A stretch of 64,000 nucleotides of DNA from Psammoneis japonica. Its lineage: Eukaryota. Positions 1 through 64,000 of this stretch are shown piece after piece. The translations under genes were made by a program, and so were the position numbers. The DNA is taken from NCBI GenBank assembly GCA_008632985.1, contig QPGO01000143.1, forward strand, positions 62,001 through 126,000, given 5' to 3'. Positions within the stretch are counted from its first letter, which is position 1; each line of letters starts with the position of its first letter. The notes beneath the pieces were generated by a model, which searched no databases, was not told where the DNA came from, and saw only the letters and a program-made list of their open reading frames with translations.

Positions 1-860
1 CTCATCAACAATCCTTGTGACAATGGGATAGGCAATCAAGATGGGTTGATCATACAGACTGTCTTCGGGATTGCAAAGGTGACAGAGAGACTCTACAATA
101 TGCTTGGTCCCAATAGGGATTCGACACAAGTCTTCACCATAGACGCAAGTTTCTGTTGGAGCATCCGGTTCTTGCAATTCTTTTTGATTTTTGATCCATT
201 TCAACAAGACACGAATTGGAACATAAGCATCATCATTGACAGCCTGACGTGTGAGACTGCCCGTGTGGGGATCCCAATACTTGTCAACTTTACGACTTGT
301 CTTTTTGGACCACGAGTCCATAATGGCCTGGGCTCGAATGTCAATCGTAGCTTGCGCAACAATCGTCGTCGACTGCGGACCCTTGCGTTCGAACTCTGCG
401 AGGGCTTCCTTTTTCGCAGCAGGACGAGAAATGTTTAAGATTTTGCGTTTCATTCTACTACTTGTACTACCACCTTTTCGGCCAAACTTTTTCTTTTGTT
501 TTGCAATTGGAGATAACAACGCAAACGGACCATTCGTTTGATCTTCTACAAGTAGTAGTGTTCGTGTAATTGTACCCAAACGTCGAAAAACATTCATGGG
601 AAAGTAGGACTGTGCCGCACTTTTGGCGGCGTACTTGTGAAACCACAATTCCGAGTCTTGCGGATCGAGTGTGGCAAGCTCATCATTCTTCTTGTTGGAT
701 GAATGCGGCGCAGCAACGTAGTAATCATGATGATTCTGGCTTGCTTGAACGAGGCCGCTTTCGTCGTCGTTGTTGCTGCTTGTGATGCCGACTCGTACTC
801 CACGATTATAAACAACGTCGCTATAAATTGTGGGAGGAAAACAAGTCCAGTGCTTGGTGA
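1..860 (-). CDS. Hypothetical protein, runs off the window start; 5' end unclear or frameshifted
   Basis: One minus-strand frame is open from about 860 to the window edge (…YNRGVRVGITSSNNDDESG…KYWDPHTGSLTRQ…PILIAYPIVTRIVDE). No recognisable domain; the ATG at 952 is in another frame. Confidence 0.35.
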
Positions 861-1794
861 TTCAGGAGCCGTAGGAAACGGAACTGCGTCTTGCGTTTCG
901 TTCTTGCGTTTTTGAGTCGTTCTAGTTTTCGTTTCGTACGTTTAGTCCTCATGATTTTGATTTACCAACAGAACGACTGATGCAAGAAGAAACAAGGTTC
1001 TAATAACCAACGAGCAATTGGTTTATCGGGCTCAGCTGCAATTCCTTACCGCTGCCCTTGGTTTGTCTCTCTGCCCAACGCCATTGGCAGCAGTGCTGGG
1101 CTGTGGTTTTCGCGCGTACTGTACTTACTAACGCGAAATTCCAAAATTTTTCGATGGACTTGCGAGTACCGGTATGGACATGCCTCCACATGCGTGACTG
1201 AAATCGAGTGAGTCACGATCACAACGCCTTCCTGCCGACGCCCGCGGCAGTGCCGGCAGTATAATTGGAAATAAGGCTACTGCCAATGTGAAATCCACCC
1301 ATCACATTAGCAGTAAAGTGTTGACTGCCAAATCCACCCATCAGTACGCAATGCATATTTATTTATTTCTGTTTGTGGAACCACCACATTGGTGCAAGAG
1401 TTCTTCGTGGCTCGCCATCACCACGGGTGCAAGTGCAAGGAGATGACAAACTCGCACATGTCTTGTGCAGAAGGGTTTAATTTGATTTCCGTGGGATTTG
1501 TAAAGTGTAGTTTGCTCCCTGTCGAATGAAATGGTGGCTCAATGGCACTGCTGTGTAATGAAGCAGTTGCGAATATAAACGCACACAATGCAAGCCTTCA
1601 AATGGCGCAAAAACAAAATGACACCGACACAGAGTGTTTTGACTATATGCAAAAACGAATCACTAAGTTATCGGTGTGGTGTGTGTGAGGGGGGTGTAAC
1701 AAAAGAGTGCAACGGTCTCAATACAACATTTCTCCTGTCGTTTCATCATTCTTCAGCAAGACTATCAAAGCACGTGGAATACTTGGCGCTTGGT

Positions 1795-2170
1795 TTATTT
1801 GAATTTGTGCTTGGATTCGCTCGGGTGAGAAGGCATCGGCATGCTAGGATGGACAGGGGCAGGGGGGGCTGGAGGAGCAGGAGGAGTAGGTTTCGAAGGC
1901 TCCGGCGCAGCGGGTGGCCCAGGAGGTCCAGGTTGACCCGGAGGTCCAGGAGGTCCAGGAGCGGCGGGAACCGCAGGGACGGCGGGAACGGCAGGGACGG
2001 CAGGCAGGGACGGCGGGAACTGCAGGAACGGGGTGAAAAATGTGATAACGAGCCTTGGTCTTGCCAAGACGCCTCTTGATTTTACCACTAGCCAAGGGTG
2101 CGTTCTTTGCAACGGCACTCCCAATAAAAGCGAGAACCAAGACACTCGCGGAGACAATTGAGAATTTCAT
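1795..2170 (-). CDS. Secreted Pro-rich small protein (PAV/GPP repeats), MKFS-RRL-FK family; one frameshift near 2005
   Basis: Signal peptide MKFSIVSASVLVLAFIGSAVA, KRRL motif, (PAV)n and GPPGPPGQPGPPG, C-terminus KHKFK*. The N- and C-halves lie in ORFs 1844..2281 and 1795..2157 and join inside the PAV repeat. Confidence 0.7.
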
Positions 2171-2689
2171 CTTTTCAACGAGAAGGGAGGAATCAAAAAC
2201 ACACGTAGAGTTAGAAACAATGTTGCTTGTTCGCAATCGTCCATTCATGCATGTGAGAACTGGCCGAGCGCAATCGTCCATTCATTCATGTGAGAACATA
2301 TCACCAGAGATCGTTATAGAACACATTACTGTACCTTCGGCCCTCTTCTGAAAAAAAATGAGAGTTCGAAACTTAAAAAAAGTAGAAAGAGATTTTGATG
2401 AGTGAAAGTTTTCAATAAAGCATACAATCTGAATAGTGGTTACTTTTTGATATGATTGAAAAGAATATTGCACCTCTTAAAAACTTAATATTAATAATTC
2501 AACTTGTTAACGGAATGTCTTCACATCGACGATACATAATATTTTTGCAGTGTTGAATTCGTTTTCATATATATTATAATTTACTTACATCGTAGATTCC
2601 CATAGAGATGTAAAGATTCAATTAAAACGTGAATCGCTTCATTCTGAACATTTTTCATTTTTTGAATTTGAATTGAGAGGGTCCTCGGT

Positions 2690-5600
2690 CTCATCCATCG
2701 CTGGCATTGTCTCACGAGGGAGACATTTGATCCCAACCCACTGACCAAAATGACACTCAAGTCTAGATGAGTGCATCCAAGCTGTTCACCACAATGCAGA
2801 TTTGTGATCTTGTGCCAAATGGTCTGTGCAGGACAATGGTGGGAGGAGAACTGGAACAGGAAAAATTGTCTCGCAAAGAATGGAGCTTCTGGCGTGGGGA
2901 GAGCTTCTGCCATGAAGGGTGTGTTCTGTGCAAGAGGCAGGACTTTTTTAGTTTCCAGGGAAACACTGCATGCACCTCACCAAGGTCCACAAAAAACAAA
3001 TGCTCGAGAGAGCACACACAATCTCTCACACCAAATCTGTGTGCAAAACGCAAGTGCAGCCAAGTGGCACCTCAAAACATTCCATTGAATGAGGAAAAGA
3101 ACCCAAAAGGGCTCACTGCACAAAAAGTGGGAGACTGCTGTCATCAATGCCAAGGCTTGCCCACCAATCTTCCAAAAACCTTGCAAGCCAGCACTCTGCC
3201 CAAAACTTCCAACTGGGGGCTCTTTGATTCGAGTGGGTTGGCAGTGCTTGTGATTTCCCATTTTTTAAATGTTGTGCACATTTTTTGGTGCTCTGGCACT
3301 GTCCTCCTGAACACTTGCAAGTGTGCCACATGTGCCTGCACAGCAAAAGTGCTGCACAAATGTGGCTGCTGTTGATGACCTTCAAACCCCAGTTGCTGCT
3401 TCAGCACAATTGCCAGAACAAAAGAACTGCCAATTGTGCCAAAAATGCCTTTTTTTGTGATGAGCATGCATGCTGCTGCAGCTTTGCAGGAAAAGTGGTG
3501 GTTGCACACTTGACAAGGTGTGCAAAGCCTGGGGCTGTCTCTCCACGTGCTGGCCACTGAGCTCACAAAGAGGGCCCCACATTGGCATGGTTGCTCAAAA
3601 TGCATTCTGTGTTGTCATGCAAAAGAACAGCCATGTGTTTGTCACTGGTGCTCATGTCAAGTGCTGCACACTGTCCTGGTTTCTTTGGCAGTGCAGTTGT
3701 CAGCTCTCCAGCAGCAACGGGAATCACTCGGGTCCTGAGAGTCATCACACAGAAATTGTGCAGGAGAGAACCAAAAATGACCATTGTCAGTGTCTGTCCA
3801 TCCATCATGTGTGAATGTCAACTTCTCGGAAATCAATTGAAATGCCATCTGATCGACGGCATTTTGATTCACACAGTGAAGGCCAATGCGGTCCATCAGA
3901 TGGCATTTCAACTCAGTTCCCAAAAAGTCGCCAGCTCCAATCACCCTCTCGCATGAACATTGTGTGCATTTCCACATGATTTTGTGTTTTTCCTTGTGCA
4001 AAATGTAGTTGTGACTCATGCAACATTTTCAAATGATTCCCATTGAAAGCAAGCCTGACAAAGTGACCACCACCTTCAAAGGACTGGCTTGTGCACAAAC
4101 AGGTTGCTTGAAAACTCCACACAAGCCACACACCTGCCAACTCTCACTGGCTTCTGACAGCTCTTTTTTTTTCAGCCACAAGGCATGAGGAGATTGTCAT
4201 GCTTGGGGGTTTGCAGCCTGATGCCTTCCAGCCCAAGGTGGGGTTTCACAGTGCTGATGTGTGACATGATTTTTTTAACCATGCATTGCCTGTTTTGCAC
4301 GTGCATTTCTGCATGTGATCTTCCACAGAATTGTTTCATGCTCCCAATTTTGCTGAGCCCAAGGGGCACACCACTTCTTGCTGAGAAAACTGGGGTTGGA
4401 AAAATGGCAAAACAAAGTCAAATCTTTTCCACAATGTGGAAAAAGAAAGGTGAAATGGTGCTGCATTTTGCATGGTGTGATCCCAGGAGTGAATGCTTGA
4501 CATTTTGCAATCGTTTTCAGTTTGGAGAAAAAAAACAGCCCCACCAAGGGATGACATGAATCAGATGCAGCAGAGTTCCCCTTTGACTCCACACTGTTTT
4601 TGATGTTTACAAAAGAAACTGCAGCCACGCATCCCAGTGTGATCATCTTTGAGTCCAAGCAGGTGGCTGTGCTCAAAGGAAAACTCGATGCCAACATGCC
4701 GTCCATGTGCCACCTGCGTGCAAAGATCCACATGGTTGGCATCTGAATGGCAGAGAATCATGCATTCAATGTAACTTTCGTCTGCATTGGCTCCAAACAA
4801 ATTGAGCACAAATGCCTTGAACAGGGCAATCTCCTCCCAAACTTGCTTGTTGAGCTCATTCCAACCATCGCAGCATGTGTTGCAGTGGCTGTTGTTGAGA
4901 AAAAATGTCCGTCTTGTCCACCTCTCCCAGGAATGTTTCCATCTCTGCACCATTGATGTAAAAGCACCCCCAGTTGTTGGGCATGTGCATGACCAAGGTC
5001 TTGCGCGGGTTGCTCACACGAGAGCATCTGCCACATTTTGACCAAGAATTTGCGTTCCCAGATGAGCCCATCCAGTTCATGCACAAATTTGAATAAATTT
5101 GAATGAGGACAAATTTGCCTGCACAGACATCATCATGTGTGCTGCATCACTGGAGCAAAAGTTCAAGACAGAGGAAAGTTTGGCACTCTGGGCCTTAAAA
5201 TTCTCGTTTTGAGAAATTTGGAAGTGGTTGCTTCAGTGGAATTTCCCCAGGAGGAGTGCATGTCTTCAGCAAATTGGCACCAATCAATTGAGGGCCATTG
5301 TTCTGTTTCTCATGTTCATCCTTGCTGATGATCTCAAGGCAAATGATTTTTGATTCGTTGCCGCTGCTCATGTTTGAAGATTTCTGGATGCATTGTGTGC
5401 CCCTTCAGTTGTTGTTGCATTCTTGTGCTGCTGCTGCTGTTCTCATTTTGCATCACAAGCTGCTGGCATGCTGCAGCCCTTTTTTTCAGCAAGCAGTGAG
5501 GGCCTGCAAATTCGTGGTGCAGCACAAGGGAGAGGTTGAGAAGGTTCTTGAGAGAATCTTTTGGCAAGCTTGTGTTTGCACAACTCTTGTTCTTGCTTTT

Positions 5601-5875
5601 TCCTTGGTCGTTGTGCCATTCCCACATTTCCTCACAGCTGTGCATGGCTGGCTTTGAATTTGATGCCCCACTGTTTTGTTGCTCAGTCAATTCCTTGTGG
5701 CTGCTTGAGGTTGACACTGGCTGCGGCGTCTCTCAGAGGAGGATGCAAGCAGCGCTGTGTGCCAGTGGTTGCTGGGGGGGGGGACAAGAGATGTGTGGGG
5801 GAACTTCATGTGAAACATTGTGTCAACCTGGGACACCTTTGCACTGCTGAACCATGGACAGATTTCAGTTGGTCA
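2690..5875. other. TpA- and CpG-depleted hypermutated repeat/pseudogene domain 1
   Basis: Only about 10 TA dinucleotides in about 3.2 kb, with a strong TG/CA excess. Six-frame ORFs are Cys/His/Gln-rich and almost Tyr-free. Normal composition returns abruptly at about 5878. Confidence 0.85.
3715..4045 (-). mobile_element. MITE-like element, hypermutated copy of the element at 61337..62172
   Basis: The reverse complement aligns with 61337-61465 plus 61974-62172. Degenerate TIRs caacgggaatcactcg / caaatgattcccattg; internal hairpin about 3836-3911. Confidence 0.8.
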
Positions 5876-6088
5876 TCATAGTTACATTGCGTGCCAAACC
5901 ACCACGAAGCTTGTCGTGACGTCATTGCAGTCCCGCACGAGTCGTCGACCAGCAGGCCGCGCACATCGCACAGACCGTCAGTGAAATCTCAAATCGCATC
6001 GAAATGCTTGCTCGTTTCCAGTTTGCTGTGTTGATTTTTGTTGTTGCAAGTCCGACACTTGGCTTTCCATGGGCCATAAGTCATTGCG

Positions 6089-7926
6089 ATGAGTAGTAGC
6101 AGTGACCTTGTATGTTCTGCATGCAGCAAAACCAATGTGGAATTCTCAAAGAGACAGAAAAAGCTAGGATACCAACGGAAACCGGCTCGATGTTGCGCTT
6201 GCATTCAATCCGATAAGCCAGTCGTCGTCAAGGACACAGCAGGAAAAGAAAACGGGAAATTGTCATCTGCAATCTCATCATCAACAACATCATCGGATTC
6301 TTCTTCTTCTTCCTCTTCTTCGAGTTCATCTTCTAGCTCTTCTTCGAGTTCCTCCGTTGAAACGAACAAGATCCAGACAATATCTGCAGCTATCGAGCAA
6401 GAATCGAAAACTAGTAGTAGCATCACTAATCAAGAGACTCCTTGCGACAATGACATTGTCCAGAAATCAGAAAAAGAAGAAGAGGAAGAACCCGGTACTA
6501 AGTTGTATTTTTCAGACGGAGAGTCCGTATCATGCCATGAAGAACAAGAAGACAATCCGTCTCTGAATGACATTAAAAAGCAAGTTTTGGGTCGCATGAT
6601 TCGAACGGCAAGCGACGACGAACAAGACGACGAGATGGTTGTTCAACAAAACGATCTCCGCAAGGAATTAACGTGTGCCATTTGTCATGAGATACTTTTT
6701 GAACCAATATCACTCTTGTGTGGTCATTCCTTTTGTGAGGACTGCTTTTCATGGTGGATGACGCATACACAACTCAAAGGCAATTGTCCCACGTGTCGTC
6801 ACATTATGATGATTCCACGCAAGCGTTGCGTGTCAATACGGCACTCCGAGCTTGTACTCGAGCCTTGTACAAGGATGAATTGGAGGAACGAATCAAACGA
6901 CGAAAACAACAACGACGGGGAGAACACGGTGGAGCACATGCGGGTGGATACAAACAAGTCAAACGCGAGTCACATATTGTAGCGGCAGACGGAACCGAAC
7001 TAACTCGTACCATTTGTCTTGATCAAAACGACCAACGGATGCAATTGGCGTTTGCACTGAGACAAATCAAGGTTGTGTCGGATGGTTTGAAAGTTGATTT
7101 ATGTATGTTGACGGCAGAAGAAGATGAAGTTTCCGATGGTGGTGGTTTCCCCTGGTTCGTCAAGGAGCATCACGACGATGAAGAGCTTTTAGCAAAAAAC
7201 CTCTTGACGAGTGTCGACGCAACAGCCAAAGTATCATTGGAAGGAACATCATCAAGACCGCTTGCTCGCCGGATGCTTGGCAGTGACGGTGAGGTATCCT
7301 TTTTGATTCCTACCGAGGACCTGGAGGACGTTTCGCTTGTACACTTTCGAGATGAGCTCACGCAACTCGAGATCGAAATAAAGAATCCTACAAAATGGTC
7401 GTCCTCTCCAATGAATAATGGACATTCAATGGCACACAAAGGTAATCGCTACGTCATGGGATCCCCTCAAAGTAGTGAGTGCATGGATGAATTTGAAGAC
7501 GATGGCTTTGTAGTTCAAGAAGAAGACGACGACGAGCACTACAACGAGGAAGACGTCTGTTGCCTGTGTAAAACCGAGGGTGACCTTCTTGTGTGTGATG
7601 GAGGGATAAACAATGCTATTGGAGGGTGTGGGAGAAACTTTCACCTTGTTTGCATTGAGCGTGAAGAGGTGCCTGAGGGGGACTGGGTTTGTCAAGACTG
7701 CGCGGCAGAGTTTGGCATTGGAGTTGGAATTCAAGGCCATGAGTTCCCTCCTCAACAAGTGGCCGAGAATGAAACAATGAAACGCAGAGGAACATTGGAG
7801 GATACAGACTCGGATGAAAGTGGTATTGATGATACTTTGCCTGACGATGGCCGTTCCGAACAGCAGCGAAAGAAACGAAAGATTATCGATGATGATACCA
7901 GTTCCGAAGAGGAAAATGAAATATGA
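6089..7926 (+). CDS. RING-finger plus PHD-finger protein (putative chromatin-associated E3 ubiquitin ligase); frameshift near 6805
   Basis: C3HC4 RING: CAICHEILFEPISLLCGHSFCEDC…CPTCR. PHD: CCLCKTEGDLLVCDG…CGRNFHLVC…VPEGDWVCQDC. The post-RING LRVNTALR segment is in the second frame. Confidence 0.85.
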
Positions 7927-8726
7927 ACGGCCTTATTACATGGCATAGCTACTTATCATGTGAGATAGGATAACGACACAAGAATGGGTGAATGACACGT
8001 TCGCACTTGTAAAAACCAATGCACCACAGCGTGATGACTAAGACGTGAGTCGAAACAGCAAAATTGCTTCCATGGTATTTTCCAACATCTCCATTCTATA
8101 GAGGCGGGAGGTGAATATTTCAGCAAACATAGAGAATAGCTCGATTATATAATGCAATTGCAATTAGGGCCGGTTTTGCTCTCCTGACACCTAAAACAGA
8201 TCTACCGGTACAAATCGAGAGGAAAGACCAGGGGAAGGGCCACTAAAGAAATGAAGCGGACAATAGTCTAATCTCCATAAATTGAAGATTTGTTTCCAAT
8301 CGTTGTCATTTCCGTAAGGATGCGCGGCATTTCGGTGAAAATGTGAGGGAGAACCCTCGACACCGCACCAATTTGAACTGATTTCAGATTGTCAACGGAA
8401 GGCCATCCGCTTAAAAGCGAAAATGCAAAGTTTTATAGATATTTGGACATTAATAATATTATAACAGTTCTCAACGGATTCTCCACAATTTGAATTCAAT
8501 AACTGTGAAATTCCAAACGTTCATCTTCATTATTTTCACACACTGCAAGTAACGAGTCCGAATAAGTAAGGTAATTTCGGTATTTCATGATCTTTGCCGG
8601 TGCTATGAGCTATGAACGAATGGACTGCCGGCTGCCGTTATTGTGAACAAGCACCATTGTTTCTGACTCTATGTCTGCTGTTGTTACCTCCCTTTGTCGT
8701 TCTTTGTCTAGCAAGATTCCGACAAA

Positions 8727-8924
8727 ATGAAGTTCTCGATCGTGTCCGTATGCATGTTGGTGCTTGCCTTTGTTGGAAGGACTGTTGCCCATAAAGCACC
8801 TGCAGCTGGTGGCGTTAGGGCCAAGAGGCGTCTCAGCAAGGGCAAGGGTGGCAAGAGCAAGAGCGTAGGAGCTCCCGATACGCCGTCACCACCCCCAGGG
8901 AAGACAAAGAAACAATTCAAGTAA
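8727..8924 (+). CDS. Secreted Lys-rich 65-aa peptide, MKFS-RRL-FK family
   Basis: MKFSIVSVCMLVLAFVGRTVA signal, KRRL, SKGKGGKSKS, ends KKQFK*. Clearly similar to the genes at 2170 and 11749. Confidence 0.7.
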   Translation: MKFSIVSVCMLVLAFVGRTVAHKAPAAGGVRAKRRLSKGKGGKSKSVGAPDTPSPPPGKTKKQFK

Positions 8925-9801
8925 TCCACGTTTCTTTTGCTGTTCATACTGAAGGACGTATGAATGACAGAGGGGGTTGTGGATTGCCCTTTTATTTTCC
9001 ACCAGTCGGCATCAATGAGATCCACTTTCCTACTTGTGTTAATCTAGTGATACCTGTTGACATTTTCTTTTCGAATGAATGAATGAATGTTCGTGTGTCT
9101 CTCACGTTGGACAGTTCAAAGTCAATGTCCAATCCATCGTCTCCGTCGGTCACTGTGTCGATCAAGGTCGTTGCGCTCACGCCATAATACAAGGTCGGAT
9201 CGGCGGGTGTGTGCGTTTCTGCCTTTGGGGACGTCCCAACTTGGGAGGATTGCGTGTCGACGATGCCACTCCTTGTGAATAGTTACCTACCGGTACGGTG
9301 AAAAGGCTGCTCATATCATACCGTAGAAGGAAAATCACGAAGTCACACAGTCGATCATGCATAATATTAGCCGCCACCAAAACGCGAATCGCCATTGAGA
9401 TGCCTGGGAAGGCAACAAAGGACCCTTGGCATTGGCCCACGCCTTATATGTTACAGAAGCTGCAAGTAGTACTGTTCATCCCATCTAGCATGATGAACAG
9501 AAAAAGTAGCATCATTGTTTCCGCGGTCTACAACATGTTATCCATTTTTTACCTCCTCCACTCTAGAGAGATCGTGGCTACTGCTGATGGAAGAGGTGGG
9601 CACTGTCTAATTTTGAAGGTCCACCGCTCTTTTGACAAGTAGGTCGTCGTCCCTCTGTGTTCGAACCAAGGCAGATTTGCTCTCGCATGTTCAAGCTTTC
9701 GTCAAAGAACATAAAAATCGTATCGACAGAGCAGTGTCGCAAATGTTGTTCCCTGTCGAAGCTCTCCGAACTGTATCGGTAAATGTTCCAAGGTCACCCC
9801 C

Positions 9802-10905
9802 TCACATCGTTTTCGACTTTGCTCCGTTCACATCATTGTTAAGACTTTTTCGAGCCTTGTGTTCGACCCACTTGATAACGAGCCGGTGGGTCACCATGAT
9901 AGCCGTTACTCCAATCACAATCAATGCCACGGGGGGAACCTTTTGAAAGCCTGCGACCCATACAATGTGGAAAATCACTCCAAGAACTAGCCAATGAATG
10001 ACGTAAAAGGCTGTAATGTTTTGCCCCCAAAATAGGAATCGCCGCGCGAAAAAATCGGGAATCCGAGCGGCCCAATAGTATTCCCAAGCCCACAACCAAC
10101 AAAGGATAAGTCCAGTGATCCAGAGCACGCCAATTGTGCCATTCCGATGATAGGCTTCCTCCTCCAACAGTATCTCGGGGCCAAACAGTCTTAGGAGTGT
10201 AGACGCAACAATCAATACAATACCGAATTTGGCGGCATCTTCAAATACTGTTCTTCTCTTTTCCTCGGATGCGGCAAGCTTCAAATTGGTTCCAAGGACC
10301 ATACCAAATACAGCATAGGATAAAAAGGGAAACACGGACAAGTCCGCATCCACACCGGACCAAAAGATTATAGACAAAATCCGGTCTCCAATAAAACTGT
10401 CCGTGGTAAAACCCCAAAGCCAATAGGTCGCCACGGCAACGGCAAGCCCAACCAATACGCGAAATTGTTGCGAGCATGGTTGCAGGAATCCCAAAATCAT
10501 GAATTCTACCGCCGCCACTTGAAGAGTGTCGGTAAAGAAAAGATGCTCGAGTGGGTCGAACGCCTCGTGCTGTTGCAGTCTTCCGGTTTTTAAAAGAATA
10601 TACGTCGGAAGCGATATTCTCAGGGCATTCAGGGCATATCCAAAACACAAGAGCTTGGTCCCCTGAAGCACCGCTTGAGAGGCGCTGATACGTTTCGAGG
10701 AAAGACCAAACGATGCTCCCATCAAGAAATGATATACCGGTGCCGTCAAGTAGCGCCAAACGTCAAAGATTTGATGCCAAATATCCAAATTGACGCCCAA
10801 GGTTCCGAATTCGGCATCGCCCAAATGAAAGACAACGTGCCCCGCGACCATAAACACAACGCCCGCACCTCGAGCCAAGTCAAACGATGCGATCCGTTTC
10901 TTCAT
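9802..10905 (-). CDS. DUF1624 / HGSNAT-catalytic-domain-like multi-pass membrane acyltransferase
   Basis: RIASFDLARGAGVVFMVAGH N-terminal motif, APVYHFLMG, DTLQ, FPFLSYAVFG, many hydrophobic helices. Intronless. Confidence 0.75.
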   Translation of the reverse strand: MKKRIASFDLARGAGVVFMVAGHVVFHLGDAEFGTLGVNLDIWHQIFDVWRYLTAPVYHFLMGASFGLSSKRISASQAVLQGTKLLCFGYALNALRISLPTYILLKTGRLQQHEAFDPLEHLFFTDTLQVAAVEFMILGFLQPCSQQFRVLVGLAVAVATYWLWGFTTDSFIGDRILSIIFWSGVDADLSVFPFLSYAVFGMVLGTNLKLAASEEKRRTVFEDAAKFGIVLIVASTLLRLFGPEILLEEEAYHRNGTIGVLWITGLILCWLWAWEYYWAARIPDFFARRFLFWGQNITAFYVIHWLVLGVIFHIVWVAGFQKVPPVALIVIGVTAIMVTHRLVIKWVEHKARKSLNNDVNGAKSKTM

Positions 10906-11748
10906 TTTTTTTAAAAAGATGACTGGTATTTCAGTTGAAAGGCGTTGAAGTCCGAGACAGGGGTAAGATATTCTTGCGTGGTATCGTGCAGGAGGACGGA
11001 TCATTGGTCCTCGACTTGATCGCATCACTGCTCAGTTGCCAGTTGCTGACTGTTTTCAGTTCCTCCCCAAGAATCGCAGAGAAAATTCTTTCAAGAGAGA
11101 GATCAGATGAATCGTTTTTGCGTGTATTTTTCAAAATTTGGGACATTCGAGCGAGGTTTAATCATCTTCAACTCTTAATATCTGTTATAATAAAAATACT
11201 CATCTTATAGACTGAATATATATTTCAACAGTTACATTACCGTACTATGGTACGAGTAACGGTAATAGTTATTGTCAAAGAGCAAAATTATAATTAGAGA
11301 ATGTATATGTTCTTAACGCTTTTCACGGGATTTCCCTATTTCGAAAAAATACCGCCAAATCTTTCAATCTTGTTCATAATCGCCATGTTATCAATTTCTG
11401 GATACTAACAATAAAAACCACAATGGGCAAAAATATAGATTACGGAACTGCGGAGATGAATAAAGAACATAGATACGTCAGTCCGTGCAAAAACTTCAAC
11501 TTGAGTCTGGCAAGAGTCCCAGTCTTGTGACGCATCGGCGGCATCGGGGGGAGTCTTTTGACAATCTCGATCTTGTTGCCACAATTCCCACTTTTGCTTC
11601 TCTTTCAACGCATCCGAGACAAGGTAAGTGGTTCCATGCTCTTGGCCGTTCTCTTGTTTTCGTGACTAATCGTTGGGTTCCTCATGATGTTTTTGCTTCT
11701 CTGTTTTCCTCTCCCTTTTGCCAGAATTCCCCTCTAACGTCGAAAAGA

Positions 11749-12186
11749 ATGAAGTTCTCTACTACGGTTCTCGTTTCAGTCATGTTGCTTCTTGCCTCCA
11801 ATGTTGGAAGCACTGTTGCAAAACCCGTGACGGCGTCGGATGGTGCAGTCAGAAGGCGTGCCTATGAAGATAGCAGCAGTTCCGATGTCGTTGAACACAG
11901 TGACAGCGGCAGCAGTGGCGGTTACATGGGCGACAGCAGCAGCAGTGGCGGTTACATGGGCGACAGCAGCAGTGAGGAGGAGTCAAAGTCATCACACAGT
12001 GGCTACTACTACAGCAGCAGCGGTAGCAAGGGCAAGGGCAAGGGTGGTAGCTCGAGCAAGAGTAAGGGCAAGGGCAGCAGTAAGAGCAAGAGCAAGGGTA
12101 AGGGTAGCTACTATGGAAGTGCCGATGGCTATGAGAAAGAAAGTAGAATGAAGGACGGCAGTGGCTCCAAGAAGAGCTTCAAATAA
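11749..12186 (+). CDS. Secreted Ser/Gly/Lys/Tyr-rich silaffin/cingulin-like protein, MKFS-RRR-FK family
   Basis: Signal peptide MKFSTTVLVSVMLLLASNVGSTVA, VRRRAY, acidic GDSSSSGGYM repeats, SKGKGKGGSSSKSKGKG, GYYY/GSYYG, ends KKSFK*. Probable 5'UTR intron 11624-11724 (GTAAGT…CCAG). Confidence 0.75.
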   Translation: MKFSTTVLVSVMLLLASNVGSTVAKPVTASDGAVRRRAYEDSSSSDVVEHSDSGSSGGYMGDSSSSGGYMGDSSSEEESKSSHSGYYYSSSGSKGKGKGGSSSKSKGKGSSKSKSKGKGSYYGSADGYEKESRMKDGSGSKKSFK

Positions 12187-12384
12187 TTTTCCCAAACACC
12201 TCATATTGCTGAAGGACGTTAAAAGCCGTCCTTCTTTTGGCAATCGAGATCCACTTTTCTTCATACCCTACCCAATAAACTTATCATGCCATTACATGTT
12301 TTTCATTTCGTTGCAAAAAGACTTGATTCTCGCGTCTCAGTGGGTGTAGCATTTGCGCACGTCAATGAACAGATAACTCTGACA

Positions 12385-13150
12385 AGGGCGACAGCAGCAG
12401 CAGCAGTAGTGACGGCGACATGAGGGACAGCAGCAGTGAGGAGGAGTCAAAGCCATCACACAGTGGCCGCTACAGCAGCAGCAGCAGTGCCGTCCTTCAT
12501 GCTACTTTCTTTCTCGTGGCCATTGCCACTTCCATGGCAGCTGCCCTTGCCCTTGCCCTTGCTGCGCTTGCTCGAGCTGCCACCCTTGCCCTTGCCACTG
12601 CTGCTGCAGTGGCCACTGTGTGATGGCTTTGACTCGGGCGCCAACTCCTCACAGATTGACTCGGTCCTGTCACAGACTGACCATTTTTGTGGAATCTTGC
12701 TCAGTCACACCGCTGCCTTTCATCATCCCAAACTGGAGTTTGCCAAAAGTCTCACTTCCTGCCCCCCAACCTGAACCCCAAACCCCAACCCTGACAGTGC
12801 AAAACTGTTTTTTCTAAATGCTGGGATGCAGAAGTGGCGAAGTGGTGTGTGTTGATTCAGTCATGGGTTCCTGTTTTTGACTTGATCTGTGACGGGCACA
12901 AGCCAATCTGTCAGGGGTGTTTTTTCCTCCAGGAAGAGCTTCAAATGATTTTTCCAAGCTTCTGTTGAAAACATCGCTGAAGGATGTTAAAAGCTGTCCT
13001 TCTTTTGGCAATCGAGACCCACTTTTCTTCATGCCCCACCCCCAACAAACCAGTCGCACAGTGCACATTTTTCATTTCATTGCAAAAAAGACTGGATTCT
13101 CGTGTCTCTCCAGGTGCTGCACATGCAAACATCAATGAACAGAGCACTCT
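12385..13150. pseudogene. Rearranged, hypermutated tandem copy of the 11749..12186 gene
   Basis: 12385-12487 is a direct copy of the mid-CDS, about 12487-12635 is an inverted copy of the 3' CDS, and about 12926-13150 is a direct copy of the stop codon and 3'UTR. TA has been replaced by TG or CA. Confidence 0.85.
12645..12917. mobile_element. Degenerate MITE-like insertion inside the pseudogene
   Basis: Imperfect TIRs cctcacagattgactcggtcctgtcacaga / tctgtgacgggcacaagccaatctgtcagg. It separates two parts of the gene copy. Confidence 0.55.
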
Positions 13151-16100
13151 TGCTTGTGATTTTTTAACCGAAAGCAATGGCACTAAAAATGAAGCACTGG
13201 ACGACAATGTGGGAGCAAACACTGAACAGTCATTTTTTTGCCCATTGCGCACAACACAAAAACAGCTGAGTGCCATCATCACGGTTTGATGAGATGCCCA
13301 TTGAAAAGAAATGATCCACAATTGTGGTTGCTTCCTCGAAACAGAGCACAACAAATGCTGTGTCTGTCTGCATCACATTCCTGTCTCTGTTGGCATGCCA
13401 TTGTGTTGAGTTTGTGGGCTGGCATCTGGCCTTGTTTGCTCTGCTGGTGACTGCAATGGACACCCACCCCTGTTCTGCCTTTGTGACACCCAGATCTTTG
13501 TCAGACTCCTCCTCTCTGGAAACTGAATCTCAGAAATGTGCTGCTGAGGTGTGCTCTGAGCTCTCTCCACCCGGCACCTTGTGACAGGCACTTTTTGCCA
13601 GCCAGCCAAACTTCTTGTTGAGTTGTCGCCACACAAAAAAGCTGATGGTTGTTTCACATGACTCTGCTGATGCACGCATTTGTGACATGATGTGCAAAAA
13701 GCCCAAACCCAAGAAAGTGCATGTTTTGCAAGATGCAAGCTTGGCTGCATGTTGCCATGCAAGCATCTTGCCAATGACAGATGGAGACCCACACAAAGCA
13801 CTCCAAAAAGGGTGCTGCAGTGTTGATGACATGAGCACCTTCTTTTTGAACCTTGTTGCAACAATTTTTCCACAGATTCTCTCACAACATGTGTGCTGCA
13901 ATGGCCTGTGATTTTCACCACTGCCAAAGAAAATGCCCATGTTGTGTGCTGCACTGTCTGCAAAATGAGCATGCTGCATGATGCACAGAGGCATTGTGGC
14001 CCAGCTTGCTTTCTAAGGAGGTTGTCCTTCAGGGCTCAAAACACTGAAGCGTGCCATGCCAGCTCTTTTGGCATTTGGAAAAAGCAGGGGCAAGTGAAGT
14101 GCCCCACTGTGTTTGCTGCTTTCACAGCCCATTTTTCAAAAATGGTCTCTTGTGTGTGTCTTGCTTTGCAGCCACACATGGGGGCAACAAAAGCGTGCAC
14201 AGCACACGAAGCAACAACCTCCCTCTGTCTTGCTCCAGAACAGCACGCAGCTCCATTTGCCATGTTGTTGCTTCTTGGCTTTCTGACAGAGACAGACAGT
14301 GAAGTTCCCACTCACACTTGCTTGGTGGCATGGGGGAACACACAAAAAAAAAGCTGTTGCAAGCTTCTGTTCCCCATGTGCAGCACAAAGTTGTGCCCTG
14401 GGAAGGTCTTCTTTGACAAGTGTGGAGACCAAAACAAAAGAAATCTGTCTCCAAGCAATCCAAACTGCCCCAACTGATGCTGCCAGCAACCAAGGCAGTG
14501 GCATCATGGTTTGCTTGCAGCTCTTACAAACCAGCTTTTGCTGCTCAGTTGTTGACAAAGAAATGACGAATGAGGAGATGCTGTGTTGAAGGCATGCTTG
14601 GCAAACAGCTGGACAGTGGGCCTGTTTGGCTGCAGCCACAACTCATTCAGTTGTGCTCAGGCAAGCCACTCATGATGAAATTCAAAGGAGGTCAATGTTC
14701 TGCTGAGACAGCTTCTTTGACTTTTTTGCAAATGCATGTGTGTTGCCAGAGACATGCGTGCCTTTTTCCTCTGCACTTTGCTGGAAAAGCAGGTTGCTGG
14801 AATTTGCCTGGGACCCTCTGTCCTCTGTCCAACAAAGCAGTGCTTCCGGCACACTTGAGCTGACCCACCTTTGTGTGGCACTCTTTTGCACATTGTCAAA
14901 ATCTTTTGCTGAGCAGCAAGAAGAGCAGCTCTCATGGTCAACATGTGGTCATGGTGGATGGTGGCAGCACTTGCATGTGTGTGGTGTGTGGACAACGCAA
15001 AAACAAATCATGAAACCCCAAGCTTTTGCTTTGCCATCAGAGAAGCAGCACAGCAAGAGAGTTGAGGCCAGTTTGACAATGTTTGGGGCACAGAAGCAAG
15101 GGTGGAATGACACACTGGCGAGGCAGCAACCCTGCCACAGTGCCAGCCATTTTCTCCAAGTGCTCCTGCTGGGCTCACCAAAGCTTTTAAGAACACCATC
15201 GCAAAGCAGCCACCAGCCACACCATGACTGGCCTTGCTGGAAGTGCTCCTCATGTGACTTGCAGCATCACACCAACTTGGAATCAGGCTGGTTGGGATTG
15301 GGGAGGTGGTGGCAAGTGCCAGCAGGGCAGGGCAGGGACGGACGACAGTTCAAAACATGCGTGGAAACCAACTGTTGCACAGACAGACTGCCACTGTGAA
15401 ACCCGCCCCCGTGTGCCCACTGCCCATCATGATGCTGAAGTGTCAATGCCGACAATGGCAAGAACAACAGTGTTGGTTCCAGGCTGTGATGCTGCTCCAT
15501 CTTCAGCACAAAAGCAGAACACACGCACAACAAGACAAGGCTTCTTCATCATGACAAGCCTCCTCGAAGGTGTCCCAGGAGAGCTCATCCAGAAGATTCT
15601 CATCCTTGCAGCTGATGACACAAAAACATTGCAGTGGTGTGAGCAAACGTGCAGAACCCTGTGTCGAGTGGCCTGCAAATGACATGATGTGGAAGCATCT
15701 TGGCAACTGTGGGGAGTTTAGAGAGGATGTCTGACTGCAGTCCAACCACGGTCATGCTTGTGTGGTGAGTGCATGCAACATGATTCGCAGGGAGCAGAGG
15801 AGGGCAACAAACATGCTCACAGACAAGCTTGGTGTGGTTGGATGGCATGATCTCCTCTTCTTGTTTGTTTCAGCCAACCACTGCCGATTCCAGTTTTGAG
15901 GTGACACCATGCTCTGCACATTGCAGAGAATTCAATTGAGGTTGCGGAGGCCACTGGCTTGCACCCAGTTTTGACAAAATGGAATTTTTGGCATTGTGCT
16001 TGTTGTTGCAGGAGTTAAAAGTGGATCCCAATGGGTTGAAGCATGGTGGTCACTTGTTGACTTTAAATTGTGAACTGGAAACACTGGGTGACAACAATGC

Positions 16101-19100
16101 CCTCCTCTGTGAACGCATCATTTGTCGGCTGCCCCACCATGCTCAAGAAGTCAGCAAAGCCAAGGACCAGCATGAGTGCAAAGGCAATGTTGACATGGCA
16201 GAACTGTGATTGCCAAGAAGGAGGAGTGTGGCATTGTGAGCACATCTGATGACAAAAGTGAGTGAGTGAGACCTGTGGCAATGTGCAAGTGACAGCGGTT
16301 TGGCAATTTGAAGATGACGATGTGATTCAACTGATCATGAAGTTGCGTCACAGTGCTTGGTCTGAGGTCATTGGTGTGTTTTCATGCACAGTGCCAACGT
16401 CTCTGCTCATGCTCATGTTGCATCTTGCCAGTTGCTTTGCTTGAGTCTCCATTGCTTTGAAGCATGAGATTGCTGATTGAGCGACACAACATGGGTGCTG
16501 TTTGAATGTTGCATGTTCCGTTTGCTGTTGCTGCTGACATTTCTGGTCTCCTTTGTTTTAGCTCTGGCCAGAAACCAAGGCAATGAGTGCCACCTCTGCT
16601 GGAATGTGTTGACAGCGCCTGTTGCAAAGAGTGCTGTCAGTGTTGATGAGGATGGCCTTGTGGTGAGTTGGAGTTCAACAAGTCGTTCATCATCCCAAAA
16701 GAAAAGTCACGTTGCAGACAGGGCAATCAAAGCATGTTGCAATCACATCAATTGCTCCACATGGGGGGTCTTGAGGATGCTGTCACTGTGTTGACACTGC
16801 CTGCTTCAATGACTCCATTTGACCCAATCAAGGCAAATGAAATCAAACAATGTGTGCATGGATTTAAAAAAATCCAGTGTGAAGAGTGGTGCTGCAAAAG
16901 TGGTCCTTCTTCATTTGGGTGTCAAAGACATGCAAACACATTCATCACACCCCAGCATGTGAACTGCAGAGCTTGCAAGTGGAGTTCTGTGGGCCCAAGT
17001 CACATGATGGAGTGCTGCCCAAGGCTGGAGCTCATTGGCAGGGGGCTTGCATCCACATGATGCATGTCATGTGCTCTGTGCACTTTTTTGTGGCACTGCT
17101 GCTTGCTGCTGTGATGCTTCATGGTGTGCAATGGAGGTGGCAAGTGAGCTTTGGTCCAGTGCAAATGGGTCCAGCAGGGTGTTGGCTCCTCAATTGGGTG
17201 GATGGAGGCAGGCATGCAGGGGAGGGGGGGGCAAACAAGCAGCAGAGCTGCCAATGCTGGGGCCATGTGGGGTGGTCCAAAAAACTCACAATTAAGATTT
17301 GAAGCAAAGGCCAGGAGTCAGGGCATGGCAGGCACACTCTAACTCCAGGTGGGGTGCTTTTGGAGACATTCTAAAAAAGAGCTTGTCAAAAAAGCAGCAT
17401 CACACAGAGAACAAAGATGTGCATGTAATTTTGCCCCACCACGGGGGCAAAACTTGTCAAAATTGAAGGAGGGCTGGTTCAGGTGCACATGTGATCTGTG
17501 CCGGGTGGACGACTGTCCTTAGAGAAGGGAGAGCTCTGTTGCACAAAATTTTGCAATGGCAAACTTGGGCAGATCTCATCATGCAAGTGAAAGAGCAGCC
17601 TGTCAACACCACCTCCTTTTTTAAAAAAGATGCCATTTGCTCTTTTGTCATTCCTGCCAGCTTGAAGATGCCACTGCCAGCTCTCGACAGTCACTGTCTC
17701 AGAGCAGAGCCACCAAGAGATGTGGCACCACCCCTGGCGGGCAGTGTGTGGGGTGTGGGCTTTTTTTCATGCAGCCAATGCCTCTGCCAATGTGGGTTTG
17801 AGCACTGCAGTGGAGCTGATTTGCCACAAACTTGGCCAGTTTTTGTTGTCATTTTGTGGGGGAGAAAAGCATTTGCTTTGAGGATGATGATCCTCACTCA
17901 TGGAGGGCTTTGAGGATGATGACCCTCACTCACAGAGGGCTGCCCAGACTCAATTGCCAAAGGGAGCAACAACCAACCCAACCTCAAGAAATTTCATTTC
18001 TCACTCTTTTTTCTCACTCTTTGTCCTCTGAACAATGGGGTGCAAGAAGAGCAACAACCAACCAGTGGCACTGAAAAATGCAGCATGAGCTGTCATTCAG
18101 TTTTGCTCTTTTCCTCACTCCCCACACCACAGCTCCAGCCCTTGCACAAAGAAGCTGACCACATTTGTCAACACACACACTGCACTCTTGTGCACAGCCT
18201 TTCCCACGAGGTGTTGGCTGCTTCGCACTTGTTTCTTGGCTTCTTCTGCAGGAGAACATCCTTGATTGGGTGCTCAAGAAATGGAAAATGGGTGTTGCAC
18301 AAAAGGCACAGCAAACAATTGTGGTGATGGGACCGCACACCATGTGGTTTTGGAGCCAAGTTCTTCCCACCCAGTTCCTGATGGGCTTCATTGCTGCAGG
18401 AACTTGTGAGTTTGATGACAATTTTCTCATTTGCATCCTCTTGTCAGCCAAGAAATGTGTGCTCAATGGGTTCTTTGCAAACAAGGCCTCACAGAAAATC
18501 TTCACCTTGATGCCGTCATTTTGCATTGGAGGCTCCTTTGGAGTGAAGGCTGAGACTTGACATCCTCCTCCATTGGACTTGTGGCAGCAATGGATTCTCC
18601 ATGCCAGCCAATCATGCAGATGCTAAAAACTGACGCACAAGGCATGCAAAGGCAACCCTGCTTCAGTTTCAGGTGTCATCTCTGTGGGACATTGACAAAA
18701 GAAGGCACATTGGAGCCAAGTGGTTGCACACAAATGCAGCCCCAGACAACCCCATTTCTTGGCTCAAGACCTTGAGCATCAACCAAGGACAACAATGTGT
18801 TTTGAAGGATCATCCTGCTGGCCTGCCCAGCAGCAAACATGCAGCAACCAGCATTCTGGAGGTGTGGGCCTGAATCCCCTTTTCCCTTCTCATTCTCATG
18901 CTTCACATTGAAGAACAAGAAATCTTGTCTGCTTGACCCATCTGGGGGTCTTTGGTTCCAGATGCTTCTCTTGCTCTGATGCCAAGGCCCAGCAGAGTGG
19001 CAACGCATTTCTGCAGAATGGCACTGACAATGTTGTGCTGAGCATTTTCCAATGTGAAGCCATGGGGCATTGTTGTGACCAGCTCTGTTTGAAGTTTCCA

Positions 19101-21141
19101 ATCAACAGCCTCTGGTGAGCTTGTTTCTAAGATGTCTGAGATTTCTGTGCAAAAGTGTGGTGCATGAGAGATGCACTTGTCAAAGATTTCCTGCTGGTTG
19201 AAGACAGAAGATGGTGTGCTCTTGTTTCTGCTGCCAGTGAACCCAGCTGTCTTCCTGGCCAGTGTTGGCAACTGTGAATGCCAAAGGTGTTGGAAGGTTG
19301 TTGAATCTCCTGCAGTCATCACACTTTTGTTTTTTTGCTCCTTGTTTCTGAACAAAAGCCAAAGAATTTCAATGCAAAAAAGCTTGTTTCCCAGGGATGC
19401 CTCAACAATTGCTTCCTTCATTTCTTTCATTCCTGTCAACACCATCCCATTGTTCCTGAAACACTGCTGTGACAATGGCTTGTTGGCAAGATTCAGCTCC
19501 ACCAGACAATCGGCAAGCTCTTTTTGTGTTTTTTGTTCCATCCACACATCTTTGAATGTGTGCTCTGCTGCTTCCTTAAAGTCATGTTTTTGACAAAGTC
19601 TCCAACAGCTGGAAAATGACAACAATGACAACAACACCATCTCCCTCCTTTTTTCTTGTTTCAGCGACCCTGGGTGTGTTTTGTGCAACTTGTGCATGCT
19701 GCACCCACCTTGCCAACATTTCTTGGCCTGTCCATCATCAGGGATTGATGACCTTCTCCTGCATGTGTTGCGAAGTCCACTTGGAAAGACACCAACAGGT
19801 GCAGCACGGTGCTTTTCACAAGTTGATTGATTGCAAGGATCACTCAAATGCAGTGAAGCCATTGCCAGTGCATGCAACAACATGTCCACATTTGTTGCCA
19901 GCGCTGACAAGGTGATCATGATGAGCCATGTTGGATTTAGAGAAGAGGAGCTCAACGGCATTCGTGGCCTCTGGCTGAGGCTGCCTCCTTCAAAAAGATG
20001 GTGCCAACACTTTGTTTTGTGTGCTTGCTTGGTCTTGGTGCCAATGCCTGCTGGTTGTTGTGCATTTCCATCAACCTCAATTAATTTGGTGCCACCTTGC
20101 ACCACTTGTTGCCTGCCAAACTGCCAAACCAGCATCTTCCTTTAATGTGCAATGTGCCTTTGCTCATTTCATGGGCTTGTCCACATTGTTCATTGAGATT
20201 GCTGCAGAGCTGCTGACAAAATGGGAATCATGGAATTGTGCTCAGGATTTCAGAGCAAAATCTTTGCAACAACCTCAAAGGGACACCGCGGCCTTGCAAT
20301 TTCCCCAACACAGCAATTTGGCTCAGATTCAGCAGTGGGCAAAGGAAGTGAGGGATTTGGCACCCATGGTTGATGGCCAATGACCCCTCCTTGAAGCACT
20401 TGAAGGCCACAAGCTGTCAAAGAGAGTGCACAGTGGAGCAAACAGAAGTTGCACACTGGCTCTGCAGCATGCTGCAAGTGGCAGATGTGAAGTGTTGGAG
20501 ATGCATGTCATTGCCTTGTTGGTGGCCATGGCAATGATTGGTCAGATTTTCTTGTTCCTCTCTCCCAAAAAGCATCTTGCAAGGTCTCCAGCAGTTTCAG
20601 AATGTGACATTTCATTGTGTGCTCTTCCAGCTGTTGAGGCTCTTTTGGCGCAACTGCAACAGAAGATTTCACTCCCTTTGGCAATGCCAAATCAGAGGCA
20701 ATGCACTGCATGTCTTGTGGTGGTGCAGTTGTGCCAGGTGGATGAACATTGAGATCACCAGCACTGCAGCAGTGAAGAGATGCCTTTCTGTTGGTCCACA
20801 TTGCTTCCTGGAGATCTGCAAAATTGTCAAAAGGCCTTTTGACCTTGACCTTCTTCTCAAAGTTGTCACTGGCACAGACTGTCACACCACACCACATCTG
20901 CTGCCATGGTGGTCCAATGGAGTCCAGCATGGTGTGGCAGAAAAGTGAATTTCTGCTTCATCTTTGACACAAACTTAACAACACATGACAACAATGGTCT
21001 CTGCCATTTGATTCTTTGTGGATGATGATGCACAAAACCAAAACCACTCATCACTCTGTTTGTCTCATCTCTTGGCTTCAAAAAGGCCCCAAAACCAGAG
21101 CATCTGTGTGTCTGAAAGACCACCCCAACTTTTAAAATTTC

Positions 21142-21143
<2 letters not shown>

Positions 21144-21183
<40 letters not shown>

Positions 21184-21265
21184 CGTCGTCGCTGTTGTCA
21201 TCACTGTTGTCGCTGTTGTTGTCGCTGTTGTCGCTGTTGTTGTCGCTGTTGTTGTTGCTGTTGTC
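21144..21265. repeat. (TTG)n / (GTC,GCT,GTT)n trinucleotide microsatellite
   Basis: About 13 pure TTG units followed by degenerate gtcgctgtt units. Would read as poly-Asn/Asp/Ser on the minus strand. Confidence 0.9.
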
Positions 21266-24200
21266 TACAAGTGCATGGATGAAATGAATTTTTTTCAAAA
21301 TTCACAGAAAGGAAGGGCTTCACTGGCATTGGTGACACCAAATTGCACCACACAGTGTCAGTGGGTGGTGCTGCATCCTTGAACCATGGGGCACCACAAA
21401 CTGAGTTGGCATGTTTTTTTTTTCTTCTTTGGCATTCAATCAGTGGCAGTGGCTCATGACACAACAAAGTTGGTGGTCATGCACAGAGTCAAAAGACAAA
21501 ACAGATGCCTGATTGACACAAGGCCAACCACACCCCCCACAGGAGGAGGCTTCTCTTGCCAGCATGCTGTCACCCACTCTCTGCTTGGGCTCATCCACCA
21601 CAGCATTCCAAGTGTTCAAGTTTTTCATCTGTTCATGGCAAGAGAGACACCATGTTGCACTTTCAATGTTCCTGCTGTCTTGTGCTCTGTTTGGCCCATC
21701 ATTGCACGCAACAGTCTTGTTGGTCTTCCACTTCTTGTTGTGATGATTGCCTGTGTCATTTCAAACAAGCACTCAATTTTGCCAGGGGGGAAAGTTTGTC
21801 AACCAGTTAAGATGATGTCACTTGTGAACTCAACAACACACTTGGATGAGTGGAGTGCAGGCAGGGACCAGCCCTGATGCACCAACACAACCACAGTCTT
21901 TTTTTCACCATGCAGGGCAGCAACAAAAAGTTTCTTTGCAAAGTGCAAGCAACTGCATTTGTCTTTCATTGTCCAATGCTTCCAAAAAGAGCTGAGCTGC
22001 AACCACAGTGGGGCCAACAGGGAGCTGGGAGTTTTGACCATCAGATTGTGCAAAGCAACTCTTGTTGTGCTGAGGGTCTCCAGCCATTGTGAAGTTTCTT
22101 CATTGAACACTTCTGCATTTGACAAAACTCTGACTGACTTTTGCATTCACTGCCACTGTCAAATCTGCAAAAAGACAACAACAGTCCATGTTTTGTGTGT
22201 GCCAGCTTTTTGTTGACTTCTGACCACCACTGCACTGCTGTTCATGGTGCACACTGGATGTTGTTGCTGCTGCTCAGTGGCCATTTTAGAAAAGTCTCAG
22301 AAAAGCCCCTGAAGTCATGACAGAGCTGCAAGGTGCAAGTGCAGCTTGCCAGAGCCATCGCTGGATTGCTTGCTGAGCTGCAGCTTTGTTCTTTGTGCAA
22401 TGCTCCCAAGCCAATTGGAGAAGCATCAGATGCAAGCACCACATGGGGTTGCCAAAGATTGTGCCCAACTCTGAGCCACCCCCACTTGCCTTGTGTGCCA
22501 CACATTGTGCTGCCACATTTGCAAGGCTTTTTGAGAGTGGAAAAGTTGGGCTGAAGGGGCTGGTTGCAACAGGATCAATCAGCACAAGAAAAGGGGGATG
22601 CAACCCCACACCAACCATTGCCATGCAAGGCAGCTCCATTGTGCACGTTTTCACAAGGACAGAGACACTTGTTTGCAGCCACCAGCTGACCTTGGGTCCA
22701 ATGAATCTGCAGCACATCCCAGAGCCAATTTTGGGATCTGGAAGAATCATCACTGCATCAACTTTCAAAAAAGTCAGCCAGTGTGCCACCAGCAAGACCA
22801 CCTAAGTCTTGAGTGGCAACACAAAAGTTTGGCAGGCTCTTGAGTCAGAAGAATTTCACACCCATGTCTCTGTCATGGTCATCACTGCTGTTTTGTTGCC
22901 CCCCATTGTCACCACCCATGTGACACCACCTCCATCAACCCTGCTGCTGCCACTGCTTTTACCACCACAGCCATTGGCTTGCTGTCTCCCTTGGAACTTG
23001 TCAGCCAAGATGCGGCTGCCTTGGTTGACAGCCACAGTTTTGAGTGGGCTGGGTCAACTGGGAAAATGCTCCATTTCAGGCAGTGCTGAAGCTTGGTTGG
23101 TTCCGTCAAGAAGCTGTTGCTGTTGGTCAGGTTGCTCAAATGTGGGAAGCCCTGCTGCACATTGTGAGAACAAAAAACACTGCAGAGTGCACTTTAAATG
23201 AGTCTGCCTGCCATGTTGTGGCTTGCTGTCTCATGAGCAAAATGGTTGCTGCAAAAGATTGGATTTGAAGAAAGAGCCATTCGGCTCATGCCATGTGATG
23301 TGATCTGGAGTTGCAAAAGGCTGGAGTGCTGGCCCAGTCATGCTGCTGGCCTGGATGCAAGAAAGAAATGGACAGATGTGACAATGAAAAAAAGATTGCA
23401 AACCAAGCAACACAATGTGACAAGACATGAGTGTTTGCTGCAAAAAAGATGTGAGCTGTGTCTCAGCTCATGCCAATCTGAGAGGTTTGCCAGACATGGT
23501 CTTGAAAGACTTGAAGACAAGCAATCTGACAGCTCCCACACTCTCTTCTCAGAGATGGAGCTGCCCCTCTTTTGGAGGTTTGCTTGCTCCAGTTTCCAGC
23601 AACAACAGTGGAATTGGCAAACAAAAACAGCACACAAAAGCAACAGTTGACAACAGATCCTCGAGCTCATTTTGATGTCAGTGTTCAAATTGTTGCCAGC
23701 AAAATCACACTGCAACCCAAGTCAAGAGAACTTGGCTGGTGGGCTCACCTTGATGGTGAGATTCTTGTGGCTGACAATCTACAACATGGAACGAGCCAAC
23801 TGTGGCAGCTGCAAAGAGTCAGAGTGTTTCGGCCATGTTGTCAGGCACACAGCAAGCAAACTGACAAACAAGAGTGGAAAGAAATGTGCTCCAACCTGTT
23901 CTCTGGGTTGAGCAGCGAGTTTCACATTTGTGACTGAGTCAGTCATCAGGATCATCAAATGCTTCCTGCCCATTGTTTTGCACTCACAACACCCATGTGC
24001 ATCCAAGGAGGATCCAGTCCCTTGACTGGTGTGCATTTGCTGGAGAGAAAGCTTTGGAGCGAGTGTGTTTGTCTGCAGTGCTGTCAGACTCGCTCCATGG
24101 TGTTGACAATGCTGGCAGATGATGAGTCAGGCCAAGCAAGTGCATGATCAGTGGGTCACATGAGAGTGTCACAGAACAGCAAACTGCGGCACTTTGTGCT

Positions 24201-24899
24201 TGGGCTGCGCTTTGGCTCCATCTGCTGTGTGTTGTGTTCGTGCTCTAAACTTGGCATCTTTTGGGGTTGCCACCACACATGATGTTTGGTTGACATGAAG
24301 CAACTGAAGCTGGACTGCCTCCAATCAAAATCACATGCAACCAATCGGACCAGAAGCCCACACCTTTTCTTGCTCAGAAGCACTGCCCGCCAGGGGGTGC
24401 TTCGACTCAAGCGTGTGGGGGCTCTCAACCCCGCTGTGAGTGCTCCTCAGTGCGCAGGTTCAAACCATCCATTTGACTCTTTGATGTGTCTTTCTTGCTC
24501 TTTCTGTGTGCAATCAGATGCAGACTATTTTTCAATCTTGTTGGGCCAAGCAATTGCAGATTTGGCCACAGTCTCTGTCATTTTCAAAGTTTGTTTTGCA
24601 CACTGTGTGATCAAATCCTTGCTGCAGCATTGTTTTCCTCCAATCCACTGCCCACCAAGATGAAATGAGATGTTCCATAACCAAGAAGCGTTCTGCACCT
24701 GACAAGATTGGTGGCACTCATCTTGCATTTGATGAAAGATGGCAATGTGGAACGAAGCAAAGAAAGGGAAAAGTGAAAAGAGGTTTGTCACAAAGCCTTT
24801 AACTTATGGGCACTGCGCAATCCCAGCAGTCCGCGCCGTAGACTTCTACGTGTCTCTCACTGTCGCGTCATCGTTGGGGGTTGGGGGCCATCATGGGCT

Positions 24900-24984
24900 C
24901 ATGGCACAAGTTTCACCCATGATAAGCCTCTTCGCTTGGGGGCACCAGCATGGCACAAGTTTCACCCATGATAAGCGTCTTCGC
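24900..24984. repeat. Two-copy direct repeat, period 49 bp, at the right edge of domain 2
   Basis: catggcacaagtttcacccatgataagc(c/g)tcttcgc at 24900 and 24949. Confidence 0.85.
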
Positions 24985-25510
24985 ATGGATCAAGTGCGTC
25001 GCGAGGTCAGGTGTCTCAGGCACAGGGAGTCTCGCGTAGACGGACTGATGACAAGCCCGCTGCATGTCAAGACTTCACAAGACTTTGTTCTCCCTCGCTG
25101 ATGCTGCCATGCAATTCCTGTTGAAGTAAAGTATTTATTCATCTTTTAATGCTATTTTTCTGAGACAAAACATTCATGCTACCGGTACATTGCATGATGT
25201 TGGACGTGCACTACTGGTAGTTCAACCTTCCACAGAGATTCTGAGTATTCCCATTCAGTGTCCATCCCCGGAAGTCACTTAAAAATGAAGATATGAAATA
25301 TGAAATGGAAATGTTCAAACGTACGCCGGTGAGGCTCGGCTCCTCATCACCATTCCCAATGCACCCTACAATAACGACACGAGATGAAAAGGTTCTGTTC
25401 AAACAGAGTCTGGTCTCGGCTCCCTCTGCCTGTCCACAAAACAAACAACAAGTTATACGAAACGAAAAAAGAGTCCTCTCCCTCTTTGGTTGTGCCATTG
25501 TCACACGATT

Positions 25511-27276
25511 TTACTTTTCCCAGTATGCAGCGTATCGGGTTTTGCCATTGGCAACAGCACCCGTGACAGCGCCAGTGGTCCAACCGTTACTGATCCTATT
25601 ATTCCAGTGGGTTTGGTATCCTCCACCGGTGAGCCGTGCTTGGCAAAGACACTAGGCATGGCCGAGGAAGCCCAGATTGCAGAGTAGTAAATCGATCCGT
25701 TGTGCTCGTAGCTGTTGAGGTATATAAGACGACGGCCAGCTGCCTTGTTTGCATTAAAGTTGGCTTGATACTGTGCCGAGCTTTGAAAGGACTTGGCGTG
25801 CCAACTACCGATGGAACCCTTGGTGTACACGGCCGCGTATACAAGAACCCCATTGACAGACGTTGGAGAGATGACTCGGGGACGCCAACCGGCTTTTGTC
25901 CAAGCGTTAAAGATGGCCTGGTGAGCCGCCGCAGACTTGTCGTGGTATGTTAGTGTTTGGGGTACGGATGCGCCCTTTTGGAAGATTCCAACGTAGCGCA
26001 CATTGTTACCGACATTGTAGGTGTCGATGTGGACCAGTTCAAAACCCTGTGCACCATAGGCAATCTTCTTTTGGCTCAACTGTGCCTTGGTCAGACTGCG
26101 GTGAGAAAACCAGGACACACTTGGATTCTTGTTGGGATGGTATACGACGTTGAAAACCGCCTTGCCATCTCGGCCAAAGCCATCGTTCCAGTCCATGCGG
26201 TAGCCGCAAGTCGATGCTGCGTTGAAGTCTTCTTGAAACTTGTTGTCCGCAAGACCGTGACGGGCATACTCTCCCCAACCAGGACGAACTAGCGGGACTT
26301 TGTACAAAGTACCGGCAACGAAGAACTGATTTCCTGGAATACCGCAAATGCGGGGAACGCGGTTCTTGCCCTTGATGTAGCCACCGGCGGGTATAATCGG
26401 ATCAGAGAGATCGTCTGGAACAGCAACCTCAAAATGAAGGTGGTCTCCACTAGCACAACCAATGTCGCTTTCAATGCCAATGAACTGTCCAACAGACACC
26501 TTGTCTCCGACCGACAGTCCGGCATTGACACTGGCACTGTTCTGTGCGAGATGGCTGTACTTGGTCCACTCGCCGTTCTTGTGGGCAATCCATACGTAGT
26601 TATTGTTCTTGCAGCCGCCATTCACATTGTGTGAGTCTTCAATGAACTTGATCGTGCCACTCTGTGCTGCGACGATCTCGTAGGGTCCGCCCGACTTACC
26701 GGACATATCAATTCGATTCTTTGGGGTGTGAGTAAGGTGGTCACGATTCACCCTGACAGTGACACCGGGCTGGTAGGGAATGGCATAAAGTCCCTTCGAA
26801 GGGGGGCGGTGGCGAGGACCCCTTATGACGTTCCCGAGAAGCGGGTTCTCGCGGTCGATTTTACGAATAGGTAGCTCTTTCAGTTGGCCAGATAAACTGT
26901 CAGATTCATCCTTCCATGTCCAAGTTAAAAAAGTGTGCGAGTTCAACGGAAACAAATGAATGAGCGAGTGAGTCAACCAGGGAAGAGCTCTAAAGAAGCT
27001 CACACCCAAGCGCTGCAGTACTGTACTTGCGAATGATAGACGGTACTTACCAGAAAATCTAGGTTGCCTTCATTTGCTTTCTCGATATCAAATGTCACGT
27101 CACGCTGTGGATTGGCATAAAAAGAGGCTGTTAGTACAGCAGGGGTTGTTTGGTCATGGTTGCGCCACGCTCAACCCAGACGAGAAGCTCACCTTCCGAA
27201 GCCCTTCTGCATCTTCCGCTGCGGTAGAAGCGGTGAAGAGGAAGATCGTGATTGTCAATGCTGCAATCGTCTTCAT
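25511..27276 (-). CDS. Secreted M23 metallopeptidase with C-terminal bacterial tandem repeats (BTRD1/polyglycine-hydrolase-like); 2 introns, frameshift near 25630
   Basis: Signal MKTIAALTITIFLFTASTAA; introns 27192-27105 and 27050-26911. M23 motifs HTPKNRID, KYSHL, GDKVSVGQFIG, GDHLHFEV. Five repeats of about 50 aa such as WHAKSFQSSAQYQANFNANKAAGRRLIYLNSY…YSAIW; the last repeat ends …TRYAAYWEK* in a shifted frame. Confidence 0.85.
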
Positions 27277-27779
27277 GATGTTGCTCGTCGTCCCTTCTCA
27301 AGTTGCAGAGTTATAACGCGGTTACCTCTTTTCCAGCATTGATATTTCTGAGAGAGGAAGTATGAGAAGGAAGGAAAAACAAAGGTTATTCTCTTTTTTT
27401 GGTGACTGCCAGCAGACACTTCAAGTTGAAGCGGAGGCTAGCATAAATGTTTCAAAACACTTACTAGAGACTATGCCGGCATGATAGCGAAGAAATTCTT
27501 TTTTCTCCTCATCTGTTGAAGCATGCACTGTAGGGCCCTATGGTCTGTTGGTGGGATGAATTTGCCCGAATAATTGTTTCTAAACAATTAAGGACGGAAT
27601 ATTTTAAAATAAAATCTGAATACTTTTTATCGATTCTGAAGAGCTTTGCTGCATTTTCAAGTACAGACATCAGCAAATGTACATCCTTGCCACCGATCGC
27701 GAATCACGATTCACATCTTCAACTGCAACCGCCAACATGACTGAAAAATGCGACATTTCCCTGCAGCATGTAGCGAGCG

Positions 27780-29340
27780 AGAGAAAGGGATGGATGGCGG
27801 CATTTTGCATCCAATGCAAATGACTTTGTGTTAAATGATCTTTTCTTTCCGTGCTGGAGAGTCATCGCTGGCACAGAGAAATTGTGTGGGCCAGAGGTCA
27901 AGGAAAACAATGTGTGCGCCCCGACTTCCAGCACACCGCAAGTTTGCAGGAAGCGACTCTTGCAGTGCTGCCCCTCACCAAGAGCCATGTCATTGCACGT
28001 GCAGAGTGAAGTGCGCTGGGCAAGCAGGGCTTCACCTGGCTTGCAGCAGCTGAAGTTGTCAGCACCTGGATGCCGCTGCTCTGCAGTGCATTGGTGCGCT
28101 GCAGCTGGTGCTAAGATATGATCAAATGCCTTGTGTGCACACTCTTTGGAAGAAGAGTGATTTTCTCAATGAAAAGCACAGGTGCCCCTGCCAATGACAC
28201 AGCGCATGCACAGCATGAGGGCAGCTGCAGCCGCTTTCTGCCTTGTGTGATGACACAACTGGTGCTGCCAGGCTGTTGCACAAGAGCTTGTTTTTTGCAT
28301 GTGCGCTGTTTGCCTCTGTGTGTCACATGGTGCGTGATGTGCTCCAGCCCCACCCCAGCTGAGCAGGACTGAGCATGTGACATGGGCCCACAAAGCTCCC
28401 CGTTTGCGAGCTCTGTGCAGCTCAGCAATGCATTGGTGTGGCCAATGTGTGCATTTGTCCTCAATGCCCAAATGAATGACTGTGTTTGTGGTGCAACCAC
28501 ACCTCTCAATGCTCAAAGTTTTTGAAGCAAATTCATCAAGAATTGCGCTGTTGTGTGCAAAAAAATGTCAGAGTTGTCGAGCAGATGACCCAACAACTGC
28601 TTTGTGAAGTTGCACCAAAGTGCCAGCAAAGTCATGCAAAACACATGTGCATGACATGCAGCATGTCTCAAGAGCTTGTCAATGTTGCAGCTCAGCAGCA
28701 TGAGGTCCCACCAAGAGCTGGAACACACCACATGCATTTCTGCACACAGCAGCACTTTGCAAAATTGTTCGCAAGCTCCGCAGCTGTTTTGCAAAGCCAA
28801 AGGCCATTCATTGTGTGGCCACTTTTGAGAACAAAAATCAGCTCTTTGGGCATGTTCTTCAATTTCTGAAGAAGAGAGAAAAAAGAAACAACAAAAGTGG
28901 CACACACGTTTGTCAAGCATGTGGAAGAGCGGGGCTGGGCGACAGCGTCATTTCTCTGCCTCTTTTCCTGCCAGCATTTGTTGGCTTGCTTGCTGCAATG
29001 CAAGTTTGCTGCAGGGCTTGCATGTGGGATTCTGTGGGCCCAATGTCACATGGAGTCCCCTGACCAATGGCTGTTGGATCGCATGCATGCGTTCTTGTTG
29101 TGTGCTGCACGTGCCCTCCTCTTTTGCTCTGTGTGCTGCTCTCTTTGGAAGCCAGAGAGGGGGCTGGCTGAGGGCTTGAATGTGAACCTGCAGTGCTTGG
29201 GTGGGGACACTCACACCCACCATGACACTTGGTCAGTCTGTCATGGAGCAGCACCCAGCATGGGACAATTGTTTGTTGAGTCTTCCATCAAACCCACAGG
29301 GCACCAGGGAGGCACAGACCACTCTGTGCGGTGTGTGCGT
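27780..29340. other. TpA-depleted hypermutated domain 3
   Basis: Almost no TA between about 27840 and 29339 (only around 28112-28118), with a TG/CA excess. Ends about 150 bp before the bestrophin start codon. Confidence 0.85.
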
Positions 29341-29490
29341 AGCGCGGGGCGTGGTGTCCCGATCTGTGCTCTGCGCGGCCCAGCGGCACAAGCCCGCGCG
29401 ACAACCGACGGTTTCACGATGGCCATCAGCCATCACTGTTCACGACGCCACAGCACCGCCATGAGTTGTAGAGTTAGAGGAAATCCAGCC

Positions 29491-30877
29491 ATGAGGATCC
29501 TTTTCGTTATTGCTTGCCTACCAGTTTTCTACGCGTTTGTACCGGTAACTCACTTTCTAAGTAACCGACACTACGTCCAAAACAAGCCTCATTTTTCTTT
29601 TGAAAGAAAAACAAAGAGACGTACAGAGAAGTATGCAGTGAGTGACGATACCAATTTCTCGTCCAACATTGATTCTGATGACAGTGCAGTAGACGAGATT
29701 GCATCTGCGTTGGATAGCGTTTGTGGAACAAAACCGGGCAACGTAATTCCTCCGTACAAGCCACAACGCCGATGGTTGTGGAGAAGGTGGAAAGGCACAG
29801 TTTTGCGCGAGACGTTGCCAACGGTTGCCATCAACATGCTTGTTACATTGCTCATTTGCCTATCGATTCGACACTTGACACAGTCACCATGGGCACTCGG
29901 TACCAAACCGGATCCGACCAACGCAGTCATTGCACGTCTCGGTGTCTTTGTGCAAGTGTGGAGGTATCTCATGACGCTCACGACCTTTGTCTTGACTTTC
30001 TTTTTGGGAGAAGCGTTCTTGCTATGGAAACAAATTTATACCATTGGTAGAAAAGTGCAAGGAAGACTCAATGATATTAGTATTTTGGTTGCTACTCACG
30101 CCAAACGAAACAAACAAGGTCGGTATACACAAGAATCACAGGATTTGTTAAATACGACAGCACGACACATTCGTGTATTTCATGTTTTAATGTGGGCCAG
30201 TTGTGCTCGAGACTACACCAGTTTGCTGTCACAGGAGGGCTTGAATCAAATGGTGAAACGAGAAATGTTGACAAGGGAGGAAGCCGACACTCTGGTCAGT
30301 TCAAAGTTGCCAGCCGGACAACGACACAATGCGCTATTGGAATGGATTGTGATTCGCATTCAAACTGCACGACAAAAGGGCCTCTTGGAGGAGAGTGCTG
30401 GACATGGTTTTGAACAAGTCTTTTTGGACAAGGTTTGCACCTTAAGAGGTACTTATGCGACGATTGGCGATGTCATGGACGGTCGAATGCCACTTTGCTA
30501 CGCTCACATGGTAAGTTGTCAATCAGAGTGAGCTGCAGATGCTCCGTTCCGCTATAATACAGGCGTCCTAACTTTGATACTACTTCTATTTATTGCAGGT
30601 TCAAGTATTGGTTGATGGCTTTTTGTTTTGTGCGCCACTGGCCCTTTTTGCCGAGTTGGGCGTCTGGTCGGTGCTGTCGATTGGTTTCCTAACATTTTTC
30701 TATTCCGGATTATTGGACTTGGCCAAGGTGTTTTTAGATCCGCTCGACAATGAAGACTACTCGCAGGAGAGTGCCGTTAAGATTGATTTGTCCGTATTGA
30801 TTCGTGAAACCAACGACGGATCGGTTCGATGGAAGAATGGAGTCGAGACTTTACCATCCACTGTCCTTGAAAGCTAA
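29491..30877 (+). CDS. Bestrophin-family anion channel, probably plastid-targeted; intron 30511-30598
   Basis: Bipartite presequence MRILFVIACLPVFYA-FVP (ASAFAP-like), WKGTVL, TLTTFVLTFFL, VQGRLND, MPLCYAHM|VQVLVD, FLDPLDNED. Confidence 0.85.
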
Positions 30878-31544
30878 AAGCTAAAATGTGGTGACTAATC
30901 CATCAATAATCGTCTGCGATGCGACGAATTCAGAGCAGATCAGCTCTAGGAATTTCTCATCTCTAGTCTGCACTCCAGTCTGATTGAGCTACAAATATTG
31001 TAAAAGTGTAGCTTTTGAATAACAGGCAGCGTCCATACCACACACAACGGCGAAATCGACAGCCATGAAACAACCGGATCAACGAAGACAGTGAGTGACG
31101 AATCATCTTACATTGGGTCGGCTGTTTCCCCCAGTGCTAGGTGCCGTCGCTTCTTTGAAAACGAGAATAGTGATGCAGAGATTACGTATTTGTGACAGCC
31201 TTTCGAATGTTGAAAACGCCTCGATTCGTGGGTGACCCGCGAATCATCCAATTTGTGAGATCCCATGCGCGACTGAGAGAGGCGTGTGTCAGTCGTGTCA
31301 TGCCTTTGTGTGTCGCGTTTCTTGCAAAAGCTCCACGAGGCGAAACCTGACAGTGCGAAAAATTTCGAAATTTCGATGTTCGCATTCATGATTCAAGTAG
31401 AATTGTACACAATTCAATACCACCGCCTCCAGAGCGTTCCCAAATTTTTGGTGAGCCGCACCATTCATTCACAAACCACAACAAGTGACTGCGAAATCCA
31501 TCGCGTTCAAACGTCTTCGTTAACACAACGAGTAGTAACCAACA

Positions 31545-32123
31545 ATGATTCCTCCAACAACCGAACCTATCTCTCCCACGACAGATTCAATCAAAATCAT
31601 GGGCCTGTCCAAAAATGAAGCTTGCCGCAGTTTTCCTCCCCGCCAAAGCTTCATGAATGACGGAGGAAGCGGCAAAATAAGCATCGCAGATCATCCGAAA
31701 CGATGCATAGGAAGAAATGCTCAATCAACAAGAAAAAAGGTCCGTCTCGACAGCAGCTTTTCTTGCGAAAGCGTCATGGCAATTTTGAATGATCTACGTG
31801 ACGACTTGACAGTTCAAGAATTGTGCCTCTCCTTGACCTACGAAAGCAGGCAAGATTTGGACTGTGTTTTGAAATGCCTCGGACGATTGCTATCCCAAAA
31901 TAAGGGCTTGCAAAAAATCTGCGTCGAAACAAAGAGCACCCTTTCGTGCCAAAGCGCAATGGCAATTGCAAACGGTCTAAAACGTAATCGGACCCTTCTC
32001 GTCTTCAACCTGAAGGATACTTCGAGTGGGCAAGTGGACGAGCTGTTCAACCGAACTGACGATTCTAATAGTATTGACCATTGCTGGGAGGAACGACAAA
32101 ATTACAGCCAAGCGTGTCGATGA
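31545..32123 (+). CDS. Hypothetical protein with RNI-like leucine-rich repeat fragment
   Basis: LGRLLSQNKGLQKI, AMAIANGLKRNRTLLVFNL. Confidence 0.5.
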   Translation: MIPPTTEPISPTTDSIKIMGLSKNEACRSFPPRQSFMNDGGSGKISIADHPKRCIGRNAQSTRKKVRLDSSFSCESVMAILNDLRDDLTVQELCLSLTYESRQDLDCVLKCLGRLLSQNKGLQKICVETKSTLSCQSAMAIANGLKRNRTLLVFNLKDTSSGQVDELFNRTDDSNSIDHCWEERQNYSQACR

Positions 32124-32529
32124 CAAAGGAAATTTGGCTACAGTGCCAGTGGACTCGGAATCCTTTTCAAATCGATTTGATAGATAATAAAATTGCTTAA
32201 AATAGAGAATAAAGATCCAGTAAATAATGCAAATTGAGCGCCAATTAGGCCCTAGAGTCACATGGTTTTCTCGTTTTGAATGCTCGATCTGCCAGAGAGA
32301 GGCACGAGAAGTAGAATTTTCAAAGTGAATGGCAAATTCGAAAACAGCTTTTATTTATTTTTTTAAAGCAATCAAGGATACATGGATCGAGGTAGTGAGA
32401 TAGCTACTCTACTTGGGCAATTCTCTACTCTCGGTACAAAAGAGCCATCATAATGTCGTCCAAAATGAGCAGAAATGCTTTTGATGATGGTGCTTTGAAT
32501 ATCACGGATACAATAAAGTAGGAGCGAGT

Positions 32530-32583
32530 ACTCGTGACTCGTGACTCGTGACTCGTTACTCGTTACTCGTGACTCGTGACTCG
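32530..32583. repeat. Heptamer array (ACTCGT[G/T]) x about 7.5 upstream of the ENaC-like gene
   Basis: actcgtg actcgtg actcgtg actcgtt actcgtt actcgtg actcgtg actcg. Confidence 0.85.
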
Positions 32584-32728
32584 AGCGAGAAAAATGAGGC
32601 ATTACATATATTCGTGCCGTTATATAACATTAAAATTTTGGAAACCGTCGACGGCGACGGACACAACGACAGCTTTTGTGCTGTAGTTTTGAGTTTCCTT
32701 CAACAAGAAGTTGGAAGTATCTTCAACC

Positions 32729-34781
32729 ATGGCGTCTTCTGCGTTTCGTCATGGAGTTGCTGCTGAAGATGCTCGTTCCTTCTCCAGTGAAAGTGATACA
32801 GAAATGAGATTTCAAAACGGAGAAGAATTTGATCCCGCTGTGGCTCGCAAAACTGCGCAAGATACCGGCGAAACGGCACAAGATCCGAGCCAACTTGGAG
32901 AGTTTCCTGGTGGTCGCGTTGTTGTTGATGATGATGATGGCTCGGGAAAAGATACAAACAAAGACGAATCTTGGAGGTATTGGCGTGGAAACATGACCCA
33001 TAGTATTAGAAGAAACAACGGGAACATGTCAAAGGTAAGAAATGGATAAAAACTATGTGGCGGCCCTGTAGTTTCTCAATCTTACCAAATATCTGATGTT
33101 TCCTTTTCCCAGTATTCCGACGATTGTTTGAGTGTTCATGGGCTGTACTATGCCTTTTACAGTGGAAACGGGAAGTTGAGGACGTTAACATATCTGATTA
33201 TTTGGCTTGCGGCAGGTGCTCTTTTCCTCTACTTGACCATTCCTCTTATTGAGGACTATCGAAGGCGAACTGTCGCAACTTCGATTGACACTGAATCTGA
33301 AGTGGCAGAAGGCTTGGCGCTCCCGATAATTACCGTATGTCAACGTGGACGAGGAATCCGATGCGATTGTCAGCTGTGGAGAAAACTGCACTGTCGATAC
33401 TTGAATGTGACCAAAAACGAGGAATGGAGAAAACGGTTCTCGGATTATGGTTGTTTTTCCTATTTTGAAACCGAGACAAATCCAAGTGATCCCGAGTGGA
33501 TAAACCCAAGGTGCGAGGACTTTGAAGAAGGCAATGAGCCGATTGATTCGTGTGGACCGGAACCCAGTGACGTTGAGCAGTTCCCTATGCTGACCGCGTT
33601 TCGTGGGCCGGATATGTACAAACGCATTCTTTCACGGGAGTCTAGTCCAGACGGGCCCTACATTACACAAGAAGAACTTGCCTTCTATGCCCCATCGAGG
33701 TTCCGTGTGGATGAAAACGTTTTCTTCATGAAAGAAGGTCGCCGCTTTGGACTGCCAATTCCCGTGCCAAAGCATTGGATAAAGCGTTCCTACATTGAAG
33801 AGAGTCAACTAAAGACATGTGTGCAGGTTCGGCCGCCACCAGAGGATGAACGACAGTACAGACCCGGAGCACTGAGTGGCATTTCTGTTCTTGTGACTGG
33901 CGTAAAATCTTCGGCTAATTTTCCGCTTCAAGACCTGGCATCATCCACAGCTGCGTTGAATCTCCACGTGAATTCGATAGATCGATCTCAGTACGATGAT
34001 GTGTATCTCCCAGTCGAAGTCCATCATTTTATGGAGGTCCCAGCCGGGAACGTGTTTGAAGTTGAATACAATGTCGAAACGTTTGATCGTTACAAAGGAT
34101 GGGGCCCGCTTGCATCGAGACAATGCAAAGACACGACGACGCCTCGATCGTTGTGCGTACAGGACGAATCCCTGGCGCGCGCAGCCTTGCAATGTGGCTG
34201 CAAAAGAGACCACCAGGTGTTCAACAAATCCTTAGGTCTCATTTATGCATGCTCGGCATCCGTGGGAACAAGCGAGTACGAATGCACGACGGACTACATC
34301 TCGCAGAATTACCCGACCCAGCTTGTGTCGCTAAAGACATGTCCGACTCAGTGTTCTTCACACGGACGACAAATCACCAGTCAGACCATGGTACAAATTT
34401 CTGATGGCCAATTGAGCTATTTTAGAAGCTATCTTGCCTCCATTGGAGCAAACACAACTTCACTGACAAAAGACGAACTCGTCTTTGCTCGCGTTGGTGC
34501 GGGGACACTCTGTAAGTCATTCTCGCTCTATCTCTTCTCCCTTGGTCCTTACTATTCTCTCACTGAGGTGTTTCTATTTGTTGTTTTTTACATGTACAGT
34601 GGTAAAACATTTCGATGAGGAACCTAGTACGTCACTTGGAGCACTTATCGGGCAAATCGGAGGCAACGCAGGCCTTTGGTGTGGCCTTTCCTTTGTAATG
34701 ATGTTTGAGGTATTTGAGTTTTGTACCGTGGCGGGATTTTATGCATTGAGAAAGTGGAGAAAGAACAAGAAACAGCAGTGA
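32729..34781 (+). CDS. DEG/ENaC/ASIC-family sodium channel; introns 33035-33112 and 34512-34599
   Basis: Pre-TM1 HG motif (LSVHGL), TM1, LPIITVC (cf. FPAVTxC), Cys-rich ectodomain, TM2 LIGQIGGNAGLWCGLSFVMMFE with GxS filter. Both introns splice in frame. Confidence 0.9.
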
Positions 34782-35165
34782 TTGGTTGCTTATTTCAGCG
34801 TCTGTTCCCTCTAGTCATAAACGGGAAGAGCGACGAGTCGTCTCACAAAGTTGTCATCTTTGTTCGTTGGCTTTAGACTTGCTGATGAAAAGGCAGTCAC
34901 ATGCATCATAATATATCCTATGTCTAAAGGTGGGGTTTATCATTTACACTCTTGCTAGCCATCAACCCATTCAGCCATTCACAGTTATAGTGCTGCAGTA
35001 GATAGTAGTTTGCTTGTCGTAAAAAGTACAACGCCCTAACATCGATGATTCGTCGTCGGCTTTTTCAAGAATTTGGCGATGCCGCAAAACAAACCATGGA
35101 GCCCCAAAAAGACAGTACAAAAGCAATGCTATGATGACAGCCCCCATCATTGGTGACTATAAAAC

Positions 35166-36458
35166 ATGAGTAGCCTTCCCATGAAAGGGTATAAGGATGC
35201 TGTTGTCGACAACAAGGCGTCATCATCTCATTATGTAGCAGCAGTTTGCCAGTGGAAGAGGATTGCGATTGGCTTATTGTGCTTGATTGTGGCAACAGCA
35301 GTGGTTGTTGTAGAGTTTAGCGTGGTGAACAATTGGGATGTGGAACGAGGAGGAGTGACGCAAAAACAAAAAATGAAACGAACGACAACAAGCGTAGTAT
35401 TTCAACCAAGGCCCTTACCTGATATGTCTGACGGTGGCATGGTTTTTTTCTTGCATGTTCCCAAGACGGGAGGAAGCACGGTGAGGTTTAACTTTCGACA
35501 ACAACAAGTACCACCAAATAAGGGATCCAGTTTGATGGCAAACCTGTCGAAAGGAGAGTCCATATTTACTCGACGAGTGAAATATATAAGGGGTAATTGG
35601 CGTTCTAGTTTGGACTGTCAGCTGGGTTACATCAGGGAGTTTTTAACGTCCAACTCTACAGAGAGAATGAAGAATTACGACAAGCCCGTGTTGTTTGTGG
35701 AGGTCCATGGTATGGATTCCTACAATGCTATTGAATTACAAGACTTTATCAAGGAGTGGCGAAGCTTGGCGAAAATTGGTGGCGTTCCTTTCTTTGCGTT
35801 TACCGTACTACGAGAAGCTCTTTCCGCCCAGATTTCCTTTTTCAACTTTTATCACATGTACAAGGATTGTCGCTTTCAGAAAGTTCCAGCAGACATGTCA
35901 GTACACGAGATTGAAAAGCAGCTACTTGTGCCTTGGTCGTATGACAACCCGCAATGCTTGTTTCTAGCACGTGGGGAACGTACCTTTGGAGAACGACCAG
36001 CTAGTTGCTATGGGAGACACTACAGTAGCTGCGTAGCCAGGTCGTTAGCGGTGAAGCGTATTCCGGGAAGCAAGTGGCGTACCGGTAGTAGGCAACCCTT
36101 TCCACAGAACTTCAAACCTCAATTGGAAGCGTTGCGAAAGAATTTGACTCGAGCGGAATGTACTCACGTTTACTCAGTCTTGCAAGAGTCGATGGATTGG
36201 ATTGGTGTGCTAGATCGCTGCAACAAAGAAACCTTTCCCATGTTGACACAAATGATATACAACAATGCCAGCCTTGCTTCTCAATTAGTACCGGCCCAGA
36301 TTGCGGACGAGCGTCAGTCCAAGCGTGTCGTGCACATGCAAGACGTCAGTAACACAACGTTTGAACAATTGGCGAGAAAGAGCCAGTTGGATGACGAACT
36401 CTACCGCCGAGCAAGCACAGAGTACACTACCGAAATGTGGACAAACTTTCCGCCCTAA
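35166..36458 (+). CDS. Membrane-anchored sulfotransferase-family protein
   Basis: N-terminal TM helix, PAPS-binding FLHVPKTGGST, FTVLRE, C-terminal LDDELY. Confidence 0.8.
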   Translation: MSSLPMKGYKDAVVDNKASSSHYVAAVCQWKRIAIGLLCLIVATAVVVVEFSVVNNWDVERGGVTQKQKMKRTTTSVVFQPRPLPDMSDGGMVFFLHVPKTGGSTVRFNFRQQQVPPNKGSSLMANLSKGESIFTRRVKYIRGNWRSSLDCQLGYIREFLTSNSTERMKNYDKPVLFVEVHGMDSYNAIELQDFIKEWRSLAKIGGVPFFAFTVLREALSAQISFFNFYHMYKDCRFQKVPADMSVHEIEKQLLVPWSYDNPQCLFLARGERTFGERPASCYGRHYSSCVARSLAVKRIPGSKWRTGSRQPFPQNFKPQLEALRKNLTRAECTHVYSVLQESMDWIGVLDRCNKETFPMLTQMIYNNASLASQLVPAQIADERQSKRVVHMQDVSNTTFEQLARKSQLDDELYRRASTEYTTEMWTNFPP

Positions 36459-36571
36459 CTACTTATATGAAGAGCAGTGCCTATGCTCTATGAAGAGGCA
36501 ATTGGCGATGAATGAACTCGATGATGGCATGTTGATCGGCTCTCGAGCACACAAAGTCTTGCTCGACTGAC

Positions 36572-37378
36572 TCATGGTTTCTGAAATATCACACTCAGAT
36601 TGTTGGCTGGCATTTCGACTGTTTCCCTCAACACAAGCCCATGCTTTTCAGCAGCCTTGACAACATGCTCTAAATTCCGCACACCCCATTCCGGATTTCG
36701 TTGTTGAAGAGATTGAGAAAAACGTAAATTAGATTCAACCGCGTTTCCGCCCACAATATACGGTCCATAAAAATACAAGACTCCGCCACTCTTTAACTTT
36801 TGCGCAGCCACCGTCATGAGCCCTAGCGTTGCGGCCCAAGGTGAAATGTGAATCATGTTGATGCAAATGATTAAGCTCAAGTTGCAATCGAGAGCACTAT
36901 CTGTATCACGTTGAATGATGCCTTTGTCGTTTAGCGTCAGTGGAAGCGGAGGCTGCACATTGGTCAGTTTAGAATTTTGAGCACGTGCTTGAATGGATGT
37001 GCGCGAAGACTCTTCTGGGTCGGTAGGGTACCACTGGTAAGCAGTTTCTTCTTTTTCTAGTTTCGTAGCAAAGTGCTCCGTGTGAACACCGCTTCCGGCA
37101 GCAACTTCCAAGACTCTCAGAGCTTCGTCATCATCTTTATTTATCAAAGGGACCACTTTGGTCGACAAGACATTCCAAATCGGATCCTTGTTTCGTTCTG
37201 CTGACGGTGAATCCAAAATGCTCATTTTTATATTAGTCGTGAAGGCACAATGCCTCGGTTGAAATAATGATAATCTCTGCAAGAAGGAACCGGCAAGCAC
37301 TTTTTGGGGCAAGAGGAGCAAAGAACAAGTTACCAGCGTCTTGGAGGACCGCACCATGAAGTGAGAATCAATTTTCAT
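36572..37378 (-). CDS. DUF938 / METTL26-like SAM-dependent methyltransferase (start could be further downstream)
   Basis: SPSAERNKDPI, VLEVAAGSGVH, WYPTD, INMIHISPW, YGPY, SNLRFSQSLQQRNPEWGVR, EMPANN. Confidence 0.9.
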   Translation of the reverse strand: MKIDSHFMVRSSKTLVTCSLLLLPQKVLAGSFLQRLSLFQPRHCAFTTNIKMSILDSPSAERNKDPIWNVLSTKVVPLINKDDDEALRVLEVAAGSGVHTEHFATKLEKEETAYQWYPTDPEESSRTSIQARAQNSKLTNVQPPLPLTLNDKGIIQRDTDSALDCNLSLIICINMIHISPWAATLGLMTVAAQKLKSGGVLYFYGPYIVGGNAVESNLRFSQSLQQRNPEWGVRNLEHVVKAAEKHGLVLRETVEMPANNLSVIFQKP

Positions 37379-38271
37379 TCAGTCGGGCCTTCATCTAGAA
37401 ACAGGCTGTCACAAAACAGACAGCAAAGTCAACACCAATCGCAACTGTTAACATTTGGCCGGCACATACAAGGCCCCGCAAAAAATGGGAAGACATGCTG
37501 CATGACCGCACGATGCACAGACTCACGGTCTCGTCACGGTCCGTCGGTGCGTGCGGGTGGTGATTGCGATTGGCTCCACTCCCCGCGCACATTCTGGAGC
37601 CTGGCTTCTCTCACCACATGTCCATGTTTGATCGTCCCTTGCAAGAAACTAGCATGAATCCACCACACGGTGAAAAGCAAGGATGACCATTTTCTTGGCG
37701 TCAGAAGGCCCGGACCTTGACCATGCTGGGGGCGGCCGAAGAAGAGCACACATTGTCTGGCGCTCTTGCTCTGGTTTTGTCACATGGCAGCAAACCACAG
37801 ACAGAGCATACATCTTCTGCAAGTTGTTCAGTGCTGCCGCGGTGCAGAGTAGTCTTAGCCACTTCAAGAGAGGGAGGAAAGAGGAAAGCAGATCAAATCT
37901 GGAAATCCAAAGAATGATCCAAGACTGAAACCAATCCTGGTGCGACATATTCGCGACAAGCAGCACACACACACGTCATTCTTGGGGCTTTAATGTTTGG
38001 CTTTATAAATGTATTCAGAGCCTTAGCATATGAATGAAAGGTCACGCGTCAGCGACGAGTCATTTAAAATAGCTGGCATTGGCATAAAAACTCGATAACG
38101 GTGCGACGCAGGCTCACAACGTTGAAAATATTTGACTATGAGCAATATATTCGTTTCTTCTTTAAACACGAGGGTCATTAAAATGGTCATTTTTAACTAT
38201 GCATTTCCAGCTATTATGCCTCCACCTTCACGGGTCACAAATTGTAACAATTTTGGATGACTGAAGGCATA

Positions 38272-38590
38272 CTACGAATTGCTGAACAATTGCGCGATAC
38301 ACGTGCCCGAGCGGTGATTGTTGCTTCGGGCACGAAATTCGAGCTTCGCGCACGTAGAGACCGTAGAATATGTACCAGCATTCGAGAATGTCCGATTTGT
38401 GTAGAACACGTAGCACCGTACCACAGAGGTCATTTCATGAAATTCCCGTGACGACTCATACGACTCCAATGGTATTTTCAATACCATATGCTATGTAGAA
38501 TGGACATCTGCGCGAACGGTGATTGTTGCTTCGGGCAACGATATTCGAGCTTCGGGCACGTGTATCGCGCAATTGTTCAGCAATTCGTAG
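38272..38590. mobile_element. Intact 319-bp MITE (Tc1/mariner-like), 39-bp perfect TIRs, TA target duplication
   Basis: CTACGAATTGCTGAACAATTGCGCGATACACGTGCCCGA at 38272-38310 and its exact reverse complement at 38552-38590; TA on both flanks. Confidence 0.9.
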
Positions 38591-38714
38591 TAGATGATGG
38601 TCAATGCTCCTCGTTTTGTTGCAACAGTATCGTGGTTGAAAAAGTCGTTTTGCTCTGGCTGCGAAGGAAGGAAAGCACTCTTAAGCCTCATCAGGAAAAC
38701 TCTGATCAACGAAT

Positions 38715-39649
38715 ATGTTGTTTCCTACGTCAACTCAACTTCACACCGAATCATCCGATGGCATCGAGCCACAGCTCTCGTTTTCCTCTGCTAGCGACAA
38801 CAACTTTGACGGTATTTTCAACAATACTACCATGTGTGCTCAAACGAAGGCAATGCCAAGCAATGATCACATCAATACAGACGTCTTTCGACACGAGCGT
38901 CATCCGCAGGTGACGGCTACTACTAGCAACGAGAGCATCAATTGGCAGACGAGTTCAGACATCCCAGACCGCTTACGCCTCTTGGCAAATGTCCGTACCA
39001 TTGTTGTTCAGAAGCTGCTCCAAAGTCCGAACGCCATTAATATGGTTGCTAAACTTCCAACCATGTCACGTAAAATGGAAGAAATCCTGTATCGTGCAGC
39101 TCATTCAAAAGAAGAGTATCTCGACTTGTCAACACTCGAACCGAGGCTAGCCATGATTGCCAGAGCATTGGAAGCGAGCGGTGCTCCCGGTGTCGTTCCT
39201 GCTAGTGCTCGGCACCAACAGCACGCTCCAGGTGTCGTTCTGCTAGTGCTCGGCATCAACAGCAACACCAAAAAAGTGGTCCTCGCTTAGACTTTCCTAA
39301 ACCGGTTGCTGCAGCAAGTGCGGCGGCTGTTGCGACAAACCATGGCGACGCCTCTAGCCCTACATTGACAGTACCATGGCAGTCTCCGGCAGATCAGCAA
39401 GATCGATTGAGCATGATGACATATATTCGTCAAATCGTCAAGAAACAGATTGTAGAGAAGAACGAATACCCCGAGCAAATACTCAAGAAGCTTCCACAAG
39501 TATCGAAAATGATGGAAATTGCATTGTACAAGTCTGCACCCACAAAAAGCGATTACTTGGATCTTTCAACTTTGAATAGCCGGCTCCAAGCGATTACAGA
39601 TGAGCTTCTGAGTGGTCGTCAACCAAGTCAGAAAGTCGCGGCAGTCTAG
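38715..39649 (+). CDS. Protein with two KIX/Med15-N-like helical domains; frameshift near 39240
   Basis: Two copies of WQS…KLP.(M/V)S..ME..LY..A..K..YLDLSTL..RL. The frameshift is a missing C in the second copy of an internal repeat (gtcgttcctgctagtgct vs gtcgttctgctagtgct); restoring it joins both ORFs. Confidence 0.7.
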
Positions 39650-39925
39650 CGACTGCCGGTTCGTATGTTGTGTATAGTGCTTTTGGAAGTGAGTTGTAAC
39701 TAGTTGGAAGTATGGTATATCCATTCCACCTACTCTACTAGAGTCATTCGTTATGCATGATTTCGACGATACCCGATATAGCTAGCTGTATTCTGTTTTT
39801 ATTTCTTTTATAAACAAAACACCAAAACCGGTGCCGCGTATGCATTAGCAATAATGATATCTAAGTGGTAGCGAAGGAGAGCGAGTAGCTCTTGAAAGGC
39901 TCTGTAGACCTGCTTCCAGAGCCAA

Positions 39926-40687
39926 TCAAGCCAACGATAATTCTTCCAATGGGAGTCGATTCTCAAAGCGCTCGCTCAGTGGTTTCTTTCGAGATGACCT
40001 CTTTGGCTTTTCTCTGGAATAAATTTCAAAGATTTGGTTTTTGAGGGGATTGGCGGAGCCAACCGACACGCAATCCCCATCGCTTTGATCCGAAAATGAA
40101 GAGCAAGACGAGGCTGATAGTTTTCGAGCGGTCCGTTTCACTAACTTTCTAGTGCACGAACACGAGGTCGCCCAAACCTGCAGAGCCACTTCACACTTTC
40201 TTGTTCGAACGTTCAAGTCCAGGTGATTCTTGCACCATCTCTTCATGGCTCGAGCCAAGTCATCGGCTTTGTACTTGTGCATTTTGACAAACTTCCGAAT
40301 GGTTGTAATGTTGTAGTGACGTAGGAACTCTACCTGCCATGGTCTGAGGATCTGTTCAAGCTCAACAGTCGATCCATCATCCTTGTTGTAAGTAGCAATG
40401 ATGCTACTGTTTTCATCATTGTCATTGTTTTCCGGTTGCTGCTTGGCAAGGAGCATTGCATGCTTTCCACACCGGCAAGGGAGAAACTGCGGAAAGATGA
40501 TTTCCACGTCGCATTGATCATTTGTCAAGAGAGGTTTTTGGCACGGGCAGGGTAGATTGCCTTCAAGCGCAGTAGCATCCTCGGATGGATCATCTTGAAA
40601 CTCGATATCCTCCGGTAAAAGCTTGTTTTCATTGTCTTCCCAGATCGAAGAAAAGGTTGGTTCATTGTGAATGGCTTGTTGCTTCAT
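39926..40687 (-). CDS. Hypothetical protein
   Basis: 253-codon ORF with natural composition (ILRPWQVEFLRHYNI…); no recognised domain. Confidence 0.6.
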   Translation of the reverse strand: MKQQAIHNEPTFSSIWEDNENKLLPEDIEFQDDPSEDATALEGNLPCPCQKPLLTNDQCDVEIIFPQFLPCRCGKHAMLLAKQQPENNDNDENSSIIATYNKDDGSTVELEQILRPWQVEFLRHYNITTIRKFVKMHKYKADDLARAMKRWCKNHLDLNVRTRKCEVALQVWATSCSCTRKLVKRTARKLSASSCSSFSDQSDGDCVSVGSANPLKNQIFEIYSREKPKRSSRKKPLSERFENRLPLEELSLA

Positions 40688-41262
40688 GGTGTTTTGAGAA
40701 GTTGTGAAAAAGTGGGAGACTTGTGATTTTTCTCGTTTTACAGGAAAATGCTCCGTAGAACAGAGAGCCAAAGTGTGTGAATGTGTGAGTGTCAGAAACA
40801 AGAAGTTCTGTTCATGTATGTGCTCCCATGAGTTGCTTTGTTCTGTTTTTTCATGCCGTTGCGGTATTGGTGTGGGGGACCAAAGCTCTGAAGCTTTTTT
40901 CTCAAGACCACTTTGTCGAAATTACATAAAGGAAGCTTTTGATGTGAATCTCGTAATTATAGAAACGACGATTGTGCTTGAAGATATGGTCATTATGTCG
41001 TTTCTTATCGCGATCGATTGTTGCGTTGATGGTTGGGATGATGTTCTTTGTTTAACAGTAGTCATTTCAGCGTCTGTCCAGAACTTGACATCTAAATATT
41101 TCAGTGTAATTGGAATGTCTATGTTGTGACCATATTTAGGGGGGAGGTCATCTGTTCGTCTGTCCAAAATCCATGATTGCCTAATTATTTCATTGTGATG
41201 GAAATGTCCCTTTTGTGACAGCTTTTTGCTCGAGCGAAGATAGAATGTGACTCCAGACTGGT

Positions 41263-41444
41263 TGAATGAGATAGGCACATGTACTCTATGGCCGAGTGTG
41301 CCCTCTCTGATGTGTGTACATTAACTAACGCATTAGACATTCAAGAAGCCGTTAGAAGTCAGTTCCGATCAGCGATTGCACTGATCGGGTCTCTTCTCGG
41401 TTCTCTCACAACTTTTGTCAAGTCATCTCAAGCTAGATCTTGCA
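41263..41444 (+). repeat. 5' LTR
   Basis: tgaatgag…tcttgca; 15 mismatches to the 3' LTR by manual alignment. Confidence 0.95.
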
Positions 41445-41890
41445 CTGCAATTGCAGTCGTTGTTGTGGCTTGTTCATTGCATTGTCAACTTTATGACAAC
41501 GCGAAGAGTGTCATCGAGAAGAGAGAAAATTTGTTTGCGAGCTCGAGCAGAAAATTTCATTCGAAGTAGATCAGAATCGCAGTGCAATTGCACTCGTGAA
41601 ATTGGCGATTCGGAGCAGCGGTTGTTTGAACTCGAAGCTCGTGTTGCCACCATTGAATTCGTCATTGTTTGATTGTTGATTGTTCTCGTTGTGTGGATCA
41701 ACTGGGAACGCCTTGTTTTGTTTGTCTTTTGTGGATTGTTGATTGTTTGATCGCTGAAATTGTTCATCGCCATGTGTCAAGAAGCCTTGGAGAAAGCCTG
41801 TGTTGAGCATGAGACCAAATTCGTGGACTCTGAATTGCAGGAGGTGAAGCTCACTCAAACCTTTTTGATTGTGGCACTAAACTTTCAAAA

Positions 41891-42952
41891 ATGTGTCCTG
41901 TTTTCACAGGAGAGCATGGAATTGAATCATTGTTGCATGTGGAGGACAGGTTCCGGAAGGTGGCAAGACAGCTGGATTGTGATGCCGGAACAGAGTTGTT
42001 TGATGCTTTCCAGGATTGTCTCCAAGGTGCTGTGGAGGTGAAATGGCAGAACATTGCTGCGGGTGTCCAACAGAATCAACGGACGGCAGCTTGATTTGAT
42101 CAGGCTGTCTTGGCCTGTCATCCACGCTGCGTGAAACTGACAGCTCGTGACACAATGAAGATGCATTTGCCTGCTTGCAAAAAGCCTTGCTCAGCAGAAT
42201 CTGAAACTCACATTGATCGCATGGAAACATTGTTCCATTGTGCTGGCCGTTTGCCTGGAGCCGTTCCTGAACTTACAGAGCAGGAGCAGAAAAATGTCAT
42301 CTTTTGTGCCTTCCCTTTGACCTGGCAGCAGTCCTGCATTCGTGCGGGCAAGAACCTTGTCACGGATTCTATGGCAGACATCCAAGCCTGCATGAGCAAC
42401 GAGAAGGTGTTCGCCAATGGTCAAGACAACAAGAAACGCAAGTCCAACAATGGCAATGGAGGGAACTCCAGCAACAAAAAGGGCAGCCGTGACAAGAAGG
42501 ACAACAAGGGCCAACCGAAAGCAAATGATCCATGTCCGGTCCCGTGGCACCATGGAAGGCACACATGGGGCCAGTGTTGTGACAACCCAAACAATCCTGA
42601 CTGTCGTGGGCCTCAGAACCGTGGCGGTCGAGGAGGAGGCCGTGGCGGTGGAGGTCGTGGCGGAGGTCGTTTCCAAGGAGGCCGTGGTCAAGGCCATGGA
42701 GGCGGTGGATGCTTTGGTGGTCATGGCAACCAGAACCAAGGAGGTCGTGGTGCCCATCATAACAACAACAATGGACATCAGAACAACAATGGCAACCAAG
42801 GTGGTGGTCAACATTGTTGTGGTGAAAACAACAACCATGGAGGCCAAGGACAGGCCAACGGATGTGCTGCTCAAGCAGACAATGTGAACAATGACAACCA
42901 GGCTCGAGAAGCTTCTCGTGGTGATGTGCACCATTTTGACATGATCGGATGA
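41891..42952 (+). pseudogene. Gypsy gag relic (start approximate)
   Basis: Zn-knuckle-like CPVPWHHGRHTWGQC and RGG/Asn/Gly-rich tail; in-frame stop at about 42092. Confidence 0.7.
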
Positions 42953-43274
42953 GGCCCTCCAAGATGCGGAGGTGTGGTGAGGTTTCAGCCAGATGGGCAG
43001 TTTCCTCGGCAGTTCTGAGAAGAAGGAGCTGAGTGCTCCAGAGCTGAATGCTCCCAATTGCCTGTGAAAGAAGCATTTGTTGATGAAAATGATTGTGTTT
43101 TGCCTGAATGAAATGATGAATGTTTTGCTTTTGATTGTTTTGAAAATCCTGACGAATTGTTGCCTGTTGAATTTGAAAATGCTGCAGAAAATTACATGAA
43201 TGAAGAGGGGGTGTGTTTGATCAAGACGCATTTGAACACAACATTCCTCTCCCCAAAATGAACTTGCAAGTCTC

Positions 43275-46200
43275 GTGCACCGCGTTGGTCCCATCTACAC
43301 TGCTTGTTGCAAAATCAATCCAACAGATGAGTCGAGTCGAGTGATGCGTGTTTTGTTAGATTTGGGTGGTTTTCACACTGTGATCTGTCTCAAGTTTCAC
43401 CTCGAGGAGCCGTGCCATCTGTTGATGAACATGGAGTCCGAGCTTTTCAAACCATGGCAGGTCCTTTCCAATCGGGTCATTGGGTGGCCTTAAACTGGGA
43501 GGATTGACGGCTGTGTGGCTCACGCATTCGATGCTCCGTGTGCGCATGACATCATTTTGGGTCAAGATTTCTTGGACAAGATTGGTCTCAACCTGAGCTA
43601 CGATGCAAGGATGCTGCGATGGCTGGACCGTGTGATCCCAATGAAGGAACCTCGTCATTGGTCCAAATCCTGCAATTGGCATGTGGCTTTAGACCGAATG
43701 GATGAATTTGATGAAGATTGCAAAGACGAGTCGGGCTGTGGGTGCGACGACGGATGTGACACCTGCACGCTCGACACCAAGCATGAAGCAACGAATCCAG
43801 TGGAAGTGGTTCGGAACTTGGACCATCTCACGGAAGAACAAAAGAAGAAGCTGTCAGCGGTGTTGGAAAAATGTTCAACTTTGTTTGACGGAACGTTGGG
43901 GCACTGTCCTCATGAAAAGGTGCACCTTGAAGTGGACGAAAATGCTGTTCCACATCACTCAAAACTGTTTCCTGTTGCTCGAGTTAATGAAGAAGCGCTC
44001 AAAAAGGAATTGAAGCATTCAGTGAATCTCGGCACACTTCGACCATGTGGACCTGCGGAATGGGCAGCCGGTGCCTTTGTTGCTCCAAAGAAGGACGGAC
44101 GAGTGCGATGGGCATCCGATTTTTGGGAGCTCAACAAGGTCCTCAAACAGAAAGTGTGTCCTTTGCCAGTTGTTCAAGATGTGCTGCAGTGGAGAGCGGG
44201 CTACAAATTCTTCACGAAACTGGATCTCACTGTGCTCTACTGCAATTTGGAGCTGGACGATGAAAGCAAGGAGCTCGCTGCGATTGCAACTCCGCACGGG
44301 AAATTCCAGCATTGTCGCATGGCCATGGGATTAAAGCCAGCTCCAGATGTTGCTCAGTCCATTGTTGAAAAGATTCCACATGGTTTGGATGTTGAAACTT
44401 ACATTGATGACATTGGCGCGTTTGACACTGACTTTGATTGCCATCTCTCTTGTCTTGACAAGGTGCTGCATCATCTCAAGGAGAATGGTTTGAAAGTCAA
44501 TCCATCAAAATGCGAGTGGTGTGTTCAAGAAACCAATTTTCCAGGGCATTGGCTTGCTCCAACTGGTGTTAAACCATGGAAAAAGAAGGTCGAGGCGATC
44601 CTGCGAATGCAACCTCCACGGAACACTACACAGCTCCGATCGTTTCTCCGTGCAGTGACCTGCTGTCGCAACATTGTGGCCTCGCCGTTCTCACCTGCTT
44701 GCACCTCTGACTGAATTGACAGGCAAGAGTCAGTTCCAATGGACAGAATCATGTCAGAAAGCATTCGAGGAGATGAAGGCAGTGATCACGGCAGAAGCGT
44801 TGATGGCCTGCCCTAACCACAACCCACCTTTCCATGTCTGCACCGATGCATCAGACTGCCAGATGGGTGCCGCTGTCATTCAAGATGGCAAACCTGTGGC
44901 GCACTGGTCTAAGAAGCTCTCGGCGGCTCAACGCAGCTGTTCAACAATGGAGAAGGAACTCCTGGCCGTCGTCATGTGCTTCAAGGAATTTCACTCAATG
45001 TTGCTCGGTGCTGAAATCACTGTTCACACTGATCACAAAAACCTCACCTTTCGCACTTTGAATGTGCAGCACGTCCTTTGTTGGTGACTGTTCCTCAAAG
45101 ATTTTGCACCTGCATTTGCGCATGTCGAAGGCAAGGACAACGTGCTTGCCGACTGTTTTTCTTGTCCACCACGCATGGATCTGCCTTCGGAGGGAAAGAG
45201 CCTTGGGCTGAGCAGCAAACGCAAAGGAAAAATTGTTCATTTTGAAAAGTTGGATTCCAGGGAACTGAGCAGGGCCGAGGAAGAGGAAGATTTGGAGTTG
45301 GGCGCTTGCAGGTTCAAATGTTGCCGTGCTCCTGTTGATCCTTCTGATGAGTCTCACACCGCCTTTTCCTCTCTGCTTGACGAGCCCAAATTGTTTGAGT
45401 GCTTTTTGAATTGCCCGACACTGGACGAAATGCAGAATCCCACTGAGACACCAAGGATGCAACAGTTCCAGTTCGAAGACCTCCAACTGAACCAGCAAAG
45501 ACAACAAAATCCGCAGCAGTTTGTGGTCAAGATTGTGAACCATCATCCCCTGATTTGTTGTCGTTTGCATCTGAATGATCCACCTGGAGCCTGGAAAATT
45601 TGCGTTCTTGCTGCGTTGTTGCCGGATGTCATTGCGTGGCATTGTTGTGCATTGGGCCATTGTGGAGTCGTGCGATTGCATGAAAGTGTTTGGACTCACA
45701 TGTGTCATCCTGCATTGCGTCGACGTTGTAATGAATTTGTTTGCGACACATGTCAACGATTTAAACAACTGGGTCCTGGACATGGAGAATTGCCTCAACG
45801 TCAAGCGCCATCAGCTCCATGGATGGAAGCAGCAGTTGATCTCATTGGACCGTGGAAAATGCCGATTCAAGATCAAGAGATTGAATTTAGCACTCTCACT
45901 TGCGTTGATGCTGTCACTGGATTGACTGAACTCGTGCGCACTGACAACAAAACTTCTCAGCATGTGACCAACAAGTTTCGCAATCTTTGGTCAGCTCGTT
46001 GTCCCAGACTGAATCGATGCATCCATGACAATGGTGGAGAATTCATTGGTTGGGAATTTCAAATGCCACTAAATCAAGCGGGCATTGCTGATGCACCGAC
46101 GACATCTCGAAATCCTGCAGCCAACTCCATTTGTGAGCGAATGCACCAGACGGTGGCCAACATCTTGTGCACTGTGGTTGTCGCCAACCCACCTTTGAAT

Positions 46201-46600
46201 GTTCAACAGGCTGAGTAGATTGTGGACGATGACCTTGCTGCAGCCTCTTGTGCTTTGCGATGCTCCCACTCAAGGTCTGTGGGTGTTTCAAGTGGAGCTC
46301 CAGTGTTTCAGCGTGATGTGATTTTGGACCTGCCTGTTGTTTCCGACCTTGCTGCAATGCAAGCCAACCGACAAGTGTTGATCGACGAGAACCTGCGACG
46401 ACAGAATGCGAAGCGCCATTCCTGTGATTATCTGGTTGGTCAAGATGCGTTGGTCAAGTCGGTGGATCCTTCAAAGTTGGAAGAACGAGCCCATGGTCCG
46501 TTTCGAATTGTGCAAGTCCACGCCAACGGGACTGTTTCAGTGCTGTGAGCACCGCACGTCATTGAGCGAATTAATGTTCGCCGCGTGGTGCCGCATCGGA
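43275..46600 (+). pseudogene. Gypsy pol relic (protease, RT, RNase H, integrase)
   Basis: VLLDLGG and DIILGQDFL (PR); KKDGRVR, TKLDL, TYIDD (RT); TDASD, EKELLA, TDHKNL (RNase H); H-H-C-C, VDLIGP, HDNGGEF, ERMH, GPF (IN). Carries stops and frameshifts. Confidence 0.9.
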
Positions 46601-46712
46601 GTTGAGGGTTTCTTCCCAACGTCTGGGTTCCCTTCTCCATGCGCATTGGGTTTGAATTTTAGTCAAGTGGTTCCAATGGTGCGCGTGTTCCTTGCGCCAT
46701 GGAAGGGAAGAG

Positions 46713-46894
46713 TGAATGAGACAGGCACATGCACTCTATGGCCGAGTGTGCCCTCTCTGATGTGTGCACACTAAATGATGAATTGGATGTTCAAGAAGCC
46801 GTCAGAAGTCAGTTCCGATCAGCGATTGTGCTGATCGGGTTTCTTCTCGGTTCTCTCACAACTTTTGTCAAGTCATCTCAAGCTAGATCTTGCA
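46713..46894 (+). repeat. 3' LTR
   Basis: Preceded by the PPT and followed by TSD CTGGT. Confidence 0.95.
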
Positions 46895-47426
46895 CTGGTG
46901 CTCCTAAAGTCACTGACAGCACTACATAGAGAATAGTCTCTAGAGCTACAGCAGCCAGACAAATCCACTGGTAGAACATTGGCTCCCTAGAGTAGAATTT
47001 GTAGTCTGGTCCTCTCTAGAATACAAGGCGCTATGTATGCTGCGGCTTTTTTGAACGCGCCGAAGTGAGCAGCAGAGGAATGACCAACCTGGCAACATGT
47101 ATCCATTGTATTCAATGGTACAGTGACTGGCTTCCGAGACTAGAGGGCTTACTACTACTTGTGCAACAAATGCTGTAAGCTAAAAACAAAGCATTGGACG
47201 CTACAAAATTTCAGGCGATAGCAGCTGATTCTTGCTAGAATGAAAGCTTCGCACCCGATCGAGCCAACTGTCCGTTCATGGCCTATCATCAAGGAAAATT
47301 CTACTAGATTTCAATCAAAAAATAATTTGACAAAACAAATTACAACAAACACAGCACTTGTCGAGACCAACGTTATAATAACTTGTGTTTTGTTTTCATA
47401 TTACAACAACAACAACTCCTCTCTCA

Positions 47427-47932
47427 TTATGCCCCCGCTTGACGAGCTCTCTGTTGGGCATAGACTTCCTTAATGTCTTCTCGTTTTTTCAAAGCACGCT
47501 TGTGCGAACCAAGACGACGCTTGGCAAACTTGTAAATACGCTTATCGGCCGAACTGCCTCCGGTGGAAATCATATCGAGAATACGGCGTTCGTACGGACT
47601 CAAACCAGCCACCTCACGGGCAATCTCGCGACACAATGCCGTGCGTTTGTTTTGTTTCTAAAAAAAAAAAAAGAAAGAAAAGAATGAGTAATCAATTTGA
47701 GAGAAGAAGTAACAATCATGCATTCGCCGTGCTTTTGCCGTGTTGAGAATTAGGTACTGAGTGCACCGCGAAACAAAGCACGCATCGACAACAACAAGGC
47801 CATGATGATGATTCGATTCCATTCATTTTCAACAACACTTACTCCCTTGCGAGCAGAAGGCTTGGCGGGACGTTCCCGTTCCTCCGTCACGTGGCCACTG
47901 TTGGCGCCCTTGGCGTATCCTGATCGTGCCAT
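47427..47932 (-). CDS. RPL36: 60S ribosomal protein L36 (eL36); intron 47842-47658
   Basis: GANSGHVT…PSARKG | KQNKRTALCREIAREVAGLSPYERRILDMI…KFAKRRLGSHKRALKKRE. Confidence 0.95.
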
Positions 47933-48412
47933 GGTGTGCGGTGCGGTCTTGTGTGTTGTTGTGTGAGAGAGATTGAAAGTGTACTGGGATTGTGCGTAGG
48001 AAACCTACGTTAGTACAAGTCACGTAGCATTCTACGTGAACTCAACTCACCGCTTACTAAAACTTCACACGCGAAAAAAGCACGCATCGACCGACCGCAC
48101 ACCGTTTCGGGAGGTAAGAGAAGCAACAGACCATGGCGTCTCTTTATGGTTGACTCGACACTTTTATCACATTATGACGACGGAATACCTTTGTATAAGA
48201 GTTGGAAAAGTGACTTTTGTTGTCGATATGGCGAGATTGACTCCGTTGCAACAAAGAAAATAATCGTCATGGTCGACGACACACTGTTGATACCGCGCTA
48301 CTGGCCTCATATCCCAATCGCCCCACTTTTTTCACTGCCGAAATCAACGTCATACTAACTTTATTACTATTCTCTCTCTTGTTACAGTCAATCCATACTG
48401 TTATTATTTACA

Positions 48413-48748
48413 ATGCCGGACAATCGTTACACACGCGCGGCTCGTCACCCGTACAATTCTCGGTCGCACAAGACGCAACCCATCAAGACTCCGGGTGGTC
48501 GATTGGTGGGTCATGTCGTCAAGAAGAAATGCAAGGGTCCCCGTTGTTCGGATTGCAAGACGAGTCTTCAGGGGATCAAGCATTTGAGGTCCTACAAGAA
48601 TCTCAAAAAACGAGAACGCACCGTGAGCCGTGCCTACGGTGGAGCGACCTGTGCCGCCTGTGTCAAGCAACGTATCGTCAGGGCGTTTTTGTTGGAGGAA
48701 CAAAAGGCTGTCAAGAAGGTTCTTGCGGAACGTAATCAAAAGAAATAA
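48413..48748 (+). CDS. RPL34: 60S ribosomal protein L34 (eL34)
   Basis: YNSRS…KTPGGRLV…CSDCKTSLQGI…TVSRAYGG…CVKQRIVRAFLLEEQKAVKKVL. Confidence 0.95.
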   Translation: MPDNRYTRAARHPYNSRSHKTQPIKTPGGRLVGHVVKKKCKGPRCSDCKTSLQGIKHLRSYKNLKKRERTVSRAYGGATCAACVKQRIVRAFLLEEQKAVKKVLAERNQKK

Positions 48749-48967
48749 ATTTTTTACAATGTAAAGAAATTTATTATTTGGAAATTGAAGAATGAATGTA
48801 CTGATTATTGTTTTGAGTTGTTGTGTCAACTTGAGATATCAATAGACTGGCCAGTGGATAGAGTGCTTGTAACTTTTTAGTAGTTTTTACTTCCAGGCGC
48901 CCAGAAACACCTAGCGTGACCTGCAGCATACCTACAAGCGGCGAGAAGACAGGATACGTACACCCAA

Positions 48968-49309
48968 CTCTAGCCTGAATCTACTGTTGTTTCAGCTTTA
49001 AAGTAGAGAGTACAGTCGATAGATGCATGCATAGCATGTTCCAAGTTGTACCGGTCCAGTTCCTTCACAAGTACGGGCGCGCGTCGACACTCTCAGCAGC
49101 ACTCTTGGTGACCCATGGAGTGCAGCACCGGTGCCCTCTCTAGCCTGAACCTGCTCTTGTTTGTTCTTTAGAGTCAAGTGCTGTTGATAGATGCATACAT
49201 ATCATGTTTCAAGTAGTATGCTCATCCTGCACAGAATACGCGCGAGCGTCGACATTCTTCTCAGTAGCATCCTCTTGGTGATCCATGGAGTACCGCCTCG
49301 GTACACCCA
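48968..49309. repeat. Diverged two-copy tandem repeat, period about 170 bp
   Basis: ctctagcctgaa…gatagatgcat…gcgtcgaca…ctcttggtga.ccatggagt recurs at 48968 and 49138. Confidence 0.8.
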
Positions 49310-51110
49310 TGAGAGGTTCGTTGAGTGCCCAAGTACAACGCGTAGAAATAAAATATAGAGACGAAAGACTTTCTAGATTCACTAGCTGTGTAGGAGCATC
49401 TGTCATACCTCCATTGATAGAATTTAAAGCATTTTTGGTTCGGAGTTTTGAACATGCAGTTACAAGCAGCAGCTATGACTAGTCTCTCTTGGTTGCATCA
49501 CTTGTGATGATTGTCTTATCTTTCATTTCATAGTAGACAATACTAAGATAAAAAGAGTGAATTAATCTTTGTACTGTTCCTCGGATCCCGCTCGTCGAAA
49601 TGACCAACAGCGAAGGGCCGGCAAAGTTGCTGTACCGGTAGAGAACGGCTTTTCACACTGTTACCTCTTGACACAGGCCAGCGGGAGAAGTACCAAGACA
49701 AATTGATGTTGAAACAAAGCATGAAAGTACAAGTTAGGAAAGTCGACGTTTGGTTGATTGGTGTTTCTTTTTGATGTCTCTTTTGTTGCACATGAAGCTT
49801 GACACAATGACCTTATGACGAATGGGAAGGCCACATGGGGTCAATAAAGCGTGCAAATCAACAGATTATTTTTAAAAGAAACGATGCGTCATCTCTCTGG
49901 CCTACTATCGGTAGCTCGTTCATGTCTCTCTCGCTTGCTGTGGTCGCTCGAGTGGAGCAAGAGCCTGGAGCACAACACAGGAGAACCTCAATCACACGAG
50001 ACGAAAAAAAAAAAACGGCATTTTGTCGAATACAGCAGAGGATAGCGAATTTCGTGATCCCAGCATAAAAGTATTTTGTTGAACGTGAGTTTACTCCATG
50101 ACCAAACCCGCATGGTCCATCCATTATCTCGTTTACTCGTACTCCTCGTGTCAACAAGGTGCTGCTTCTGCCAAGCAGAAATGCAGGTACATTCATCAGC
50201 ATCAGACACTATTTTACATTTATATATGAAGGGCTTTGTCTTTTACATTAACTTGCGCCATATGTGTCTTCCAGAGGCGATCGACACTCGAAAGAAAATC
50301 TGGACGGCGAGGGATGTGAGCAAATGTGAGCATAGTTTTATCCGCCTCGCGCTCCAGGGCGGCGGCATGTGCGTCGAATTGTCACTGTGACATATTGTTT
50401 AACAAAAAGCGAAGATTATTTATATGCGATTTACGGAAAAACAATTTATCTCAATTAGTTAGAATTGTCCGTGATATTATTTTAGACATAATCAGTACTA
50501 TTTTAGTTGAAGATGAAGTTAAACGCATTATTGCCGATTTCAGCGAACTGATTTGTCCTTCTTGTGATAGCGTATTGACAAAGCTGCCTTGCTTTTCTTC
50601 GTCATAGGCAGAAATAAATAGGCAGTAAAAAGGAATGTCATCATCCTTTCACAGCTTCGTCTTGGTTAAATATTGGGCAATATTGTTTTGTCATAGACAC
50701 TTTTGTACTTCAGAGTTCCGCTCGCTGCGCGCGAAAGCGAACCGATGTTGTGCGCTGGCGCGGGATTTCGGGCGCCAAAATGTGAGCCACACACACACCA
50801 CACGTAGAAGAGACGAATTACCATATTGTTTTCTCCTCCCCGTTTGTTAACGCAGCGTCACATATTAATCAGAGGCAATAAGTATCTCAACACATATCAT
50901 AAGTACAGTATCGCTGTCTAGGCCAAAGCTTTTCGACAATAATAATTAAATACTTTGATGGTGTCGCTGGTCGGATAATAATGTGGACGGATCACGACTC
51001 ACAGTGTATCGTAATTCTCATCTTGTCTCACAAAAAATTCTCAAGGTCACCTCACAAATCATTTTCATCTGGGGGCATCACGCACCGTCGGGGGCAAACA
51101 TCCAAACACC

Positions 51111-51512
51111 ATGTGCATGCAAACATCATCGTCGCGATCCATTCGCAACATTAGAGTACCTGCCGCCGTTGCGGACGTTCCAACAACGAACCAGGTCGTT
51201 TCACAACAAGCACTAGCATTACAACAAAGCATGATGGCCTTTGTAGGGGATTGGCACTGTAGGAACAGTGACCTAATGGATCGAAGACGTACCATCTTGC
51301 TCATCCGTAAGCTCATTGCAAAGCACATTTCAGGCAAGGAACACTCCATTGACAAGTTTACGAGCAAGCTGCACCGAGCTGCAAGAATTATGGAAGCCGT
51401 ACTTTATCGCTCGGCACAAACAAAAGAAGAATACCTGGACCAGTCAACTCTGCGATCCCGTCTTCAAATGGCCAAGGTCGCTTTGGAAATGAGACTTTCA
51501 TCTAACGCATGA
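51111..51512 (+). CDS. Small KIX/Med15-N-like domain protein, paralog of 38715..39649
   Basis: KLHRAARIMEAVLYRSAQTKEEYLDQSTLRSRL. Confidence 0.65.
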   Translation: MCMQTSSSRSIRNIRVPAAVADVPTTNQVVSQQALALQQSMMAFVGDWHCRNSDLMDRRRTILLIRKLIAKHISGKEHSIDKFTSKLHRAARIMEAVLYRSAQTKEEYLDQSTLRSRLQMAKVALEMRLSSNA

Positions 51513-52678
51513 CGCATGAGCTATCGTACGGTTCAAGACTCGACTGAACCGAACGTTGGAAACTTTTCAAGGGAATAGATTGTCTTGATGCCACGCCGTT
51601 GATGCAACACATGATGATCTTTGAATGTAAATGATAATCGAACTAGATTACCTTCGAGAATGCTATGAAAACCATATTGTTTTCACCTTGTACCTTCCAC
51701 CGCACCGCCAGTTGATCCTCCGTAGAAAACCAAAGCGCATGAAATTGCATTTGGCGGGTTTGACCTTTGCATTCAAACCATTTTCTACGAATTTGTACAG
51801 GTTGGAGAGAGCAAGGAGAAAGGAACGGCGGGATTGTAAAGCATAATCGCGCGTACATATCGCTACTCTTATGCAAGCAAGGGAGATGTTCCTAAGGTTG
51901 CAAAAGTGTCTGCTCTAGAGAATTTCCGCTCTACCCCTTCGAACCGCCCTCGCTAGTCCATGGTGCACTGTACAATGTCAGTACCCTCGTCCCTCCCGTG
52001 TTCTTGAGGCCGTGGTTATCGCCGCTTCACAACACATCACTAAAACCACCAGAGAGAAAATGCTTCGTATATTGCGCAACACGGCTCTCTAAAGCTTGAT
52101 CCTACTCTCTTTTTCCAAGGACATTCACGAGACGCATCTCCCATTCAATCTTGAAAATTTGCTGCGTCATTATGGAATAGCAGCCTTGACTGTAATGTCG
52201 CAGCGCGGAACATTGTGCCTTGCGAGTGGGCCAACACACAGTCCCCGAGCAGCAGCTGCATAGTAGTCGACTTGTATATCTTCAACGAGGCCCGCTGCAT
52301 GAGATACCTCGCCTTGAGGCGTCAATCTGTAGTCTCCATTGCACATTCTTTATGAAAATGCCATGCGCACAATCACAAAAACCCTTCCCGTGAGATTCGT
52401 AATGCTACTGGATGATTACGTCCACAGCAGATGAATCGCTCGGGTAAAGCTCTCGTCTTCAATCTTGCGTGCGCGTCGTGGAGTATAGCCTTGTCGGAAA
52501 CACTGTCGTGGACCGTGCCGGCGGATGGACTACACTCTCCATGAATCTCGCCTTCTAAGATAGATTGCCCCAATAGTACAGTCCCTTAATTGACGTGGAG
52601 CGCTCCACCTTGAGGTAAGAGAATCTTGTGTGCACCGCTCCCGTTGTGTAAAACAATATAATGGATATTCGACACCTA

Positions 52679-54100
52679 CTACGTGGCTGCGATCAAGGCA
52701 CAATTGAAAAACCTTGGCTTTCCATCTGCCGTTCGCGCCAGGGTGATATTCATATCCAACTATACATCAAGCGCGAGCACAAGAATGAAGCGGGAGTGTG
52801 AGTTTCAACGGAACAATCATACTCTAGACAATCTATATCAACAACTTACATTTGGATTGACTCCTCCCGCTACTTTTCCTTTGCAATACAGTGGCATTTT
52901 CCGTTCCAAATCATCATTATTATTCGTCATGGACGCCTGTTTTAACATTTCCCCCAATTCTTCAAAGACTTCTTGTTGATTGGACAACAAATTAAACAAA
53001 GTCTGAGTTTTCAATTCCTCTCTCGAGATTCCCGAAATGGTTTCAAATTCCAAATTGCATTCCAAAAACCGTCCATCGAGCGCCGCCACACCCAATGCTC
53101 CCGGTGTACATTGCTGCACGACCGCCCTGTAATCCAAACCCTTTACAAACAAACCGTCTTCCTCTACATTATTATTGTCCATGGTTTCCACCAATAATGC
53201 ATCATTGTTTGGATTTTGAATCATTTCATTTGTCTTTTGCAACGTTGTGGTCAATTTGTGGTGTTCGGCTTCATTCATAATGGCACGTGCTTGCAATTGT
53301 TTGATATATTCGCCGGCAGCCAACAAGATGGAATACTTGTTGCTATTGAGTGGAATATTGGCAGCAATCAACACAGAACGTAATTCCTTGATTTGTTGTG
53401 ATATAAAGAGCGAGCGTTGTTGTTCACGTAAATTGCGTTCGTAACGTTGACGTTCTTGTGGAGTCATGCCTTCCAAGGAGGGGAGTTTCTTTTTGGAAGC
53501 AGCAGCCGGAGCAATCAAACTAGGAGGAGGAGGAGGTGCTGACAAGACGGCTGGCGGAGGAGCTGCAGCAGCGACTGGATAGGAAAAGGTCTGTTGCTGC
53601 TGTGCTTGTACTCCGACAGCTTGACTCACAAGAGCAAAGGTCCCGTCAGGCATTTGTTGTACCACAGCTTGCTGCTGTTGCTGCTGTGGTTGAATTGTAG
53701 CTGTAGCAGCCGCTGGAGCAGGAGGAGGAGCATACAATGGAGCAGGCTGCTGAAGGGGTTGTGGCGTTACGGCTATCGGTTGCTGTTGTTGTTGTACGTA
53801 TTGCGGATGCACGGCTCCTGCTGCTGCTTGTGTGGGATGAATAGTTGCCGTGTTGTTGCTAATGACGGTTGACGTGTAGAGTTGCTGTTGCTGCTGGGGT
53901 TGTTGTACAGCGGCGACGGCTGCTGGAGCCTGTGCCGCATAGGTCTGTCCCACGGTAGGAAAGGCATCAAAGGCACTGCTGCTGCTGCTGGGTGCCGGCG
54001 CTGTTGCTGCAGAGCTATCCAAAATTGAATTCCAAAACAGATTTCGACTGTCGTTGTTTCCCGCTGTTTCTCCGCTACTCTCGGTGGCTAAAAAGTCCAT
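52679..54100 (-). CDS. bHLH-PAS transcription factor; intron 52849-52760
   Basis: Gln/Pro-rich N-terminus; bHLH ERNLREQQRS…IKELRSVL…NKYSILLAAGEYIKQLQ; PAS LGVAALDGRFLECNLEFETISG; last exon LDMNITLARTADGKPRFFNCALIAAT*. Confidence 0.9.
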
Positions 54101-54240
54101 AGTTTTGTTGTGTTAGAGAGATTATTGTTCCTGTGTTGTTGATGGATGCACTTCTGCAGTTTCAAAACGCTTTAGTACTGCTACACGGATCGGTGTGTTT
54201 GTTTTGTTGTTCAGCATGACGCAAAACCACGTGTTTTTAT

Positions 54241-54298
54241 TTTTCGAAGCGAGTTCCTTTCGTTCGGGGTTTTCGAAGCGAGTTCCTTTCGTTCGGGG
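54241..54298. repeat. Perfect 29-bp tandem duplication in the divergent promoter region
   Basis: ttttcgaagcgagttcctttcgttcgggg x2. Confidence 0.9.
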
Positions 54299-54872
54299 TC
54301 AGCAAGAGACAGCTGGCATCGTCACGTTTTTCAGGGATTTTGATTGGTTCAAAGTCGTCATACCGAACTCATGAAGTCATCATTACTTAGCGGTTCTCAA
54401 GGAGACGTGGCCTGGACCAATCAAAATGCGCCACGCAGTTCAAAGCTTACATAACAATACTGAAATGCAACGTCAAAGCAGTGTAGGATGCCACGTCAGT
54501 TGACTAAATAAAGTCGACGTCAGACCAGAACAAATCAAGAACCACAGTCTTGAATGGTTCCGAATAAATCCGGAACGTCGGAACAGGTTCTATTTATGGG
54601 ATACAAAACGCATGTGCGTCACTTACTATTCCAATTCAGTCACGTTCGTGATTCGACACAAAACTGCCACCGCCGTTTTTATAATAGCGCCACAATTCTC
54701 TTGCAAGTCGGCAGGTAAGAAACCAAAACGACAACCCTCAAGAGACGACGCGTGTGATATTGAACAATAGTTGTACAAATGACACGGTGATTCCCAGCGT
54801 TCGAGGTGCATTGCAGAAAAAGTGAGAGAATTGTCGTGACGACTCATCCTCACGCGGTTGTTTCAAAAAAGC

Positions 54873-57800
54873 ATGTACGTTCTCAAGGTCCAAAAATGGG
54901 AAATGGAAGCGGCTTTGCTCTTGTCACAAGTTTCGTATCAAGTTCAACCCATTGTAGAGAGCAAGGCATTGGATCAATTCAAGTCGAAATTTGCAGTCAT
55001 GGGTAGAGTTTTCTTTTTTTGTACCACCTTGGGACAAAAGTATGTGGTGTGTACATGTCAACGAGGAGATTGCCATGAAAGAGTTTTATTTTGTGCCTTT
55101 GCGGGAACACACTTACCGGGTGATTGGGAACAAACCAATGTCCACATTGTCCATGAAACGAATTCGGATCAAGTGGGTGCACCGGGACATGCGGGATTTT
55201 TACAACGCGCCCTTGACGTGCCACTGGAAGGAATCGAGCGGTTGGCACGAGATGCAAAAGCGACGCGTATTGTCTTTTGTGGCCATTCCTTGGGTGGAGC
55301 CGTGTCGCATTTTGTCTTGTTGCGGTGGTTGTTTGGTCGTCCGAGTAATGATAATGATCATTTTGATAAGGACAATGTCGTTTCGATTGGAATTGGTGCT
55401 CCCTTTTTTGGTGGGAGCGACATGCTACAACATATTCAACGACACGGATGGATCGATTGCTTTGTTACGCTTGTCAATGGGAACGATCCCTTACCCCGCG
55501 TCATGAATCTTGCTGCGACTCTGGTCGAAAGCACGGCGTCTTGTATGTTTTCGACCCTCTTGAATGCGTGTCGTGCCTTTCTCAACAACAACCATACCAA
55601 TTCCGTTGCTGATATTGTTGGAAATCTGGTGCAAGAAATTCAAAAGGCTTCGCAACAAGATTACTCATACTTGACATCCTATCTACCCATTGGTCATTAT
55701 GTAAACTTTATTGTGGATGGACAAATCGATGTGAGTTGTGATACGTACCACGTGTCGGATCTTTTGGGTCCAGCCCAACTACTGGGTGCAAAGCCAAGCG
55801 TGATTAATGGCGTTTTGGACAAGAATGCACTCGCGCATCATGACATTCAAGCCTACCACAATATTGTTCAAGCAAATGATTCTATACTGACTAAAGTGTG
55901 TACCAAACACTTTGACGGTCCGCAAGGAGGGTATTATTTTGGAAATAGTGACAAGGACGTTTCTCCCTTGTCGTCGTCCAGTTTGGTACCTGTGGTGCAC
56001 GAGATTTCCTGTGAAACCTTTACAAGTCACAAACGACAGTATTGTCGCATTGTCAAGTATTGTGGGTGTAATCTCGATTTTATCGCCGACCATGCGATAA
56101 CCATGGATGTCGATCAATTGGATTCGCATTGGAGTTGCGATATGGTTCTCGAGAGCCGCGTCAGTCGACGAAGCACAAGTGACCTTGTTGTGGAGCAACT
56201 ATTAAAGCAAGACAATGATAATGAGGCAATAGCAACCGCCGTGAGATCCAAGCCCAATCACGATATAGTCATTTTGCTTCGATCCGACGTGGTGGAGGAC
56301 GGAGGAGGCCCCGCCACAACCCATCCAGTCTTGACACGTACCAATTGCCACTCGGCATCCGACATGCCACAGGATCCACTCTCGTTTTATGGTGGACAAT
56401 TTTTTCTCGATACGCAACAGCATGCGTGGATTATGAACAAGCTCTTTTCCAATAATCAGCTTTACAAGAAATTGGAAGAACTTGCGGCGCTTGTGGAAGA
56501 ATATGAGTGTGTTGACGACACTCAAGTTATAGTCATGCAGCCGGAATGGAAAGGCTTTGAAGACGTTGGAACGCCTTGCAAAACGGACATCCCGCGAAAA
56601 GACTCGGACTACCGCCGCTCACGAGATGAACTCTACAATTGGATTGTCCCACCAAACGGTTTGGTGGTTCGCACCAAATTGCAGACTCGAATGTCTGTCA
56701 CGGTTGTCCTCGTCTCCTTGGCAATTGGTGGAGGCATTGTTGCCACGGGAGGATTAGGAATAGTCGGTGGCTTACTCGGCTATGGAGCATCTCTCTCGGG
56801 CGGCTATGGAACAGCCACGCTCATGTTGACTAGTGCTGGAAGTGCCGCATACTTTATGCGGTCGCGACTTCGGAGCAAGTACTATGTCATGTTGGAAGAT
56901 TTGGTGAAACTATACACTGGTACTATACCAAAAACCATGTCAGAGATGGACTTGGAAGAAATTCTACTCTTTGCCGAGTCGGAATTCATGGCGAACCTTG
57001 ACAGTGGCAAGCTGAAACGAACGGAAATCCCGCTTTTTGACCAATACGAGGCTGCGTCTCAAAAAAGCTTCAAACAACGCGTCAACCTAATTCGTTTGAT
57101 CCATGGCATCAAAAAGGAGCGAACGAATGGCCAAGTGGTGGCGATTTGTGGTCCTCGGGATTCTGGTAAAACAACGCTAGTATCACAGCTATTGCAACGA
57201 CCAGAACTAGCCTTGTCAACCGGTTTGGCGGGAGGTCGAGATGAAACACGACAGGTGACTCCACACTCCATTTCCAACGTGTCTGGCTATGTGATTTTGG
57301 ACACGCCCGGCTTGACGGGGCCCGAACAAGGGATCCGGGGCAAATTTGACCACGCTGCTTTGAATCTGTCCTCTACTTTTGTGTACATTCGAGAATACGA
57401 GGGACTCCCAACCGAGGTTGACATTCTTACTCTCAAGCGAATTTTGGAATGTTCGGCTCGTAGTCAAAACCCCAAGGTATTGGTGTGTTTGAATCGAGCC
57501 AAGCTCAAGCTCACACAAGACGCTGCCGGTGAAATATTTCACATCAGCGCCGCGGTGGAAAAGAAAAAGTGGTTGGCTCGACTCTACCAGCTCCGATCAA
57601 GCTTGAAAATGCCAACGTGGGTGAGCCAGCTTTTGTCACGCAGCAGCATTCAGGTTGAGTTTGTCGAATTAAACGGCGACTGTACGTTGGAGGCTCAACT
57701 CATGAAGGACGATCGAACCAAGGGTATTTGGACGGCGTCTTCGATTGGAGAATGGATTGCCAAATCTGTGGCTCCCCAAGACGGAACGTCCACGGAAAGT

Positions 57801-57938
57801 TGGGCACGCTTTGCAGCGCACTTGAATAGCTTTAACTACAGCAAATGGCAAAAGGGTGTAAGAGAGCACAGAAAGGCACAACAGGAGGAAATAGAAGAGG
57901 AAACCGAGAAGCTAATGGCGTCATTCGCCAGGTTCTGA
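54873..57938 (+). CDS. Lipase class 3 + Gly-rich TM hairpin + P-loop GTPase fusion protein
   Basis: AFAGT, HAGF, VFCGHSLGGAVS, VNGNDPLPR, HDIQAY (lipase); VTVVLVSLAIGGGIVATGGLGIVGGLLG; GPRDSGKTT, LDTPG, VCLNRA (GTPase G1/G3/G4). Intronless, about 1020 aa. Confidence 0.85.
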   Translation: MYVLKVQKWEMEAALLLSQVSYQVQPIVESKALDQFKSKFAVMGRVFFFCTTLGQKYVVCTCQRGDCHERVLFCAFAGTHLPGDWEQTNVHIVHETNSDQVGAPGHAGFLQRALDVPLEGIERLARDAKATRIVFCGHSLGGAVSHFVLLRWLFGRPSNDNDHFDKDNVVSIGIGAPFFGGSDMLQHIQRHGWIDCFVTLVNGNDPLPRVMNLAATLVESTASCMFSTLLNACRAFLNNNHTNSVADIVGNLVQEIQKASQQDYSYLTSYLPIGHYVNFIVDGQIDVSCDTYHVSDLLGPAQLLGAKPSVINGVLDKNALAHHDIQAYHNIVQANDSILTKVCTKHFDGPQGGYYFGNSDKDVSPLSSSSLVPVVHEISCETFTSHKRQYCRIVKYCGCNLDFIADHAITMDVDQLDSHWSCDMVLESRVSRRSTSDLVVEQLLKQDNDNEAIATAVRSKPNHDIVILLRSDVVEDGGGPATTHPVLTRTNCHSASDMPQDPLSFYGGQFFLDTQQHAWIMNKLFSNNQLYKKLEELAALVEEYECVDDTQVIVMQPEWKGFEDVGTPCKTDIPRKDSDYRRSRDELYNWIVPPNGLVVRTKLQTRMSVTVVLVSLAIGGGIVATGGLGIVGGLLGYGASLSGGYGTATLMLTSAGSAAYFMRSRLRSKYYVMLEDLVKLYTGTIPKTMSEMDLEEILLFAESEFMANLDSGKLKRTEIPLFDQYEAASQKSFKQRVNLIRLIHGIKKERTNGQVVAICGPRDSGKTTLVSQLLQRPELALSTGLAGGRDETRQVTPHSISNVSGYVILDTPGLTGPEQGIRGKFDHAALNLSSTFVYIREYEGLPTEVDILTLKRILECSARSQNPKVLVCLNRAKLKLTQDAAGEIFHISAAVEKKKWLARLYQLRSSLKMPTWVSQLLSRSSIQVEFVELNGDCTLEAQLMKDDRTKGIWTASSIGEWIAKSVAPQDGTSTESWARFAAHLNSFNYSKWQKGVREHRKAQQEEIEEETEKLMASFARF

Positions 57939-58608
57939 GTGTGTACTATAAAGACTAGCACTTCATTGCAGGACTGAGACTGGAGGGCGCAAATCAAAAA
58001 CGAGACCGGAATCTCTGTGGTTCGTAATGTAGAAGAATTAAAAACCCGTTGAAGAAAAGGCATCTGGAAATCGTGATGCGAATGTATCAAAAGTCGTGGT
58101 GACTACTATTCTCATGTTGATACATCCCTACTTCTGGTTGCGAGTGCAGTCGAGAGAATTTGTTTAATCTCTACTAGAGTCAATTTTACTTTCATCCACC
58201 GTATTAAAATACGGAAACATTTTGGGAGGGAGAGCGTTTCCACGTTTGGTTGTCCTATGCGCTGCTTGCCGCTTGTTCTCTACAAGAAGCCGAAAGCTGA
58301 ACCGTTTGACTGCGATGTGCGGGCATGTTTGACTTGGGTAATTCCACAATAAAAGAGACTTCATTGGCTTTCCACCATTTTGGTTGGAGATTTGTCATGA
58401 CAGAGACAACACCATCGAATGGAGCGCGCGCAAGACTCACTAATACATTCGATTCCAGCAGAGGGATGTGCTGTGCGTTGTTTTGCAGCTTGTCCTCAAC
58501 GGATTAAAAAGCCGCCAAGGTTTCAATGATTCCTACGCACGTTCTTGTTGTAGCGGTGAGCGCCCCCCCAAGAGGAAAATGCAATTTCCCGCTATAGGCA
58601 GCCTTTGT

Positions 58609-59792
58609 TCAATTCAAGAAAGCCATGGCATCATTGTGGATTTGATATTCTCGGACATTATGCGTCTCTTCCTGTACAGGCACGAGCGTGACGGAATGAC
58701 AAAAGGCCATGGGCGTTGCTTCATTTCCCAACAGTACAGTACCCGTAATGAGCAAAATGACGGAATTGGAAATTCCCACCTGCGTCACAACGCCCTTTAA
58801 TTGCCACGACGGTTGTGCCAAGGATTGCAATTGGAGCAACACCTCTTGCAGTGTGGTGCAAACATGATGGGCGTCTCCGACGCTGAGTGATTTTTGAATA
58901 CCCGGACAATAGTAGGGAAGGAGATCTGTCGAATTGCCAACGTGCAACATGGCATAGTAGGTATCAATAAACATGCGTGCCAAACTCGTGGCGGCGCTCT
59001 CCCGTGTCGATGTAATGGTGACCCTCCAAGTTTTGCGAATGGGGAGAGATGGTGAAGAAATGCCAGGAGGGCTGCTGATGCTGGAGGTGTGTCAACAGAA
59101 GCAGAGAGAGGAGGCGGCGGTGGACTCGTCATTGTCGTGTCTGTGGGTTGGGGAGGCATTGCAACAGAAGAAAGGCCAGGAGGAGCGGCGGTCGGAGGAC
59201 TAGACATGGGAGGACTCATTGTCGTGTCTGGACTGCTTCCAAAACCTGGAGGTGGGCTCTGTAGCGCATCACTCGAGTTGTTGTCAAACGACATTGGAGT
59301 CGTTCCGGATGTACGCGGCGTATGAGATCCATTGTAATCGGCTCCTCCGTTTTCTCGGGATTGCGGCTCCGGTGTACCGATAGATATATTTTGTCGTGGA
59401 CTGACAGGAGTCGTTTCCATTACTTCCTCTCGTGACATGTCTTGTTGACTGTCACTGGAGTGGAGACTGTCGTTGATGTTGTTGCTGCTGTTTTGCTTTG
59501 TTTTTCCAAGCTTGGAACTCTTTCGTCGCACCTTTTTCTGTTGCTTGAAGAGTTCCCATATTCGACGCTTGTCTTCGGTACCAAAACTCGGAATTTGATC
59601 GACCGTATCCGGCAATTTCCAAACAACTTTTTTCTTCTTGTTGCAACGCGGCGGAAGTGTCGAATTGTTAATCTCCAAGGTCAGCAGCGGCTCCTCTACG
59701 CCGACACGAAACACGTCAACCTCCCATGTCGGTTGTTGTTCCTCTTGATTCAAAACTGGGCGTGGAGTGGAAAGGTAATGGCGATCGTCCAT
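58609..59792 (-). CDS. Pro/Ser-rich protein with C-terminal NTF2-like domain; frameshift(s) near 59000-59060
   Basis: ARMFIDTYYAML…LLPYY…VILLITGTV…FCHSVTLVP…YQIHNDAMAFL matches the NTF2 fold pattern; the N-terminal part is in ORF 58797..59825. Confidence 0.7.
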
Positions 59793-61336
59793 GATGAATT
59801 GTATCAAAAGTGTTGCTATACACAAACTTCCTTGTCGAGCAGTTGAGTAATCGCTTCCGATGTAGCAAATGAGAAGATCTCATTTCCTCGCGTCGCCAAC
59901 TCAGAAGCGAACAGCAGATGATGGTGTGGCTCTCATCGCTTGATCCCAATCCGCCGCGCCTCCACGTGGGATCATCCTCGACGGCGTTTGGCGGCGACCC
60001 GCAGAGTTTTATTATATATGGGAGAATAAATATAAAATTAAAATAAGAAAAGTTCATTATAATTTATAGTACATTATCAAAAACATAAGTATGGATACTA
60101 AGGAATCATTCTTACTATCGCATATATAGAGCTAAATCAATCTGCACCGAGCATGTCTGGCCTTAATGAACTCGCCGTTGCTTTTCAGAAATTTGAATGC
60201 TGAGGGCAACGCCAAAAGAGACCAACTGCCAAATCAACGATGAGAAAGTAATCGTATCACTGTTTTGCCGTGTGCACACTGAGCTTCATCACCATGCCGC
60301 CCAAGAAAAAGCAAAAGACTGGAGATGGCGGCACTCCAAGAATCAATGCCAAAATGACACTTGCTCAGCTCAAGGAAGAGGCCAAGGCTCGCATGCTGGA
60401 CCTCAAGAAGATTCCAAGTTAAAGGCCGAATTGCTACATCACTTGGTTGATGGTTCGATCCATGTCTTTGAAAGCCCCGAGTACAAGGCCTATCTGGCGC
60501 TCTTGGAAAAAGTAAAGAGTCAACAAGAAGACCTTGCTGAATCGTCCTGTCAAAAGAAAGTGGAAGCTGAAGCCAAGAAGGAAGAGCAGAGGCAGAAACG
60601 AATCAAAAGAGAAGAGCAGAAAAGAGAGAAAGAGCGCCAAGAGCAAGCTGCTGTCCGAAAACAAGAGATTGCCAGGCAAAAGTCGTTGCACACACATTCA
60701 TTCCCAAATGTTCACAACTGTCGTTGGCGAAAACTTGCCAATTGACGCTTCATGGCAAGCCTCGTGGGGAAGTCTGTAGCTGCAATTTGTGCAAAAACCG
60801 CCATGGCAGTGGATGTTATTTTAGCAGTGGTCCCATTGGCGAGACAGCTGTGTGCAGCTGTAACAAATGTGATTGGGACATTTGCAAAACGTGCTTTGAC
60901 AAGGAAAACAAGAGTGAAGAGGAAAAAGCACAAATTCGAGCTGAGGAGGCTCGAATCCGAGCCGAGGAACGTCGACGACAAGAAGAAGAAGCAGAGCGTT
61001 GGGAAAAAGAGCAAGCCCAATGAGAAGTAGAGGAGAAGAGGCGATGGAATGCAAAAACGCGATTTTCCGAATCGATCAAGACTCTGTCGAAATCTCATCT
61101 CAATCCAAAAAATGGTGCTTCCACAAAGGACAAATGCATTGTGTGGTGCTCTGATGGTTGTGATGATGATGGATGGCATTCCCATCAAGGCGAGCCAGCA
61201 AAAGAGTTTGATTCTGTATGGAACACCAAGAAAGAAGCAAACGAAAGAGCAGAGTGCTTGTTCTTTTGGAAGAATCCTTGGGGCATGGCGCCAAACCAGG
61301 TCTCAGATGATGACGGAGATCCAGAAGCTGACATCA

Positions 61337-62172
61337 CAATGGGAATCATTCGAAAATGTCGCATGAGTCACAATGTTTTACACAGGGAAAAACACAAAAT
61401 TGTGCAGAAATGTACACAATGTCATACGAGAGAGTGATTAGAGCTAACAACTTTTCGGGAACTGAACAAGCCATGTGCACTGGTGCAAAAATCACGTAGA
61501 TATTCTACGTAGAAAAAATTATAAAAATTAGGGTTTGGGCCGATTTTTTTCTCCTGCTTCTACCGTGCTTCTCTGCTCCACCGACGCCTCAAGGAATCGT
61601 TTTCCCCTGAAACCATTGACACTTTACATGATGACTTTTACATGAGTAACACGATTCTGTGCGTGAACACTTCAAAATTCCATTTTCAGAAATTCGATCA
61701 ACACTTCACCACGGCACCACCACGGTAAACATTTTCCAATGATGGAATTTTGCCGAACGGTGGACATCGTCGTGTTTGTCATCAAAAAGTAAGTACGCAA
61801 AGTGTCAACCGTTATGACTGAAATCGATTCCTTGAGGTCGTGGCCTATTTTTCGCAAAGCACGGGAAAAGCACGACGAACAAGATATTCTACGCGAATTT
61901 TCTACGTGAGTTTTGTACCAGAAATCGGCCCAAACCCTGTTTTTCGGGACTCATAACCCCTGCACATGGCTTATTGAAATGCTATCTGATCGACGGTATT
62001 GGCCTTCACTATGTGTGAATCAAAATACCGTCGATCAGATAGCATTTCAATTGATTTCCCAAGAAGTTGATATTCATATACGGACTGATGGACAGACTCA
62101 TTATAATTATTTTTGGTACTGTCCTACACAATTTCTACGTGATGACTCTGAGGACCCGAATGATTCCTATTG
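61337..62172. mobile_element. MITE-like element (about 330 bp plus nested insertion) with 16-bp TIRs and internal 28-bp hairpin
   Basis: CAATGGGAATCATTCG … CGAATGATTCCTATTG; homolog at 3715..4045; perfect inverted arms 61973-62000 / 62024-62051. Confidence 0.8.
61467..61973. mobile_element. Nested about 505-bp non-autonomous DNA element
   Basis: Absent from the homologous copy at about 3910 (empty site gggaactga|g|ttgaaatg). TIR aagccatgtgca/tgcacatggctt plus subterminal inverted blocks. Confidence 0.8.
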
Positions 62173-62643
62173 GAATGGTTTAAAGTCGTGGACGGTTTCT
62201 CCACCAGATAGCAGCCGCTGGTCGGTTGGAGTCATTCCCACTGTGGCGTATGAGCATCTCCCCAATGCCACTACGCGACGTCACAACTATGATGATGGTA
62301 GCGAACCCAAAGGATACGAAGAACCCAATTCTTACCTCGATTTCGGGTACTAATAAAGTTTCAGTCTATATGTCATTTTTCCCACCATAATGTGGACTGA
62401 TAGGATTCTAATATATCTGGTAGATGTTGTTGCCTTGCAGAGGAGACGTACACGGTTTGTCATGTTTCGTTTACTCATTCTTAGCAGCGTCTGTCGTGAA
62501 CACTACACAGAAGTCGTAGTCGCGAGAAGCCTGTAATTCCTCCCACCTGCAGCGAGTGGTTATACTGCAATAGGTTATGCGAATATAATCCTCGCATTGT
62601 TTTCCAGTTTAGAATGTCGTTGAGTTTCTGTTGTGTGGATCGT

Positions 62644-64000
62644 TCACCACAAAAAGTCAACCAAGGACGGGCCACGAGAAGAATCCCCTCCACCAAGCAA
62701 CGTTTTCGCCAGAGAAACGATTTCCTTTCCAAACGCCACATGAGGCTCATCAGCCGACTGTGGAATGATACCTTTGCTCAAAGGACGTCCCATGATTGAA
62801 TTGGCAGCTTCCATGCCTGTCACATATGCCTTTTCCTGACTCCATGTATCCCGGCGACGCACAATGTCACCTACAAAGTAGACGTTCTTCACTTGATTGG
62901 ATTTCAAGTCCGGCATGTGAGAATACGAGCCTGGATAATACCAGTTTACAGCGTTTGGAAGTCGAACTACCGCGGCATCTACTACAGAGGCGGATTTGCA
63001 TTCGCTTCCCAGCATTGTGTCGAGATCGTCCTTTACTTTGGCCACGATAGATTCGTCGTCCATCACCAAGAGATTTGAAGCATGGTAGAAATCCACCTCC
63101 AATACAGAGCCGGGGGCGTCCGCAACAGTTTCGCCATCAAGTCCATGAATTGTGGAAATGTCAAACATTGTCATTCCAACATCGCTGTCAAATCCCCAAC
63201 ACGCATTGGCCGAGTACGGAACGTCAATGGTACGATCTAGAAAGATTCGAGTCGCCAAGACGCTTGTTCCACGCAGATTGGCAAATCTTCGAAACTCAGA
63301 GTACTTTGACAAGTCAGGACTATAACGAACCATTGCATTCAGAGCTTCACCTCCCACTGCAAACACAACCGTATCTGCCTCCAAGTTCATTTCAGTCCCG
63401 TCGCTTGTTTTACATTTGATTCCAGACATGATATTGTCGTCTCCAATATCGAACCCAACCACACGAGTCGAGGTTTGAAACTTCACTCCATTGTCCTTCA
63501 TGACTTCTACCCACGGATCAAATATGGCAGATCCAATGTTTCCCTTACACCACTGAACGTCAAACGACTGCTGACTCGCCAGCACAAAAAAGTACGCCAT
63601 TCCCAGAGCCGCCGCGGCACTGCATTCCGCGCCGGGAGCAAACAATCCGGTCAAAATCATGGGTTCAAAGGCTTCTTGGTAGCATTTTCTGGAAACACCC
63701 AAGCGAATGCACAAGTCTCGAAAGGAAACGCGGTCGTATTTTTCCCACGCCTCGTGGCTATTGTCAAACTCGGAAAAGGCCAGCACCAAGGGCAAGGCGG
63801 TCGCTCGGTCGAGTAAACTCAGGTTTGTAAATTTCGTGTATACGGCTTGTGCCAATCCTGTCGGCAGCTTGACAGCTTGGTCTTGATACACGGGCCAGAC
63901 TGCTTCCAACCCGTTTGGTGAGTACTGTCCTTGTTCCGCAAAATCCGTCAACACGTCGTCCTTGTTAAGATTGGGCAAATCTTCCATTAATTTATAAATG
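62644..64000 (-). CDS. FAD-dependent amine-oxidase / carotene-desaturase-like oxidoreductase, 5' part outside window
   Basis: FAPGAECSAAAALG, EADTVVFAVG, NVYFVGD, WSQEKAYVTGMEAAN; the frame stays open to the window edge. Confidence 0.85.
   Translation of the reverse strand, partial: IYKLMEDLPNLNKDDVLTDFAEQGQYSPNGLEAVWPVYQDQAVKLPTGLAQAVYTKFTNLSLLDRATALPLVLAFSEFDNSHEAWEKYDRVSFRDLCIRLGVSRKCYQEAFEPMILTGLFAPGAECSAAAALGMAYFFVLASQQSFDVQWCKGNIGSAIFDPWVEVMKDNGVKFQTSTRVVGFDIGDDNIMSGIKCKTSDGTEMNLEADTVVFAVGGEALNAMVRYSPDLSKYSEFRRFANLRGTSVLATRIFLDRTIDVPYSANACWGFDSDVGMTMFDISTIHGLDGETVADAPGSVLEVDFYHASNLLVMDDESIVAKVKDDLDTMLGSECKSASVVDAAVVRLPNAVNWYYPGSYSHMPDLKSNQVKNVYFVGDIVRRRDTWSQEKAYVTGMEAANSIMGRPLSKGIIPQSADEPHVAFGKEIVSLAKTLLGGGDSSRGPSLVDFLW

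What the first reader, a model, noticed from the sequence alone, without database searches (positions are those of the whole stretch)
2690..46894. Repeat-directed A-to-G hypermutation at TpA on both strands: a candidate 'inverse RIP' genome-defence system
Seen: four sharply bounded domains (2.7-5.9, 12.5-24.8, 27.8-29.3, 41.3-46.9 kb) have almost no TA while flanking genes have normal TA. All identifiable content in them is TE or duplicated DNA. Internal homolog pairs show TA>TG and TA>CA, i.e. A>G on either strand. Established: fungal RIP is C>T at CpA and creates TpA; 5mC deamination gives CG>TG/CA and does not remove TA; editing of an RNA or single-strand intermediate would be strand-biased. 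Inference: a dsDNA-level process targeting repeats or heterochromatin. Candidates are a TadA/ADAT-like DNA adenine deaminase, deamination of a modified A, or Pol eta-type error-prone repair (WA>WG signature). I know of no description of this in diatoms but cannot search the literature. No causative gene is seen in the window.
Basis: partly seen in the sequence, partly recalled or inferred. Interest (0 to 1): 0.97.

Follow-up and report, generated by a model that had tools for sequence, protein, structure and literature searches.

The report
TpA-erasing hypermutation of diatom transposons
In this diatom genome, stretches of transposon and repeat DNA have had nearly every TA step rewritten to TG or CA, a genome-defence-like mutation process so far reported only once, in an unrelated alga.

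Summary
Four domains (2765-5880, 12504-24678, 27833-29340, 41568-46429) hold 71 TA where about 900 are expected. TA obs/exp is 0.02-0.08 against 0.57 outside, and CA/TG rise to 1.5-1.9.

Contigs built from an accurate-read public run carry the same TA-free sequence, so it is not a base-calling artefact.

Polarity is set by outgroups. At 34 Tyr columns conserved in 40 related gypsy elements, the window's element has Cys 13, His 9 and Tyr 5. All 78 related loci have normal TA.

The element has a perfect 5-bp target-site duplication, yet its 5' LTR keeps 9 TA and its 3' LTR keeps 3. So at least part of the conversion happened after integration.

New here is flank dependence. TA survival is RTAY 0.4%, RTAR/YTAY 4.7% and YTAR 32%. 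The target is T-A-Y on either strand; T-A-A is refractory.

CpG decay is a separate, slower process.

The host is a raphid pennate diatom. The same TpA>TpG/CpA signature was shown by mutation accumulation in Bigelowiella natans (bioRxiv 2026). I found no report for diatoms.

"Repeat-directed" is not supported, because partner copies outside the domains are untouched. The enzyme is unknown; a DNA adenine deaminase is the leading guess.

The parts
2765..5880 (.). D1: TA-purged, CpG-poor domain of unidentified repeat DNA
   Evidence: 10 TA against 129 expected; TA obs/exp 0.05, CG 0.20, CA 1.83, TG 1.81. No Pfam family. Bases 3715-4045 are homologous to 61337-62172.
12504..24678 (.). D2: 12-kb TA-purged, CpG-poor domain, content mostly unidentifiable
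   Evidence: 35 TA against 505 expected; TA obs/exp 0.04, CG 0.15. 29 of the 35 residual TA are TTAA, CTAA or TTAG. Covered by run X1 contigs at 99.5-99.8% identity.
12382..13150 (.). Scrambled local duplicate of the neighbouring gene's 3' end; the part inside D2 is converted
   Evidence: Aligns to 11924-12380 in + and - pieces. Identity rises from 73-83% to 90-97% after purine/pyrimidine recoding. TA in the parent aligns with CA/TG in the copy.
11924..12380 (+). Unconverted parent copy (3' part of ORF 11473-12183 and downstream), normal TA density
27833..29340 (.). D3: TA-purged domain holding a high-copy repeat
   Evidence: 2 TA against 63 expected; a 1223-base TA-free gap. Summed word depth is 3554 at 28659-29275 against about 50-65 in the flanks.
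41263..46894 (+). Ty3/gypsy LTR retrotransposon, a single insertion
   Evidence: TG..CA LTRs and a perfect 5-bp target-site duplication CTGGT. RVT_1 E 4e-17 and RT_RNaseH_2 E 5e-27. tblastn hits at 41870-42601 and 43248-46599.
41258..41262 (+). Target-site duplication, left copy (CTGGT)
46895..46899 (+). Target-site duplication, right copy (CTGGT)
41263..41444 (+). 5' LTR, essentially unconverted (9 TA)
46713..46894 (+). 3' LTR, converted in its first 91 bases (3 TA left: CTAT, CTAA, CTAG)
   Evidence: 15 differing bases make 13 events: TA-type 6 (TA always in the 5' LTR), CG-type 1, CA-against-TG 2, other transitions 2, transversions 2.
41568..46429 (+). D4: TA-purged interior of the gypsy element
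   Evidence: 24 TA against 202 expected; TA 4.9 per kb against 55.0 in 78 related loci, with total YR steps conserved at 240.8 against 244.4 per kb.
43254..46599 (+). pol (protease-RT-RNase H-integrase), dead: one frameshift near 44671 and four in-frame stops
   Evidence: hmmsearch against a profile of 40 reference ORFs: frame 0 E 9e-164, frame 1 E 6e-242. Stops TAA, TGA, TAG, TGA. At 34 conserved Tyr columns D4 has C13 H9 F6 Y5 M1.
61337..62172 (-). Unconverted copy of the D1 repeat (two segments, 61337-61467 and 61973-62172, around a 505-base insert)
   Evidence: TA here aligns with CA/TG in D1.
60255..61379 (.). D5: weaker TA-poor, A-rich tract; membership uncertain
   Evidence: 12 TA against 47 expected; TA obs/exp 0.16. 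The residual TA lack the YTAR bias.

Best explanation
A host process rewrites A:T to G:C at TpA steps within transposon/repeat domains of this diatom's chromosome. It works on the integrated DNA and on both strands until almost no TA is left.

Shown:
- The deficit and its sharp limits.
- The polarity TA>TG/CA.
- Its occurrence after integration.
- Flank dependence: T-A-Y is hit readily, T-A-A poorly, so YTAR sites survive.
- A speed of the order of 100 times the background substitution rate.
- Independence from CpG decay.

Inferred:
- The chemistry is enzymatic deamination of adenine to hypoxanthine, read as G. The enzyme would be a TadA/ADAT-like deaminase that reads the 5' T and the 3' pyrimidine on the strand it attacks.
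- It is aimed by whatever marks silenced or transcribed transposons. In the one datable element the converted tract matches the expected transcript: the 5' U3 is spared and the 3' U3 is hit.

Effect: mass missense (Tyr>Cys/His, Ile/Met>Val, Thr>Ala, Leu>Pro/Ser, Val>Ala) and loss of TA-containing signals. Unlike RIP, it creates no stop codons.
For: Real, not artefact: run X1's contigs (word depth about 58, longest record 315 kb) cover D2 in four pieces of 2.5-3.7 kb with 13, 11, 9 and 6 other letters. A modified base read differently from the two strands would break such contigs; that last step is inference.

Polarity:
- 78 of 78 related gypsy loci have TA obs/exp 0.45-1.00, against 0.08 in D4.
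- At 34 conserved Tyr columns D4 has Cys 13, His 9, Phe 6, Tyr 5, Met 1.
- Other conserved residues are mostly kept, for example G 34/40 and W 14/17.

After integration: a perfect target-site duplication shows one insertion, and 6 TA-type LTR differences all have TA in the 5' LTR. A local, partly inverted duplicate of a host gene's 3' end is converted only where it lies inside D2.

Both strands: pairs give 18 TG to 16 CA. D1-D3 show no 1-kb TG/CA skew.

Flank rule:
- The 70 residual TA in D1-D4 are RTAY 1, RTAR 8, YTAY 15, YTAR 46, against background shares of .30/.27/.27/.16 (chi-square 136, P 2e-29).
- A model of two independent half-sites predicts 3.5% survival for one-half sites; 4.7% is observed.
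- Tyr codons after a purine give His 9, Cys 2. After a pyrimidine they give Cys 11, His 0, Tyr kept 5 (Fisher P 2e-4).
- Ile/Met/Thr to Val/Val/Ala is 17 of 70 (14 preceded by T), against Lys/Asn to Glu/Asp 1 of 53 (P 5e-4).
- T|AA falls from 23.2 to 6.3 per 1000, against T|AT 22.0 to 0.

Speed: TA survival in D4 is 0.089 (2.4 hits per site), against 4 background LTR events in 182 bases.

Separable from CpG decay: in database protein P0135, compared with its 67%-identical relative, Tyr kept is 0 of 32 (His 16, Cys 12), while Arg is kept at 41 of 46 with no CpG-type change.

Precedent: mutation accumulation in B. natans shows in-place TpA>TpG/CpA at about 6e-7 per site per generation in integrated viral DNA (abstract and sections 7-15 read).
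Against: - No enzyme is identified, and no genome is held in which to look for one.
- No natural adenine deaminase acting on chromosomal DNA at this scale is known to me (recalled).
- The chemically altered base could be T rather than A.
- The run that confirms the sequence comes from one sample. It may be the assembly's own source, and its library type is not on record.
- Direction is only partly set by the flanks. In the paralog pairs, RTAR sites went about 5-6 to CA and 5 to TG (my hand tally from the event list). In D4, GTA codons mostly became GTG.
- D4's composition suggests a strong sense-strand lean (TG +42 per kb against CA +6 per kb), but the Tyr sites give only 13:9. The reference spread is large, so strand symmetry in D4 is unsettled.
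- The spared 5' LTR could also come from editing during reverse transcription.
- None of 78 metagenomic relatives is converted. Those are the best-scoring, so mostly intact, copies.
- Most of D1-D3 cannot be shown to be transposon.
Confidence: 0.62

Rival explanations
1. Editing before integration. An ADAR/ADAT-like deaminase edits the retrotransposon's RNA (sense A>G, giving TG) and its single-stranded minus-strand cDNA (sense T>C, giving CA) during retrotransposition. The elements then insert already TA-free, and the domain edges are simply insertion edges.
For: - Sharp boundaries.
- D4's right edge lies at the element's end.
- The 5' LTR's U3 is spared, as expected if minus-strand U3 is edited after plus-strand strong-stop synthesis. 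Four of the 6 LTR-specific TA events are the CA type this predicts.
- D4's composition leans to sense-strand TG.
Against: - Two of the 6 LTR-specific events are TG type. At two sites the 5' LTR has CA and the 3' LTR has TG, the opposite of the prediction.
- A local, partly inverted duplicate of a host gene's 3' end is converted only inside D2.
- D1-D3 are strand-symmetric.
- 91-98% saturation on both strands in one passage would be extreme, and a copy that has lost 6 of 7 invariant Tyr could not cycle on its own.
- The B. natans precedent acts on resident DNA.
Confidence: 0.12
2. Same in-place, domain-directed process, but the altered base is thymine. A TET/JBP-like oxygenase makes 5-hydroxymethyl- or 5-formyl-uracil at R-T-A in silenced chromatin. 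This mispairs with G and yields T>C.
For: Sequence cannot tell A>G from T>C at a palindromic TpA. The motif can be read equally as R-T*-A. From memory only: thymine hydroxylation prefers TpA in dinoflagellates and kinetoplastids, and 5-formyluracil mispairs with G.
Against: No such modification is known to me in diatoms (recalled; not searched). An oxidised thymine giving over 95% conversion with almost no transversions would be unusual: pair identity in purine/pyrimidine letters is 91-99%.
Confidence: 0.1
3. Error-prone repair (Pol eta-type WA>WG) or biased mismatch repair concentrated in heterochromatin.
For: TA is the hottest Pol eta motif (recalled).
Against: AA is not depleted (obs/exp 1.28-1.37 against 1.16). 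T-A-A is the refractory context. Lys/Asn to Glu/Asp is 1 of 53. The specificity for TA is near absolute.
Confidence: 0.03
4. Not mutation. Either a base-calling or assembly artefact on modified DNA, or intrinsically TA-free DNA (selection against TA, or foreign origin).
For: The confirming run may be the assembly's own sample.
Against: - High-depth contigs of kilobase length carry the same letters.
- The family is TA-normal in 78 of 78 relatives.
- Conversions destroy invariant catalytic-domain Tyr and affect non-coding LTR.
- The element has a diatom-type gypsy pol and a target-site duplication.
Confidence: 0.03

Closest known systems
TpA hypermutation of integrated viral DNA in Bigelowiella natans (Mettrop et al., bioRxiv 10.64898/2026.01.13.699255; abstract and sections 7-15 read, supplements closed)
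   Same: Only A:T>G:C, only at TpA, giving TpG and CpA. Confined to invading DNA and orders of magnitude above background. Reverse-transcriptase and DDE Pfam families are enriched among TpA-depleted coding sequences. The preprint proposes an adenine deaminase.
   Different: - Host: a diatom (Stramenopila), not a chlorarachniophyte (Rhizaria).
- Targets here are an LTR retrotransposon and unidentified repeats.
- The state here is saturated (TA obs/exp 0.02-0.08, against 0.45 for their giant-virus region).
- A flank rule (T-A-Y favoured, T-A-A refractory) is found here. Their main text reports no context beyond TpA.
- CpG decay accompanies it here.
- This is a fossil record, not a real-time measurement.
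Repeat-induced point mutation (RIP) of Neurospora and other fungi
   Same: Transition-only, dinucleotide-specific, sharply local hypermutation that kills transposons in the genome.
   Different: RIP is C>T at CpA and creates TpA and stop codons, which is the opposite polarity. It needs a duplication and hits both copies, whereas partner copies here are untouched. It depends on a cytosine-methyltransferase-like protein (RID). Diatoms do have DNMT4 relatives of RID (PMC9998398, passages read), but those would act on cytosine.
tRNA adenosine deaminases TadA/ADAT2-3 and their RNA or DNA editing offshoots (fungal TAD2/TAD3 mRNA editing; amphioxus ADAT2 on DNA, as cited in the preprint)
   Same: A to I, read as G, with an obligatory 5' U/T. 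TadA's natural site is U-A-C (recalled), which resembles T-A-Y.
   Different: Those enzymes act on RNA loops or single strands at single sites. Here both strands of kilobases of chromosomal DNA are hit to saturation. No gene is linked to it.
APOBEC3 editing of retroelement cDNA (for example PMC4866542, search listing only)
   Same: Hypermutation of LTR retroelements in a dinucleotide context.
   Different: That is cytosine deamination, strand-specific (G>A on the plus strand) and before integration. Here adenine/thymine pairs change on both strands, at least partly after integration.
5-methylcytosine deamination at CpG in methylated transposons
   Same: It explains the accompanying CG>TG/CA loss. 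Arg changed at 15 of 40 conserved columns, 12 of them CpG-type. 19 of the 40 listed window-against-run differences are CG against TG/CA.
   Different: It does not touch TA. It is slower (CG obs/exp 0.65 when TA is 0.08 in D4) and separable (P0135 has TpA loss without Arg loss).

Membership tests
B. natans-type TpA hypermutation of invading DNA | Mutations are A:T>G:C transitions falling on TpA, producing TpG and CpA | tested here: met
   Pairs: 36 of 49 TA sites became CA/TG/CG, with 0 reverse. Tyr became Cys/His at 22 of 34 conserved columns. YR steps are conserved at 241 against 244 per kb.
B. natans-type TpA hypermutation of invading DNA | Confined to foreign or mobile DNA while host genes nearby are spared | tested here: met
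   Domain edges lie within about 100-300 bases of genes with normal TA. D4 is a gypsy element. Most of D1-D3 cannot be identified.
B. natans-type TpA hypermutation of invading DNA | Rate far above the genomic background | tested here: met
   About 2.4 hits per TA site, against about 1.1% background divergence per LTR from 4 events. This is a rough ratio of order 100.
B. natans-type TpA hypermutation of invading DNA | Acts on resident DNA in living lines (seen in real time) | not testable with these tools
   Only indirect: LTR asymmetry after a single insertion.
Fungal RIP | C>T at CpA, creating TpA | tested here: not met
   Opposite polarity.
Fungal RIP | Triggered by duplication, with both copies mutated | tested here: not met
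   The 5' LTR, the copy at 61337-62172 and the parent gene segment are unconverted.
RNA editing of retroelement transcripts (ADAR/ADAT) | Sense-strand A>G only, with identical LTRs at integration | tested here: not met
   His (CA type) at 9 of the 22 converted Tyr. 6-8 TA-type LTR differences.
Pol eta WA>WG signature | AA as well as TA mutated at the A | tested here: not met
   AA obs/exp 1.28-1.37. Lys/Asn to Glu/Asp 1 of 53.
TadA/ADAT-like DNA adenine deaminase as the agent | A deaminase gene whose presence or activity tracks the signature; inosine in the DNA | not testable with these tools
   No genome is held. No deaminase domain among the window's ORFs.

The most novel reading that the evidence does not exclude
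Diatoms and chlorarachniophytes share an old SAR-wide genome-defence system. In it, an as yet unidentified DNA adenine deaminase is guided to transcribed or silenced invaders. It erases T-A-Y sites on both strands in place, a true mirror image of fungal RIP with its own sequence code (RTAY best, TTAA/CTAA worst). The converted tract of a retrotransposon corresponds to its transcript.
Probability: 0.35. Interest if true: 0.95.

Novelty: new member of a known kind. Interest (0 to 1): 0.8.

Why it matters
Targeted hypermutation as a eukaryotic genome defence has been known mechanistically only as cytosine deamination (RIP, APOBEC). An adenine/thymine-directed counterpart has been reported once, in a 2026 preprint on a rhizarian alga.

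Finding its saturated footprint in a diatom has four consequences:
- The process is not a quirk of one species.
- It gives the process a sequence code (T-A-Y) that any candidate enzyme must reproduce.
- It shows the process is separable from CpG methylation decay.
- It moves the question into a group with genetic tools and many genomes.

Two practical points follow. TA-free tracts lack TAA and TAG stops, so they spawn long spurious ORFs in annotation. The Tyr-to-Cys/His footprint is a simple way to find converted elements in protein databases.

Tried and rejected
- Whole genome not held, so no genome-wide scan and no search for deaminase genes.
- No RNA holder was listed for the window, so there is no expression evidence either way.
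- Purine/pyrimidine-recoded self-search found no further large repeats in the window.
- Pfam on 114 ORFs of 120 aa or more, and on 92 ORFs of 75-119 aa, found nothing in D1-D3 or D5. tblastn with 150 gypsy homologs hit only D4.
- Metagenome scan: 0 of 78 related loci are TA-depleted. These are the best 80 of 454 and biased to intact copies, so this does not show the process is rare.
- Named Cylindrotheca closterium and Cyclotella cryptica homologs show no Tyr-loss footprint. Four unnamed proteins do (P0135, P0199, P0228, and partly P0272). Their organisms are unknown and I did not pursue them.
- Using host genes or distant relatives as a composition baseline to apportion TA>TG against TA>CA gave unstable answers. 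I rely on site-level counts instead.
- The three window-against-run differences of the TA against CA/TG type are no more than generic transitions would give, and they lack polarity. I rejected them as evidence of ongoing activity.
- Selection for TA avoidance is rejected. Invariant Tyr are lost (6 of 7 fully conserved columns), non-coding LTR is converted, and nonsynonymous T|A>T|G dominates over synonymous C|A.
- Earlier scan notes held nothing bearing on this.


Full report
OBSERVATION

The window is eukaryotic. It encodes ribosomal protein L34e, a bHLH-PAS protein, and RING and PHD proteins. A DUF938 protein has its best named homologs in raphid pennate diatoms (Seminavis, Cylindrotheca, Fistulifera, Nitzschia) at 54-60% identity.

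Sliding windows and per-domain tables confirm four tracts almost free of TA:

| Domain | Coordinates | TA obs/exp |
|---|---|---|
| D1 | 2765-5880 | 0.05 |
| D2 | 12504-24678 | 0.04 |
| D3 | 27833-29340 | 0.02 |
| D4 | 41568-46429 | 0.08 |
| Rest of window | 41,214 bases | 0.57 |

Observed against expected TA counts are 10/129, 35/505, 2/63 and 24/202, with Poisson P from 1e-24 to 1e-165. TA-free gaps reach 1223 bases, against a maximum of 211 outside. CA and TG rise to 1.5-1.9 times expectation. CG is also low (0.15-0.29 in D1-D3, 0.65 in D4). A weaker tract, D5 (60255-61379, TA 0.16), was not in the finding.

IS IT IN THE DNA?

No genome is held. One public sample holds the stretch (three coded runs, one study). 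Contigs of run X1 have word depth about 58 and a longest record of 315 kb, so the reads were accurate. They cover D2 in four pieces of 2.5-3.7 kb with 13, 11, 9 and 6 differing letters.

The TA-free sequence is therefore in the reads. A base read differently from the two strands would have broken these contigs every few dozen bases; that step is inference.

The run may be the assembly's own sample, and its library type is not recorded. Of the 40 best-supported differences (149 more were not shown):
- 19 are CG against TG/CA
- 3 are TA in the run against CA/TG in the window
- 6 are transversions

That fits ongoing CpG decay between haplotypes or strains. It says nothing firm about current TpA activity.

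WHAT THE DOMAINS HOLD

D4 is the interior of a Ty3/gypsy element spanning 41263-46894:
- RVT_1 and RNase H domains
- a gag-like region at 41870-42601 and pol at 43248-46599
- TG..CA LTRs of 182 bases
- a perfect 5-bp target-site duplication, CTGGT

Its pol has one frameshift and four in-frame stops.

D2's left edge is a scrambled, partly inverted duplicate of the neighbouring gene's 3' end. D1 shares about 330 bases with an unconverted copy at 61337-62172. D3 contains a repeat with about 60 times the single-copy depth. Nothing else in D1-D3 matches a protein family.

POLARITY AND SPECTRUM

Recoding to purine/pyrimidine letters raises pair identities: 91.9 to 98.9% for the LTRs, 83.5 to 97.0% and 83.7 to 93.1% for D1 against the 62 kb copy, and 77.9 to 90.8% for the D2 edge. 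The divergence is therefore almost all transitions.

At 49 aligned TA sites in the outside copies, the domain copies have CA 16, TG 18, CG 2, TA 6 and other 7. The reverse never occurs. Of 33 CG sites, 14 became CA or TG.

Outgroups fix the direction. All 78 related gypsy loci from metagenomes have TA obs/exp 0.45-1.00.

| Per kb | 78 relatives | D4 |
|---|---|---|
| TA | 55.0 | 4.9 |
| TG | 66.5 | 113.1 |
| CA | 76.5 | 83.9 |
| CG | 46.4 | 38.9 |
| Sum of YR steps | 244.4 | 240.8 |

The YR sum is unchanged.

I aligned D4 to a profile of 40 reference polyproteins. At the 34 columns where at least half the references have Tyr, D4 has Cys 13, His 9, Phe 6, Tyr 5 and Met 1. Most other conserved residues are kept. 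Conserved Arg changed at 15 of 40 columns, 12 of them by CpG-type changes. An earlier test on the RT alone gave His 4, Cys 4, Phe 2, Tyr 2 at 12 columns.

AFTER INTEGRATION

The two LTRs of one insertion were identical when it landed. They now differ at 15 bases, which group into 13 events:
- 6 TA against CA/TG, always with TA in the 5' LTR
- 1 CG-type
- 2 sites with CA in the 5' LTR and TG in the 3' LTR
- 2 other transitions
- 2 transversions

The 5' LTR keeps 9 TA. The 3' LTR keeps 3, in the contexts CTAT, CTAA and CTAG. All conversions in the 3' LTR lie in its first 91 bases. The leader after the 5' LTR is already TA-poor.

The converted tract thus runs from about the end of the 5' U3 to the 3' U3. 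That is what the element's transcript would cover, but this is inference, because no transcript start or end is mapped.

With 2.4 hits per TA site and about 1.1% background change per LTR (4 events), TpA changed roughly 100 times faster than other sites. The uncertainty on that ratio is wide.

FLANK CODE (NEW HERE)

The 70 residual TA of D1-D4 fall in these classes:

| Class | Residual TA | Background share | Survival |
|---|---|---|---|
| RTAY | 1 | 0.30 | 0.4% |
| RTAR | 8 | 0.27 | 3.3% |
| YTAY | 15 | 0.27 | 6.3% |
| YTAR | 46 | 0.16 | 32% |

The class distribution differs from the background at chi-square 136, P 2e-29. Two independent per-strand hits, with survival 0.061 for a good half-site and 0.568 for a poor one, predict 3.5% for sites with one good half. 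The observed value is 4.7%.

The good half is T-A-Y, which reads as R-T-A on the other strand. Codon-level data agree:
- Tyr codons preceded by a purine became His 9, Cys 2. Those preceded by a pyrimidine became Cys 11, His 0, with 5 Tyr kept (Fisher P 2e-4).
- Ile>Val is 10 of 30, Met>Val 3 of 12 and Thr>Ala 4 of 28, and 14 of these 17 are preceded by T. Lys>Glu is 0 of 30 and Asn>Asp 1 of 23 (P 5e-4).
- Codon usage shows TAT 20.3 to 0.9 and TAC 15.5 to 4.5 per 1000 codons.
- Across codon boundaries, T|AT goes from 22.0 to 0 and T|AC from 18.2 to 0.9, but T|AA only from 23.2 to 6.3, with the gain in C|AA.

The rule is a strong tendency, not a law:
- CTAG has no survivors.
- In the paralog pairs, RTAR sites went about equally to CA and TG. 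This is my hand tally from the event list, and n is about 11.
- GTA codons mostly became GTG.

The preprint's main text reports no context beyond TpA.

STRANDS

D1-D3 are symmetric. TG:CA is about 1.1, and no 1-kb block is skewed. In D4 the Tyr sites give 13:9. Composition against the relatives suggests a much stronger lean to sense-strand A>G (TG +42 per kb, CA +6 per kb), but the reference spread is 5-8 per kb per class. I take a lean of about 2:1 as likely and its size as unsettled.

RELATION TO CpG LOSS

The two processes are separable. D4 has lost 91% of its TA but only 16-35% of its CG. Database protein P0135 belongs to another gypsy family, on an unnamed 2.3-kb contig. Against its 67%-identical relative it has:
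- 0 of 32 Tyr kept (His 16, Cys 12, Phe 3, Val 1; no reverse change)
- Leu>Pro 7 to 0
- 41 of 46 Arg kept, with no CpG-type change

Of 262 homolog proteins scored, four besides D4 show the Tyr-loss footprint, and all four are unnamed.

WHAT IS KNOWN

A 2026 preprint reports a mutation-accumulation experiment in Bigelowiella natans. Two integrated viral regions mutate about 1000 times faster than the rest of the genome. The changes are almost only A>G/T>C, and all fall on TpA. TpA-depleted coding sequences there are enriched for reverse-transcriptase and DDE domains. The authors propose an ADAT2-like DNA adenine deaminase.

Five full-text searches found nothing of the kind for diatoms. Diatoms carry DNMT4 relatives of the fungal RIP factor RID (PMC9998398, passages read), but these are cytosine enzymes.

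MECHANISM

Best reading, about 0.6: an in-place, domain-directed A:T>G:C conversion at T-A-Y on either strand. It is most simply explained by a DNA adenine deaminase with a TadA-like reading of its neighbours, aimed by transposon silencing or transcription.

Rivals:
- Editing of RNA and cDNA before integration (0.12). It explains the spared 5' U3, but not the converted host-gene duplicate or the TG-type LTR events.
- Thymine oxidation with the same targeting (0.10).
- Error-prone repair (0.03).
- Artefact or intrinsic composition (0.03).

'Repeat-directed' in the RIP sense fails, because partner copies outside the domains are untouched.

VERDICT

The finding is real and striking. It is not categorically new, because the same signature has just been described in another SAR alga. 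It is new for diatoms, it is seen here at saturation, and it now carries a sequence code and a datable post-integration case.

Noticed in passing
window 60255-61379: A fifth, weaker TA-poor tract (12 TA against 47 expected, obs/exp 0.16). It is strongly A-rich (A 33%, T 20%). Its residual TA lack the YTAR bias of D1-D4, so it may be something else. It abuts the unconverted copy of the D1 repeat.
   Followed up: partly
window 61968-62056 and 3828-3920: An imperfect palindrome of about 90 bases lies inside the repeat shared by D1 and the 62-kb region. In the D1 copy its TA sites are converted on both arms. The element class is unknown.
   Followed up: no
window 28659-29275: Summed contig depth of 3554 against about 50-65 in the flanks in run X1. 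This is a high-copy repeat family whose laid copies are at least 90% like this TA-free copy.
   Followed up: no
window 43193-44910: 16 of D4's 24 residual TA lie in this 1.7 kb (protease-RT region), including 4 of the 5 retained conserved Tyr codons, one of them in the YxDD box at 44400. My rough, unscripted binomial estimate puts this clustering at about P 0.001. Selection looks unlikely, since 6 of 7 invariant Tyr are lost. The cause is unexplained.
   Followed up: partly
proteins P0135, P0199, P0228, P0272 (database hits, no DNA seen): Other gypsy reverse transcriptases in public data carry the Tyr-to-Cys/His footprint (11/11, 5/7, 7/10 and 5/10 of the Tyr columns they cover). All are unnamed. 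P0135 shows it without CpG-type Arg loss.
   Followed up: partly
window 41568-46429, both strands: TAA and TAG stops are gone, so the TA-free tracts carry many long overlapping open frames on both strands (for example 42194-43294 minus and 44998-45810 minus) that match no family. This is a trap for gene callers.
   Followed up: no
window 48968-49291: Two copies of a 170-base tandem repeat (78% matches) in normal-TA DNA next to the L34e gene.
   Followed up: no

Follow-up and report, generated by a model that had tools for sequence, protein, structure and literature searches.

TpA is lost from this diatom genome in sharply bounded blocks. In a 764-kb sample the loss was indifferent to the presence of a twin sequence and kept out of long open reading frames (ORFs), and homology pairing alone fails to explain the pattern. 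The locus described here, from Psammoneis japonica, is one instance of this genome-wide pattern. Here, a tandem duplication of the 3' 458 bp of a gene produced an intact left-hand gene followed by a right-hand half that lacks a promoter. This half has since acquired a MITE and undergone a partial inversion, and most of its TpA has turned into CpA/TpG and most of its CpG into TpG/CpA. Judging from composition and substitution patterns, we consider it likely that an A-to-G mutator specific for TpA, and biased to TAY, acts on silent and probably CG-methylated blocks, with intact genes being shielded. All positions refer to the window, i.e., the whole 64,000-nucleotide stretch that was analysed, unless another locus is named.

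Anatomy of the parent gene and its broken copy

The copy begins at 12382, immediately after the 3' flank of the parent. The initial annotation of the window had placed the functional gene a few hundred bp away. The copy covers the parent's 3' 458 bp (11924-12381), without promoter, start or signal peptide, in the order forward piece, inverted piece, MITE, forward piece (Table 1). The part with the Cys/His residues proved to be the inverted one (12491-12635, minus strand), and a second forward SHSG stretch, in piece A, had been overlooked. Likewise, the copy does not abut the depleted domain 2, as had been proposed, but is itself its left edge (HMM edge at 12503). Pieces A and B overlap by ~45 parent bases and have common non-TA differences from the parent, which indicates their descent from one copy.

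Table 1. Coordinates of the parent gene, the copy, the adjoining depleted DNA and an in-window control
Feature	Positions	Strand	Remarks
Intact parent ORF, 145 aa	11749..12186	+	Silaffin-like by composition
Parent side of the tandemly duplicated 458-bp unit	11924..12381	+	24 TAs
Parent 3' flank	12187..12381	+	AATAAA at 12274; 9 TAs kept, TA ratio 0.54
Copy piece A	12382..12490	+	Parent 11924-12024; hit lightly, the 2 remaining TAs being in contexts normally erased
Copy piece B, inverted	12491..12635	-	Parent 11980-12163; bears the Tyr>Cys/His changes
MITE, ~290 bp, imperfect inverted ends	12637..12926		1 TA left
Copy piece C	12927..13150	+	Parent 12165-12380; ORF end, TAA>TGA, 3' UTR; 1 TA left (TTAA)
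Domain 2, TpA- and CpG-depleted	12504..24799		TA ratio 0.04-0.05, CG ratio 0.14 beyond 13150
DNA downstream of the copy, stripped	13151..15200		Reduced to 5 TAs in 2050 bp; matches only itself (non-exhaustive search)
Gypsy-type element (RT, integrase), in-window control	41263..46897	+	Left LTR keeps 6-7 TAs that are CA/TG in the right LTR

The MITE belongs to a family with at least 24 matches in the genome. A 9-bp target-site duplication, which we take to be the rule for Mutator-like MITE families, was found at four of the nine loci tested (9/9, 9/9, 8/9 and 8/9 positions), while four other loci gave 7/9, 6/9, 5/9 and 3/9. The window copy scored 2/9, and its left flank is rearranged: on the right the parent sequence resumes at 12165, on the left the duplication is absent and the MITE end joins inverted parent DNA. 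The MITE thus appears to have inserted into the copy before an inversion that would have begun at its left end. A short telomere-like CCCTAA run at 12770-12805 is intact in TA-rich members of the family (L007, L008) and eroded to CCCCAA/CCTGA here.

A locus made up of low-complexity, inverted and repeated pieces is prone to misassembly, and run X1, with which the assembly was compared, may be the same sample as the window source. One X1 contig nevertheless spans 11943-12719, crossing three junctions with 0 differences, and another spans 12798-14800. Moreover, copy and parent differ at 10% of the sites other than TpA and CpG. We therefore give an assembly artefact practically no chance.

The parent protein has a hydrophobic N-terminus that looks like a signal peptide by eye, followed by a body of 31% Ser, 18% Gly, 14% Lys and 7% Tyr. 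A pentalysine cluster, defined after PMC5501833 as five non-adjacent Lys in 12-14 aa, was present in two overlapping windows (residues 94-106 and 96-108). In being secreted-looking, rich in Ser/Lys/Gly/Tyr and endowed with such a cluster, the protein resembles the silaffins, cingulins and silaffin-like proteins as these are outlined in PMC5501833 and PMC9650480. It differs from them in that it contained no RXL cleavage site and no K-[S/G]-[S/G]-K (KXXK) repeat, and no homolog was found. No Pfam family was assigned to it, no ortholog was recovered among 3,677 candidates or in successive homolog searches (0/231 and 0 matches), and the best Atlas score of 0.76 is a lead at most. Its description as silaffin-like hence refers to composition only.

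The 5' part of the parent is single in the genome. A match on contig C6 was considered as an outgroup and rejected, being a different Ser/Lys- and Pro-rich ORF with only 57 bp of common low-complexity DNA. This ORF (L005:1500-2400, G000:C6), which runs from a Ser/Lys-rich part into a long Pro/Thr repeat region, is silaffin-like in its own right.

A weak hint of parent expression came from a single study. Contigs of run X2, the kind of which was guessed, cover 11774-12290 at a word depth of 151-204 and end ~10 bases past the AATAAA, as a transcriptome would give. The same run gave no cover over piece C and its flanks, and a further run, X3, gave none at all; neither was counted as evidence. Among the MITE-bearing contigs of X2, the two that were listed extend into loci with intact TAs (L011 and L008/L020).

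Substitutions between parent and copy and their direction

In pieces B and C, 13 of the 17 aligned parent TpAs are CA (9) or TG (4) in the copy, with two kept and two changed otherwise; piece A was excluded from this count. The reverse was never seen, none of the 48 parent CA/TG being TA in the copy (binomial p=2.4e-4). Expressed per base, 13/34 positions changed at TpA vs. 14/160 transitions at other A/T (Fisher p=6e-5). CpG was affected as well, with 8 of the 12 parent CpGs converted to TG/CA, and the remaining sites differed at 30/295 (~10%). As to the TAs of piece A, one became CG, one was kept, one is GA and one was misaligned.

The amino acid changes given in the initial annotation (SHSGYYYSSS>SHSGHCSSS, GSYYGS>GSCHGS and GYEKES>GHEKES) were all present in the sequence, as was the stop change TAA>TGA at 12184/12946. 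The change in the 3' UTR was also recovered, the copy having been quoted one C short. The further claim that the parent keeps all its TAs is unprovable without an outgroup; the parent unit does show a TA ratio of 0.80, against a mean of 0.59 in normal DNA and 0.06 in the copy. Three of the TAs kept in the copy are informative for loss in the parent, which keeps all three (no ortholog was found).

Two internal outgroups supported the direction from TA to CA/TG. The second Tyr codon is TAC in both the parent and piece A, and TGC in piece B. When the window MITE was compared with four TA-rich copies of its family, 15/17, 16/18, 12/14 and 10/13 of their TAs were CA/TG, with 0 changes in reverse. 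An ancestral TA-poor Cys/His version, from which the parent would have gained its TAs, could be excluded directly by an ortholog, of which none was found. Such an origin is very improbable given that piece A sides with the parent against piece B, that the MITE within the copy has undergone the same one-way loss, and that it is the copy's TA ratio that is the outlier.

Stripped blocks and their edges

We have extended the analysis to 764 kb from six contigs, i.e., 0.8% of the genome (91 Mb, 597 contigs). TpA content was bimodal, with 37% of the 500-bp bins showing a TA observed/expected value below 0.2. The CpG ratio was 0.32 in these stripped bins vs. 0.98 in normal DNA, and CpG loss started at the same edges as TpA loss. 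Domain 2 is not one transposable element (TE); it consists mostly of low-copy or unmatched DNA with short repeat fragments. Its left edge lies 317 bp past the parent stop. The TAs surviving deep in blocks are mostly YTAR (367/589 vs. 2,423/13,977 in normal DNA). Those at 12407, 12471 and 12503 are non-YTAR, and three such survivors in 12382-12510, vs. five in the next 12 kb (Poisson p=2.5e-5), indicate that the loss tapers off within the copy's first 125 bp.

The position of the edges followed the genes. All 65 normal segments contained an ORF of at least 150 codons, and the longest ORF-free normal run was 2,865 bp. Taking ORFs as a proxy for genes, and distances uncorrected for chance, the median distance from an edge to an ORF of at least 150 codons was 352 bp (n=75). 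Only 4 of 91 edges fell inside an ORF of at least 200 codons, and, likewise uncorrected, the median distance was 622 bp for 3' ends and 375 bp for 5' ends. Edges that keep clear of ORFs fit spreading that is stopped by genes, and equally a default loss from which genes escape.

In the light of these observations we consider the following scheme likely. The blocks would be silent, CG-methylated chromatin, in which alone an A-to-G mutator would work; the best candidate is an adenine deaminase that acts on DNA. An expressed gene, as the parent presumably is, would be shielded together with a margin of a few hundred bases. Such shielding would set the block edge past the parent stop and produce the fading across piece A. 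The copy would have been hit because it is dead and lies beyond that edge, on the silent side, and not for being a copy. With its graded edge, the interval 12.38-12.51 kb is an exact place at which chromatin can be set against mutation. The CpG loss at block edges fits the CG-methylated TE islands of diatoms, which carry H3K9me/H3K27me3 (PMC9998398). For Phaeodactylum, with its DNMT5, the portion of that work available to us describes methylation and silencing, not TpA mutation, whereas the present data are sequence only.

Some features of the window deserve mention on their own. Between X1 and the window, nine listed differences were counted in 2 kb of the stripped 12798-14800 vs. two in 1,140 bp upstream; five of the nine toggle CpG, a hint of ongoing CpG decay. 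A 522-codon ORF at 25501-27069 (minus strand) combines a peptidase M23 domain with four BTRD1 repeats, an architecture of bacterial appearance; the short piece of normal DNA on which it lies has a stripped block on either side. Other genes encode a bHLH-PAS protein (52838-54112, minus), an amiloride-sensitive sodium channel-like protein (33050-34618, plus) and an HGSNAT-like acyltransferase (9802-10905, minus).

Duplication as a possible trigger

That homology pairing alone does not explain the asymmetry had already been argued in the initial annotation, and the repeats bore this out: near-identical or age-matched twins were often one-sided or both spared, and apparently single-copy DNA was stripped. 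Among the 107 homologous pairs of at least 150 bp in the 764-kb sample, both members were stripped in 45 and both were normal in 25, while 18 pairs were one-sided and 19 intermediate. The 45 fit repeat-induced point mutation (RIP) and a position-based reading alike. Both-normal pairs of 1,031, 1,539 and 2,542 bp at 84-86% identity had 33, 33 and 60 common TAs. Two both-normal pairs were skewed (10 vs. 26 in the 2,542-bp pair and 9 vs. 2), which shows that partial hits occur.

Silicon-transporter matches numbered 24 in the genome (best E 2e-208), which points to a diatom. Four silicon-transporter genes with 96.5-99.6% identity over 1.36-1.40 kb, two of which may be haplotigs, had TA ratios of 0.47-0.49 and were unhit. 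One of the four is an island with stripped flanks, as is seen at G000:C264:10046-11413 (L102), where an intact silicon-transporter gene lies TA-normal, with margins of ~300-450 bp, inside stripped DNA, and a single 1,511-codon open frame with three silicon-transporter domains was found at G000:C38:226311-230342 (L106-L108).

Terminal repeats gave a view of younger pairs. Six direct-repeat pairs 3-7 kb apart were chosen by eye, and five of them were one-sided in TA loss (12/0, 8/0, 6/0, 6/1 and 7/0), with a divergence at other sites of 0.4, 0.7, 5.2, 1.6 and 0.0%, respectively; in the sixth pair neither repeat contained a TA. Between the repeats lie RT and integrase matches in three of the five one-sided cases, and long ORFs of no assigned identity in the other two. 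As terminal repeats start out identical, their one-sidedness points to a process that is fast and position-dependent. The ~10% divergence between parent and copy then means that the time spent by the parent next to the block greatly exceeds that in which an LTR is stripped. The idea that the 5' LTR is always spared was rejected, since the 5' repeat was spared in three of the five elements and the 3' repeat in two.

Individual cases illustrate the range. In the Gypsy-type element of the window (LTRs at 41263-41447 and 46713-46897), TAs lost in the right LTR are retained in the left one solely within its outer 130 bp. At G000:C143:19447-25224 (L045-L046), a 1,707-codon ORF between 304-bp repeats lies in stripped flanks with its interior largely unhit, and 12 of 14 TAs are gone from its right repeat, with the divergence at other sites being 0.4%; this element is possibly the process caught in progress. 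That so young-looking an element is largely unhit within stripped flanks suggests that location in a block does not lead to immediate stripping. Copies of one small repeat at 3720-4045 vs. 61974-62167 and 61337-61465 differ in that the one in a stripped block lost 11 + 5 TAs, with 0 in reverse. A tandem 170-bp pair in normal DNA (48960-49305, ~75% identity) kept TAs in both members (6 common, 2 + 4 one-sided).

We have considered a RIP-like process that would detect the duplication and hit both members, the mutated parent alleles being purged by selection so that only the spared haplotype is visible. According to PMC2621366, RIP mutates both copies of repeats above ~400 bp and 80% identity, in agreement with the statement of the initial annotation that both members are typically mutated, and the originally identical 458-bp tandem unit would exceed these limits. 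RIP also leaks into flanks (PMC7296669), and a heterochromatin-linked Dim2/Dim5 branch acts on single-copy DNA between and adjoining repeats (PMC12543289). The contrast between pairing and chromatin that had been drawn for this locus is thus less sharp than stated, though the chemistry and the sparing of twins still set the present process apart. The pairs stripped on both sides would suit such a process. The parent retains seven TAs at which T>C would be silent, its TAA stop and its flank TAs, as would not be expected after hits; a burst-like mutator, however, would remove silent sites along with the whole allele, so these kept sites are not decisive. What speaks against purging is that some spared twins are non-coding and have no obvious reason to need TA (MITE copies, outer parts of LTRs) and that the four near-identical transporter genes show no loss. 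In addition, a target region of the related process in Bigelowiella natans was single-copy (bioRxiv 10.64898/2026.01.13.699255, as far as its available text goes). Taken together, a RIP-like origin followed by selection is unlikely.

The possible role of transposable elements

For the loss in the copy, the initial annotation had favored targeting by silenced chromatin spreading from TEs. Silenced chromatin would be consistent with the coincident CpG loss; spreading may or may not be involved, since intact MITEs leave their flanks unmarked and edges follow the gene. We scored 17 of the 24 MITE matches, having dropped five partial and two near-duplicate tandem ones. The three copies with normal DNA on both sides all keep 15-18 TAs, with unmarked flanks, and lend no support to the notion that the MITE alone seeds the mark. 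By comparison, of the 14 copies that border stripped DNA on one or both sides, 13 were stripped (1-6 TAs kept). The three intact copies differ mutually by 3.8-6.7% at other sites, so that they are probably not brand new, even if they may derive from different source elements. At three LTR-type elements with normal flanks the hit zone ended at or inside the terminal repeats. In one element within stripped DNA the hits lay at the right end and, in patches, in the interior, a pattern somewhat in favor of invasion from the flank.

One form of the shielded-gene explanation is that the mark on the copy was seeded by this MITE, or by the nearest TE, and spread from there. The copy does hold a MITE of a repeated family, nearly all relatives with a stripped flank are stripped too, the adjoining 2 kb of apparently single-copy DNA are stripped, hits fade towards the gene, and the element hit at one end looks as if it had been invaded from its flank. 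Against this, the MITE copies in normal DNA are intact despite their mutual divergence, the hit zone at the three normal-flanked elements stops inside the element, and most of domain 2 has no repeat match. We regard seeding at this MITE or its nearest TE as a serious possibility that falls somewhat short of being the favored one. More generally, seeding at TEs with spreading until a gene is met, and a hit by default on all inert DNA, stand about even.

Mutational chemistry

The spectrum was taken from the five one-sided terminal-repeat pairs. A>G changes depended strongly on the preceding base, with 39/114 after T, 1/163 after A, 1/170 after G and 4/139 after C, and C>T at CpG amounted to 6/110. 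The loss was specific for A after T, on both strands. By next base it was 15/26 for TAC, 12/22 for TAT, 6/32 for TAG and 6/34 for TAA, i.e., TAY was lost about threefold as often as TAR. This spectrum suggests an adenine deaminase with a T-A-pyrimidine preference, which resembles U-A-C, the site of TadA-type tRNA deaminases. The genome contains nine PF00383 deaminase matches, including TadA-like ORFs, which are expected in any eukaryote and so are uninformative on the enzyme, and 27 DNA-methylase matches, untyped and equally uninformative.

The common edges of TpA and CpG loss would also be accounted for if A-to-G changes arose by error-prone, polymerase-eta-like repair synthesis at CpG-deamination mismatches in methylated DNA, which would tie the process to such DNA with no targeting enzyme. 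The context of polymerase-eta-like synthesis is A after A or T, whereas A after A was spared here (1/163 vs. 39/114). Besides, young pairs lose TpA far ahead of CpG (34% vs. 5.5%). We thus consider error-prone repair quite unlikely as the source of the TpA loss.

Discussion

A mutator that strips silent blocks and leaves shielded genes alone would have several consequences. The tandem pair with its graded edge and the one-sided LTR pairs argue against duplication as the trigger, and the process would be a one-sided defence that lets gene families grow, unlike RIP. LTR dating and arguments from GC content would go wrong in such diatom genomes. Gene prediction would be misled, as TAA/TAG stops vanish and long false ORFs appear.

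In its widest form, which we put forward tentatively and think may well not hold, the proposal is that this lineage of diatoms has a homology-independent A-to-G DNA editor. Its default would be to erase TpA, with TAY as the best substrate, wherever DNA is silent, which amounts to more than a third of the genome; only gene activity, which shields a gene and a few hundred bases around it, would keep the editor off. A silenced gene copy would then be destroyed in a short evolutionary time with its expressed twin untouched. If so, a natural DNA adenine mutator that leaves a fingerprint in the sequence would exist in a second eukaryotic supergroup. We found no report of TpA hypermutation in diatoms in the literature searched, which left most subscription papers outside.

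RIP acts between mating and meiosis, needs RID/DIM-2 and converts C:G to T:A, mostly CpA>TpA. The diatom process has in common with RIP of Neurospora and other ascomycetes that dinucleotide-specific transitions ruin repeats, and the flank leakage and the heterochromatin-linked branch of RIP (PMC12543289) are further likenesses. The chemistry is opposite, as RIP creates TpA by C>T and the diatom process destroys it: 0/48 parent CA/TG became TA, and 13/17 TA became CA/TG. RIP also mutates both copies, whereas diatom twins are often spared, as with the four unhit silicon-transporter genes and the both-normal pairs of 1,031-2,542 bp at 84-86% identity.

The closest parallel is the TpA>TpG/CpA hypermutation described by Mettrop et al. 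(bioRxiv 10.64898/2026.01.13.699255) in two viral inserts of B. natans, one of them single-copy and silent. In the text available from that preprint, the process is active now, with a ~1,000-fold raised de novo rate, an ADAT2-like deaminase is proposed only, and the authors could not say how targets are chosen. As in B. natans, TpA>TpG/CpA changes occur here on both strands and in presumably silent regions, A>G/T>C is confined to TpA (39/114 vs. 1/163, 1/170 and 4/139), and bounded regions are hit with no twin needed, as the bimodal TA content and the 13151-15200 segment, with one match only in a non-exhaustive search, indicate. The evidence for speed is fossil only, namely a repeat pair in which 12/14 TAs are gone while the other sites diverge by 0.4%. 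The extent differs, since the two viral inserts are partly depleted (ratio 0.45), as against 37% of the sampled 500-bp bins below 0.2. The diatom process further shows a TAY bias, CpG loss and gene-avoiding edges, and it occurs in a diatom rather than a chlorarachniophyte. Its targets are not only viral or foreign, and include LTR elements, MITEs, a dead piece of a host gene with its flank, and unique DNA. A host-gene target widens the range of targets and is no argument against a chemistry common with B. natans, and the diatom process works like the one described there and is probably of its kind.

What the first reader, a model, noticed from the sequence alone, without database searches (positions are those of the whole stretch)
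12490..46712. Context rule of the mutator: RTAY eliminated, YTAR (TTAA, CTAA, TTAG) spared
By-eye count of surviving TA in the Gypsy interior gives about 28 sites: about 14 YTAR, 11 YTAY, 3 RTAR, none RTAY. In domain 2, about 30 of roughly 37 survivors are YTAR. In the gene/pseudogene pair, gttaaaagc is unchanged while neighbouring TAs are lost. A graded 4-mer preference points to an enzyme with sequence specificity rather than general GC-biased drift.
Basis: partly seen in the sequence, partly recalled or inferred. Interest (0 to 1): 0.75.

Follow-up and report, generated by a model that had tools for sequence, protein, structure and literature searches.

The report
TA-erasing mutator in diatom transposon islands
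In what looks like a diatom genome, islands of dead transposons and pseudogenes have had almost every TA step rewritten to TG or CA, following a flanking-base rule that points to a sequence-specific mutating enzyme, most likely one that deaminates adenine in DNA.

Summary
Four domains (2630-6070, 12504-24799, 27840-29339, 41570-46736) keep 3-13% of the normal TA frequency, and TG/CA rise about 1.5-fold. Of 77 surviving TA, 49 are YTAR, 27 are mixed and 1 is RTAY, against 11.8/41.8/23.4 expected (p=6.6e-32). The ranking is the same against 37 related Gypsy loci.

Survival is graded: TTAA 0.54, CTAA/TTAG 0.40, GTAA/TTAC 0.10, and 0.06 or less for the rest, CTAG included.

The change happened in place. 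10 of 15 differences between the two LTRs of one Gypsy insertion lie in former TA steps.

At conserved tyrosine codons the product follows the preceding base: pyrimidine gives TGY, purine gives CAY. A-first codons changed only when the next base was a pyrimidine (15 of 63 against 0 of 49). The duplex rule therefore reduces mostly to one strand: the A of 5'-TAY-3' becomes G, and TAA(A) resists.

The closest known case is the TpA-only hypermutation of integrated viruses in Bigelowiella natans (2026 preprint). My searches found no report for diatoms and none of a flanking rule. The enzyme is inferred, not shown.

The parts
2630..6070 (.). No recognisable protein domain.
   Evidence: TA frequency 0.08x, CG 0.31x, CA 1.43x and TG 1.53x background. 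12 TA left, 0 RTAY. 0 of 20 ORFs of 90 aa or more hit Pfam.
3715..4045 (+). Fragment inside D0 that is paralogous to TA-normal DNA at 61337-62172 (minus strand).
   Evidence: 83% identity in two blocks. Nearly every TA of the normal copy is TG or CA here.
12504..24799 (.).
   Evidence: TA 0.07x, CG 0.17x, CA 1.47x, TG 1.60x. 36 TA left, 29 of them YTAR, 0 RTAY.
12382..13150 (.).
   Evidence: Self-BLAST blocks at 73-83% identity. Alignments show TA replaced by TG/CA, with GTTAAAAGC kept.
18942..19574 (-). Decayed protein-coding remnant inside D1, related to a family of unknown function.
   Evidence: phmmer E=2.2e-28, 39% identity over residues 190-400 of ORF 18906-20141. Tyr columns of the homologues read gCAC, tTGT, gCAG and aTGC here.
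27840..29339 (.). Small TA-poor domain D1b. It shares a repeat with D1 and is high-copy in the run laid.
   Evidence: TA 0.03x. Summed contig depth about 3988 at 28439-29077 against about 58 for single-copy DNA. A second contig reads CA where the window reads TG at 28982-3, 29061-2 and 29112-3.
41263..46894 (+). Ty3/Gypsy LTR retrotransposon. LTRs are 41263-41444 and 46713-46894 (TG...CA). A 5-bp target-site duplication CTGGT lies at 41258-41262 and 46895-46899.
   Evidence: LTR pair 91.9% identical. Ends and duplication read. RVT_1, RNase H and rve lie in that order. Summed depth about 2600-4000 against about 58.
41570..46736 (+).
   Evidence: TA 0.13x but CG still 0.77x. 27 TA left, 0 RTAY. 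Tyr is 0.43% against 3.89% in 60 homologues, Cys 2.6x, His 1.43x.
43494..46215 (+). pol reading frames (43494-44711, 44659-45084, 45088-46215) used for the conserved-residue tests.
   Evidence: Translations. Of 25 conserved-Tyr columns: 10 Cys after a pyrimidine, 9 His after a purine, 3 kept, 1 Cys after a purine, 2 Phe.
46713..46894 (+). 3' LTR, partly hit: 3 TA against 9 in the 5' LTR.
   Evidence: 10 of 15 LTR differences lie in 22 former-TA columns, Fisher p=1.4e-7. At two sites one LTR has CA and the other TG.
38270..38592 (.). Short high-copy inverted-repeat element that is NOT TA-depleted (a contrast case).
   Evidence: Inverted repeat found. Summed depth about 3189. TA o/e 0.77 with 11 RTAY.
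61466..61973 (.). 508-bp element with terminal inverted repeats, inserted in the TA-normal paralogue. Not TA-depleted (a contrast case).
   Evidence: Sequence read. TA o/e 0.53 with 22 TA.

Best explanation
A DNA-level mutator works on silenced islands of this diatom-like genome (an LTR retrotransposon, repeat debris and pseudogenes). It converts the A of 5'-TA-3' to G on either strand, so a TA step ends up as TG or CA. The rate depends on the flanks of the hit adenine. A pyrimidine at +1 (TAY) is the main requirement. An A at -2 probably helps further. TAG is slow, and TAA, especially TAAA, is nearly refractory.

RTAY carries a TAY on both strands and is wiped out. YTAR carries it on neither strand and survives.

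Shown: the specificity for TA, the graded context, the direction at homologous positions, action after insertion, and action on whole domains rather than on every repeat.

Inferred: the chemistry is adenine deamination (A to inosine, read as G) by a deaminase with a TadA/ADAT2-like context. About even odds on its own; the 0.7 is for the DNA-level, TA-specific, context-dependent process.

Also inferred: the targets are the 5mC-marked heterochromatic islands, because CpG decay lies on the same domains.

The process cannot create a stop codon. It removes TAA and TAG, so it kills genes by missense changes (Tyr to Cys/His, Ile to Val) and leaves long open frames.
For: Specificity: TA falls to 0.03-0.13x while AA stays at 0.77-0.97x. 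TG is 1.50-1.74x; CA is 1.43-1.50x in D0, D1 and D1b but 1.11x in D2.

Context: survival by 4-mer is TTAA 0.54, CTAA/TTAG 0.40, GTAA/TTAC 0.096, CTAC/GTAG 0.064, and 0.03 or less for all others. ATAC/GTAT is 0 of 128 expected and GTAC is 0 of 76 expected. The ranking is the same against 37 Gypsy relatives. A at +2 is protective.

In place, after insertion: 10 of 15 LTR differences lie in former TA steps, p=1.4e-7. Two sites are CA in one LTR and TG in the other. Another contig of the same run reads CA at three places where the window reads TG.

Direction, at conserved Tyr (TAY) columns. After a pyrimidine: 11 TG and 0 CA. After a purine: 2 TG and 11 CA. Fisher p=3.2e-5.

Direction, at conserved A-first codons. 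Ile/Met/Thr (A followed by Y) changed to the G-first partner in 15 of 63, with 12 of those preceded by T. None of the 39 kept ones is preceded by T. Asn/Lys (A followed by A) changed in 0 of 49. p=1e-4.

Products in the old domains: the excess of RCAR+YTGY is 503 against 197 for RTGR+YCAY, p=3.8e-5.

Domain-wise action: paralogues at 11924-12380 and 61337-62172, and short high-copy elements, keep normal TA.

Stops: TAA and TAG are 3.9 and 1.7 per kb in the domains against 18.3 and 17.0 outside.

Precedent: mutation-accumulation lines of Bigelowiella natans gained 230 of 231 mutations as A>G/T>C, all at TpA, in integrated viral DNA (preprint 10.64898/2026.01.13.699255; Results and Discussion read).

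Same signature elsewhere: P0088, a Gypsy pol from another record, has 9 Cys, 6 His, 3 Tyr and 2 Phe at 20 conserved-Tyr columns. Four ordinary homologues keep 22-25 Tyr.
Against: No enzyme, inosine or methylation data exist for this DNA, and no genome is held.

The old paralogue pairs give mixed directions. By my own reading, about 8 events fit TAY and 5 do not. These pairs are 73-83% identical, so the ancestral states are uncertain.

In the Gypsy interior the product-class test is null (61 against 47, p=0.93).

CTAG is lost (1 against 37.7 expected), although a simple product of two half-site rates fitted to TTAA and CTAA predicts about 11 (my arithmetic).

Within RTAY the choice of CA over TG (11:2) needs a second term: either A better than G at -2, or C better than T at +1. 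The data do not separate these. ATAC is hit over GTAT in 8 of 9, p=0.04. Yet the 3 kept Tyr are all YTAC, which argues against C better than T.

On the Gypsy coding strand TG (0.1125) far exceeds CA (0.0832). Relatives have 0.068 and 0.074. This is unexplained.

None of 80 related metagenome loci has TA o/e below 0.39. However, one of the two search patterns required a Tyr, which biases against mutated copies.

The Phaeodactylum mutation-accumulation study reports a GC-to-AT bias, and the word TpA does not occur in its text (passages only).
Confidence: 0.7

Rival explanations
1. Mirror chemistry. The lesion is on the thymine, not the adenine: T becomes C at 5'-RTA-3'. This could happen by enzymatic thymine modification or excision followed by misinsertion.
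For: Sequence alone cannot tell A>G on one strand from T>C on the other. Every result fits equally if rewritten for the complementary strand.
Against: By my recall, no thymine-directed transition mutator with this context is known. The one experimental precedent is read by its authors as adenine deamination, though that too is unproven.
Confidence: 0.12
2. The enzyme only needs TA. The flanking pattern comes from context-dependent repair of the I:T (or G:T) intermediate, or from the local mechanics of the DNA. T-tract/A-tract junctions such as TTTAAA would resist base flipping.
For: Survivors sit in T-run/A-run junctions, and A at +2 is enriched. The loss of CTAG does not fit a simple half-site model.
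Against: The product direction at Tyr codons and at A-first codons follows the base next to the hit adenine on the same strand. An enzyme footprint predicts that directly; a duplex-wide property does not.
Confidence: 0.08
3. RNA-level A-to-I editing of transposon transcripts, fixed by reverse transcription, with no mutation of DNA.
For: The Gypsy interior has a coding-strand excess of TG over CA. Sense-RNA editing would produce that. So it may contribute to this one element.
Against: The two LTRs were identical at insertion and now differ mainly at TA steps, in both directions. CA products (9 His at Tyr codons) need hits on the other strand. Domains without any reverse-transcriptase trace, and a host-type pseudogene, are hit as well. 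AA is not depleted, unlike what I recall for ADAR targets.
Confidence: 0.05
4. Selection or adaptation. The elements evolved TA avoidance, for example against a UA-cutting RNase or a TA-directed nuclease.
For: TA is mildly under-represented everywhere in the window (o/e 0.3-0.8) and in the related elements (0.39-0.96).
Against: The loss replaces invariant tyrosines in pol: 20 of 25 conserved Tyr columns became Cys or His and 2 Phe, only 3 kept. It affects non-coding debris and pseudogenes. It arose after insertion.
Confidence: 0.03
5. Sequencing or assembly artefact: modified bases in heterochromatin systematically miscalled.
For: The library type of the run laid is not on record, and it may be the assembly's own source.
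Against: 55% of sampled 31-mers of the TA-poor Gypsy occur exactly in Logan's contigs of run X1. Unique DNA matches with 1-2 differences per 1.5-4.3 kb. A strand-symmetric miscall would not give stable TG at some sites and CA at others by context. P0088 from another record shows the same signature. The process was seen with Illumina data in B. natans.
Confidence: 0.02

Closest known systems
TpA-specific hypermutation of integrated giant-virus and virophage DNA in Bigelowiella natans (Mettrop et al., bioRxiv 10.64898/2026.01.13.699255; outline, Results and Discussion read)
   Same: Only TA is hit, giving TG or CA. The hits are confined to foreign or selfish DNA. There is a long-term footprint of TpA loss with CpA+TpG gain, in clusters that carry reverse-transcriptase and DDE domains. 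A single-copy region can be a target, so it is not repeat-induced. An adenine deaminase is suspected.
   Different: The host is a different supergroup branch (Rhizaria against a diatom-like stramenopile). In B. natans the footprint is partial (Rho TpA 0.45 for the virus). Here it is near saturation (o/e 0.01-0.14 per kb) and lies on CpG-decayed domains. The preprint's text has no occurrence of 'trinucleotide', 'flanking' or 'diatom', so the TAY/YTAR rule is not stated there.
Repeat-induced point mutation (RIP) of ascomycete fungi
   Same: A genome-defence-like hypermutation that ruins transposons by transitions at one dinucleotide and leaves a dinucleotide footprint in whole domains.
   Different: The direction is opposite. 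RIP turns CpA into TpA and makes TA-rich, stop-rich DNA. Here TpA becomes CpA/TpG, TAA and TAG stops vanish and open frames persist. RIP hits both copies of a duplication. Here the paralogues outside the islands are untouched.
TadA / ADAT2-type adenine deaminases (tRNA wobble A34), and engineered TadA DNA base editors
   Same: T (U) immediately 5' of the target adenine. A pyrimidine 3' of it matches my recall of the bacterial TadA substrate loop U-A-C-G.
   Different: These are RNA enzymes in nature. Eukaryotic ADAT2/3 edits A34 before G, A or C (recalled). No such gene could be examined here. This is a resemblance in how it works, not membership.
5-methylcytosine decay of CpG in methylated diatom transposons (DNMT5a-dependent methylation, PMC9998398; abstract and passages read)
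   Same: It occurs in the same domains and yields the same products (TG/CA). CG is 0.17-0.37x in the three older domains.
   Different: It is separable in time. The young Gypsy copy has lost 87% of TA but only 23% of CG, about an 8-fold faster decay per site.

Membership tests
TpA-specific hypermutation of foreign DNA (Bigelowiella type) | Changes are A:T>G:C transitions confined to TpA, giving TpG or CpA | tested here: met
   10 of 15 LTR differences lie in former TA steps. Conserved Tyr became Cys or His in 20 of 25 columns. AA is unaffected.
TpA-specific hypermutation of foreign DNA (Bigelowiella type) | TpA depletion coupled to CpA+TpG enrichment in clustered windows | tested here: met
   Per-kb TA o/e 0.01-0.14 with mean TG/CA o/e 1.46-1.98 in four blocks.
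TpA-specific hypermutation of foreign DNA (Bigelowiella type) | Targets are foreign or selfish sequences, not the ordinary genome | tested here: met
   One domain is a Gypsy element. Others are high-copy repeat debris and pseudogene fragments. Flanking genes have normal TA.
TpA-specific hypermutation of foreign DNA (Bigelowiella type) | Elevated de novo rate measured in real time | not testable with these tools
   Needs mutation-accumulation or pedigree sequencing.
Fungal RIP | C>T at CpA, producing TpA excess and CpA/TpG deficit | tested here: not met
   The sign is opposite: TA 0.03-0.13x, CA/TG about 1.5x.
Fungal RIP | Every copy of a duplicated segment above a length threshold is mutated | tested here: not met
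   Copies at 11924-12380 and 61337-62172 keep normal TA while their partners in the islands are stripped. These shared stretches are only 0.3-0.5 kb, so a length threshold cannot be excluded.
TadA/ADAT2-like adenine deaminase context | T at -1 of the edited adenine | tested here: met
   Only TA is lost. Of 15 A-first codon changes, 12 are preceded by T, and none of the 39 kept ones is.
TadA/ADAT2-like adenine deaminase context | C at +1 (U-A-C-G loop of the bacterial substrate; recalled) | tested here: inconclusive
   A pyrimidine at +1 is strongly preferred, but C against T is unresolved. ATAC beats GTAT in 8 of 9, yet the 3 kept Tyr are all YTAC.
TadA/ADAT2-like adenine deaminase context | A CDA-fold deaminase gene that acts on DNA | not testable with these tools
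   No genome is held for the window.
ADAR-type editing | 5' neighbour U or A tolerated, 3' G favoured, double-stranded RNA substrate (recalled) | tested here: not met
   AA is not depleted. TAG is slower than TAY. The hits arose in resident DNA after insertion.
Pol eta WA-motif mutagenesis | Both TA and AA are targets (WA>WG; recalled) | tested here: not met
   AA is 0.92-0.97x in the three large domains, against TA 0.07-0.13x.
Ty3/Gypsy LTR retrotransposon (for 41263-46894) | LTRs with TG...CA ends, a target-site duplication, and pol order RT - RNase H - integrase | tested here: met
   (5-bp CTGGT duplication). (RVT_1, RT_RNaseH_2, rve in that order).

The most novel reading that the evidence does not exclude
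Diatoms, and perhaps the whole stramenopile-alveolate-rhizarian group, run a 'reverse RIP'. This would be a natural DNA adenine deaminase, derived from the tRNA-editing TadA/ADAT2 fold, guided to methylated heterochromatin. It erases TAY sites in transposons, integrated viruses and trapped pseudogenes, and inactivates them by missense changes without ever making a stop codon. The TAY / refractory TAAA footprint read here would be the enzyme's fingerprint, and should also be found in the Bigelowiella mutation list.
Probability: 0.35. Interest if true: 0.88.

Novelty: new member of a known kind. Interest (0 to 1): 0.66.

Why it matters
A natural mutator that rewrites A:T to G:C at one dinucleotide in selfish DNA was first reported in 2026, in one rhizarian alga, with no enzyme and no flanking rule.

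Finding its saturated footprint in a diatom-like genome suggests the defence is widespread among marine protists. It would shape their transposon landscapes and ORF predictions, because the stop-free decoy frames and Tyr-poor, Cys/His-rich 'proteins' end up in protein databases.

The context rule (T at -1, pyrimidine at +1, TAAA refractory) is a concrete fingerprint for picking candidate deaminases and testing them on oligonucleotides.

By my recall, no natural DNA adenine deaminase is firmly established. One would also interest base-editing work.

Tried and rejected
**Whole genome.** None is held, so I could make no genome-wide segmentation and no search for deaminase genes.

**Retrocopy idea.** I first read the 508-bp gap in the 3715-4045 / 61337-62172 pair as an intron, which would make the mutated copy a retrocopy. 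The sequence shows terminal inverted repeats of a small inserted element, so I dropped the idea.

**Product analysis with Gypsy relatives as baseline.** Shifts in overall composition (fewer A-first and more G-first 4-mers) are as large as the signal. I use it only for the TG/CA strand totals.

**Two-flank multiplicative rate model.** It cannot fit CTAG (my arithmetic). I did not pursue it further.

**Runs.** No RNA holder was listed. Read laying printed only 40 of 1,346 variable places, so contexts in other Gypsy copies could not be counted.

**Related loci.** 0 of 80 metagenome loci are strongly TA-poor, but the search pattern was biased against mutated copies.

**Pfam.** There are no hits for 95 ORFs in D0, D1 and D1b, apart from two chance-level ones.

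**Weaker TA dips.** The dips at 60200-61400 and 37380-37950 keep RTAY sites and do not show the rule.

**This scan's earlier findings.** Four look-ups gave nothing relevant.

**Literature.** Searches found no report of TA-specific hypermutation in diatoms.


Full report
**What the window is.** The 64-kb window is gene-dense eukaryotic DNA of 43-53% G+C. Its genes include RING/PHD, bHLH-PAS, an M23 peptidase and a lipase-GTPase fusion. For the 1,032-aa lipase-GTPase ORF, the best named relatives are proteins of the pennate diatom Seminavis robusta (43% identity), and an unnamed protein reaches 78%. I therefore call the DNA diatom-like. No whole genome is held.

**The observation.** TA is normally 0.3-0.8 of expectation per kb. 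It collapses to 0.01-0.14 in four blocks, where the mean TG/CA o/e rises to 1.46-1.98. From the TA positions at the borders I set these domains:

| Domain | Coordinates | TA vs background | CG vs background |
|---|---|---|---|
| D0 | 2630-6070 | 0.08x | 0.31x |
| D1 | 12504-24799 | 0.07x | 0.17x |
| D1b | 27840-29339 | 0.03x | 0.37x |
| D2 | 41570-46736 | 0.13x | 0.77x |

Background TA frequency is 0.0414; in the domains it is 0.0013-0.0052. AA stays at 0.92-0.97x (0.77x in D1b). TG is 1.50-1.74x. CA is 1.43-1.50x in D0, D1 and D1b but 1.11x in D2.

- D2 has 27 TA: 14 YTAR, 10 YTAY, 3 RTAR, 0 RTAY.
- D1 has 36 TA: 29 YTAR, 5 YTAY, 2 RTAR, 0 RTAY.
- The background has 269 YTAR and 519 RTAY among 1,717 TA.

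With the partly affected LTR flanks removed from the background, the 77 survivors split 49/27/1 against 11.8/41.8/23.4 expected (p=6.6e-32).

Survival relative to background is graded:

| 4-mer | Survival |
|---|---|
| TTAA | 0.54 |
| CTAA/TTAG | 0.40 |
| GTAA/TTAC | 0.096 |
| CTAC/GTAG | 0.064 |
| ATAG/CTAT | 0.030 |
| ATAA/TTAT | 0.027 |
| CTAG | 0.027 |
| ATAT | 0.013 |
| ATAC/GTAT | 0 |
| GTAC | 0 |

A different baseline gives the same order for D2 (p=6.8e-6). It consists of 37 related Gypsy loci fetched from metagenomes (139,421 bp, 7,529 TA).

The base at +2 also counts. A is 0.53 among survivors against 0.29 in the background, and within YTAR p=1.6e-4. Positions +3 and +4 do not matter. 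The survivors typically sit in T-run/A-run junctions.

**What the domains are.** D2 is the inside of a Ty3/Gypsy element at 41263-46894. It has 182-bp LTRs with TG...CA ends, an intact 5-bp target duplication (CTGGT), and RT, RNase H and integrase in that order. In the contigs of a public run of apparently the same strain, single-copy DNA has a summed depth of about 58 and the element about 2,600-4,000. The family therefore has tens of copies.

D0, D1 and D1b gave no Pfam domain in 95 ORFs of 90 aa or more, apart from two chance-level hits. D1b and D1 share a repeat, and part of D1b is high-copy.

D1 holds the remnant of a protein gene of unknown family (E=2.2e-28). Its left edge is a mutated copy of the adjacent normal segment 11924-12380. 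D0 holds a 330-bp fragment whose TA-normal partner lies at 61337-62172.

**It is mutation in place.** The two LTRs were identical at insertion and now differ at 15 of 185 aligned positions (BLAST span 41263-41447). Ten of these lie in the 22 columns that are or were TA (Fisher p=1.4e-7). The 5' LTR keeps 9 TA and the 3' LTR keeps 3. At two sites one LTR reads CA and the other TG, which means two independent hits on one ancestral TA. The same TG-against-CA pairing appears three times between the window and another contig over D1b. Differences between the window's Gypsy copy and the other copies are mostly transitions: 235-316 places per type against 22-43 per transversion type.

**Direction and the single-strand rule.** I aligned the three pol frames to 60 homologues (43-59% identical).
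- Tyr falls from 3.89% to 0.43%, Cys rises 2.6-fold and His 1.43-fold.
- At the 25 columns where half or more of the homologues have Tyr (codon TAY), the outcome follows the preceding base.
  - After C or T: 10 became TGY (Cys), 3 stayed TAC, none became His.
  - After G or A: 9 became CAY (His), 1 became Cys, 2 became Phe.
- Adding four Tyr columns of the D1 remnant gives 11:0 against 2:11, p=3.2e-5.

YTAY has a pyrimidine after the adenine only on the top strand, and that adenine is the one hit.

A second, independent test uses conserved codons that begin with A.
- Ile, Met and Thr (A followed by T or C) became Val, Val or Ala in 15 of 63 columns. In 12 of these the preceding base is T. None of the 39 unchanged ones is preceded by T.
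- Asn and Lys (A followed by A) became Asp or Glu in 0 of 49 (p=1e-4).

In the three older domains the products agree. The excess of RCAR+YTGY is 503 against 197 for RTGR+YCAY (p=3.8e-5), while 374 mixed-class TA and 373 mixed-class CG were lost. If CpG decay feeds both classes equally, nearly all TA-derived product is of the TAY type; that last step is my inference.

The duplex rule 'RTAY eliminated, YTAR spared' therefore reduces mainly to 'the A of 5'-TAY-3' becomes G'.
- RTAY has the motif on both strands.
- RTAR and YTAY have it on one strand.
- YTAR has it on neither.

**What does not fit neatly.**
- CTAG is lost (1 against 37.7 expected), although TTAG/CTAA survive.
- Within RTAY the CA product wins 11:2. 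In the ATAC/GTAT duplex the adenine of ATAC is hit in 8 of 9 (p=0.04). This needs either A better than G at -2 or C better than T at +1. The three surviving Tyr are all YTAC, which favours the -2 reading.
- The old paralogue pairs give about 8 events for the TAY rule and 5 against, by my own reading. At 73-83% identity their ancestral states are unsafe.
- In D2 the product-class test is null (p=0.93).
- On the D2 coding strand TG is 0.1125 and CA is 0.0832, against 0.068 and 0.074 in relatives. I cannot say whether this is ancestral composition, strand bias or a contribution from edited RNA.

**Targeting.** The process acts on domains with borders sharper than 200 bp. It does not act on every repeat. 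A roughly 320-bp inverted-repeat element with summed depth of about 3,189 keeps normal TA with many RTAY sites, and so does a 508-bp element with terminal inverted repeats. The normal partners of the two paralogue pairs are untouched. The 5' LTR is much less affected than the interior and the 3' LTR.

CpG decay lies on the same domains but is slower. The young Gypsy copy has lost 87% of TA and 23% of CG, about 8-fold faster per site. Diatom transposons are CpG-methylated through DNMT5a (PMC9998398, abstract and passages). I infer, but did not show, that the targets are methylated heterochromatic islands.

**A consequence for gene prediction.** TA>TG/CA removes TAA and TAG and can make a stop only from a stop (TAA>TGA). 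In the domains TAA and TAG are 3.9 and 1.7 per kb on both strands, against 18.3 and 17.0 outside. Heavily mutated DNA therefore stays open in many frames. Dead elements still yield long, Tyr-poor, Cys/His-rich 'proteins'.

One such protein from another record, P0088, has 9 Cys, 6 His, 3 Tyr and 2 Phe at 20 conserved-Tyr columns. Four ordinary homologues keep 22-25 Tyr. The signature is therefore not unique to this element.

**Comparison with what is known.** Of the eight searches listed below, the one that combined 'TpA depletion' with 'transposable' found a 2026 preprint on Bigelowiella natans. In mutation-accumulation lines, 230 of 231 mutations in an integrated giant virus and a virophage were A>G or T>C, all at TpA. 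The genome has TpA-poor, CpA+TpG-rich clusters enriched in RT and DDE domains. An ADAT2 homologue is proposed as the enzyme. The words 'trinucleotide', 'flanking' and 'diatom' do not occur in its text.

Searches found nothing comparable for diatoms. The Phaeodactylum mutation-accumulation paper reports a GC-to-AT bias and has no occurrence of 'TpA' (passages).

Other known systems compare as follows:
- Fungal RIP is the mirror image (CpA>TpA, stop-rich) and hits all copies. Both features were tested here and are not met.
- ADAR-type and Pol eta-type contexts fail because AA is untouched.
- The TadA-type context (T at -1, pyrimidine at +1) fits as a resemblance, partly from recall.

**Verdict.** The window shows the saturated footprint of a TA-specific, flank-dependent, DNA-level A:T>G:C mutator acting on silenced selfish DNA. 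It is of the kind just described in Bigelowiella. Here it is seen in a diatom-like genome, with a readable target rule. The enzyme and the targeting signal remain inferred.

Noticed in passing
window 61466-61973: A 508-bp insertion with terminal inverted repeats (a MITE-like element) interrupts the TA-normal paralogue of the D0 fragment. It looks like an intron in a naive alignment. Its TA content is normal.
   Followed up: partly
window 38270-38592: A roughly 320-bp element bounded by 41-53-bp inverted repeats has summed contig depth of about 3,189 in run X1, against about 58 for single-copy DNA. It is TA-normal with 11 RTAY sites. High copy number alone does not attract the mutator.
   Followed up: partly
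window 41570-46736, + strand: On the coding strand of the Gypsy interior TG (0.1125) far exceeds CA (0.0832), while related elements have 0.068 and 0.074. The older domains are nearly symmetric. This may be strand bias, RNA-level editing or ancestral composition.
   Followed up: partly
protein P0088: A 751-aa Gypsy pol from another public record has only 0.8% Tyr. It carries Cys or His at 15 of 20 conserved-Tyr columns, the same missense signature as here. Its DNA could not be fetched.
   Followed up: partly
window 60200-61400 and 37380-37950: Two stretches have lowered TA (o/e 0.18 and 0.25) and raised TG/CA, but RTAY sites are still present. They may be partly affected DNA or simply coding composition.
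   Followed up: partly
window 25501-27069, - strand: An intron-less 522-aa ORF combines a peptidase M23 domain with four polyglycine-hydrolase-like BTRD1 repeats. This is an unusual pairing for a eukaryotic gene and may be a horizontal acquisition.
   Followed up: no
window 54840-57938, + strand: A 1,032-aa single-exon ORF fuses a class-3 lipase domain to a GTPase (MMR_HSR1/RsgA-like) domain. It is conserved at 43-48% identity in other diatom-like records.
   Followed up: no
window 18906-20141, - strand; P0140-P0142: The decayed gene inside D1 belongs to a small family with no Pfam domain over the matched part. One member (P0140) carries a weak kinase-like C-terminus.
   Followed up: partly
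window 21124-21278: A TTG/TCG trinucleotide array (GTT/GTC repeats, 11 registers of a 56-nt reference) lies inside D1. It possibly derives from a TTA- or TCG-containing repeat reshaped by the two decay processes.
   Followed up: no

Follow-up and report, generated by a model that had tools for sequence, protein, structure and literature searches.

Positions 41263-46894 of the window, by which we mean the whole 64,000-nucleotide stretch analysed here, hold a degenerate LTR retrotransposon of the Ty3/gypsy type, which belongs to a high-copy family and is now dead. The element is bounded by a direct repeat (41263-41447 and 46713-46897, 92% identity over 185 nt), its parts follow the Ty3/gypsy order gag-PR-RT-RH-INT, with the integrase region after the reverse transcriptase, and the following features were assigned to it and its borders:

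41258..41262, plus strand: target-site duplication, left copy CTGGT (the same 5-mer lies directly outside both LTRs)
41263..41444, plus strand: 5' LTR, 182 bp, TG..CA, with 9 TA sites (repeat alignment and raw sequence)
41263..41353, plus strand: spared outer 5' LTR, 8 TA sites kept (TA list; the change-point support begins at 41354)
41365..41388, plus strand: perfect inverted repeat of 8 bp around an 8-nt loop, LTR positions 103-126 (read by eye)
41354..46894, plus strand: TA-poor (hypermutated) tract of the element, with TA 6.0, CA 83 and TG 111 per kb
42095..42952, plus strand: gag-like open frame with a Gly/Arg/Asn-rich tail, aligning with the N-terminal part of relatives' polyproteins
43494..44714, plus strand: protease end and reverse transcriptase frame (RVT_1, E=4.2e-17, 43494-44711)
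44659..45087, plus strand: RNase H frame (RT_RNaseH_2, E=4.7e-27, 44659-45084); a frameshift near 44675 leads into it
45088-46218 and 46219-46548, plus strand: integrase-region frames with a stop between them, aligning with the C-terminal part of relatives' polyproteins
46701..46712, plus strand: polypurine tract, a purine run abutting the 3' LTR (raw sequence)
46713..46894, plus strand: 3' LTR, 182 bp, TG..CA, with 3 TA sites left (repeat alignment and raw sequence)
46895..46899, plus strand: target-site duplication, right copy CTGGT, a perfect 5-bp match to the left copy

The proteins nearest to the RT-RNase H frames are gypsy-type RT-RNase H proteins of diatoms and metagenomes, while Pfam searches returned no match for the gag-like frame (42095..42952) and no family for 45088-46215, where the frame is heavily substituted. 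That the family is high-copy is seen in the word depth among contigs (1900-4800 over the element vs 56-58 in its flanks; 3366 contigs match), and transitions make up 914 of the 1066 differences between this copy and the family contigs. Judging by its sequence, the inverted repeat in the LTR (positions 103-126) is possibly an R-region hairpin; a CA/TG pair that distinguishes the LTRs at positions 117-118 sits in its loop.

The dinucleotide TA is strongly depleted in the element (observed/expected 0.11), as it is in the larger TA-poor domains of the window, most 2-kb windows of which range from 0.03 to 0.08, compared with 0.20-0.27 in 2-kb windows that straddle a domain edge and 0.43-0.73 in unique ones. 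CA/TG observed/expected rises to 1.5-1.9 in TA-poor DNA, and AA shows no depletion (1.29). TA depletion is not a trait of the retrotransposon family: 78 related elements from metagenomes have ratios of 0.45-1.08, and the RT region carries 7.7 TA per kb here vs 58 in 31 relatives (minimum 30.5). No hypermutation signature was found among the 78 environmental relatives, a set biased to intact copies. The sum of TA, CA and TG is conserved (199.6 per kb vs 195 +/- 14 in 50 relatives), even though TA itself is ~9-fold lower. On the sense strand of the element TG exceeds CA (111 vs 83 per kb), the reverse of the relatives (CA 78, TG 64 per kb), an excess that could reflect a sense-strand bias which the count of changed Tyr codons (13:9) is too small to show.

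The coding region reveals the direction of change. Of the 13 conserved Tyr columns in the RT frame, 10 are altered (5 Cys, 4 His, 1 Phe), compared with 63 of 219 other conserved columns, and none of the 10 conserved Cys/His columns in that frame has turned into Tyr. Over the whole polyprotein, the 36 conserved Tyr columns now hold 13 Cys, 9 His, 5 Phe and 4 other residues, and 5 are still Tyr. The share of Tyr aligned to Cys or His is 60% here; in the 78 relatives its median is 4% and it reaches at most 10%. Repeat pairs give the same polarity. In three pairs that straddle the edge of a TA-poor domain, the TA is found in the outside copy every time (27:0; 16:0 and 5:0 in the two pairs besides the LTRs), a short repeat copy outside a TA-poor domain is untouched, and a pair with both copies outside such domains has TA differences in a ratio of 1:3. 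These observations support TA as the ancestral state and CA/TG as derived, that is, A:T>G:C transitions at TpA. The sequence-only reading had proposed the same direction, TA to CA/TG, and it is borne out by the 22 of 36 Tyr columns, the conserved sum of TA, CA and TG, and the straddling pairs. At the LTR sites themselves the direction is carried over from what the coding region and the remaining repeat pairs show.

The opposite polarity, in which a C-to-T process like repeat-induced point mutation (RIP) would have turned CA/TG into TA within the outer 5' LTR, draws on the fact that an LTR pair alone has no outgroup and that TA versus CA/TG is the classical RIP difference. It is contradicted by polarity and composition and has next to no probability: TA is strongly depleted in the element, not enriched, conserved Tyr became Cys/His and no conserved Cys/His became Tyr, there are no TA-enriched tracts in the window, and all three straddling pairs keep TA in the copy with normal-TA surroundings. 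The likeness to ascomycete RIP lies elsewhere, in a DNA-level, dinucleotide-specific transition hypermutation that inactivates inserted transposons, leaves sharp compositional domains and inflates LTR divergence. RIP, which requires duplicated DNA and a pre-meiotic stage, converts CpA to TpA and yields AT-rich, TA-rich DNA, whereas here TpA became CpA/TpG.

Alignment of the two 182-bp LTRs exactly reproduced the 15 differences and the classes into which the sequence-only reading had sorted them. They lie at LTR positions 10, 20, 55, 59, 63, 65, 67, 69, 73, 76, 77, 91, 117, 118 and 129. At six of them the 5' LTR reads TA and the 3' LTR either CA (10, 20, 55, 91) or TG (65, 73); four form two CA-versus-TG pairs (76-77, 117-118), one is CG versus TG (67), and four are other changes (59 T/C, 63 C/A, 69 C/A, 129 C/T). 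The 5' LTR retains nine TA sites (10, 20, 25, 55, 60, 64, 72, 91 and 172) and the 3' LTR three (25, 60 and 172), so the TAs found in only one LTR are oriented 6:0 towards the 5' copy (binomial p=0.03). Within positions 1-91, the 5' LTR has kept eight TA and lost none, compared with two kept and six lost in the 3' LTR (Fisher p=0.007). The claim that retained TAs lie only in the outer ~90 bp of the 5' LTR holds for the six 5'-only sites at 10-91, but not for the shared TA at 172, in the inner half. With the paired terminal repeats of 11 related metagenome elements as controls, TA-type changes account for 6 of 13 LTR events here vs 27 of 331 in controls (Fisher p=5e-4; 17 of 152 and p=0.003 with locus L030 left out); the control pairs have TA orientations of 12:15 and no CA<>TG pairs.

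Both strands of the element were hit, as indicated by the Cys:His ratio of 13:9 at Tyr codons and by the four CA and two TG at LTR sites, which excludes editing of the sense RNA. Since the LTRs were identical at integration and now differ 6:0 at TA, the mutation arose in DNA after integration, in agreement with the earlier claim on timing. These data support a DNA-level, post-integration, chromosomal process acting in bounded tracts whose origin is foreign or mobile. We also considered ADAR-type A-to-I editing of element RNA, fixed by reverse transcription before integration; ADARs prefer a 5' U, as noted in a preprint on Bigelowiella natans (Mettrop et al., bioRxiv 10.64898/2026.01.13.699255), and TG does exceed CA on the sense strand. 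As the sole cause this is contradicted by the LTR differences and the both-strand changes, and we regard it as highly improbable: both LTRs of a new copy derive from one RNA, editing of sense RNA gives TA>TG only, whereas TA>CA occurs about equally often (His 9, Cys 13; 4 of 6 LTR sites), and the same TA loss occurs in non-coding, non-retroelement domains and in short repeats. ADAR/APOBEC editing of retroelements that retrotransposition then fixes (PMC4866542) likewise produces clustered transitions with a neighbour preference in LTR elements, but acts before integration on one strand and leaves the LTRs identical, unlike the differing LTRs and two-stranded changes seen here.

The limits of the TA-poor domains are sharp. 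A step accounts for all eight domain edges in the window just as well as a logistic gradient does (log-likelihood gain <=0.64), the fitted gradient width being ~0 at six edges and 50 and 167 bp at the other two (gains 0.64 and 0.03). In the element, the left change-point is best placed at 41568, with a support (41354-41645) that leaves out the LTR start at 41263, and the right one at 46880, with a support (46828-46923) that takes in the element end at 46894; from 46905 on, TA is back at normal density. Sparing is one-sided, with only the 5' end offset, by at least ~91 bp, and the 3' edge coinciding with the element end. The sequence-only reading had the process fade at the domain boundary; put generally, mutation would weaken by degrees as a repeat domain nears its edge, leaving the outermost ~90 bp beside unique DNA under-mutated. 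The six 5'-only TAs, all at LTR positions 10-91 adjoining unique DNA, and the left change-point inside the element fit this view, but the edge fits and the right edge at the LTR end do not bear it out. Moreover, if the CA/TG pair at 117-118 came from TA, the 3' LTR took a hit 65 bp short of its end, the TAs retained in the 3' LTR (25, 60, 172) have no positional trend, and the proposal rests on one element; we judge it unlikely.

Alternatively, the mutated tract could be a transcription unit, targeted co-transcriptionally through nascent RNA or the open transcription bubble, in which case the 5' LTR's U3, lying ahead of the start site, would never have been exposed, and the same U3 in the 3' LTR would have been transcribed and mutated. 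One-sided sparing that ends at LTR position 91 agrees with this, as do both change-point supports, which would suit a unit starting downstream of 91 and ending within the 3' LTR; a TA-rich patch at 55-75 is followed ~30 bp on by a YYANWYY-type match at 97-103, a weak signal of which about one is expected by chance in 182 bp. Against it, the Tyr codons have no clear strand bias (13:9), the U5 of the 3' LTR offers a single TA site (172) that is kept in both LTRs, too few for the mirror-image pattern expected there to show, and the hypermutated giant-virus region of B. natans is described as transcriptionally silent (Mettrop et al.). We consider this explanation possible, though far from probable.

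The outer 5' LTR may instead have escaped locally, through the open chromatin of a divergent gene's promoter, a short gene-conversion tract, or an assembly or polishing mix-up from a less mutated copy. A minus-strand open frame at 39929-40921, which has two weak homologues (E=4e-12 and 3e-8), lies ~340 bp from the LTR and faces it, a high-copy family offers abundant donors for conversion or mis-polishing, and 9 of the 15 differences, including both transversions, fall in a tract-like patch of 23 bp (positions 55-77). However, the intact target-site duplication shows that no inter-element recombination took place, the TA-type differences at 10, 20 and 91 lie outside the patch, and a difference-free public-run contig reaching in from the unique flank covers the first 50 bp of the 5' LTR, confirming the TAs at 10, 20 and 25. 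Within the LTRs, such bridging is limited to these 50 bp and the last 27 bp of the 3' LTR. Such an escape seems doubtful to us. The 23-bp patch is not predicted by a simple site-by-site process, and assembly within a high-copy repeat may contain polishing errors; at 46841 (3' LTR position 129) all six public-run contigs covering the site read C, the 5' LTR state, leaving that difference uncorroborated. The 5' offset may stem from the transcription unit, a neighbouring promoter or gene conversion.

The process depends on a context wider than the dinucleotide: in the TA-poor domains R-TA-Y is erased, and TTAA and CTAA/TTAG are partly refractory. Against two independent baselines, survival is 0-0.013 for ATAC, ATAT and GTAC, 0.30-0.58 for TTAA and 0.17-0.41 for CTAA/TTAG. 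The spared outer 5' LTR includes two GTAC and two ATAG/CTAT-class sites, classes that survive at 0-0.03 in TA-poor domains.

The reading we favour, with a probability of roughly 80%, is that a Ty3/gypsy copy, now dead, in a diatom-like nuclear genome was hit after integration by TpA-specific DNA mutation bearing the B. natans signature. A process changing A:T to G:C on either strand, and thus TpA to TpG or CpA, would have converted ~90% of the element's TA sites and turned most conserved Tyr codons into Cys/His codons. It would have halted sharply at the 3' end of the element and at least ~91 bp inside its 5' end, placing the 3' LTR within the mutated tract, where it presumably lost six of the eight TA that the spared outer 5' LTR retains; because the LTRs were identical at integration, the pair recorded the mutation. 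In mutation-accumulation lines of B. natans, changes in integrated viral DNA are almost only A>G/T>C, all on TpA, and RT and DDE domains are over-represented among the low-TpA genes (Mettrop et al., bioRxiv 10.64898/2026.01.13.699255); a hallmark of this type of hypermutation would be a line-measured rate orders of magnitude higher in the tract than genome-wide. Both systems change TpA to TpG or CpA by strand, in foreign DNA tracts only, leaving a long-term footprint in which TpA is low and CpA+TpG is high. They differ in host (a diatom-like stramenopile here, a rhizarian there), in target (a high-copy LTR retrotransposon and unrecognisable repeat domains vs single-copy giant-virus and virophage inserts) and in extent (TA observed/expected 0.03-0.11, near saturation, vs 0.45 in the B. 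natans viral region), and the B. natans process was measured in lines, whereas ours is known from its sequence footprint. The main text of that preprint mentions neither LTRs nor wider sequence context nor diatoms. A DNA-mutating defence mark of this kind (TA to CA/TG) has so far been reported in just one other alga, and the TpA hypermutation signature now extends to a diatom-like stramenopile, near saturation on transposon domains.

The chemistry would be either adenine deamination or a mutagenic thymine modification. A mutagenic mark on the T of the palindromic TpA would produce exactly TpA>CpA/TpG on both strands, and 5-hydroxymethyluracil mispairs with G. In dinoflagellates this thymine modification is enriched on repeats and silences transposons; it lies mainly in TA and TC dinucleotides in Crypthecodinium cohnii, according to older work cited there, and has no sequence preference in Breviolum minutum (PMC11572971; PMC11071213). 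For B. natans, an ADAT2-like DNA adenine deaminase has been proposed (Mettrop et al.).

As the sequence-only reading had anticipated, LTR-divergence dating overestimates the age of the element: raw divergence is 8.2% (15/182), vs the 2.2% (4/182) left without TA-type, CA/TG-pair and CpG sites. Methylation and decay of CpG in diatom transposons is similar in that a palindromic dinucleotide is lost to TG/CA in transposon domains, but the target dinucleotide and the base change here are others (PMC9998398). CG observed/expected is 0.08-0.19 in the older TA-poor domains at 14001-24000 and only mildly low (0.68) in the young element, where TA already stands at 0.11, indicating that the TA process is faster or earlier than CG loss.

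The region at 41263-46894 is a dead LTR retrotransposon of the Ty3/gypsy type. Its ends form a direct repeat of 185 nt with 92% identity (41263-41447 and 46713-46897), and alignment together with the raw sequence delimits the following features:

41258-41262 and 46895-46899, perfect 5-bp target-site duplication flanking both LTRs
41263-41444, 5' LTR, 182 bp, TG..CA
46701-46712, purine run immediately 5' of the 3' LTR
46713-46894, 3' LTR, 182 bp, TG..CA

Between the LTRs lie, in this order, broken gag-like, protease/reverse transcriptase (RT), RNase H and integrase-region frames, with a frameshift near 44675; Pfam recognized RVT_1 (E=4.2e-17) and RT_RNaseH_2 (E=4.7e-27) and assigned no family to the integrase-region frame. 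The proteins closest to the element's RT come from metagenomes (identity up to 54-65%), and the closest named ones from the diatoms Cylindrotheca closterium and Cyclotella cryptica. Elsewhere in the window, the best named match to a unique frame of 1032 aa (54840-57935) is from the diatom Seminavis robusta (43%), with another relative at 78%, and a bHLH-PAS frame is similar to oomycete and diatom clusters. These similarities place the window in nuclear DNA of a diatom-like stramenopile, the proteins of which are not represented in the database. The element family is clearly high-copy: word depth in a public run reaches 1900-4800 over the element compared to 56-58 in its flanks (summed depth, which does not equal copy number), and 3366 contigs of this run matched the element, 490 at 99% identity or more, 759 at 95-99%, 1178 at 90-95% and 939 below 90%. 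No further copies or solo LTRs were found within the window.

The element accounts for one of four TA-poor domains in the window, all of them sharply bounded:

about 2624-6076, TA-poor domain
about 12504-24792, TA-poor domain
about 27681-29468, TA-poor domain
about 41354-46894, TA-poor domain, within the element

The observed/expected ratio of TA is 0.03-0.11 in these domains compared to 0.43-0.73 in 2-kb windows of unique DNA, and CA/TG rises to 1.5-1.9. The three domains outside the element (TA 0.03-0.27, CA/TG 1.6-1.9) are almost devoid of internal repeats. Among 146 stop-free frames of at least 75 aa in or near them, Pfam matched a single one, which encodes a RING finger and lies shortly beyond a domain edge (6080-6979), and tblastn with nine relatives of the element found no gypsy remnants there, matching only 43269-45186. 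They are probably older, doubly decayed mobile DNA; the older domains are also strongly CpG-poor (observed/expected 0.08-0.19 in 14001-24000).

The sequence-only reading had proposed that TA was lost to CA and TG, and this direction is borne out by the TA levels of related elements, by conserved tyrosine columns and by the TA+CA+TG sum. Among 78 relatives from metagenome contigs, TA observed/expected is 0.45-1.08, and the RT region carries 58 TA per kb in 31 relatives (minimum 30.5) compared to 7.7 in the element. The sum of TA, CA and TG is similar in both (195 +/- 14 per kb in 50 relatives, 199.6 in the element), indicating that lost TA reappears as CA or TG. Of 13 RT columns that are Tyr in 60% or more of 60 homologues, the element has Cys in five, His in four, Phe in one and Tyr in only three, whereas 63 of 219 other conserved RT columns are changed and none of ten conserved Cys or His columns has turned into Tyr. 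The same holds across the whole polyprotein: at 36 conserved Tyr columns defined by 32 intact relatives, the element has Cys 13 times, His nine times, Tyr and Phe five times each and other residues four times. Tyrosines align to Cys or His in 60% of cases, whereas in the 78 relatives the median is 4% and the highest value 10%. In a Tyr codon, TAY becoming TGY or CAY amounts precisely to a change of TpA into TpG or CpA, and further substitutions obey the same rule, with T-preceded Ile, Met and Thr codons becoming Val or Ala, and TTA becoming TCA. Low TA as an inherent trait of the family is ruled out by the normal TA and Tyr retention of the relatives (one distant related locus in a viral collection was left out of these comparisons). 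The four closest environmental relatives (loci L001, L003, L012 and L064) show lower TA observed/expected than all others (0.45-0.47) and a CA/TG of 1.22-1.45, yet their Tyr retention is normal (60-67%); this pattern reflects either the composition of the family or the TpA process in a very mild form. Repair synthesis of the Pol-eta type, with its WA motif, was also set aside, as AA is not depleted and transversions are not raised among copies: differences fall at 14-35 places per transversion class compared to 193-278 per transition class, and 914 of the 1066 places at which public-run contigs differ from the element are transitions.

Site-by-site classification of the aligned LTRs returned the 15 differences in exactly the classes that had been read from the sequence: six sites with TA in the 5' LTR and CA or TG in the 3' LTR (LTR positions 10, 20, 55, 65, 73 and 91), two CA-versus-TG pairs (76-77 and 117-118), one CG versus TG (67) and four others (59, 63, 69 and 129). 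The 5' LTR has nine TA sites and the 3' LTR three, those at 25, 60 and 172 being common to both. As a control we used the terminal-repeat pairs of 11 relatives on metagenome contigs, in which 27 of 331 differences are of the TA<>CA/TG type with an orientation of 12:15, and CA<>TG pairs are absent. In the element, six of 13 events are of the TA type, all in the same orientation (6:0), and the two CA<>TG pairs come in addition; the TA-type enrichment is significant (Fisher p=5e-4, or p=0.003 without L030, one of the metagenome loci). A TA-rich patch of 23 bp (LTR positions 55-77; 41317-41339 and 46767-46789) contains nine of the 15 differences, including both transversions, and could be a conversion tract, error-prone repair beside primary lesions or a hypervariable promoter element. 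At 46841 (LTR position 129) the assembly has T and all six public-run contigs that cover the site, among the matches listed, have C. In at least six more places in the element (42914, 43612, 43735, 45209, 45272 and 45318) every matched contig differs from the window; these and 46841 are possible assembly errors inside the repeat. LTR positions 154-155 read TG in both LTRs of the element, and three records among the matches listed suggest TA in other copies. Each LTR also contains a perfect 8-bp inverted repeat with an 8-nt loop (41365-41388 and 46815-46838), the loop of which holds the CA/TG pair at positions 117-118.

The two LTRs of a new copy are synthesized from one RNA, and the 6:0 TA-type differences must therefore have arisen in the chromosome, in agreement with the earlier proposal that mutation followed integration. 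Editing of the sense RNA would turn sense-strand TA into TG alone, but TA to CA is nearly as common, with nine His compared to 13 Cys in the polyprotein and four of the six LTR sites. When strand bias is instead taken from dinucleotide totals against distant relatives, family-specific composition is inseparable from mutation. Repeats that straddle a domain edge gave the same polarity. A dispersed repeat with about 83% identity, one copy inside a domain (3720-4045) and the other outside and inverted (61337-62167), has TA in the outside copy at 16 sites and the reverse at none, along with three CA<>TG pairs, and a second pair (12165-12380 outside, 12927-13150 inside) shows 5:0, compared to 1:3 for a pair with both copies outside domains. 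Together with the LTRs the orientation is 27:0, and the inside/outside pairs also show that repeats lying outside a domain escape mutation. The outside copy at 12165-12380 retains five TA and six CG that are missing from 12927-13150, and the left edge of the 12-kb domain coincides exactly with a cluster of local repeats in direct and inverted orientation (11924-13150).

The proposed fading of the process toward the domain boundary was not supported. With each TA, CA or TG treated as one trial, a logistic transition fitted at eight domain edges never improved on a step by more than 0.64 log-likelihood units, and six of the fitted widths were about zero. For the element, the left change-point lies at 41568 (support 41354-41645), inside the element and excluding the LTR start, and the right one at 46880 (support 46828-46923), including the LTR end, with TA density normal from 46905 on. 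The data thus show an offset confined to the 5' end, 91 bp or longer, rather than a gradient. Nor are the surviving TA sites random, since flanking bases matter: measured against two baselines (unique DNA of the window and 380 kb of related elements), survival in TA-poor domains is 0-0.013 for the R-TA-Y classes ATAC, ATAT and GTAC, 0.007-0.19 for mixed classes, 0.17-0.41 for CTAA/TTAG and 0.30-0.58 for TTAA. The outer 5' LTR retains two GTAC and two ATAG/CTAT-class sites, and because it keeps such erasure-prone contexts, chance survival within the mutated tract is very unlikely, which puts this stretch outside it. The offset could stem from gene conversion or a polishing artefact, as suggested by the clustering of nine differences, both transversions among them, at positions 55-77, but a public-run contig runs from the unique flank through position 50 of the 5' LTR without any difference, so that at least the TAs at 10, 20 and 25 are real. 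Alternatively, a divergent gene, probably present some 340 bp upstream, may protect the outer LTR, or the mutated tract may be the transcription unit of the element, hence the sparing of the 5' U3.

If the tract is the transcription unit, the 5' U3 would be spared and the DNA from the start site through the end of the 3' LTR converted, by a co-transcriptionally targeted DNA editor or through a heritable mutagenic mark on palindromic TpA, resembling CpG methylation; the system would strongly prefer R-TA-Y over TTAA and CTAA. According to a preprint (Mettrop et al., bioRxiv 10.64898/2026.01.13.699255), two integrated viral regions in mutation-accumulation lines of Bigelowiella natans mutate about 1000-fold faster. 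Nearly all changes there are A>G/T>C, and every one of them falls on TpA; genes low in TpA are enriched for RT and DDE domains, and the authors propose an ADAT2-like DNA adenine deaminase. The signature is the same here, near saturation and in a diatom-like genome, and the main text of the preprint mentions neither diatoms nor LTRs nor the wider sequence context of TA sites. In the literature searched, TpA hypermutation of foreign DNA is described once (2026, in a chlorarachniophyte) and for neither diatoms nor LTR retrotransposons. We conclude that a mutational defence not described until 2026 recurs here in a second lineage and against a new type of target. To this the LTR pair adds clock-free internal proof that the mutations occur in the chromosome once the element has integrated, and it resolves the start and end of the mutated tract at base-pair scale. 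That diatoms, like the rhizarian Bigelowiella, carry a TpA-directed genome defence with tracts that correspond to the invader's transcription unit is a tentative reading, to which we give roughly one chance in five. If shared by two supergroup-level SAR lineages, such a defence would point to an old and widespread counterpart of repeat-induced point mutation in fungi, a functional analogue with the opposite mutation direction, and if tract limits follow transcription units, target recognition would become directly testable. As an alternative to adenine deamination, a mutagenic mark on the T of palindromic TpA, for example 5-hydroxymethyluracil, would give the same two products, and the two are inseparable by sequence alone. 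According to PMC11572971 and PMC11071213, transposons of a dinoflagellate are marked by this base and silenced by it, and earlier studies cited there place it preferentially in TA and TC. CpG methylation of diatom transposons (PMC9998398) accounts for the CpG loss in the older TA-poor domains.

The warning that LTR-divergence dating would overestimate age proved well founded. Raw divergence is 15/182 (8.2%), and without the six TA-type sites, the four CA/TG-pair positions and the CpG site it drops to 4/182 (2.2%), an inflation of about 3.7-fold, or to 3/182 with 46841 discounted; LTR-divergence ages in such genomes are thus inflated about 3- to 4-fold. Hypermutated elements also lose Pfam-detectable domains, so that repeat annotation under-calls them. 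Because TA-free DNA has few stops (TAA, TAG), long spurious frames open on both strands, which gene finders could call and which can contaminate gene sets; such frames occur at 28870-30531 and in large numbers on both strands of 12500-24700 and 41300-46900, including one of 367 aa antisense to gag (42191-43294). An open frame of 522 aa on the minus strand (25504-27069) sits in normal-TA DNA between two TA-poor domains and encodes a Peptidase_M23 domain with four polyglycine-hydrolase-like BTRD1 repeats; such an architecture is typically found in bacteria and fungi, so the gene may have been transferred.

What the first reader, a model, noticed from the sequence alone, without database searches (positions are those of the whole stretch)
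43515..46548. Conserved tyrosines of Gypsy RT, RNase H and integrase systematically converted to Cys or His
Typical Gypsy motifs appear as KVCPLP (YPLP), GKFQHCRM (GKYQY), [13 protein letters not shown] (YTDASDY), PVAHWS (VAY.S), [12 protein letters not shown] (NYS..EKELL), TVHTDHKNL (VYTDHKNL), AHVEGKDN (Y..GK.N) and AHGPF (YxGPF). TAY>TGY and TAY>CAY both occur, which requires A>G on both strands. Because every Tyr codon and two of the three stop codons contain TA, this target would inactivate proteins efficiently.
Basis: partly seen in the sequence, partly recalled or inferred. Interest (0 to 1): 0.8.

Follow-up and report, generated by a model that had tools for sequence, protein, structure and literature searches.

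The report
TpA hypermutation of a diatom retrotransposon
A dead Gypsy retrotransposon in a diatom-like genome has had nearly every TA step in its DNA changed to TG or CA after it inserted, which wiped out its tyrosine codons and points to a host system that mutates silenced mobile DNA in the opposite direction to fungal RIP.

Summary
At 18 columns where 25 intact Gypsy Pol relatives mostly have Tyr, this copy keeps 2 and has Cys 8, His 4, Phe 3, Trp 1. Leave-one-out controls give 0-2 Cys+His each.

The cause is near-total loss of the TpA dinucleotide. Observed/expected TA is 0.09 across 41445-46894, against 0.57 in the genic parts of the window. Three other blocks (2650-6070, 12510-24790, 27840-29460) show the same loss plus CpG decay.

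The two LTRs of this one insertion share an intact 5-bp target duplication. They differ mainly by TA in the 5' LTR against CA/TG in the 3' LTR. The change therefore happened in place, on both strands, after integration.

Surviving TAs are mostly TTAA or CTAA/TTAG, and RTAY sites are almost gone. Independent metagenome loci repeat this rule.

The same TpA>TpG/CpA signature was reported in 2026 for integrated viruses in Bigelowiella natans (bioRxiv 10.64898/2026.01.13.699255). My searches found no report for diatoms. I read this as a new member of that kind, with an unknown enzyme. New details here are the RTAY preference, the LTR asymmetry and the inability to create stop codons.

The parts
41258..41262 (+). 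Target-site duplication CTGGT, left copy
   Evidence: Read from the sequence. The same 5 bases follow the 3' LTR.
41263..41444 (+). 5' LTR (182 bp, TG...CA). Its first ~90 bp keep their TA sites: 9 TA in this LTR.
   Evidence: Direct repeat at 92% identity, alignment, TA positions.
41445..46712 (+). Internal region with near-total TpA loss (TA o/e 0.09, CpG o/e about 0.69)
41834..42952 (+). Gag-like ORFs (41834-42094, 42095-42952) with a Gly/Arg/Asn-rich tail. No Pfam match. No Tyr in the 285-aa ORF.
   Evidence: Translation; Pfam.
43494..44714 (+). Pol piece 1: protease-like region plus reverse transcriptase. It ends at a frameshift near 44672.
   Evidence: RVT_1 E 4.2e-17. Profile positions 397-785. 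4 contigs of other copies lack one base at 44672 (table 4).
44659..45087 (+). Pol piece 2: RNase H. It ends at an in-frame TGA (45085-45087) on a consensus-Arg column.
   Evidence: RT_RNaseH_2 E 4.7e-27. Profile positions 784-921. Stop codon and column consensus.
45088..46218 (+). Pol piece 3: integrase. It ends at an in-frame TAG (46216-46218).
   Evidence: rve E 0.0021, below the Pfam cut-off. Profile positions 923-1231, E 6e-82. Stop codon.
46219..46548 (+).
   Evidence: Profile positions 1234-1341; translation.
46701..46712 (+). Polypurine tract GGAAGGGAAGAG directly before the 3' LTR
   Evidence: Read from the sequence.
46713..46894 (+). 3' LTR. It has lost 6 of the 9 TA sites that the 5' LTR keeps (4 to CA, 2 to TG).
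   Evidence: Alignment and list of differences.
46895..46899 (+). Target-site duplication CTGGT, right copy. Normal TA density resumes from 46905.
2650..6070 (.). Second block depleted in TA and CpG (TA o/e 0.051, CpG 0.282). Origin unknown.
   Evidence: No credible Pfam match.
12510..24790 (.). Third and largest depleted block (TA o/e 0.044, CpG 0.149, TG 1.85, CA 1.84). Origin unknown.
   Evidence: No credible Pfam match.
27840..29460 (.). Fourth depleted block (TA o/e 0.034, CpG 0.393). Origin unknown.

Best explanation
This is a full-length but dead Ty3/Gypsy LTR retrotransposon in a diatom-like nuclear genome. After it integrated, a host process converted A:T to G:C specifically at TpA steps, on both strands. 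About nine in ten TA dinucleotides became TG or CA.

Shown here:
- The change is at DNA level and happened in place, because the two LTRs of one insertion differ by it.
- It is confined to a domain with sharp edges. The domain starts inside the 5' LTR and ends at or just before the end of the 3' LTR.
- It is much faster than background substitution and than CpG decay.
- It prefers RTAY sites and spares TTAA and CTAA/TTAG longest. This makes Tyr codons (TAY) hot and TAA/TAG stop triplets cold.
- It cannot create stop codons.

Inferred:
- The agent is an enzyme directed at silenced mobile DNA. Most likely it is a nuclear deaminase that turns adenine into inosine in DNA. This is the mechanism proposed, but not shown, for the same signature in Bigelowiella natans.
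- The mutated tract equals the element's transcript footprint (R-U5-body-U3-R). That would fit targeting through nascent RNA or through the chromatin domain that transcription and silencing set up. This rests on one element.
For: 1. Tyr columns: 12 of 18 are now Cys or His, against 0-2 in each of 25 controls. A pairwise comparison with P0014 covers 43 reference Tyr: Tyr 3, Cys 12, His 13, Phe 5, other 10.

2. Dinucleotides: TA o/e is 0.091 in the element against 0.574 outside the blocks, with TG at 1.61 and CA at 1.48. The four depleted blocks hold 83 TA in 22,773 bp, against 1715 in 41,227 bp elsewhere.

3. Other replacements fit TA>CA/TG. At conserved columns I see I>V 6, L>P 3, V>A 2 and M>V 2.

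4. LTRs of one insertion (TSD CTGGT on both sides, PPT present). They differ at 15 positions:
- 6 are TA in the 5' LTR against CA (4) or TG (2) in the 3' LTR;
- 2 adjacent pairs (4 positions) are CA against TG, from an ancestral TA or CG;
- 1 is CG against TG;
- 4 are of other kinds.

5. A local duplicate lies outside the block (12165-12380) and inside it (12927-13150). It shows 8 TA>TG/CA losses in the inside copy and none the other way.

6. Contigs of run X1 read TA at 7 listed sites where this copy reads CA or TG. Three adjacent pairs read CA against TG. Differences between copies are 615 transitions out of 692, my sum of the tallies.

7. Context of surviving TAs in the window (per-tetranucleotide counts):
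- TTAA plus CTAA/TTAG make up 49 of 83, against 197 of 1715 outside;
- ATAC/GTAT, GTAC and ATAT make up 1 of 83, against 519 of 1715.

8. The context rule repeats elsewhere. In the depleted blocks of L025 and L026, RTAY sites are 2 of 105 against 2734 of 9788 in the baseline loci. In the half-depleted locus L008 they are 5 of 84 against a baseline of 28%.

9. Independent examples:
- P0015 has 0 Tyr in 699 aa. Against its intact relative P0005, the 32 reference Tyr became His 16, Cys 12, Phe 3, Val 1, while Arg is kept at 41 of 46.
- 4 of 51 metagenome loci (L008, L020, L025, L026) show the same Tyr>Cys/His pattern. The other 47 have 0-2 Tyr>Cys.

10. Precedent: mutation-accumulation lines of B. 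natans gained 230 of 231 mutations as TpA>TpG/CpA in two integrated viral regions (bioRxiv 10.64898/2026.01.13.699255; I read Results and Discussion).
Against: - No enzyme is identified. No genome is held for this window, so no deaminase or TET/JBP gene could be looked for.
- The link to the transcript footprint rests on a single element. Both CA-versus-TG pairs in the LTRs could descend from CpG instead of TpA. If so, the left edge is fixed only to 41354-41450.
- The direction of the LTR differences is inferred from the depleted interior and from other copies, not from an outgroup LTR.
- The three other depleted blocks have no recognisable protein domain. That they are mobile or foreign DNA is assumed.
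- The baseline for the context rule is genic DNA or other elements, whose original tetranucleotide content may differ.
- Run X1 may be the sample the window was assembled from, so it is not independent.
- In B. natans the main target is reported as transcriptionally silent. This fits targeting by chromatin better than targeting by transcription.
- The RTAY preference does not match what I recall of ADAT2/3 anticodon-loop substrates (pyrimidine at position 32, mostly purine at 35).
Confidence: 0.7

Rival explanations
1. The process is the same in-place, domain-restricted one, but the chemistry acts on thymine. A TET/JBP-type dioxygenase marks T at TpA in silenced elements as 5hmU or a further oxidised form. 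These bases mispair with G and give T>C. Because TA is its own reverse complement, the outcome would look identical.
For: 5hmU made by a TET/JBP homologue is enriched on transposable elements and helps silence them in the dinoflagellate Amphidinium carterae (PMC11572971; abstract and passages read). I recall, from no call, that dinoflagellate 5hmU replaces T preferentially in TpA and TpC. The strand symmetry seen here (TG 1.61 against CA 1.48) fits either chemistry.
Against: I found no evidence of 5hmU in diatoms (not specifically searched). Nothing in the sequence separates T-based from A-based chemistry. The only experimental precedent for this signature (B. natans) proposes adenine deamination, also without proof.
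Confidence: 0.15
2. The element's RNA or cDNA was edited before integration (ADAR/ADAT-like on RNA, APOBEC-like on minus-strand cDNA). An already mutated copy was then inserted.
For: Editing of retroelement intermediates is well known in animals (established knowledge). Editing of minus-strand DNA after plus-strand strong-stop synthesis could hit the 3' LTR more than the 5' LTR (my inference from the standard reverse-transcription scheme).
Against: - RNA editing would give identical LTRs. The LTRs differ at 6-8 TA sites.
- cDNA editing acts on one strand only. Here both products occur in the 3' LTR (4 CA, 2 TG) and in Pol (Cys 8, His 4).
- Depletion is even along the element (0-4 TA per 500 bp).
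- A non-LTR local duplicate shows the same one-sided loss.
- Three blocks without any recognisable retroelement protein are depleted too.
- In B. natans the mutations arise in place in integrated DNA.
Confidence: 0.04
3. There is no dedicated enzyme. A context-dependent replication or repair bias, or spontaneous damage, acts in heterochromatic, methylated DNA and slowly removes TpA alongside CpG.
For: TA loss and CpG loss share the same block edges in the window. TpA steps are structurally unusual (established knowledge).
Against: - TA loss runs far ahead of CpG loss in the Gypsy element (0.091 against 0.683).
- It occurs with no CpG decay in L008 (CpG o/e about 1.0 overall) and in P0015 (Arg kept at 41 of 46).
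- In the 3' LTR, 6 of 9 TA sites changed, against 4 other-type differences in 182 bp. By my estimate this is about 90 times the background rate.
- The tetranucleotide preference is strong.
- In B. natans the process is episodic and roughly 1000-fold above background.
Confidence: 0.07
4. It is an artefact. Modified bases in silenced DNA were miscalled during sequencing or polishing, or the assembly collapsed many copies.
For: The element belongs to a multi-copy family: 3100 contig pieces were laid on it, against single contigs on the flanks. The platform of the source data is not on record.
Against: - Contigs of run X1 hold 61% of the sampled 31-mers of the stretch.
- 490 of the 3100 laid pieces are 99% or more identical.
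- The flanks match, with 2 other letters between 39000 and 41312 and 7 between 46868 and 49000.
- The same signature is in unrelated assemblies: P0015, P0079 and P0108 and L008, L020, L025 and L026. At least L026 carries a NODE-length-cov contig name, typical in my experience of short-read assemblers.
- A miscall would not leave a frameshift and stops, nor differ between the two LTRs.
Confidence: 0.02
5. Low TA and Cys/His at Tyr positions are the normal state of this family, for instance an adaptation that escapes a TA-directed defence.
For: At some listed sites most other copies share this copy's CA. At 42427, for example, contigs with depth 528 of 2538 read T.
Against: - The copy is dead: one frameshift and two stops.
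- Near-invariant Tyr columns are lost. One with Tyr in 23 of 24 homologues and another with 17 of 18 are both Cys here.
- The non-coding LTRs show the same change after insertion.
- Other copies keep TA at 7 listed sites.
- 377 of the 380 Gypsy relatives I screened have normal Tyr.
Confidence: 0.02

Closest known systems
TpA-targeted hypermutation of integrated viral DNA in Bigelowiella natans (Mettrop et al., bioRxiv 10.64898/2026.01.13.699255, 2026; outline, Results and Discussion read)
   Same: Exclusive A:T>G:C change at TpA giving TpG and CpA on both strands. Confined to blocks of foreign DNA with normal neighbours. Long-term footprint of low TpA with high CpA+TpG. Low-TpA coding sequences enriched for reverse transcriptase and DDE domains.
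   Different: - Host: a chlorarachniophyte (Rhizaria) there, a diatom-like stramenopile here.
- Targets: an integrated giant virus and a virophage there, at TpA o/e only about 0.45. Here an LTR retrotransposon and three unidentified blocks driven almost to saturation (0.03-0.09).
- The preprint's main text has no mention of diatoms, flanking context or LTR comparison (0 occurrences of those words). Its supplements were not available to me.
- De novo occurrence was shown there. Here it is only inferred from fixed differences.
Repeat-induced point mutation (RIP) of ascomycete fungi
   Same: Genome-defence-like. Transitions only. Defined by a dinucleotide. Hits both strands. Can saturate a transposon and leave sharp compositional blocks.
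   Different: RIP is C:G>T:A, mostly at CpA. It raises TpA and creates stop codons (established knowledge; the search listing returned RIP papers only). Here the polarity is the reverse: TpA is destroyed, G+C rises and no stops can be made. RIP recognises duplicated sequence, so both LTRs should be hit alike. Here the first ~90 bp of the 5' LTR are spared while the identical 3' LTR stretch is hit.
APOBEC3 and ADAR hypermutation of retroviruses and retroelements in animals
   Same: Deaminase-driven, context-dependent transitions that cripple retroelements. ADAR favours a U before the edited A, as stated in the preprint's Discussion.
   Different: Those enzymes act on single-stranded cDNA or double-stranded RNA before integration and mark one strand. 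Here both strands are marked, the LTRs differ, and the mutation is in place.
CpG decay of methylated transposons (5-methylcytosine deamination)
   Same: Gives the same products (TpG/CpA). It occurs in the same blocks with the same edges. It explains Arg>Cys/His/Gln/Trp (Arg kept at 5 of 17 conserved columns) and the TGA stop at 45085.
   Different: It acts on C, not on A:T. It is slower here (CpG o/e 0.683 against TA 0.091 in the Gypsy element). It is absent in L008 and P0015, where TA loss is advanced.
5hmU marking of transposable elements in dinoflagellates by a TET/JBP homologue (PMC11572971)
   Same: A non-cytosine base modification aimed at repeats in another SAR lineage. It is a possible chemical route to T>C at TpA.
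   Different: It is described as an epigenetic mark, not a mutator. The passages I read report no TpA-loss footprint. It has not been shown in diatoms.

Membership tests
Ty3/Gypsy LTR retrotransposon | Two LTRs ending TG...CA, flanked by a target-site duplication, with a polypurine tract before the 3' LTR | tested here: met
   LTRs 41263-41444 and 46713-46894, TSD CTGGT on both sides, PPT 46701-46712.
Ty3/Gypsy LTR retrotransposon | Pol domain order RT - RNase H - integrase | tested here: met
   RVT_1, then RT_RNaseH_2, then rve (sub-threshold). The pieces tile a profile of 25 full-length Gypsy Pol homologues in that order. Nearest named relatives are Cylindrotheca closterium proteins that sources name 'reverse transcriptase domain-containing', and one Cyclotella cryptica (CCRYP) gene model.
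Ty3/Gypsy LTR retrotransposon | Intact, potentially active copy | tested here: not met
   One frameshift near 44672, in-frame TGA at 45085 and TAG at 46216, and loss of most conserved Tyr.
TpA>TpG/CpA hypermutation of foreign DNA (B. natans type) | Changes are A:T>G:C at TpA, on both strands | tested here: met
   LTR differences, duplicate comparison 8:0, Tyr>Cys and Tyr>His, TG and CA both raised.
TpA>TpG/CpA hypermutation of foreign DNA (B. natans type) | Restricted to discrete blocks of mobile or foreign DNA with normal flanks | tested here: met
   Sharp edges at 41354-41450 and 46830-46905. Four blocks in the window. Only one block is demonstrably a mobile element.
TpA>TpG/CpA hypermutation of foreign DNA (B. 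natans type) | De novo, episodic occurrence in cultured lines at about 1000 times the background rate | not testable with these tools
   This needs mutation-accumulation or pedigree sequencing of this organism. My only proxy is a relative rate of about 90 times background, estimated from the LTR counts.
TpA>TpG/CpA hypermutation of foreign DNA (B. natans type) | Same molecular agent (ADAT2/3-like deaminase proposed there) | not testable with these tools
   No genome is held for the window. The agent is unproven in B. natans too.
Fungal RIP | C>T at CpA with a rise in TpA, and stop codons created | tested here: not met
   TpA is depleted about 6-fold relative to the rest of the window, and CpA/TpG are enriched. 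By codon logic the TpA change cannot create stops.
Pre-integration deaminase editing (APOBEC/ADAR type) | Single-strand signature, with identical LTRs if the RNA was edited | tested here: not met
   Both products are present, and the LTRs differ at TA sites.

The most novel reading that the evidence does not exclude
Diatoms, and perhaps SAR protists generally, have a natural A:T>G:C editor of double-stranded DNA with an RTAY preference. It is aimed at the transcribed footprint of silenced mobile elements, from the start site in the 5' LTR to the end of the 3' LTR, through nascent RNA or small RNAs. It would be a RIP-like genome defence of opposite polarity that disables proteins purely by missense, with Tyr codons as its hottest coding targets.
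Probability: 0.3. Interest if true: 0.9.

Novelty: new member of a known kind. Interest (0 to 1): 0.72.

Why it matters
Targeted hypermutation of mobile DNA is known in detail only from fungal RIP and from animal APOBEC/ADAR systems.

A TpA-specific, GC-increasing version was first reported in 2026, in one chlorarachniophyte and for integrated viruses. Finding the same signature at near-saturation on an LTR retrotransposon in a diatom-like genome, and in environmental relatives, suggests the system is widespread in a major group of marine primary producers. It also suggests that it shapes their transposon load.

There are practical consequences too:
- Mutated elements keep long open reading frames without Tyr, and these get annotated as proteins.
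- They look far more diverged than their age, which distorts transposon dating and family assignment.
- The RTAY rule and the LTR asymmetry give concrete handles for finding the enzyme and its guide.
- A natural adenine-type editor of duplex DNA would interest the base-editing field.

Tried and rejected
Tried without result:
- No whole genome is held for the window, so no family-wide copy comparison and no search for deaminase or dioxygenase genes was possible.
The sources of P0015, P0079 and P0108 remain unknown, apart from the 'ncbi' label for P0015.
- No other copy of the element and no other Gypsy Pol lies in the window (tblastn with 25 homologues and blastn of the element against the window).
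- Pfam on 14 and then 104 stop-to-stop ORFs of the other depleted blocks gave only two matches, both far below their cut-offs. These blocks stay unidentified.
- The viral-contig scan with Pol piece 1 found nothing. The genome-contig scan with P0015 found one relative with normal TA, in a contig labelled as a bacterial MAG.
- No LTRs were found in L025 or L026 by the repeat search or by a purine/pyrimidine-recoded alignment, whose score of 29 equals the best shuffle. The LTR asymmetry could not be replicated.
- The look-up of sequencing runs listed no RNA holder, so nothing can be said about expression. Complex prediction and structure prediction were not used.
- Earlier findings of this scan: nothing for this genome or sequence. 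A word search returned only phage cases that do not bear on this.

Literature searches that found no report of this signature in diatoms. bioRxiv supplements are closed, so the B. natans mutation table, which could show flanking contexts, was not seen.

Rejected readings: RIP, pre-integration editing, artefact and native family composition. Reasons are given under Rival explanations and Membership tests.
Full report
**What is there.**
- The finding lies inside a complete LTR retrotransposon.
- The LTRs are 182 bp each (41263-41444 and 46713-46894). They begin with TG, end with CA and are 92% identical.
- The same five bases, CTGGT, flank the element on both sides. A polypurine tract (46701-46712) precedes the 3' LTR.
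- Pol is split into four ORF pieces: 43494-44714, 44659-45087, 45088-46218 and 46219-46548.
- The pieces carry RVT_1, RT_RNaseH_2 and a weak rve match. They tile a profile built from 25 full-length homologues without a gap.
- The copy is dead. It has one frameshift near 44672, where 4 contigs of other copies lack one base, an in-frame TGA at 45085 and an in-frame TAG at 46216.

**Host.**
- The nearest named Pol relatives are from the diatoms Cylindrotheca closterium and Cyclotella cryptica, at about 44-53% identity.
- A 1032-aa host ORF in the window has its best named match in the diatom Seminavis robusta (43%). Its best match overall is an unnamed protein at 78%.
- Host genes in the window are long uninterrupted ORFs and include a bHLH-PAS protein.
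- I conclude that the host is a diatom, probably a raphid pennate. It is not Bigelowiella.

- At the 18 profile columns where at least half of the homologues have Tyr, the element has Tyr 2, Cys 8, His 4, Phe 3 and Trp 1.
- Each of 25 leave-one-out controls has 0-2 Tyr>Cys+His. Other conserved columns are kept in 151 of 220 cases.
- Pol has 5 Tyr in 1033 residues (0.48%, against 3.59% in the homologues). Cys and His are raised.
- Codon counts are TAT 1 and TAC 4, against TGT 30, TGC 22, CAT 29 and CAC 17.

**The cause is loss of a dinucleotide, not of tyrosine as such.**
- TA observed/expected is 0.091 over 41445-46894 (32 TA in 5450 bp), against 0.574 in the rest of the window. TG is 1.61 and CA is 1.48.
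- Gag and the non-coding parts are equally depleted.
- Other replacements at conserved columns are what TA>TG/CA predicts: I>V 6, L>P 3, V>A 2 and M>V 2.
- Separately, Arg is kept at only 5 of 17 conserved columns and is replaced by Gln 3, His 3, Trp 2, Cys 2 and Lys 2. All but Lys are the products of ordinary CpG decay.
- The TGA stop sits on a column where 14 of 18 homologues have Arg, next to R>H and R>C changes. At least this stop comes from CpG decay.
- By codon logic, TA>TG/CA cannot create a stop codon. It can only turn TAG and TAA into sense codons or into TGA.

**It happened in place, after integration, on both strands.**
- The two LTRs of one insertion were identical at integration. 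They now differ at 15 positions.
  - 6 positions are TA in the 5' LTR against CA (4) or TG (2) in the 3' LTR.
  - 2 adjacent pairs, covering 4 positions, are CA against TG. They descend from an ancestral TA or CG hit on different strands.
  - 1 position is CG against TG.
  - 4 positions are of other kinds.
- The 3' LTR has thus lost 6 of the 9 TA sites that the 5' LTR keeps, against 4 unrelated differences in 182 bp. I estimate a per-site rate roughly 90 times background.
- RNA editing before integration would give identical LTRs. Single-strand cDNA editing would give one product only.
- A second internal control is a local duplicate with one copy outside a depleted block (12165-12380) and one inside (12927-13150). 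It shows 8 TA>TG/CA changes in the inside copy and none in the other direction. For CpG the counts are 6 against 1.

**Other copies of the family.**
- Contigs of sequencing run X1 cover the flanks as single contigs with few differences.
- On the element itself, 3100 contig pieces were laid at 85% or more, which indicates a multi-copy family.
- Differences from this copy are 615 transitions out of 692 (my sum of the tallies).
- Only 40 of 718 variable places were shown. Among them, 7 have other copies reading TA where this copy has CA or TG, and 3 adjacent pairs read CA against TG.

**The mutated domain has sharp edges.**
- On the right, normal TA density resumes 11 bp after the 3' LTR ends (46905 onward).
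- On the left, the first ~90 bp of the 5' LTR keep all the sites that the 3' LTR lost, including two GTAC and one ATAG. Depletion starts between 41354 and about 41450.
- The tract therefore runs from inside the 5' LTR to the end of the 3' LTR. By the standard LTR-retrotransposon scheme this is the footprint of the element's transcript (R-U5-body-U3-R).
- Recognition by homology, as in RIP, would treat the two identical LTRs alike.
- This argument rests on one element and I could not replicate it. No LTRs could be found in the related loci.

**Sequence preference.**
- The four depleted blocks of the window hold 83 TA in 22,773 bp, against 1715 in 41,227 bp elsewhere.
- Of the 83 survivors, 49 are TTAA or CTAA/TTAG, against 197 of 1715 outside. 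Only 1 is ATAC/GTAT, GTAC or ATAT, against 519 of 1715 outside (Fisher tests).
- In Pol, 15 of the 17 remaining TAs have a pyrimidine before the T.
- The rule repeats in independent DNA.
  - In the depleted parts of L025 and L026, RTAY-type sites are 2 of 105, against 2734 of 9788 in 47 normal loci.
  - In L008 depletion is only half-way (TA o/e 0.39) and CpG is untouched. There RTAY-type sites are already down to 5 of 84, against a baseline of 28%.
- The preference is therefore kinetic: RTAY goes first and YTAR last.
- One consequence is that Tyr codons (TAY) are hot on the sense strand, while TAA and TAG are cold.

**The element is not alone.**
- Three other blocks of the window (2650-6070, 12510-24790 and 27840-29460) have TA o/e of 0.03-0.05, CpG o/e of 0.15-0.39 and TG and CA of 1.8-1.9 each. 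They have equally sharp edges.
- They have no recognisable protein domain, so their nature is unknown.
- Among the 380 Gypsy Pol relatives I screened, three from different families are almost Tyr-free.
- The clearest is P0015, with 0 Tyr in 699 aa. Against an intact relative at 67% identity, its 32 Tyr positions are His 16, Cys 12, Phe 3 and Val 1. It also shows L>P 7, T>A 7, I>V 6 and K>E 5, while Arg is kept at 41 of 46.
- Among 51 loci fetched from public contigs (50 metagenome contigs and one contig labelled as a bacterial MAG), four (L008, L020, L025, L026) show the same Tyr>Cys/His pattern. The other 47 have 0-2 Tyr>Cys.
- L026 shows a depleted block with a normal flank.
- TA loss runs ahead of CpG loss in the Gypsy element, and it occurs without CpG loss in L008 and P0015. 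The two processes are therefore separate, even though they share domains in the window.

**What is known.**
- A 2026 preprint on Bigelowiella natans reports the same signature (bioRxiv 10.64898/2026.01.13.699255; outline, Results and Discussion read).
- In its mutation-accumulation lines, 230 of 231 new mutations in an integrated giant virus and a virophage were TpA>TpG/CpA.
- The rate was about 1000 times background, and the mutations appeared in only some lines.
- Low-TpA coding sequences were enriched for reverse-transcriptase and DDE domains.
- The authors propose an ADAT2/3-like DNA adenine deaminase, without proof.
- The main text does not mention diatoms, flanking context or LTRs.
- Six literature searches found no report of this signature in diatoms or other stramenopiles.
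- In dinoflagellates, a TET/JBP enzyme marks transposons with 5hmU (PMC11572971; abstract and passages read). This keeps a thymine-based route to the same outcome open.

**Verdict.**
- The most likely explanation is a host process that edits A:T to G:C at TpA, best at RTAY, in duplex DNA of silenced mobile elements. It acts in place and repeatedly until the sites are nearly exhausted.
- The in-place, two-strand, domain-restricted and context-dependent nature is shown. The enzyme and the guiding signal are inferred.
- I file this as a new member of the kind just described in B. natans. It extends that kind to a diatom and to LTR retrotransposons, and adds three features not in that paper's main text: the RTAY preference, the LTR asymmetry and the inability to create stop codons.

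Noticed in passing
window 2650-6070, 12510-24790, 27840-29460: Three further blocks have almost no TA (o/e 0.03-0.05), strong CpG loss (0.15-0.39) and TG/CA at 1.8-1.9, with sharp edges. Because TAA and TAG are missing, they carry many long spurious ORFs of up to 412 aa. No Pfam domain was found, so what they once were is unknown.
   Followed up: partly
window 12165-12380 and 12927-13150: A diverged local duplicate lies about 765 bp apart and straddles the edge of the largest depleted block. The copy inside the block has lost 8 TA and 6 CpG relative to the outside copy. There are also 12 transversions and 11 other transitions, so the duplication is old.
   Followed up: yes
window 60514-61378: A short stretch has sparse TA (o/e 0.16-0.22 per 500 bp) and mildly low CpG. 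It may be a small or partial target of the same process, or just a TA-poor gene.
   Followed up: no
window 47427-47657 (-) and 48359-48748 (+): ORFs that by my reading of the translations encode ribosomal proteins L36e and L34e lie within 0.5-2 kb of the element's 3' end. They have normal TA and CpG content, so the mutated domain does not spread into neighbouring genes.
   Followed up: partly
window 52838-54112 (-): A bHLH-PAS protein ORF (Pfam HLH plus PAS). I recall this domain combination from diatom circadian regulators. It is one of the hints that the host is a diatom.
   Followed up: no
L001 (contig labelled as an uncultured Desulfobacterales MAG) and protein P0342 (named as from a Flavobacteriales MAG): Diatom-type Gypsy Pol genes sit in contigs filed under bacterial metagenome-assembled genomes. 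This is most likely eukaryotic contamination of the bins.
   Followed up: no
L008 (whole locus, 3250 bp): A Gypsy relative caught half-way. TA o/e is 0.39 with CpG o/e about 1.0, 30 of 34 reference Tyr are already replaced (Cys 13, His 5) and RTAY sites are nearly gone. It could serve as a natural intermediate for rate and context estimates.
   Followed up: partly
window 42600-42950 (gag ORF tail): The gag-like ORF ends in a long Gly/Arg/Asn/Gln-rich low-complexity tail. The opposite strand carries a 367-aa spurious ORF across it.
   Followed up: no
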